Virus record (IMG/VR): IMGVR_UViG_3300031992_002114
Coordinates: 64,001-83,788 of that record
Length of the DNA: 19,788 nucleotides
Source: a virus
Taxonomy: Duplodnaviria > Heunggongvirae > Uroviricota > Caudoviricetes
Reading direction: 5' to 3' (one strand)
The position numbers were made by a program, and so were the translations under genes. Positions 1-19,788 of this stretch are shown piece after piece (position 1 is the stretch's first letter; every line of letters begins with the position of its first letter). The notes beneath the pieces are model-generated. The model made no database searches. It saw nothing but the letters and a program-made list of their open reading frames with translations, and had not been told where the DNA came from.

Positions 1-435
1 ATAGAAGGAACACAGGATACAAATATTAATAATGATAATGTAGAAATTACAAATTGTATATTTACAGGACATCCTGGAAATAATTTTATTAATTTCTATA
101 AGGTTAAACCTGGTTCTAAACATATTATTAATAATTGTTCTTTTGCGGGACAGTGTAATAATAATATTCTTAGACTTTCAAATAGAAATAATGCAATTGC
201 AGAATTTGATATTTTAGATTCAGAATATATTTATACTGGTGGAACAGAAGATGAATATACTGGATGTGTACTTTTACAAGATTATACTAATAAATCTGGT
301 AATAAACAAAATTTTGCTAATTACACTCTTAAATTTAAAAATCTTACTAAACCATCTGTAGGTTCTTTATATTATGTCTATGAAGATGGAATAGGAATTA
401 TTACTAATAACAATCCTATTATTGTACAAGAATAA
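1..435 (+). CDS. 3' part of a gene entering from upstream; Asn-rich protein, possibly a right-handed beta-helix (pectin-lyase-like) fold
   Basis: Frame 1 is open from base 1 to TAA 433-435 (IEGTQDTNINNDNVEITNCIF...IINNCSF...PIIVQE*). The 'ITNCIF' and 'INNCSF' segments resemble beta-helix repeats. A terminator follows. The fold is inferred. Confidence 0.7.
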   Translation: MEGTQDTNINNDNVEITNCIFTGHPGNNFINFYKVKPGSKHIINNCSFAGQCNNNILRLSNRNNAIAEFDILDSEYIYTGGTEDEYTGCVLLQDYTNKSGNKQNFANYTLKFKNLTKPSVGSLYYVYEDGIGIITNNNPIIVQE

Positions 436-440
436 AATTT

Positions 441-476
441 GGCTCGGCTTTATTTTTAAAGTCGGGCCCTTTTTTT
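441..476 (+). terminator. Rho-independent terminator
   Basis: 12-bp stem GGCTCGGCTTTA (441-452) / TAAAGTCGGGCC (457-468) with two G-U pairs and a 4-nt loop, followed by C and a T7 run. Confidence 0.85.
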
Positions 477-477
477 A

Positions 478-507
478 TTGTCAATAAGAAAAATTTTATG
501 ATATAAT
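478..507 (+). promoter_or_regulatory. sigma70/sigmaA-type promoter with extended -10
   Basis: TTGTCA (478-483), 18-nt spacer, TGaTATAAT with TATAAT at 502-507; SD AAAGGAG lies before ATG 537. Confidence 0.75.
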
Positions 508-536
508 ATAATAAAACAAAGGACAAAGGAGATACA

Positions 537-671
537 ATGAGTCAATTAGATGCACTTTATTCTCGTTATAATAAATTAAAAAATAATAGGCGAAATATCG
601 AGAGTCGAGGAGTATTAAGAAAAATTCAACGCAAAATCCGCAAATTAGAGAAAGAACAAAATAATGGATAA
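537..671 (+). CDS. small basic hypothetical protein (44 aa), not in ORF track
   Basis: [44 protein letters not shown]. Strong SD (AAAGGAG), directly after a promoter; the stop overlaps the thyX start region. Confidence 0.7.
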   Translation: MSQLDALYSRYNKLKNNRRNIESRGVLRKIQRKIRKLEKEQNNG

Positions 672-1272
672 GGTATCAATTATAGAAATTACTGAACATC
701 CAATTGAAATTATTTCAAAAGGAGCAGGAACTAGTTATAAAAAAATTAATAATTCATGACAAAGAGTTCAGACATGTATTAAAAATGGACATTTATCTGT
801 AACTGAATTTGCTCATATTAATTTCAAAATAGATGGAATTTCAAGAAGTTGTTTAGCACAACTTACTCGTCATCGTTTAATGTCTTTTTGTGTTGAATCT
901 CAGCGTTATGTTAAATATAATTTTGAAGATAATAATTGATATGTAATGCCAAAAATTTTTGAAAAATCTGATGCTTGAACTCAAAGATATATTCATGAAA
1001 TGAAAAATGCAGCTTTAAGTTATAGACAAGCTATAGAAGATGGCATTAGACCAGAAGATGCTAGGTTTTTCCTTCCAGAAGCTACTAAAACAAATTTAAC
1101 TTGCGGAATGAATCTTAGAGAATTTTTTAACTTTCTTAATTTAAGGCTTGATCCGCACGCACAATGAGAAATTAGAGAATTAGCAGAAGAAATGTTTAAT
1201 CAAGTATTAAATTATAATAATGAATGATATACGATCTTATCCTATTGGAGAGAAACCTGTTTCGATAAATAA
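664..1272 (+). CDS. thyX: FAD-dependent thymidylate synthase (202 aa under code 4; five in-frame TGA=Trp)
   Basis: Reading TGA as W gives H-LSVTEFA...[25 protein letters not shown]...PEDARFFLP...[18 protein letters not shown](W)EIRELA. This contains the RHRX7S ThyX motif and the HAQWEIR motif. TGA at 757, 937, 976, 1165 and 1225; TAA at 1270-1272. Confidence 0.95.
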
Positions 1273-1277
1273 TTTTT

Positions 1278-1307
1278 TTGTCAATTGTTTTAAAAATATA
1301 GTATAAT
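1278..1307 (+). promoter_or_regulatory. sigma70/sigmaA-type promoter
   Basis: TTGTCA (1278-1283), 18-nt spacer, TATAAT (1302-1307); SD AAAGGAG before ATG 1333. Confidence 0.7.
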
Positions 1308-1332
1308 ATTATAAAAGAAAGGAGCAAGAGTA

Positions 1333-1512
1333 ATGACTAGAAAGAAAAAACATTATAAACCAATACATGTTATGTCAAGTATAGAGCATACTCTTGCTCT
1401 AATGCCAAAATTTTATCCTGCTTCTCGTTGTGGGATAATTGGAGATACTTCTTATAATAGAAGAAAAGAGAAAAGAAATTTCCAAAGAGAACTTCGAGAT
1501 GAAGGATATTAA
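1333..1512 (+). CDS. small basic hypothetical protein (59 aa), not in ORF track
   Basis: MTRKKKHYKPIHVMSSIEHTLALMPKFYPASRCGIIGDTSYNRRKEKRNFQRELRDEGY*. SD AAAGGAG; the stop lies 1 nt before the next ATG (1514). Confidence 0.7.
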   Translation: MTRKKKHYKPIHVMSSIEHTLALMPKFYPASRCGIIGDTSYNRRKEKRNFQRELRDEGY

Positions 1513-1513
1513 A

Positions 1514-2080
1514 ATGATTACTCAATATTCTTTTGGATTGAATACTCATGCAAGTAAAAATAATAATGTAAAAGATATTTGGAAAACTTGGAGTTGTGAA
1601 GAAATTCGTGCAGATTTACAACCCAATAGAAGTGCAATGATTAATATTTGTCAAAATTTAACTTCTGATTTTAATAAAGGTACAATTATTAGAAGTCACA
1701 ATGCTTTTCTTGGTAAAAGTGTGTATATAGTAGGTAAAAGAAAGTATGATAAAAGAGGTGCTGTAGGTACTTATCATTTAGAAACAGTTTATCATGCAGA
1801 TACTTTTGAAGAAGTTTTTACCTTATTAAAATCTCAAGGATATTTAATCTTAGCTGTTGATAATATTGAAAAATATAATCCAATAGCATTGAATGAAATA
1901 AGACTTCCATATTCTACTGCATTTGTTTATGGAGAAGAAAATGCAGGACTAGATGAAAAAACTATTAAAATGTGTGATACTATGGTTTATATTAAAAATA
2001 TTGGAAGTGTGCGGTCAATGAATGTAGGATGTGCCGCAAGCTGTTGTATGTACGAATATTCAAAACAATGGAGGATATAA
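1514..2080 (+). CDS. SpoU/TrmH-family (SPOUT) RNA 2'-O-methyltransferase
   Basis: SPOUT motifs: 'DFNKGTIIRS' (N-x-G-x-x-x-R), 'YGEENAGL', and 'I...GSVRSMNVGCAAS'. Start moved from 1439 to ATG 1514, which follows the stop of the upstream 59-aa ORF. Confidence 0.85.
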   Translation: MITQYSFGLNTHASKNNNVKDIWKTWSCEEIRADLQPNRSAMINICQNLTSDFNKGTIIRSHNAFLGKSVYIVGKRKYDKRGAVGTYHLETVYHADTFEEVFTLLKSQGYLILAVDNIEKYNPIALNEIRLPYSTAFVYGEENAGLDEKTIKMCDTMVYIKNIGSVRSMNVGCAASCCMYEYSKQWRI

Positions 2081-2081
2081 A

Positions 2082-2816
2082 ATGAATCGAGCTAAGAATC
2101 CTATGACTTATTATTCTAGTGATTTTCATTTCGGACATAACAATCAATGGATTGATAATGATGGAATTCTACACAATCGAGGAATTATTACTTTTGAACG
2201 TCATCAATTTAAAACTATTAAAGAGCATGATGATTATCTTGTTCAACTAATTACAAATTGGTCTCAACGTTGGGCAAAAGGTTCTACTTTTTGGTTCCTT
2301 GGAGATTGGGGAAGTCTAGAATATCTTTGGGTTATTCAACTCTTAAAAGATAATGGAATTATTACTAAAATGATTCTTGGTAATCATGATTCTGTTTCTG
2401 ATATTCCAATTTTTAAACAATACTTTGATGAAGTTTATCAATATCCAGTATTTACTTCTCAAAAATTAGTTCTTTCTCATTTTCCTGTAGCTGTTTATCC
2501 AGACCAGATTAATGTATGCGGTCATTTACATGGAAGTAAACTAAAAGACGATAATCATGTTATAGCTTCTATTCATGTTGCTAATTATAATGCAATTTCT
2601 GACAAGAATCTTGCAACAACTTTTAGCAAACTTCCAAAATTTACTCGTCGTTTTCTTTACGAACCTTGGGCCGCAGATTATGTTTTTATTCAACCTAAAG
2701 AAGATGTAGTAATGGATAGAAATGGTAATATTGATCTTTCTGCATCTAGACTACTTCAAAGAATTAATAAAGAAAAAAGGGATAAGAATGATCCTTATCA
2801 ACCTTTTGTAGGATAA
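2082..2816 (+). CDS. calcineurin-like metallophosphoesterase
   Basis: Motifs SDFHFGH, LGD, LGNHD, LSHFP and CGHLH. Start moved to ATG 2082 (SD GGAGG upstream, 1 nt after the previous stop). Confidence 0.85.
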   Translation: MNRAKNPMTYYSSDFHFGHNNQWIDNDGILHNRGIITFERHQFKTIKEHDDYLVQLITNWSQRWAKGSTFWFLGDWGSLEYLWVIQLLKDNGIITKMILGNHDSVSDIPIFKQYFDEVYQYPVFTSQKLVLSHFPVAVYPDQINVCGHLHGSKLKDDNHVIASIHVANYNAISDKNLATTFSKLPKFTRRFLYEPWAADYVFIQPKEDVVMDRNGNIDLSASRLLQRINKEKRDKNDPYQPFVG

Positions 2817-2834
2817 TTTAAGAGGAGTTTTTTT

Positions 2835-3095
2835 ATGATTTATCAAATTGTAGCAAAAGAAAAACAAATTGAAAATGAGTGTGATACTTGTGCATTAGTT
2901 GTGCCTACTTATTTAGATGATTTTAATGAGAAAAAGGGATATAATTTTATTAATGAAGAGCGTTTTTCTACTGACGTAACAGATACAAAATTTCGTTATG
3001 TGTCTGATGATGACGTTGTACAATTAAAAATTGCAATTTCAGAATTTAATCAAACAATTGGAGAAGATGTAATTTCTCTTATTGAATTAATTTAA
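2835..3095 (+). CDS. hypothetical protein (86 aa)
   Basis: ORF with SD GAGGAG, operon-like packing, no recognised motif. Confidence 0.7.
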   Translation: MIYQIVAKEKQIENECDTCALVVPTYLDDFNEKKGYNFINEERFSTDVTDTKFRYVSDDDVVQLKIAISEFNQTIGEDVISLIELI

Positions 3096-3098
3096 TTT

Positions 3099-3128
3099 TT
3101 GACAGTCTCCCTTTTTCTATGATATAAT
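3099..3128 (+). promoter_or_regulatory. consensus sigma70/sigmaA promoter with extended -10, overlapped by a long palindrome
   Basis: TTGACA (3099-3104), 18-nt spacer, TGaTATAAT with TATAAT at 3123-3128; SD AAAGGAG before ATG 3160. Confidence 0.8.
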
Positions 3129-3159
3129 TATATTACAGAAAAGGAAAGGAGACTTAAAT

Positions 3160-3621
3160 ATGGAGTCCGACTTGAAGATTTTGCCACATGATATGCGTTT
3201 TTTTGAAATGGCAAAAACTGAAGCTGAAAAGGGAACTTTTCCTCGATTTAAAATAGGATGTGTTGTAGTATATCGAGGAAAAGTTATTTCTTCTGCTTTT
3301 AATACACAAAAGCCAGACCCTATACAAAAGAAATATAATTCTTATAGGAATTTTAATAATATAAACAATAAGGGTTGTATTAATCATTCTATTCATGCTG
3401 AAATTAGAGCACTAAAGCATATTTCTTATCCAATGTCTCAAAAAATAAATTGGTCTAAGGTTAAGATTTTTACTTATAGAATTAGTCCAGGCTTGCCTTA
3501 TGGACATGGAATGAGTCGTCCTTGTCCAGCTTGTATGCAGTTTATTATAAATCATGGCATTCGTCAAATTTATTATAGTACAGATATTGGATATGCAAAG
3601 GAGATAGTTGAAGGATGTTAG
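3160..3621 (+). CDS. Zn-dependent cytidine/dCMP-deaminase-fold protein
   Basis: HAE (IHAEIRAL) and PCxxC (RPCPAC) zinc-binding motifs; N-terminal 'KIGCVVVYRGKVISSAFN' typical of the deaminase superfamily. Substrate cannot be determined from the sequence alone. Confidence 0.85.
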   Translation: MESDLKILPHDMRFFEMAKTEAEKGTFPRFKIGCVVVYRGKVISSAFNTQKPDPIQKKYNSYRNFNNINNKGCINHSIHAEIRALKHISYPMSQKINWSKVKIFTYRISPGLPYGHGMSRPCPACMQFIINHGIRQIYYSTDIGYAKEIVEGC

Positions 3622-3890
3622 CTAGAATATACACTTCAAAAGAAATTCAAAATATATTAAAAAAGCATAATGATGAATTAAATACTTGTTATACTATTTG
3701 TTATAGACAAAATGAACCATATTTCCATTTACAAGAGTTTAGAGGTGGAAATTGGCAAAATAAGAAATTAACACAAGAAGAATCTAAAGAGTTATTACTT
3801 AAAGATTTCTTTTATCAGATTGTTCCTAAATATTGGCATCTTTATTGTGATAATGTATGCGGGCATTATATTTTAGTATGGGAAATGTAA
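3615..3890 (+). CDS. hypothetical protein (91 aa)
   Basis: ORF overlaps the deaminase stop by 7 nt, suggesting translational coupling. Confidence 0.65.
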   Translation: MLARIYTSKEIQNILKKHNDELNTCYTICYRQNEPYFHLQEFRGGNWQNKKLTQEESKELLLKDFFYQIVPKYWHLYCDNVCGHYILVWEM

Positions 3891-3903
3891 TATGCCTTAC
3901 AGT

Positions 3904-4260
3904 ATGAAACCAATAGTTGGAATAATTGGTAGTAGGTCAATTACAACTTTAAATTTAGATTTATTTATAGATAAAACTCATGTTGGAGAAATAGTTAGTG
4001 GTGGAGCTAATGGTGTAGATAAAATTGCAGAAAATTGAGCTAAAAGAAATAAAATTGAATTTATTGCAATGTTACCAAATTATGAATTATTAGGAAGTCA
4101 TTGAGCTCCATTAAAAAGGGATGAAGATATCGTAGATTATTGTGATTTAATTATTTGTTTTTGAGATACTAAATCTTCTGGTAGTAAATATACTATGGAT
4201 TATGCTTTAAAAACAGGTAAAAAAATTATTTTACATGAAATTATAGATAAGGAGAAATAA
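3904..4260 (+). CDS. SLOG-superfamily protein (DUF2493/YspA-like), 118 aa under code 4; three in-frame TGA=Trp; not in ORF track
   Basis: MKPIVGIIGSRS...EIVSGGANGVDKIAEN(W)AKRN...SH(W)APLKRD...DLIICF(W)DTKSSGSKYTMDYA. Contains the IIGSR, VSGGAxGxD and FWDxxSxG patterns of this family. TGA at 4036, 4102 and 4162. In-frame ATG 3892 is an alternative start. Confidence 0.85.
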
Positions 4261-4262
4261 TT

Positions 4263-4454
4263 ATGCTTTTTGGAAATGCTATGGAATGTGCTCTTCTAAA
4301 AGTTGGACTTATTGACCATAAACGCAAATCTCGTATTCCTAAAATTCACACTTTTCCTTGCTATAAATGTCAAGGAATTCTAGAAACTATTCCTTATACT
4401 AATGTAGCAGCTTGTCAAAATGAAAAGTGTAATAACAGGATTATTTTTAATTAG
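4263..4454 (+). CDS. small putative Zn-ribbon protein (63 aa)
   Basis: CYKC...CQNEKC cysteine pairs; SD AAGGAG. Confidence 0.65.
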   Translation: MLFGNAMECALLKVGLIDHKRKSRIPKIHTFPCYKCQGILETIPYTNVAACQNEKCNNRIIFN

Positions 4455-4460
4455 TTTTTA

Positions 4461-4703
4461 AACAGACCGTTAAAGTCGTTATGCAAAAGCTAGACTTAGT
4501 CTTGGTCAGACTCTTAGTTAATCAACTATACAGAGATTAATTAATGTTTGCTGCGGAAGGTAGAAAAGTTTAATTGTATAGAATTTAAAATAAGCCGCAT
4601 AAAAACTTTTCTCGAAGGAAATTTCTTTTAAAGGTTTTTGAATAACATGCGCAGTTGGATAATAAATAAAAAAACCTTTTTCAATCTATTTTAATGAAAG
4701 GTT
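4461..4703 (+). ncRNA. candidate structured RNA / cis-regulatory leader (unassigned family)
   Basis: Longest non-coding gap in the window, with several helices found by eye (4526-4533/4574-4581, 4562-4571/4603-4612, 4630-4639/4670-4679). No recognisable RNA family. Confidence 0.4.
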
Positions 4704-4706
4704 AAA

Positions 4707-4895
4707 ATGTACGAAGAATATTATGATGAGTTTGAAGAATTTGATTCTTTTAAAAAAATTTCTCATCAAGTTCCAAAAGGTTTTAAAGAAAATAAACGTT
4801 ATAAATCAAACCAAGATAAATATAAGGCTCGTCGCAAGGCAAAAACCCGAGAGAAAAAAAGAATGATAGAAAATCAACAATCTTTTTATGAATAG
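4707..4895 (+). CDS. small protein with acidic N-terminus and Lys/Arg-rich C-terminus (62 aa)
   Basis: ORF track; SD GAAAGG; contains KARRKAKTREKKR. Confidence 0.7.
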   Translation: MYEEYYDEFEEFDSFKKISHQVPKGFKENKRYKSNQDKYKARRKAKTREKKRMIENQQSFYE

Positions 4896-4903
4896 AGGTT
4901 GTT

Positions 4904-5692
4904 ATGGAAAGTAGTATTAAAAAAAGAGTAAGTCAGCATTTGCGGGAAGCCATAGATAAAGATGCTGTAACAGAAAAAGGTTGGTTTATTATAGCTCCAT
5001 ATGGCTCTATGAATTATGGCTTATATGATTATGATAGTGATGTAGATAGTAAAATTATTAAAGTTCCTAATATGCGGGAAATCATAAGAAATATAGGTTC
5101 ACGTGGAAGCTTGACCCGCACACTTAATTTTAATAATGAAAAAATAGAAGTTAAAGATATAAGAGAATTTTCTCGTATTCTTAAAACAGGTTCTATTAAT
5201 TTTATGGAAATTTTATTTTCAGACTATGTTCAAGTAAATTCTTTATATGAAGAAGAGTGGAATTTACTTTGTAGTAGAAGAGAAGCCTTAGCCCGCGCAT
5301 ATCCTGAAAATACACTATCTTCTTCTCTTGGAATGGCTAAAACAAAATATCATAATTTAGAGAAACAAGATTATAATAATTGTAATTTAAAAGATTTTAT
5401 GACTCTTATGAGATTAGAATTTTTTGTAAAAAATTATCTTGAAAAAGTTCCTTATAAAAAATGTATTACTGTTGAAGATTTACCAAAAGTTCAAGAATTA
5501 TGGCTAAAATTTAAACATCAAAAAACAATAAGTGCTGAGGGTTTTAATCGTATTTTATCAGAAGCTCAATTAATTGTTTCTAAAATAGCAAATATGATAG
5601 AAAATAGTGATATGACAACTGATTATTCTATGGATAATTTTATATATGATATTAATAATAAATTAATTTTAAAGAGAATTAAGGAGACTTAA
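4904..5692 (+). CDS. DNA-polymerase-beta-superfamily nucleotidyltransferase (phage RlaP/YcgL-like)
   Basis: 'YGSMNYGL...DSDVDS' fits the GS-x-x-YG...SDxD nucleotidyltransferase motif, followed by a helical C-terminal region. Confidence 0.75.
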   Translation: MESSIKKRVSQHLREAIDKDAVTEKGWFIIAPYGSMNYGLYDYDSDVDSKIIKVPNMREIIRNIGSRGSLTRTLNFNNEKIEVKDIREFSRILKTGSINFMEILFSDYVQVNSLYEEEWNLLCSRREALARAYPENTLSSSLGMAKTKYHNLEKQDYNNCNLKDFMTLMRLEFFVKNYLEKVPYKKCITVEDLPKVQELWLKFKHQKTISAEGFNRILSEAQLIVSKIANMIENSDMTTDYSMDNFIYDINNKLILKRIKET

Positions 5693-6133
5693 GTGAAAAA
5701 TCAAATTCTAAAAGATTTTTGGGATGCAGAAAATGGAATTTGTGAACTAGTTGTACTAAATAAATGGGGAAAATTTTCCGCTAAAACAATTTGTTCAAAA
5801 GAAGATAAAGATGTTCTTAGTTATTGGACTGGAATTCATCTTTGTGAATATAAAATTTTAATTAAAACTCTTCAAGCAAAAGCTTTAGCATTTGATCAGC
5901 GAGTTATTGGTATCAAACATGCTATTAATGTTTTACAAAATATTGATTCTCAAGCTAAATGGTGTGCAAAAACAAATGGAGATAGCTATTTTAATCTTTG
6001 GTGCTGTGTAGAAGCTACTGAACTAGAAGCTAAAAAAATTCGTGCTAAAATCAAAGAACTTAAAGAAGGTTATCCTGTTTATGCAGAGCATTTAATTAAT
6101 TCTAAGAGAGAAATCTCAAATAAAAATTATTAA
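5693..6133 (+). CDS. hypothetical protein (146 aa), GTG start
   Basis: SD AAGGAG; starts immediately after the previous stop; no recognised motif. Confidence 0.7.
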   Translation: MKNQILKDFWDAENGICELVVLNKWGKFSAKTICSKEDKDVLSYWTGIHLCEYKILIKTLQAKALAFDQRVIGIKHAINVLQNIDSQAKWCAKTNGDSYFNLWCCVEATELEAKKIRAKIKELKEGYPVYAEHLINSKREISNKNY

Positions 6134-6146
6134 AAAGGAGTTTGAA

Positions 6147-6917
6147 ATGAGTGGTCGTATTTTTGTAGTAGCTGATATTCATGGTTCTGCGGCCGTAGTT
6201 AAAAATATTATTTCTTTAATTGGTAATCCAACATCAGATGATATTATTATTGTTGCTGGAGATGCTGGTTTTGAGTATGGTAAACATGTTATGGGTTCTG
6301 CAAAAAGGGCTGCTCATAAATTTGTTGGTAAATGGATTGTTATGAGGGGTAATCATGACAATTGTTATCAAGACAATCATGCTCATTGGAATAAAGAAAA
6401 ACAAAATTATGATTTAGATACTGGATGGTCTTGGGCAGAAGATGGATATTCTTTATATCAAAATAGATATCCTAATATTTTATATATTCCTGATAGTGGA
6501 GGAATTTTAAAAATTAAAGATTTTAATTTTCTCTTTTGTCCAGGAGCTTATTCTGTAGATAAGATGTATCGTTTAAGAATGGATTATCCTTATAATTCTA
6601 ATGAACAACTATCTATAGAAGATATGAATAAACTAATTGATATTGTTAAAGACTGGAATAAAAATGGTTTCGATATTGATTATGTAATTGGACATACTTT
6701 CCCACTTTATTTAGAACGTTATTATCGTGATTTATTTATGTCTAGTATTTCTCAAACTTCCGTAGATAAAACTACAGAAAAGTGGTTAAATATTATTAGT
6801 GAAGAATATGAAAGAAATCCCGCTTTCAAACAATATTATGGTGGACATTTTCATGATTCTCGCATTCTAGATGATAAATATACTATGGTTTATCAAACTC
6901 CAATTCAAATTGTTTAA
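6147..6917 (+). CDS. calcineurin-like metallophosphoesterase
   Basis: Motifs ADIHG, AGD, RGNHD, IGHT and GGHFH; SD AAAGGAG. Confidence 0.88.
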   Translation: MSGRIFVVADIHGSAAVVKNIISLIGNPTSDDIIIVAGDAGFEYGKHVMGSAKRAAHKFVGKWIVMRGNHDNCYQDNHAHWNKEKQNYDLDTGWSWAEDGYSLYQNRYPNILYIPDSGGILKIKDFNFLFCPGAYSVDKMYRLRMDYPYNSNEQLSIEDMNKLIDIVKDWNKNGFDIDYVIGHTFPLYLERYYRDLFMSSISQTSVDKTTEKWLNIISEEYERNPAFKQYYGGHFHDSRILDDKYTMVYQTPIQIV

Positions 6918-6928
6918 ACCTTCTTTCT

Positions 6929-6968
6929 AATGGTCTAAATTTCATTGAATTTAGACCATTTTTCTTTT
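6929..6968 (+). terminator. Rho-independent terminator abutting the next promoter
   Basis: Perfect 13-bp inverted repeat AATGGTCTAAATT (6929-6941) / AATTTAGACCATT (6948-6960), followed by TTTCTTTT. Confidence 0.75.
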
Positions 6969-6996
6969 GACAGTTATTAAAATTTTTTGATATAAT
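6967..6996 (+). promoter_or_regulatory. consensus sigma70/sigmaA promoter with extended -10
   Basis: TTGACA (6967-6972), 18-nt spacer, TGaTATAAT with TATAAT at 6991-6996; SD GAGGTG before TTG 7028. Confidence 0.8.
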
Positions 6997-7027
6997 ATAA
7001 ATAAAGAGAAAGAGAGGTGTTAATAAT

Positions 7028-8938
7028 TTGAATAATTTTTATAAAAATGACTCAATTGAATCACTTACTCCACGAGAGCATGTTAGACTTCGTCCAGGAA
7101 TGTATGCGGGAGATACTAGTGATGCAACACAACTTGCAATAGAAATCTTAGGAAATTCTATTGATGAATTTAATATTGGTCATGGAGATTTAATCGAAAT
7201 TTATATAAATCCAGATTGGATTGATGAACAGAATGTTATTCTAATTCGTGATCATGGTCAGGGATTCCCAATAAATGTTCAACGAGATGATGGAGAAACA
7301 GTTCTTCAAGCTTCTTTTGATGTTATTAATACTTCTGGTAAATATCGTGATGATGGTGTGTATGAAGGAACAGCAATTGGTTTAAATGGAATTGGAGCAA
7401 AATTAACTAATTTTCTTTCTCATAAGTTAAATGTAGTTTCTTATGATAATGAAGGTAATTTTGAATCTATCTTTTTTACAGAAGGAATTTTTGAAAAAAG
7501 AGAAACAGGAAAATTAATTCATGCTTCTGGCACAGAAGTAGCTTTTATTCCTAGTGAAGAATTCTTTACTTCACCTATGGTAAATGAGAAGAAATTAAGA
7601 GATTTTTGTGAAGATATTACTTGTTTATGTGAAGGTCTTACTATTATTTTTAATAATGAGACTATTAAGCATGAAAATGGTATTCAAGATTTATTAATTA
7701 AACATCTTGGTAAAGAAATTGAAATCCTTAATAATCCATTATTTATCCAAGAGAGAAAGAACAAACAAGCTATTTCATTAGGATTAACTTATACAAGTAA
7801 AGGTTCTTCTACTATTATTCCTTATGTTAATTGTGGATTAACATCATCTGGCCCGCATATTACAGCTATTAAATCAACAATTACACGTGTTTTAAATAAA
7901 TGGGCAAAAGAACAAGGAATATTAAAAGCTAAAGATAAAAATTTAGACGGTTCTTCTCTTCAAGAAGGATTGATTTTAGTTGCTAATATTACAGCAGAAA
8001 ATGTAGCTTATAATGCTCAAATTAAATCTACAATTACTAAAATTGATACTAGTTTTATAAATACTATCCTTGCGGAGCAGCTTGAAATTTGGCTTGATAA
8101 TAATGTTGAAGATGGCACTAAAATTATTGAAAAAGCTCTTATAGCTCGTAAAGCCGCAGAAGCTGCTAAGAAAGCTAGAGAACAAGTCAAAAATAAAGCA
8201 AATAAATCTGAAAAAAAGAAAAATATTCAGTTACCTACAACTTTAACAGATTGTTGGAGTAAAGATAGAACAAAATGTGAATTATTAATTTGCGAGGGTA
8301 AGTCAGCTGCATCTGGATTAGTAGCAGCTAGAGACAGCGAAACACAAGCAGTTTATGGTGTTAGAGGAAAAATGTTAAGTGTTTTAAAAACAGCTCCCGC
8401 AAATATTTATAAAAACAAAGAAATTAATAATTTAGTTCAAGCTCTTGGATTGGCTGTTAATCCTGCTAATTGTAAATTAACATATGATGCATCTAAACTT
8501 CGTTATGGAAAGATTATAGCTTGTGCGGATGCAGATCCAGATGGGTCAGCTATTGAAAATTTACTTTTTAATATTTTATGGTATATATGCCCAGAATTAA
8601 TAACTAATGGTCATGTTTATTCGGCAGTACCACCTCTTTATAAGGTAATTACCAATAAGAATGAGTATATTTATCTTAAAGGTGATAAAGAATTAAAAGA
8701 ATGCCAACAAGTTTGTACTATTAAAACGATAAATCGTTTAAAGGGACTTGGCGAAATGGATTCAACAGAACTTAATGAAACTCTATTAGATCCTGCTACA
8801 AGACAAGTTTTACAACTCGAAGTAAAAGATTTTAAAGAAACTGATAAAATTTTTACAGATCTTTATGGTAAAGTAGTTGAACCAAGAATTAAATTCTTAC
8901 AAGAGCATGGAGAGGAAGCGAGAGCTGATTATGAATAG
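7028..8938 (+). CDS. gyrB: type IIA topoisomerase B subunit (GyrB/ParE-like), TTG start
   Basis: HVRLRPGMY, GHKL motifs (EILGNSIDE, DHGQGFP, GLNGIGAK), TOPRIM CEGKSA / RGK / DADPDG, and KGLGEM. Gyrase versus topoisomerase IV is not resolved. Confidence 0.92.
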   Translation: MNNFYKNDSIESLTPREHVRLRPGMYAGDTSDATQLAIEILGNSIDEFNIGHGDLIEIYINPDWIDEQNVILIRDHGQGFPINVQRDDGETVLQASFDVINTSGKYRDDGVYEGTAIGLNGIGAKLTNFLSHKLNVVSYDNEGNFESIFFTEGIFEKRETGKLIHASGTEVAFIPSEEFFTSPMVNEKKLRDFCEDITCLCEGLTIIFNNETIKHENGIQDLLIKHLGKEIEILNNPLFIQERKNKQAISLGLTYTSKGSSTIIPYVNCGLTSSGPHITAIKSTITRVLNKWAKEQGILKAKDKNLDGSSLQEGLILVANITAENVAYNAQIKSTITKIDTSFINTILAEQLEIWLDNNVEDGTKIIEKALIARKAAEAAKKAREQVKNKANKSEKKKNIQLPTTLTDCWSKDRTKCELLICEGKSAASGLVAARDSETQAVYGVRGKMLSVLKTAPANIYKNKEINNLVQALGLAVNPANCKLTYDASKLRYGKIIACADADPDGSAIENLLFNILWYICPELITNGHVYSAVPPLYKVITNKNEYIYLKGDKELKECQQVCTIKTINRLKGLGEMDSTELNETLLDPATRQVLQLEVKDFKETDKIFTDLYGKVVEPRIKFLQEHGEEARADYE

Positions 8939-11030
8939 TATTAATGTTATTTCAGAGATTTCTCAAAACTTTCTTGACTCATCTCTTGAAACGAATATGA
9001 ATAGAGCTTTTCCAAATATTCTTGATGGATTGAAACCTGGTCAACGCGCTTGTATTTGGGAAATGTATATAAAGAAGTATACAAGTAAAAAACCTCATGT
9101 AAAATCTGCTAAGGTAAGTGGCGGTGTTATTGCTGATTTATGGCCACATTCCGACGTAGCTATTTATGAAACTTTTGCTCGTATGTCTCAACCATTTATT
9201 AATAATATTCCTGAAATTGATTGGCATGGAGCAAATGGTAATCCTATTCTTGGTGGAGATGCTTTAGCAAATCAACGTTATACTGAATGTCGTTTAGCAG
9301 CTATTACAGAAGATGGCATGCTTCAAGGAATTAATAAAAATAATGTAGATATGATTCCTAACTTCAGTGAAGATGCTAAATGGCCTAAAGTACTACCATC
9401 AATTTTTCCTCGCCTTCTTGTTAATGGAGCACAAGGAATTGGAGTATCGCTATCAAATACTTGGCTTTGTCATAATTTTACTGAAACAGCTCAATTAATT
9501 TTTGATTATATCCGCACAGGAATTGTAGATAATGATAATTATTATCCTGATTTTCCAACAGGTGGAATTATTATAAACAAAGAAGATTTACCTAAAATTA
9601 ATAAAACTGGTAAAGGTAAAGTTATTATTGAAAGTAAATATACTATTAATGGGAATGAAATTAATTTTTCAGAACTTCCTTATCAAGTATATATTGAACC
9701 AGTAATTGATGAAATTAAAAAAGGAATCCAAGAGGATAAGATTACTGGAATTCAAGAGATCTATAATAAATCTGATAAAAATAGAATTCTTTTAACTATT
9801 GAGTGTGAAAATAATTGCAACCCAGAACAAGTAGTTCTTCAATTATTTGAAAATACTAATCTTCGTAAACAATATAATGCTAATCAAAATGGTATTATTA
9901 GTAAAACTCCAATTATGATTACTCTTGAGCAATATCTTCAAGAATATGTTAAACATAATCTTAATTGTATTAAAAGAGAATTTCAATATGATTTAGATGA
10001 AACAAATGAAAAAAAAGAAATTCTTGAGGGACTAGTTAAAGCTTTAGAAGATATTGATAATATTATTCAAACAATTAAACAAAGTAAAAATACTTCAGAA
10101 GCAAAAATTAATTTAATTAATAAATTTAATTTTACAGAATTACAAGCAGATGCAATTCTTAAAATGAGACTTAGTAAATTAGCAAATATGGAAAAAATTG
10201 CTATTAATAATGAGCTCCAAGAGAAAAAGGAATTTGCATTATATTGTGCGGGAATTGTTGAATCAATAGATAAACAAAAAGAAATTCTAGTTAATAGATT
10301 AGAAGAACTTGTTAAAAAATATGGAGACAAGCGCCGCACACAAATAATTCAAAAAGAAATTGCTTCTAAAGATAAAAAGAAAAAAGAAAAAATTGTTAAA
10401 GATGTAGTTATTACTTACGATGAAAAAGGTTATTTACAAAATATTCCTATTTCTGCATATAAGAAAACTGGAACTAAAGTAAATGTTCTTAAAATGAAGT
10501 CAAATGAATTATTTTTACTTTTCTCTTCTCTTGGACGAATTTTTAAAGTAAGAGCAGAAGAGGTTAAAGAATGCGGGAATCGAGATAAAGGTCAAGCAGT
10601 TGGAACTATTTTAAACCTTGCTTCGCAAGAAAAGATTCTAAATATTTTTAATATGGGAATAGATAAAAAACATCCTTATATTATTTTCTTTACTAAATAT
10701 GGTTTAGTAAAAAAGAGTGATAAAAATATTTGGACTACAACAACTCAAAATAAAAAGGGAATGAAAGGAATTTCTCTTAAAGAAAATGATTCTATTGTAG
10801 GAGTCTTTGAAAGTAATGGAGATTTAGCGGTTGTTAAAAGTAAAACTCATATTATTAAATTTGAAGTAGAATCTATTAGAGCTACTAAAAACGGATATGG
10901 AGTAAAAGCTATTTCTCTTGATGAGGATGAGATAGTAGAAAAAGTAGAAATTATTCCTAAAAATTCTATTAAATATAATAATATTAAAATTCAAAATCGT
11001 GGCGGTAGAGGAGTTCTTATTCATGTCTAG
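8931..11030 (+). CDS. gyrA: type IIA topoisomerase A subunit (GyrA/ParC-like) with shortened C-terminal domain
   Basis: DGLKPGQR, PHSD, catalytic-Tyr motif ANQRYTECRL, FPRLLVNGAQGIGV, PDFPTGG. Likely start is ATG 8931, overlapping the B-subunit stop. Confidence 0.92.
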   Translation: MNSINVISEISQNFLDSSLETNMNRAFPNILDGLKPGQRACIWEMYIKKYTSKKPHVKSAKVSGGVIADLWPHSDVAIYETFARMSQPFINNIPEIDWHGANGNPILGGDALANQRYTECRLAAITEDGMLQGINKNNVDMIPNFSEDAKWPKVLPSIFPRLLVNGAQGIGVSLSNTWLCHNFTETAQLIFDYIRTGIVDNDNYYPDFPTGGIIINKEDLPKINKTGKGKVIIESKYTINGNEINFSELPYQVYIEPVIDEIKKGIQEDKITGIQEIYNKSDKNRILLTIECENNCNPEQVVLQLFENTNLRKQYNANQNGIISKTPIMITLEQYLQEYVKHNLNCIKREFQYDLDETNEKKEILEGLVKALEDIDNIIQTIKQSKNTSEAKINLINKFNFTELQADAILKMRLSKLANMEKIAINNELQEKKEFALYCAGIVESIDKQKEILVNRLEELVKKYGDKRRTQIIQKEIASKDKKKKEKIVKDVVITYDEKGYLQNIPISAYKKTGTKVNVLKMKSNELFLLFSSLGRIFKVRAEEVKECGNRDKGQAVGTILNLASQEKILNIFNMGIDKKHPYIIFFTKYGLVKKSDKNIWTTTTQNKKGMKGISLKENDSIVGVFESNGDLAVVKSKTHIIKFEVESIRATKNGYGVKAISLDEDEIVEKVEIIPKNSIKYNNIKIQNRGGRGVLIHV

Positions 11031-12165
11031 TTTATATCCAGAATCTTGGCAAATTCCACCTATGAAATATTGCTCTAAAGCATCTGATAAAGCCGCAAGA
11101 CAAGCTTTTGAATCAGGTGACTTTGTTATGCAAGAAAAATATGATGGAGCTTTATATCAATTAGAGAAAACTGATTCTGGATATATTTATTTATTTTCTA
11201 GAACAAAATCTCGTAAAACAGGAGAGCTTGTAGAAAAGTCTGATAACTTTCCTCATATTAAGAAATGGGCTGAATGGGCTATCCCAAATGGAACTATTCT
11301 CATAGGTGAAATTTATGTAGAAGGTGGACATTCTAACGATGTAACTAAATTATCTGGATGTTTACCTCAGAATGCAGTTAAACGTCAGTTTGATTCAAAT
11401 GAATATGGTGGTCCTGTAAAATATAAAGTATTTGATATTATTAGATTTGCAGGAGAAGATATTCAAAATAAACCAACTATTGAAAGAATTAATAATTATT
11501 TAAATAGTACTAGTTTAGACTATTCTTTTTCTGATAAGTATGTACAAAGAGTAACTACTTATTATGATAATTTTGAAGAACGACTTCAACAAATTTTTAA
11601 AAATGGTGGAGAAGGTGCTGTTTTTAAAAACAAAAATTGCCCTTATCGCGCGGGAAAACGTTCAACTGTATCTCAAGCTTTTAAATGGAAGCAACATTTA
11701 GATTCTGTTGATTTAATTTGTATTGGACTTGAAGATCCAATCATAGAATATACTGGTAAAGAAATTAATACTTGGCCATATTGGTATAGTTTTACAACTG
11801 ATCATTTTTATAAATGGGAATTTGATAAAAATAATCCCACATCGGCTCCATATAGCTTTGATGATGTTCCTGATATAGAACCGGTAACTAAGCCATTTTT
11901 TTACGGATGGAAAAATTCTATGTCTCTTGGATGTTATAAGAATGGAGAAATTGTTTATGTCGGTAAGGTAGCATCGGGATTAACTGATAGTATGCGGCAA
12001 GATATGGCAGAGCATCCAAAAAATTATCTTAATAGAGTTATTCAGGTAAGTTGTATGTCTGTAGATCCTAAAGAAGGAACATTGAGACATCCAGTATTTG
12101 AACAGATACGTGAAGATAAAAATCCAGAAGATTGTATTTATAAAGAAATTTTCAATGTTAAGTAA
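11023..12165 (+). CDS. ATP-dependent DNA ligase
   Basis: Motif I KYDG, III GEI, IIIa FDI, IV EGAVFK, V KWK, and OB-fold end LRHP. Start moved to ATG 11023 (SD GAGGAG). Confidence 0.9.
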   Translation: MSSLYPESWQIPPMKYCSKASDKAARQAFESGDFVMQEKYDGALYQLEKTDSGYIYLFSRTKSRKTGELVEKSDNFPHIKKWAEWAIPNGTILIGEIYVEGGHSNDVTKLSGCLPQNAVKRQFDSNEYGGPVKYKVFDIIRFAGEDIQNKPTIERINNYLNSTSLDYSFSDKYVQRVTTYYDNFEERLQQIFKNGGEGAVFKNKNCPYRAGKRSTVSQAFKWKQHLDSVDLICIGLEDPIIEYTGKEINTWPYWYSFTTDHFYKWEFDKNNPTSAPYSFDDVPDIEPVTKPFFYGWKNSMSLGCYKNGEIVYVGKVASGLTDSMRQDMAEHPKNYLNRVIQVSCMSVDPKEGTLRHPVFEQIREDKNPEDCIYKEIFNVK

Positions 12166-12174
12166 AAATAATTA

Positions 12175-12204
12175 TTGGCAACAAGGTTAAAAATAGGTTA
12201 TAAT
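12175..12204 (+). promoter_or_regulatory. sigma70/sigmaA-type promoter
   Basis: TTGGCA (12175-12180), 18-nt spacer, TATAAT (12199-12204); SD AAAGGAG before ATG 12242. Confidence 0.65.
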
Positions 12205-12241
12205 AATATAAAGTAAAAGTTAAGAGATAAAAGGAGTTTAT

Positions 12242-12487
12242 ATGATTTCAATTGATGAGGTACGTAATATTACCCCTGACCCGAAAGCTCTTATTAGTGA
12301 TGAACTTATTAATGAGCTAATGGATGAAATTGACGAGAAGATTAAGGTTGAAGCACATAAGGGTAATACCCGTGCTTGTTCTCGTCAGGTTAAACAAGCA
12401 GTAGGTGAAATTCTTGTAGAACGTTATGCTGCTGGTGGTTATAATGCAAAAATTCTTGGCAATCATACAGTAGAAATTAGTTGGTAA
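12242..12487 (+). CDS. hypothetical protein (81 aa)
   Basis: Own promoter, strong SD, and strongly biased codon usage (CTT, CGT). Confidence 0.75.
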   Translation: MISIDEVRNITPDPKALISDELINELMDEIDEKIKVEAHKGNTRACSRQVKQAVGEILVERYAAGGYNAKILGNHTVEISW

Positions 12488-12495
12488 AAAAGTTT

Positions 12496-12524
12496 TTGAC
12501 AGCATTATAAAAATATAATAAAAT
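12496..12524 (+). promoter_or_regulatory. sigma70/sigmaA-type promoter
   Basis: TTGACA (12496-12501), 17-nt spacer, TAAAAT (12519-12524). Confidence 0.6.
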
Positions 12525-12579
12525 ATAAATTGAAAAAAAAAGAGAATAATCTCAAAGAATGAAACAAAGGAGAAATAAA

Positions 12580-12846
12580 ATGGCTAAATATTTTTCAGAT
12601 AACGCTAAGACTGTTGTAACCTTCCTTCGTGAGCATCAGGGTGTTGACCTTGTTCAGAATGATATCGCTGATGCAACTGGAATTGCTCGTCGTTCAATGA
12701 CTGGTCTTATTAATTCTCTAGTTAAGAAGGACGTTGCTGTTCGTGATGAGGTTGAAATTGCAGAGGGTAAGACTGTTAAATATGTTCGTCTTACTGACCT
12801 TGGTATGACTATTGATCTTGATATGGATAAACCTGTTAAAGCTTAG
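12580..12846 (+). CDS. winged helix-turn-helix DNA-binding protein (MarR-like fold)
   Basis: 'VQNDIADATGIARRSMTGLINSLVKKDVA...VKYVRLTDLG' fits a wHTH pattern. Start at ATG 12580 with SD AAAGGAG. Confidence 0.7.
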   Translation: MAKYFSDNAKTVVTFLREHQGVDLVQNDIADATGIARRSMTGLINSLVKKDVAVRDEVEIAEGKTVKYVRLTDLGMTIDLDMDKPVKA

Positions 12847-12863
12847 TATTTATTCTAAAAATT

Positions 12864-12899
12864 AATAAAGAGATATAGAAATATATCTCTTTATTTTAG
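12864..12899 (+). terminator. perfect 14-bp hairpin; probable (possibly bidirectional) terminator
   Basis: AATAAAGAGATATA (12864-12877), GAAA loop, TATATCTCTTTATT (12882-12895), then TTAG. Confidence 0.65.
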
Positions 12900-12945
12900 T
12901 TCTTAAGACTGAAAAATTTTATAAAAATAAGGAGAATAAATATTT

Positions 12946-13911
12946 ATGAAACAAAATTTTATTAATAATGTTGAAATTAGAGGATATGTTTTTAGTCATA
13001 GTCTTCAAGAACGTGTAACAGGAGCAACTGCAAAACAGCCTAATACAACTTTTATTATGGGTGATGTAAATATTGCTACTGATAATCAAGGAATGAATAT
13101 TGTTCCTGTACATTTTACTTATGTAACTGAAACTTTTGCCAAGAGTGGTAAAAAGAATGCTACTTTTGATAATCTACGTCAGATTATTAATAATGCTAAA
13201 ACTTTTGAAACAGATGGTACTAATGCCGCAAAAGTTCGTATCACTGGACAAATTGAACTTAATGATTTTTATACTCGTCAAGGAGAGCTTGCTTCACCTA
13301 AGCGTGTGCGGGGAAGCTTCCTACATTTTCTTAATGCAGGAGAAACTATTGTTGATGATGTAAACAATACACTCTTTGATGTTGACTTTCTTGCTCTCGC
13401 TACCATTGAGCATGAGTATGAAGATAATCCCCAACAAAACTATTTAGAGCTTAAAGGTTTTGCTTTTGATTATCGTGGAGCTGTACTCCCAATGAGTTTT
13501 TCAGTTTCAAATAAACCTGGTCAAACTTTTTTCCAAAAAGAAGATATTAGTCAAACAAATCCTTATTTTGGAACCCTTCATGGAAATATTAAATCTACAA
13601 CTATTGAAATTACTCCAGATGTAGATGAAAGTCAAATGGGATTTGGTCAAGTAGTAGTTCGTCCAACTACTAGAACTTTCCGTTCTTGGGAAATTGTTGC
13701 AGCTAACATTAACGAGGGTGTTTCAGAAGATACTATTACTCCTGATGAACTTTCTCAAGGATTAGCTAATCGAGAAACTTATCTTGCTGAAATTAAAAAG
13801 CGCCAAGAGGAATATCAGAAAAGTCAAGCTGGTAATGCGGGATTCCCAAGCGGTTCTCAAGGAAATCAAGGGGCTCAAACTTTAGGTCAAATGGGTGGCT
13901 TTAAGTTTTAA
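12946..13911 (+). CDS. putative phage single-stranded DNA-binding protein (OB-fold-like)
   Basis: Beta-rich 'NNVEIRGYV' start, low-complexity Gly/Gln tail ending in an aromatic residue (GGFKF), and position directly upstream of a Sak4-like ATPase. Function is inferred. Confidence 0.6.
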   Translation: MKQNFINNVEIRGYVFSHSLQERVTGATAKQPNTTFIMGDVNIATDNQGMNIVPVHFTYVTETFAKSGKKNATFDNLRQIINNAKTFETDGTNAAKVRITGQIELNDFYTRQGELASPKRVRGSFLHFLNAGETIVDDVNNTLFDVDFLALATIEHEYEDNPQQNYLELKGFAFDYRGAVLPMSFSVSNKPGQTFFQKEDISQTNPYFGTLHGNIKSTTIEITPDVDESQMGFGQVVVRPTTRTFRSWEIVAANINEGVSEDTITPDELSQGLANRETYLAEIKKRQEEYQKSQAGNAGFPSGSQGNQGAQTLGQMGGFKF

Positions 13912-13927
13912 TCGAAAGGAGTAATAA

Positions 13928-14926
13928 ATGGCTGTTGATATTTTTGGAATTACTCCTCACAAAGTTAGTCGAGATCTTAAGGGATATACGGTGCTATTTT
14001 ATGGAGCACCAAAGACAGGTAAGACAACTATTGCATCTCAATTTGATAAAGCTCTATTATTAGCTTTTGAGGTTGGTTATTTAGCTCTTCCTGGTGTTAT
14101 GGCACAACCTATTAATTATTGGTCAGATTTTAAACAAGTACTTCGTCAGTTAAAAGAAGATCAAGCTCATGAAATGTTTTCAAATATTATTATAGATACG
14201 GCAGATATTGCTTATGATCTTTGTGAAAAGTTTATTTGTAGTCAAAATAGTGTCAGTTCAATAGGTGATATGCCTTATGGCGCTGGTTATGCAAAAGTTT
14301 CTAAGGAATTTGATGAAGCTTTACGACAAATTCCGCAAATGGGATATGGATTAATTATTATTTCTCATTCTCAAGATAAAGTTTTTAAAGATGAAAATGG
14401 GAAAGAATTTAATCAAATTGTTCCAACTCTTGGAACTCGTCCTCGTTTAATTGTAGATAGGATGTCAGATATTATCGGTTTTGCTCATCCTGAATTAGAT
14501 GAAGAAGGTAATACTAGAACAGCTCTTTATCTACGTGGTACTCCTAGATTTATTGCTGGTAGTCGTTTTAAATATATTAAACCAGTAATTGAATTTACTT
14601 ATGATAATCTTGTAGACGCTATTCATGAAGCTATTGATAAAGAAGCAGAAGAACATGAAGGAAAACTTGTTGTTGATTCTGCTGAAAGAGTTACAGTAGA
14701 AGAAATTGATTATGATGCTTGTATTGAAAAATTTAATCAATTAGTAAATAAACTTCAAGAAGTTAGTGGAGCTGAATTTGGTAATCGTTGGGCTGGTAAA
14801 ATTATTGAACTAACTGACAAGTATCTTGGTAAAGGTAAAAAGATTACAGAAACAACTTCAGAACAAGCAGAACAAGTATATTTAATTGTTACTGATCTTG
14901 AAGATGAAATGAAGAAATATCTATAA
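13928..14926 (+). CDS. AAA-type P-loop NTPase, Sak4-like recombinase
   Basis: Walker A YGAPKTGKTT, Walker B IIIDT, 'IISH' motif; adjacent to the SSB-like gene. Confidence 0.75.
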   Translation: MAVDIFGITPHKVSRDLKGYTVLFYGAPKTGKTTIASQFDKALLLAFEVGYLALPGVMAQPINYWSDFKQVLRQLKEDQAHEMFSNIIIDTADIAYDLCEKFICSQNSVSSIGDMPYGAGYAKVSKEFDEALRQIPQMGYGLIIISHSQDKVFKDENGKEFNQIVPTLGTRPRLIVDRMSDIIGFAHPELDEEGNTRTALYLRGTPRFIAGSRFKYIKPVIEFTYDNLVDAIHEAIDKEAEEHEGKLVVDSAERVTVEEIDYDACIEKFNQLVNKLQEVSGAEFGNRWAGKIIELTDKYLGKGKKITETTSEQAEQVYLIVTDLEDEMKKYL

Positions 14927-14938
14927 AGTTTAAAATAG

Positions 14939-14980
14939 AAAGGATAGGAAAATAAAATAGATTTTTCCTATCCTTTTTTT
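14939..14980 (+). terminator. Rho-independent terminator
   Basis: AAAGGATAGGAAAA (14939-14952) / TTTTCCTATCCTTT (14963-14976) perfect 14-bp stem; T run continues to 14980. Confidence 0.8.
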
Positions 14981-14997
14981 AATATAAAAGGAATTTT

Positions 14998-15369
14998 ATG
15001 AATAGACGTCAACTGTTAGATAAAATTAGAACTCATTATCTTAAAGATTATTATAATTATAATAAAGTAAGTTCTCAACTAAAAAGATATGAAGAACAAG
15101 GATTTAATTATGATACTATAAACGATATCTTACATTATTGGTATGATATTAAAAAAGAAAAACCTGAAAAATCTAATGGTGGAATTGCTATTATTGAATA
15201 TATTTTAGTAGAGTATAATAATTGGAAAAAAAGCCAAGAGGAACAAGAAGAAACAATAAAGTTAATTAAACAAAACATTAATAAGTTAAATTATAAAGAA
15301 AAAGAATACACCGTTAATCCAACTCCAATTAAAAGACCTCTGCATTTAAAATTATTTAATTTAGAATAA
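14998..15369 (+). CDS. hypothetical protein upstream of the helicase (123 aa)
   Basis: ORF track; SD AAAGGA. Position suggests a replication accessory role, but no motif was recognised. Confidence 0.7.
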   Translation: MNRRQLLDKIRTHYLKDYYNYNKVSSQLKRYEEQGFNYDTINDILHYWYDIKKEKPEKSNGGIAIIEYILVEYNNWKKSQEEQEETIKLIKQNINKLNYKEKEYTVNPTPIKRPLHLKLFNLE

Positions 15370-15372
15370 GAG

Positions 15373-16929
15373 GTGTTTTTATTGAATAAGAATCAAATTA
15401 ATAGTTTATATGATAGCGCTTCTGCGCTTCAAATTTTAGGATGTACAATGAAACATCCAAATTTAATTATTAATAGTGATGGTAAATATACTTTTACAGA
15501 AGATGATTTTGTTCCTGAAATTCATAAAATTGCATTTGGAGCTTTATATAATTTAGCAATTATGGGAACAACAAATATTACAGTTCAAGTAGTTTATGAT
15601 TATTTATCTGATAGACCTAAATCATTAGGGGTCTTTCAAGCAAGTAATGGAGAAGAGCTTCTTACTAGAGCTAAAGAAGCAGCTGATTTTGCAGCTTTTG
15701 ATTTTTATTATAATCGTTTAAAAAAATATTCACTTCTTAGAGGATATGCACGTGCGGGAGTTGACGTATCAGAATATTATAATTTTAACAATATTCTTAA
15801 TATGAAAGAAAAGCAAGAAGAACAAGAAAGATTTGATTCTTTAACTTTAACTGAATTAGCTGATGAAATTGATAGTTCTATCATGCGAGTTAGAGACGTA
15901 TATGTTGATAATAGTTTAGAAGAATCTTATACAATTGGAGATAATCTTTTTGAACTTGTAGAATCTTTAAAAGAAACTCCTGAAATGGGACTTCCCTTAT
16001 ATGGTGACATTTGCAATACAATTACTAGAGGAGCAAGACTTGGTTGTCTATATCTTCGTTCAGCAGCAACAGGAGTGGGTAAAAGTCGTAGTCTTTTAGC
16101 AGATTCTTGTTATATGGCTTGCTCAGAAATTTATAATAATTCGACGCAACAATGGGAAAATCACGGTAGCCCGCAACCTTCTTTATTTATTTCTACAGAA
16201 TTAGAATTAAGAGAACTTCAAACTATGGCTTTGGCATTTATATCTGGTATTCCTGAAAATAGAATTTTAGATGGAGAATTACATTTTGATGAAGAAGATA
16301 GATTGAAAAAAGCTATAGGATTATTACAAAATGCTCCACTTTATATTGAATTATTACCTAATTTTTCTGTAAAAGATATTGAAAATTGTATTAAAAGAAA
16401 TTTAAGAATAAACAGAGTGCAATATATTTTCTTTGATTACTTATCTACTTCTCTTGGAATTCTTGAAGAAGTTGGACGTAGAACTCGCGGAGTTGCAATG
16501 CGAGAAGATAGTATTTTATTTTTAATATCAACTAAACTTAAAGAAATAGCAGTTCAATTCAATGTTTTTATTATGACAGCGACTCAACTTAATATGGATT
16601 GGAAAACCGATCCGTTACCTGACCAAAATTTATTAAGAGGAGCAAAATCCATCGCAGATAAAACAGATTTTGGTAGTATTCTATTAAATTCAACAGAAAA
16701 AGATGAACAAATGTTAGCTCCTATCATTCAAGAATTAGGATGTTCTATGCCTAATGTAAAATTAAGTGTATATAAAAATCGTAGAGGTTCAATTGTTCAA
16801 TCTTATATTTGAATGGTAGCCGATAAATCAACTTGTAGATTTAATCCAATTTTTGTAACTGATTGGTGGTATAAACCAATAGAAGTAGAAAAAACTAAAA
16901 TTAAAGTAGTATTACCTTGGGAAGATTAA
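15373..16929 (+). CDS. dnaB: DnaB-like replicative helicase; extends through in-frame TGA 16810 (=Trp) to TAA 16927-16929
   Basis: Walker A SAATGVGKS, Walker B IFFDY, TATQLN, GAKSIADKTD and KNRRG. After TGA the frame continues (W)MVADKSTCRFNPIFVTDWWYKPIEVEKTKIKVVLPWED* and ends 1 nt before the primase ATG. The true start may be TTG 15382 (SD GAGGTG). Confidence 0.9.
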
Positions 16930-16930
16930 T

Positions 16931-18001
16931 ATGGCTTTTTATGATAAAGATGAAGTTAAAAATGCCTTAGATATAGAAGATGTATTTGATATTTTAGAAT
17001 CATTAAATGCTGAGCCAGACTTGCGGGAAGATTATATTATAGCTATTACAGTTTGTCATGGTGGAGATAGTCATAAATTATATTATTATGATAATACTAA
17101 ACTTTTTAAATGTTTTACTCATTGCGGAACAATGGATATCTTTGAATTATTAATGAAGATTAAACAAATAGATTTAAATACTGCTGTATCTTATGTTGTT
17201 AATTTCTTTAATTTGGGTTGGAAAATTAAAAATAAAGATAATATTGATAATTTTTTAGACTGGAGAATATTAGATAAATATGAATATATAACTAATATTA
17301 AAATTAATAATCAAAAAGCAGTTTTTCCAGAAATTGATTCTAAAATTTTACAACATTTCCCGCAACCTAGAATATTAAATTGGGAACAAGAACATATACC
17401 AAAAGAAATAAGTGATTATATGGACATTCATTATAATCCTTTAACCGGAGGTATCCTTATTCCGCATACGGATGAAAATAATAGATTAATTGGTATTAGA
17501 GAAAGAACTTTAGTTCAAGAAAATGAGAAATATGGTAAATATCGTCCAGCAAGAATTAATGGCAATATGTATAACCATGCTCTTGGATTTAATTTATATG
17601 GTTTCTATCAAGCTAAGGAAAATATTAAAAATACTCAAATTGCTTTAATTTTAGAAGCTGAAAAAAGTGTTCTTCAAGCAATTAATTATTTAGGAATAGC
17701 AAATAATATAGCTGTTGCAGTTTGCGGATCAACCTTATCTTCATATCAATTGCAAATGCTATTGGACATAGGAGTAAAAGAAATTGCAATAGGTTTTGAT
17801 GCTGATTATCAAAAAATTGGAGATAAAGAATATGAAGAAACTATAAAAAAATTTGAAAAAATATATAATAAATATTGTGGATATGTTAATATAAGTTTTT
17901 TATTTGATATAAATGGTGATTTATTAGAATATAAAAATTCTCCAACAGACAAAGGAAAAGATGTATTTTTTCAATTATGGAGAAATAGAGTATTCTTATA
18001 A
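16931..18001 (+). CDS. dnaG: DnaG-like primase (Zn-binding + TOPRIM domains)
   Basis: CH...C..HC zinc-binding motif (VCHGGDS...FKCFTHCG), GIRER, TOPRIM LEAEKS and GFDAD. Confidence 0.85.
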   Translation: MAFYDKDEVKNALDIEDVFDILESLNAEPDLREDYIIAITVCHGGDSHKLYYYDNTKLFKCFTHCGTMDIFELLMKIKQIDLNTAVSYVVNFFNLGWKIKNKDNIDNFLDWRILDKYEYITNIKINNQKAVFPEIDSKILQHFPQPRILNWEQEHIPKEISDYMDIHYNPLTGGILIPHTDENNRLIGIRERTLVQENEKYGKYRPARINGNMYNHALGFNLYGFYQAKENIKNTQIALILEAEKSVLQAINYLGIANNIAVAVCGSTLSSYQLQMLLDIGVKEIAIGFDADYQKIGDKEYEETIKKFEKIYNKYCGYVNISFLFDINGDLLEYKNSPTDKGKDVFFQLWRNRVFL

Positions 18002-18016
18002 AAGGAGGTTTTTAAA

Positions 18017-19774
18017 ATAAATATTAAAGAATATAATAGTCCAAATCCTTTATATACTCCAATTCAACAAGTTCTTTATAACAGAGGTATCCCAATAGAA
18101 GAACAAGAAAAATGGTTAAATGCTGATTGAAGATATATTAATGATTGAAGAGCTTTTGGAGAAGAAAGGGTGCGGGAAGCAGCGTCAATTATTTATAAAG
18201 CTCTTAAAAATAATGAACGTATTTCAACAGTAGTTGATCCAGACGTTGATGGATTTACATCGGCCGCAATTATGATTAATTTTATTAATAATTATTTTCC
18301 AAAATATGTTAATGAAAATTTTTACTATGTGCTTCATTCTGGTAAACAACATGGTTTAGCTGATATTGATTTACAAGATATTGTTGATAGAGGTACTAGT
18401 ATAATGTGGATTGGTGATGCTGCTAGTAATGATTATGAACAACATAAGTTTTTAGTAGATAACGGTATAGATGTAATTATTACAGACCATCACGAATGTG
18501 ACGAATATAGTCCATATGCAATTACTATTAATAATCAAATGTGTGATTATCCAAATAAAAGTTTAAGCGGTGTTGGTGTTACTTGGCAACTTTGTAGAGC
18601 AATTGAAGAGATTTATCAATTAGGTGATTATACTTCTAAAATGGTTGATTTAGTTGCTTTAGGTGTTTTATCAGATATGATGGATTATCGGCAGATAGAA
18701 GTTAGAGCTTTAGTAAATCTTGGTTTAAATGCAATTACCAATCCTTTTTTCCGTGGAATGACTATTAAGAATAAATACTCTATTGATAAAATGAATGGTA
18801 TTAATTATTTTTCAACTGCTTTTTATGTAACTCCTTATATTAATGCAATCTGTAGAAGTGGAACTCTAGCAGAAAAAGAAATTGTTTTTAAAGCTATGTG
18901 TATTCCATATGCTTTTCAAAAAATATTAACAACTAAAAGAGGTCATAAAGGTGAAACTGTTGCTTTATATGAAGAAGCTATTTTAATTGCAGATAGAGTA
19001 AAAAGACGTCAAACAAAATTACAAGATGCTTCAATGGCTTTGTTAAAAAATAAAATTGAAAAAGAGCAACTTCTTAATAATTCAGTAATAGTTCTTTTAT
19101 GCAACCCTGGTGATGTAGAGCCAAACATTGCTGGATTATGTGCAAATAAAATTCAAGCAGAATATCAACGTCCAACTCTTATCTTAATTAAAACACATCA
19201 GTTTAAAGATAAAGAAGATATTTATAGAGGCTCTGCCCGCAATTATAGTCAATGTGAAATTGAAGATTTTCGTAAAGTATGCGAAGATACTGGTGAAACA
19301 AGTTTAGCACAAGGCCATCAAGGAGCTTTCGGTTGCTGGATTCCCGAATCTAATTTAGATAATTTTATTTCAAAAACAAATGAATATTATAAAAATCTAG
19401 ATATGTCTCCTACCTATTGGGTTGATTATAATTGGAATAGTAATCAAATTGATTCTAAAATACTTTTAGATTTAGCAGATTTAAATATTTTTGGTCAAGA
19501 AATACCAGAAGTATTTGTTGCAATAAAAGATGTTTCTTTATCAGAATCTAATGTTACTTTAATGAGTCCTGATAAACATCCAACAATTAAGATACAAATA
19601 GGAGATGTTTCTATTATCAAATTTAAATCAAGTCAAGAAGAATATGAGAGTTTTATCCAACCAAATACTAAAATTACTTTAATAGGTAAGCCTGCTAAAA
19701 ATGAATGGATGGGGAGCGTATCCGCTCAGATTTTAATTGATAATTATGAATTAAAAACAGAATGGGTATTTTAA
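18017..19774 (+). CDS. recJ: RecJ-like DHH-family ssDNA exonuclease; N-terminus extended through two TGA=Trp, probable ATA start
   Basis: DHH motifs DPDVDG, TDHH, LGVLSD; DHHA1 motifs GSAR and GHQGAFG. The upstream frame contains the RecJ-type 'VLYNRGI' segment, TGA at 18128 and 18146, and SD AAAGGAGGT (18001-18009) 7 nt before ATA 18017. Confidence 0.88.
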
Positions 19775-19788
19775 TCTCTGCAAGCACG

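Follow-up and report, generated by a model that had tools for sequence, protein, structure and literature searches.

Partial, gene-biased use of TGA as a predicted tryptophan codon in a large tailed phage with a candidate suppressor tRNA

Recoding of TGA to tryptophan is already well documented for phages of the gut and rumen, and the phage described here is one more case. In the survey of Borges et al. (bioRxiv 10.1101/2021.08.26.457843), the TGA-carrying share was 26-71% in phages of standard-code hosts and 90% where the host shares the code. Use of the alternative code in the replication machinery was 'variable', with the replication genes of Lak phages mostly recoded. In phAss-1 the recoded ORFs include several for DNA-processing enzymes as well as virion genes, with patterns that vary between close relatives (Int J Mol Sci 2023, PMC10607447).

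Here, we analyzed the last 19.8 kb (hereafter the window) of an 83.8-kb IMG/VR phage fragment, whose completeness rating of 58% probably corresponds to a full genome of ~140 kb. The phage genome has a GC content of 30.7%. Relatives used for comparison comprise L-numbered loci and contigs as well as G-numbered records, of which G001 and G002 carry a tRNA(UCA), with G002 being recoded, and G003 and G004 are complete and use the standard code. Locus scans with thyX or the SLOG gene alone returned near-identical phages only; wider homologs were obtained via protein searches and contig look-ups.

In-frame TGA codons in the window

The window holds 24 gene models with a total of 6,213 codons; those discussed here are listed in Table 1. 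A first-pass annotation had placed eleven TGAs within thyX, a SLOG/DprA-like gene, the gene of a DnaB-like helicase and a RecJ-like gene, and all eleven indeed read TGA and are in frame. They are the only in-frame stops across the 24 models (TAA 0, TAG 0), while the other two frames contain hundreds of each. Under table 11 all four genes are broken or truncated, as expected if they were pseudogenes or if the TGAs were assembly or sequencing errors. We give this explanation next to no weight, because no other stop codon interrupts the genes, independently assembled sequences from other metagenomes (L001, L002, L003, L018, L028-L031) have the same TGAs, and homology to relatives persists downstream of each TGA.

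The observation that genes never stop at TGA was likewise reproduced, with 18 models ending in TAA, six in TAG and none in TGA (20, 6 and 0 in the earlier tally of 26 models); this count refers to the window genes alone, and a few genes elsewhere in the genome have a TGA 2-7 codons ahead of TAA or TAG. In the standard-code relatives G003 and G004, TGA ends ~13-15% of ORFs of at least 100 aa. Reading through the TGA also leaves the helicase and primase genes tightly packed, as had been noted, with a gap of 1 nt between the helicase TAA (16927-16929) and the primase ATG (16931). The re-call of genes proposed at that time, run on the window, raised coding density from 88.3% with code 11 to 93.8% with code 4. 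A crude comparison of ORF coverage between codes was noisy, as reading TAA as sense likewise lifts coverage in AT-rich DNA, and was not relied on.

Table 1. Features discussed in the text. Positions refer to the window except for the tRNA, which is given in genome positions.
Feature	Position	Strand	Length	Trp codons, TGA/TGG (TGA positions)	Match
thyX, flavin-dependent thymidylate synthase	664..1272	+	202 aa	5/1 (757, 937, 976, 1165, 1225)	Pfam Thy1 (PF02511), E 8.7e-51
SLOG/DprA-like gene	3892..4260	+	122 aa	3/0 (4036, 4102, 4162)	PF02481 and PF10686
Topoisomerase II B and A subunits, ATP-dependent DNA ligase	7028..12165	+		0/19	
DnaB-like replicative helicase	15373..16929	+	518 aa	1/5 (16810; codon 480)	DnaB_C, E 3e-17
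DnaG-type primase	16931..18001	+	356 aa	0/4	weak CHC2 zinc-finger match
RecJ-like DHH exonuclease	18017..19774	+	585 aa	2/8 (18128, 18146; codons 38, 44)	DHH, DHHA1, RecJ_OB
tRNA(UCA)	54115-54210 (genome)		96 nt		Rfam, 56 bits as tRNA

Both TGAs of the RecJ-like gene lie in an N-terminal extension that contains no ATG, GTG or TTG. The gene most likely starts at ATA 18017, 8 nt past AAGGAGG. A possible alternative is an in-frame GTG at 18170 (codon 52) with GGAG 8 nt upstream. The RecJ genes of three relatives (L034, L036, L048) have an in-frame TAG.

A deaminase in the same module as thyX scores as dCMP deaminase, and the two form an ordinary dTMP pathway. Decoding of UGA via tRNA editing by a SpoU methylase and this deaminase was considered and set aside, as it is unnecessary given a dedicated tRNA(UCA) and the assignment of the deaminase. 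A thyX with 84% identity is carried by an NCBI contig.

Predicted meaning of TGA and a candidate suppressor tRNA

Codon-level alignments of the four proteins indicate that TGA is tryptophan in this phage, in agreement with the first-pass annotation. Eight of the eleven window TGAs fall in columns of conserved Trp for which relatives have TGG, namely helicase 480, RecJ 38 and 44, thyX 92, 168 and 188, and SLOG 49 and 91; thyX 32 and 105 and SLOG 71 are the exceptions. ThyX is full-length, matching the Thy1 model with 172.9 bits over positions 2-185 of 191, and includes W168 in the motif HAQWEIR (PHAQWEIRELA in the consensus of 37 ThyX homologs). Its W92, W168 and W188 are Trp in 34, 35 and 36 of 36 homologs, respectively, and are encoded by TGG in the table-11 relatives L062-L065; W32 and W105 occupy variable columns. 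ThyX matches in the PDB, reaching E 6e-15, were too distant to serve as reference for W168, the residue there being D in M. tuberculosis and K in H. pylori. In the SLOG protein, W49 and W91 are Trp in 19 and 20 of 22 homologs, with TGG at both positions in L066 (table-11 translation), and the W71 column holds W or Y. Helicase codon 480 is TGG in all 22 relatives at ~46-55% identity and TGA only in four at 93-100%, with alignments to relatives running on to residue 517. In RecJ, 13 relatives have TGG at codon 38 and 15 at codon 44.

The same correspondence extends across the genome, where TGA aligned to TGG in 20 of 29 cases against G004 and 17 of 27 against G003; in the control, TGG was matched in 48 of 89 and 36 of 77 cases, respectively. 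Comparison with the recoded G002 gave 95 TGA=TGA pairs and 23 TGA/TGG swaps, and another codon stood opposite only 6 of 110 aligned TGAs. Near relatives exchange the two codons freely. For example, their primases have TGA at W350 / W111 (L002/L033, 97% identity, and L003, 89%) where the window has TGG. In RecJ, codon 38 is TGG in L003 (88%), and codon 564 is TGA in L002 and TGG in the window.

The tRNA scan of the window detected no tRNA genes. The search for a tRNA-Trp(UCA) that had been suggested was nevertheless successful in the phage contig outside the window: a tRNA(UCA) is located within a 25-tRNA array ~9.8 kb upstream. It has the bacterial tRNA-Trp marks A1-U72 and G73, an encoded CCA end and an extra arm whose 7-nt loop, GTCCAAA, displays CCA. 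A tRNA-Trp(CCA) is also encoded by the phage. The tRNA(UCA) of G002 is divergent in sequence and has the identical extra-arm loop, and G001 also carries a tRNA(UCA); none was found in the standard-code relatives G003 and G004. Based on the codon alignments and identity marks, the tRNA is presumably charged with Trp by the host TrpRS. Searches of the contig and of five related records turned up neither an RF1/RF2 domain (PF00472) nor a class Ib synthetase (PF00579); the recoded contigs are ~60% complete, and such genes may lie in the missing part.

The long extra arm leads ARAGORN, under code 11, to call the 96-nt tRNA(UCA) 'SeC'. SerRS recognises long variable arms, a preference that would fit insertion of serine. 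Together with the three window TGAs outside strict Trp columns, these points could favor another residue at TGA (serine carried by the long-armed tRNA, glycine as under code 25, Sec or Cys). However, standard-code relatives align overwhelmingly with TGG, followed by Tyr and Phe codons, and show no Ser (TCN/AGY), Gly or Cys. Exchange of TGA and TGG among phages at 88-97% identity is synonymous-like, and the tRNA combines tryptophan identity marks with an extra arm that mimics an anticodon loop and is not of the Ser type. Low-level read-through by the host could hardly account for the pattern either, as rare natural read-through would not be expected to pass five TGAs in the 202 codons of thyX. 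Another residue or mere read-through is thus very improbable, and we proceed with tryptophan as the predicted meaning.

Gene-biased recoding and the likely host

Recoding is incomplete and differs strongly by gene. TGA is frequent in the genes for packaging and the tail and in thyX and the SLOG gene, and absent from those for topoisomerase, ligase, primase and RNA repair. The window contains 11 TGA and 71 TGG Trp codons. TGA occurs in 17% of its genes, and the 20 of 24 that are free of it include those for the two subunits of topoisomerase II, for ligase and primase, and for a Sak4-like ATPase. ThyX and SLOG use TGA for eight of their nine Trp codons and so hold 8 of the 11. The neighbors of the SLOG gene, separated from it by gaps of only 1-2 nt, are TGA-free. 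Across the genome, 101 TGA and 173 TGG codons were counted (about two-thirds TGG). About half of the genes are without TGA, and 48% of ORFs of at least 100 aa carry it, which is within the range reported by Borges et al. for phages of standard-code hosts. Codon use per gene is strongly bimodal (chi2 = 158, 46 degrees of freedom, p = 3e-14), with 26 of 47 genes using only one of the two Trp codons, as compared to 6.9 expected. TGA/TGG counts are 5/1 in the terminase, 3/1 in the portal and 8/0 in the tail fibre gene; the topoisomerase, ligase, Ro60 and RNA ligase genes have 0/n, and many long genes have no TGA despite 5-12 TGG each.

This pattern is maintained in relatives. G002 keeps the TGA-free genes TGA-free (74 TGG=TGG pairs vs. 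four changes), including topoisomerase and ligase homologs with TGG throughout. The TGA richness of thyX and SLOG is conserved in relatives at 91-99% identity, in which the thyX TGAs are identical, and partly for thyX at 56%, where recoded relatives share the TGAs at W92 and W168. TGAs in replication genes had initially been regarded as unusual. We do not uphold this view, given the 'variable' use in Borges et al., the recoded DNA-processing enzymes of phAss-1 and the fact that core replication genes hold only 3 of the 11 TGAs.

Among the proteins of the phage are an LPXTG pilin and a class C sortase, the latter sharing only 35-38% identity with its closest named homologs. Helicase and portal relatives belong to phages of Bacillus, Enterococcus, Staphylococcus, Lactococcus and Clostridioides, and the terminases of the complete relatives G003 and G004 contain no in-frame TGA. 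The most likely host, as far as can be read from these genes, is a walled, standard-code Gram-positive bacterium (Bacillota). A Mollicutes-like host whose code the phage merely shares is improbable, even though Mollicutes read TGA as Trp, the genome is rich in AT, TGA stops are absent from the window and no release factor or TrpRS 'code-change' gene was found. A host that reads TGA would make no sense of its complete avoidance in long TGG-containing genes, nor of a phage that brings its own tRNA(UCA) besides tRNA-Trp(CCA). Sortase and an LPXTG-anchored pilin require a peptidoglycan wall, and the known code-4 Bacillota are wall-less. The complete relatives use the standard code, and TGA is not a Trp codon in nearly all genes, as the shares of 17% in the window and 48% in the genome contrast with the ~90% expected for a phage sharing the code of a recoded host. 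Bimodal TGA use, the sortase and pilin, and the standard-code relatives together argue against a code-4 host.

Taken together, we consider it likely that the window represents the module for replication and nucleotide metabolism in a large, lytic tailed phage that supplies its own suppression in a standard-code Gram-positive host, with TGA partly reassigned from stop to Trp. The phage tRNA(UCA), charged by the host TrpRS, would decode TGA as Trp. Genes needed before the suppressor has built up would retain TGG, and genes translated afterwards would drift to TGA under AT pressure, as proposed for the terminase, portal, tail fibre and a sigma-like factor and, in the window, for thyX and SLOG. 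The single helicase TGA and the two in RecJ would then be a recent spill-over of this drift, particular to the lineage, into genes that use TGG elsewhere. Of the two options that the first-pass annotation had left, a code-4 host or early suppression by the phage, the second is thus favored by the phage tRNA and by the improbable code-4 host, while its timing, i.e., early or during replication, is something we only infer. ThyX is needed for DNA synthesis and is nearly all TGA; if replication is early, the suppressor must be active by then and the split between early and late genes is not clean.

It is tempting to see TGA as a per-gene switch within otherwise standard-code operons, which delays thyX and SLOG and converts helicase and RecJ from short to full-length forms, yet we regard such a role as rather unlikely. 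If it applied, thyX and SLOG would be held until tRNA(UCA) accumulates, so that dTMP supply is timed later. The helicase, interrupted at codon 480 of 518, and RecJ, interrupted at codons 38 and 44 upstream of the GTG with its GGAG, would be short before suppression and full-length thereafter.

Comparison with described recoded phages

The case alone answers no open question; it adds another large phage, probably of Gram-positive hosts, in which stop-codon recoding is selective by gene. For annotation, table 4 is needed for the contig and its relatives, as thyX, SLOG, terminase, portal, tail fibre and other genes are otherwise lost or truncated. The suppressor tRNA with its spare CCA arm, outside the window, is a more unusual element than the recoding itself.

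Genetic code 4, as used by Mycoplasma, Spiroplasma and the phages that infect them, has the same meaning, TGA = Trp read by tRNA(UCA). There, however, the code is cell-wide and practically every gene encodes Trp mainly by TGA, unlike the roughly two-thirds TGG and the cell-wall-dependent proteins of the phage studied here. TGA-recoded crAss-like phages (Yutin et al. 2021, PMC7886860) resemble it in using TGA as Trp mainly in late genes and in having phage suppressor tRNAs, but they belong to an unrelated order with Bacteroidota hosts, and domain searches revealed no crAss-type genes among its annotated genes.

A related phage is phAss-1 of the proposed Phassvirus group (PMC10607447; OQ749652), to which the portal is 40% identical. 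Its group is similar in genome size (130-145 kb), many tRNAs, suppressor tRNAs without a dedicated synthetase and a predicted Clostridia-type host, but recodes TAG to Gln via tRNA(CUA) instead of TGA to Trp. The wide clade includes standard-code, TAG-recoded and TGA-recoded members and is thus a good group for studying the speed of phage code change.

The TGA-to-Trp phages of standard-code gut and rumen hosts in Borges et al., especially the Agate type (127-154 kb), share in-frame TGA at Trp positions, a phage tRNA(UCA), low GC and a size in line with our ~140 kb estimate. They also share partial recoding over several modules, with structural genes recoded most, as well as close relatives that keep the standard code and 'variable' use in replication genes. 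Membership of the Agate clade itself would be compatible with the size (83.8 kb at 58% completeness), the low GC content, the TGA code and a ROOL RNA of rumen type, which Rfam identifies in the phage record. In contrast to the phages of that survey, thyX and SLOG are here among the most TGA-coded genes, and the extra arm of the suppressor tRNA, with its displayed CCA, is not described in that paper.

TGA read as tryptophan

The four window genes that are broken or truncated under the standard bacterial code (table 11), namely thyX and the genes for a SLOG/DprA-like protein, a helicase and a RecJ-like exonuclease, are intact when TGA is read as Trp (table 4). The public protein database already contains full-length, table-4 versions of these proteins. 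All eleven in-frame TGAs placed in them by the first-pass annotation were recovered position by position, and its gene identities, including the primase, stand in domain searches. The 24 window gene models (6,213 codons) hold 11 in-frame TGA and 71 TGG codons and no TAA or TAG, and the off-frames of the same models hold each of the three stop triplets in hundreds. As had been claimed, no gene ends in TGA (TAA 18, TAG 6), and read-through places the helicase stop 1 nt ahead of the primase ATG; coding density of the window rises from 88.3% under table 11 to 93.8% under table 4. The virus record (G000) is linear, 83,788 bp long, with a GC content of 30.7% and an estimated completeness of 58% (CheckV). 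The window forms its final 19.8 kb (G000:C1:64001-83788).

Features of the virus record G000, its window and related records
Feature	Location	Evidence	TGA/TGG
ThyX	window	Pfam Thy1, E 8.7e-51	5/1
Small SLOG/DprA-like protein	window	PF02481 + PF10686	3/0
SpoU-family methylase / dCMP/cytidine deaminase (pair)	window 1439-2080 / 3160-3621	PF00588, E 2e-21 / PF00383, E 2e-13	
DnaB-like helicase	window		
DnaG-type primase	window		
RecJ-like exonuclease	window	DHH/DHHA1/RecJ_OB	
RecJ-like gene, opening of frame	window 18002-18172		
HNH/homing endonuclease	G000 3830-4267		
Sigma-factor-like protein	G000 7442-8527 (- strand)	PHROG 5767, E 5.5e-27	6/1
Class C sortase / pilin (pair)	G000 34648-35451 / 60616-62622	pilin: Cna-B + SpaA domains, LPXTG anchor	3/0 / 4/3
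Reverse transcriptase / 1,230-aa tail fibre	G000 45800-51847	reverse transcriptase: PF00078; PHROG 1423	5/2 / 8/0
Terminase	G000		5/1
Portal	G000		3/1
tRNA genes (25)	G000 53.0-60.7 kb		
tRNA(UCA), 96 nt	G000 54115-54210, about 9.8 kb upstream of window	Rfam tRNA, 56 bits	
tRNA-Trp(CCA)	G000 57800-57873		
ROOL RNA, full-length	G000 58141-58788 (L054:5342-5989)	Rfam RF03087, 297.6 bits	
Terminase of relatives, in pieces	G002:C1:15294-19194; G003:C1:119022-121910		

Other window genes encode phosphoesterases, a nucleotidyltransferase, a Sak4-like ATPase, topoisomerase II B and A subunits and an ATP-dependent DNA ligase. The SpoU methylase and deaminase genes, both without TGA, sit between thyX and SLOG. 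This neighbourhood of thyX is conserved: in other phages (loci L062-L064), thyX relatives are likewise followed by a SpoU_methylase at a distance of two to three genes. The deaminase is consistent with dTMP synthesis from dCMP by way of dUMP.

Comparison with relatives was made at the level of codons, beyond residues. For the helicase, compared across 27 related viral loci, all 22 relatives at about 46-55% identity have TGG as codon 480, TGA occurs there only in four loci at 93-100% identity, and the alignment runs past this codon to the protein end. In the RecJ-like gene, 13 relatives have TGG at codon 38 and 15 at codon 44; a relative at 88% identity has TGG at codon 38, and codon 564, TGG in the window, is TGA in a relative at 93% identity. 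The window primase has no TGA; relatives at 97% and 89% identity have TGA at W350 or W111. In ThyX, W92, W168 and W188 are W in 34/36, 35/36 and 36/36 homologs and TGG in relatives translating by table 11; among recoded relatives sharing 56% identity, W92 and W168 are encoded by TGA, and W188 is TGA in one and TGG in the other of two near-identical contigs. ThyX W32 and W105 are variable columns. SLOG W49 and W91 are W in 19/22 and 20/22 homologs, with TGG in a table-11 relative, and W71 is W or Y.

Genome-wide, TGA of G000 lies opposite TGG at 20/29 sites in G004 (145 kb, complete) and 17/27 in G003 (134 kb, terminal repeats), both standard-code relatives, versus 48/89 and 36/77 for the TGG control. 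Other codons opposite TGA in these alignments are mostly for Tyr or Phe, and none is for Ser, Gly or Cys. In the comparison with G002, a near relative that is itself recoded, TGA is matched by TGA at 95 sites, changes to TGG at 9 and replaces TGG at 14, so that TGA and TGG behave as synonyms in this lineage. The original reading of TGA as Trp is borne out by both lines of evidence, TGG at matching sites in standard-code relatives and swaps among near relatives.

A probable phage-encoded decoder

The search for a tRNA(UCA) proposed by the first-pass annotation succeeded in G000, outside the window, in a tRNA array that also harbours a ROOL RNA. The tRNA(UCA) shares A1-U72, discriminator G73 and an encoded CCA end with the phage's own tRNA-Trp(CCA); A1-U72 and G73 are the identity marks of bacterial tRNA-Trp. 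Its long extra arm has a 5-bp stem and a 7-nt loop, GTCCAAA, which closely resembles the Trp anticodon loop CTCCAAA. The tRNA(UCA) of G002 is otherwise quite different in sequence, including its 6-bp extra-arm stem, but the loop is identical. From these features, charging with Trp by the host TrpRS is plausible. Neither a release-factor gene nor a TrpRS gene turned up in G000 or in five related records, of which the recoded ones are only about 60% complete.

Gene classes, host and timing

TGA use per gene is bimodal (47 genes; chi2 = 158, 46 degrees of freedom, p = 3e-14), with a single Trp codon type in 26 genes versus 6.9 expected. The TGA-rich class comprises the genes for terminase, portal, the sigma-like factor, reverse transcriptase, tail fibre, sortase, ThyX and SLOG. 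TGA is absent from those for both topoisomerase subunits, ligase, primase, RNA ligase, a Ro60-like protein and phosphatases, and the TGA-free genes of G000 are also TGA-free in G002 (TGG retained in 74 pairs versus 4 changes). A TGA-reading host would not impose such a pattern, which therefore speaks against one. Of the two options initially left open, phage suppression is thus favoured, also by the tRNA(UCA), over a code-4 host, against which stand the sortase with its LPXTG pilin and the standard code of the complete sister phages. Sortase and LPXTG anchoring require a peptidoglycan wall, which the known code-4 Bacillota lack. Among named sortases, the nearest (35-38% identity) belong to Clostridia and Corynebacterium. 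The phage falls in a clade of Bacillota phages, its helicase and portal relatives being phages of Bacillus, Enterococcus, Staphylococcus, Lactococcus and Clostridioides. TGA is present in 48% of G000 ORFs of 100 aa or more, inside the 26-71% of recoded phages of standard-code hosts and unlike the roughly 90% where the host shares the code (Borges et al., 10.1101/2021.08.26.457843). Together, these features argue indirectly for a walled, standard-code Gram-positive host as the probable one. For a phage to carry a pilus or surface-display system is itself unusual, and it provides a useful host clue.

We propose that the host's standard code would translate early genes first; phage tRNA(UCA) would then be produced and Trp-charged, whereupon cistrons with TGA would become translatable. 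AT pressure would drive Trp codons to TGA in genes free of early-expression constraint. In the window, their codon counts place thyX and SLOG in the TGA class; both are packed in tight operons beside TGA-free neighbours, and control would therefore be translational, cistron by cistron. The TGAs of the helicase (codon 480/518) and RecJ-like genes are sporadic and lineage-specific, and G002 and the related locus L003 have sporadic TGAs elsewhere (primase W350 and W111, RecJ W564 and four sites in genes TGA-free in G000). These look like near-neutral leakage and suggest that the suppressor would already be available when replication genes are translated, which makes the first-pass annotation's view of read-through during replication reasonable to that extent; shorter helicase and RecJ-like products in its absence are conceivable. 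The sigma-factor-like gene adjoins packaging genes and carries all six TGAs within its C-terminal third. Should late transcription be driven by this factor, the suppressor tRNA would be required to translate it.

The RecJ-like frame opens directly after the primase stop, with no ATG, GTG or TTG before the conserved N-terminus. A strong AAGGAGG lies 8 nt ahead of ATA 18017, and the start position is ATT in L003 and ATG, GTG or TTG in more distant relatives; the start is probably a non-canonical ATA/ATT. An in-frame GTG (18170) with GGAG 8 nt upstream, downstream of both RecJ TGAs, could yield a shorter product.

Two further elements were observed. The reverse transcriptase gene lies just upstream of the tail-fibre gene, both heavily TGA-coded, a layout that suggests a diversity-generating retroelement. 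In relatives, the match to the large terminase is broken into two or three separate stretches, and an HNH/homing-endonuclease gene abuts the G000 terminase, a pattern that points to insertions of the intron or intein type in terminase genes of the clade.

Relation to known recoded phages

Phages that recode TGA to Trp, with suppressor tRNAs, standard-code hosts and close standard-code relatives, have been described, including 'Agate' genomes of 127-154 kb from cattle and other animals with scattered recoded modules (Borges et al., 10.1101/2021.08.26.457843). The initial view that recoded replication genes are unusual does not hold: alternative-code use in replication machinery is variable, replication genes of Lak phages are for the most part recoded (Borges et al., 10.1101/2021.08.26.457843), and the phAss-1 group (130-145 kb, predicted Clostridia hosts) recodes DNA-processing enzymes (PMC10607447). 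The portals of phAss-1 and G000 share 40% identity, yet the phAss-1 group recodes TAG to Gln, whereas the G000 lineage recodes TGA to Trp. RecJ genes of relatives at 36-38% identity (L034, L036, L048) contain in-frame TAG, and lineages at about 50% identity (L007, L011, L097, L098) have TGA at different Trp sites. Judged by these codons, the wider clade comprises standard, TAG-recoded and TGA-recoded members, and repeated recoding of stop codons, of TAG as well as of TGA, seems to have occurred in it. G000 is a further case of the already described TGA=Trp phages, with suppression most probably supplied by the phage.
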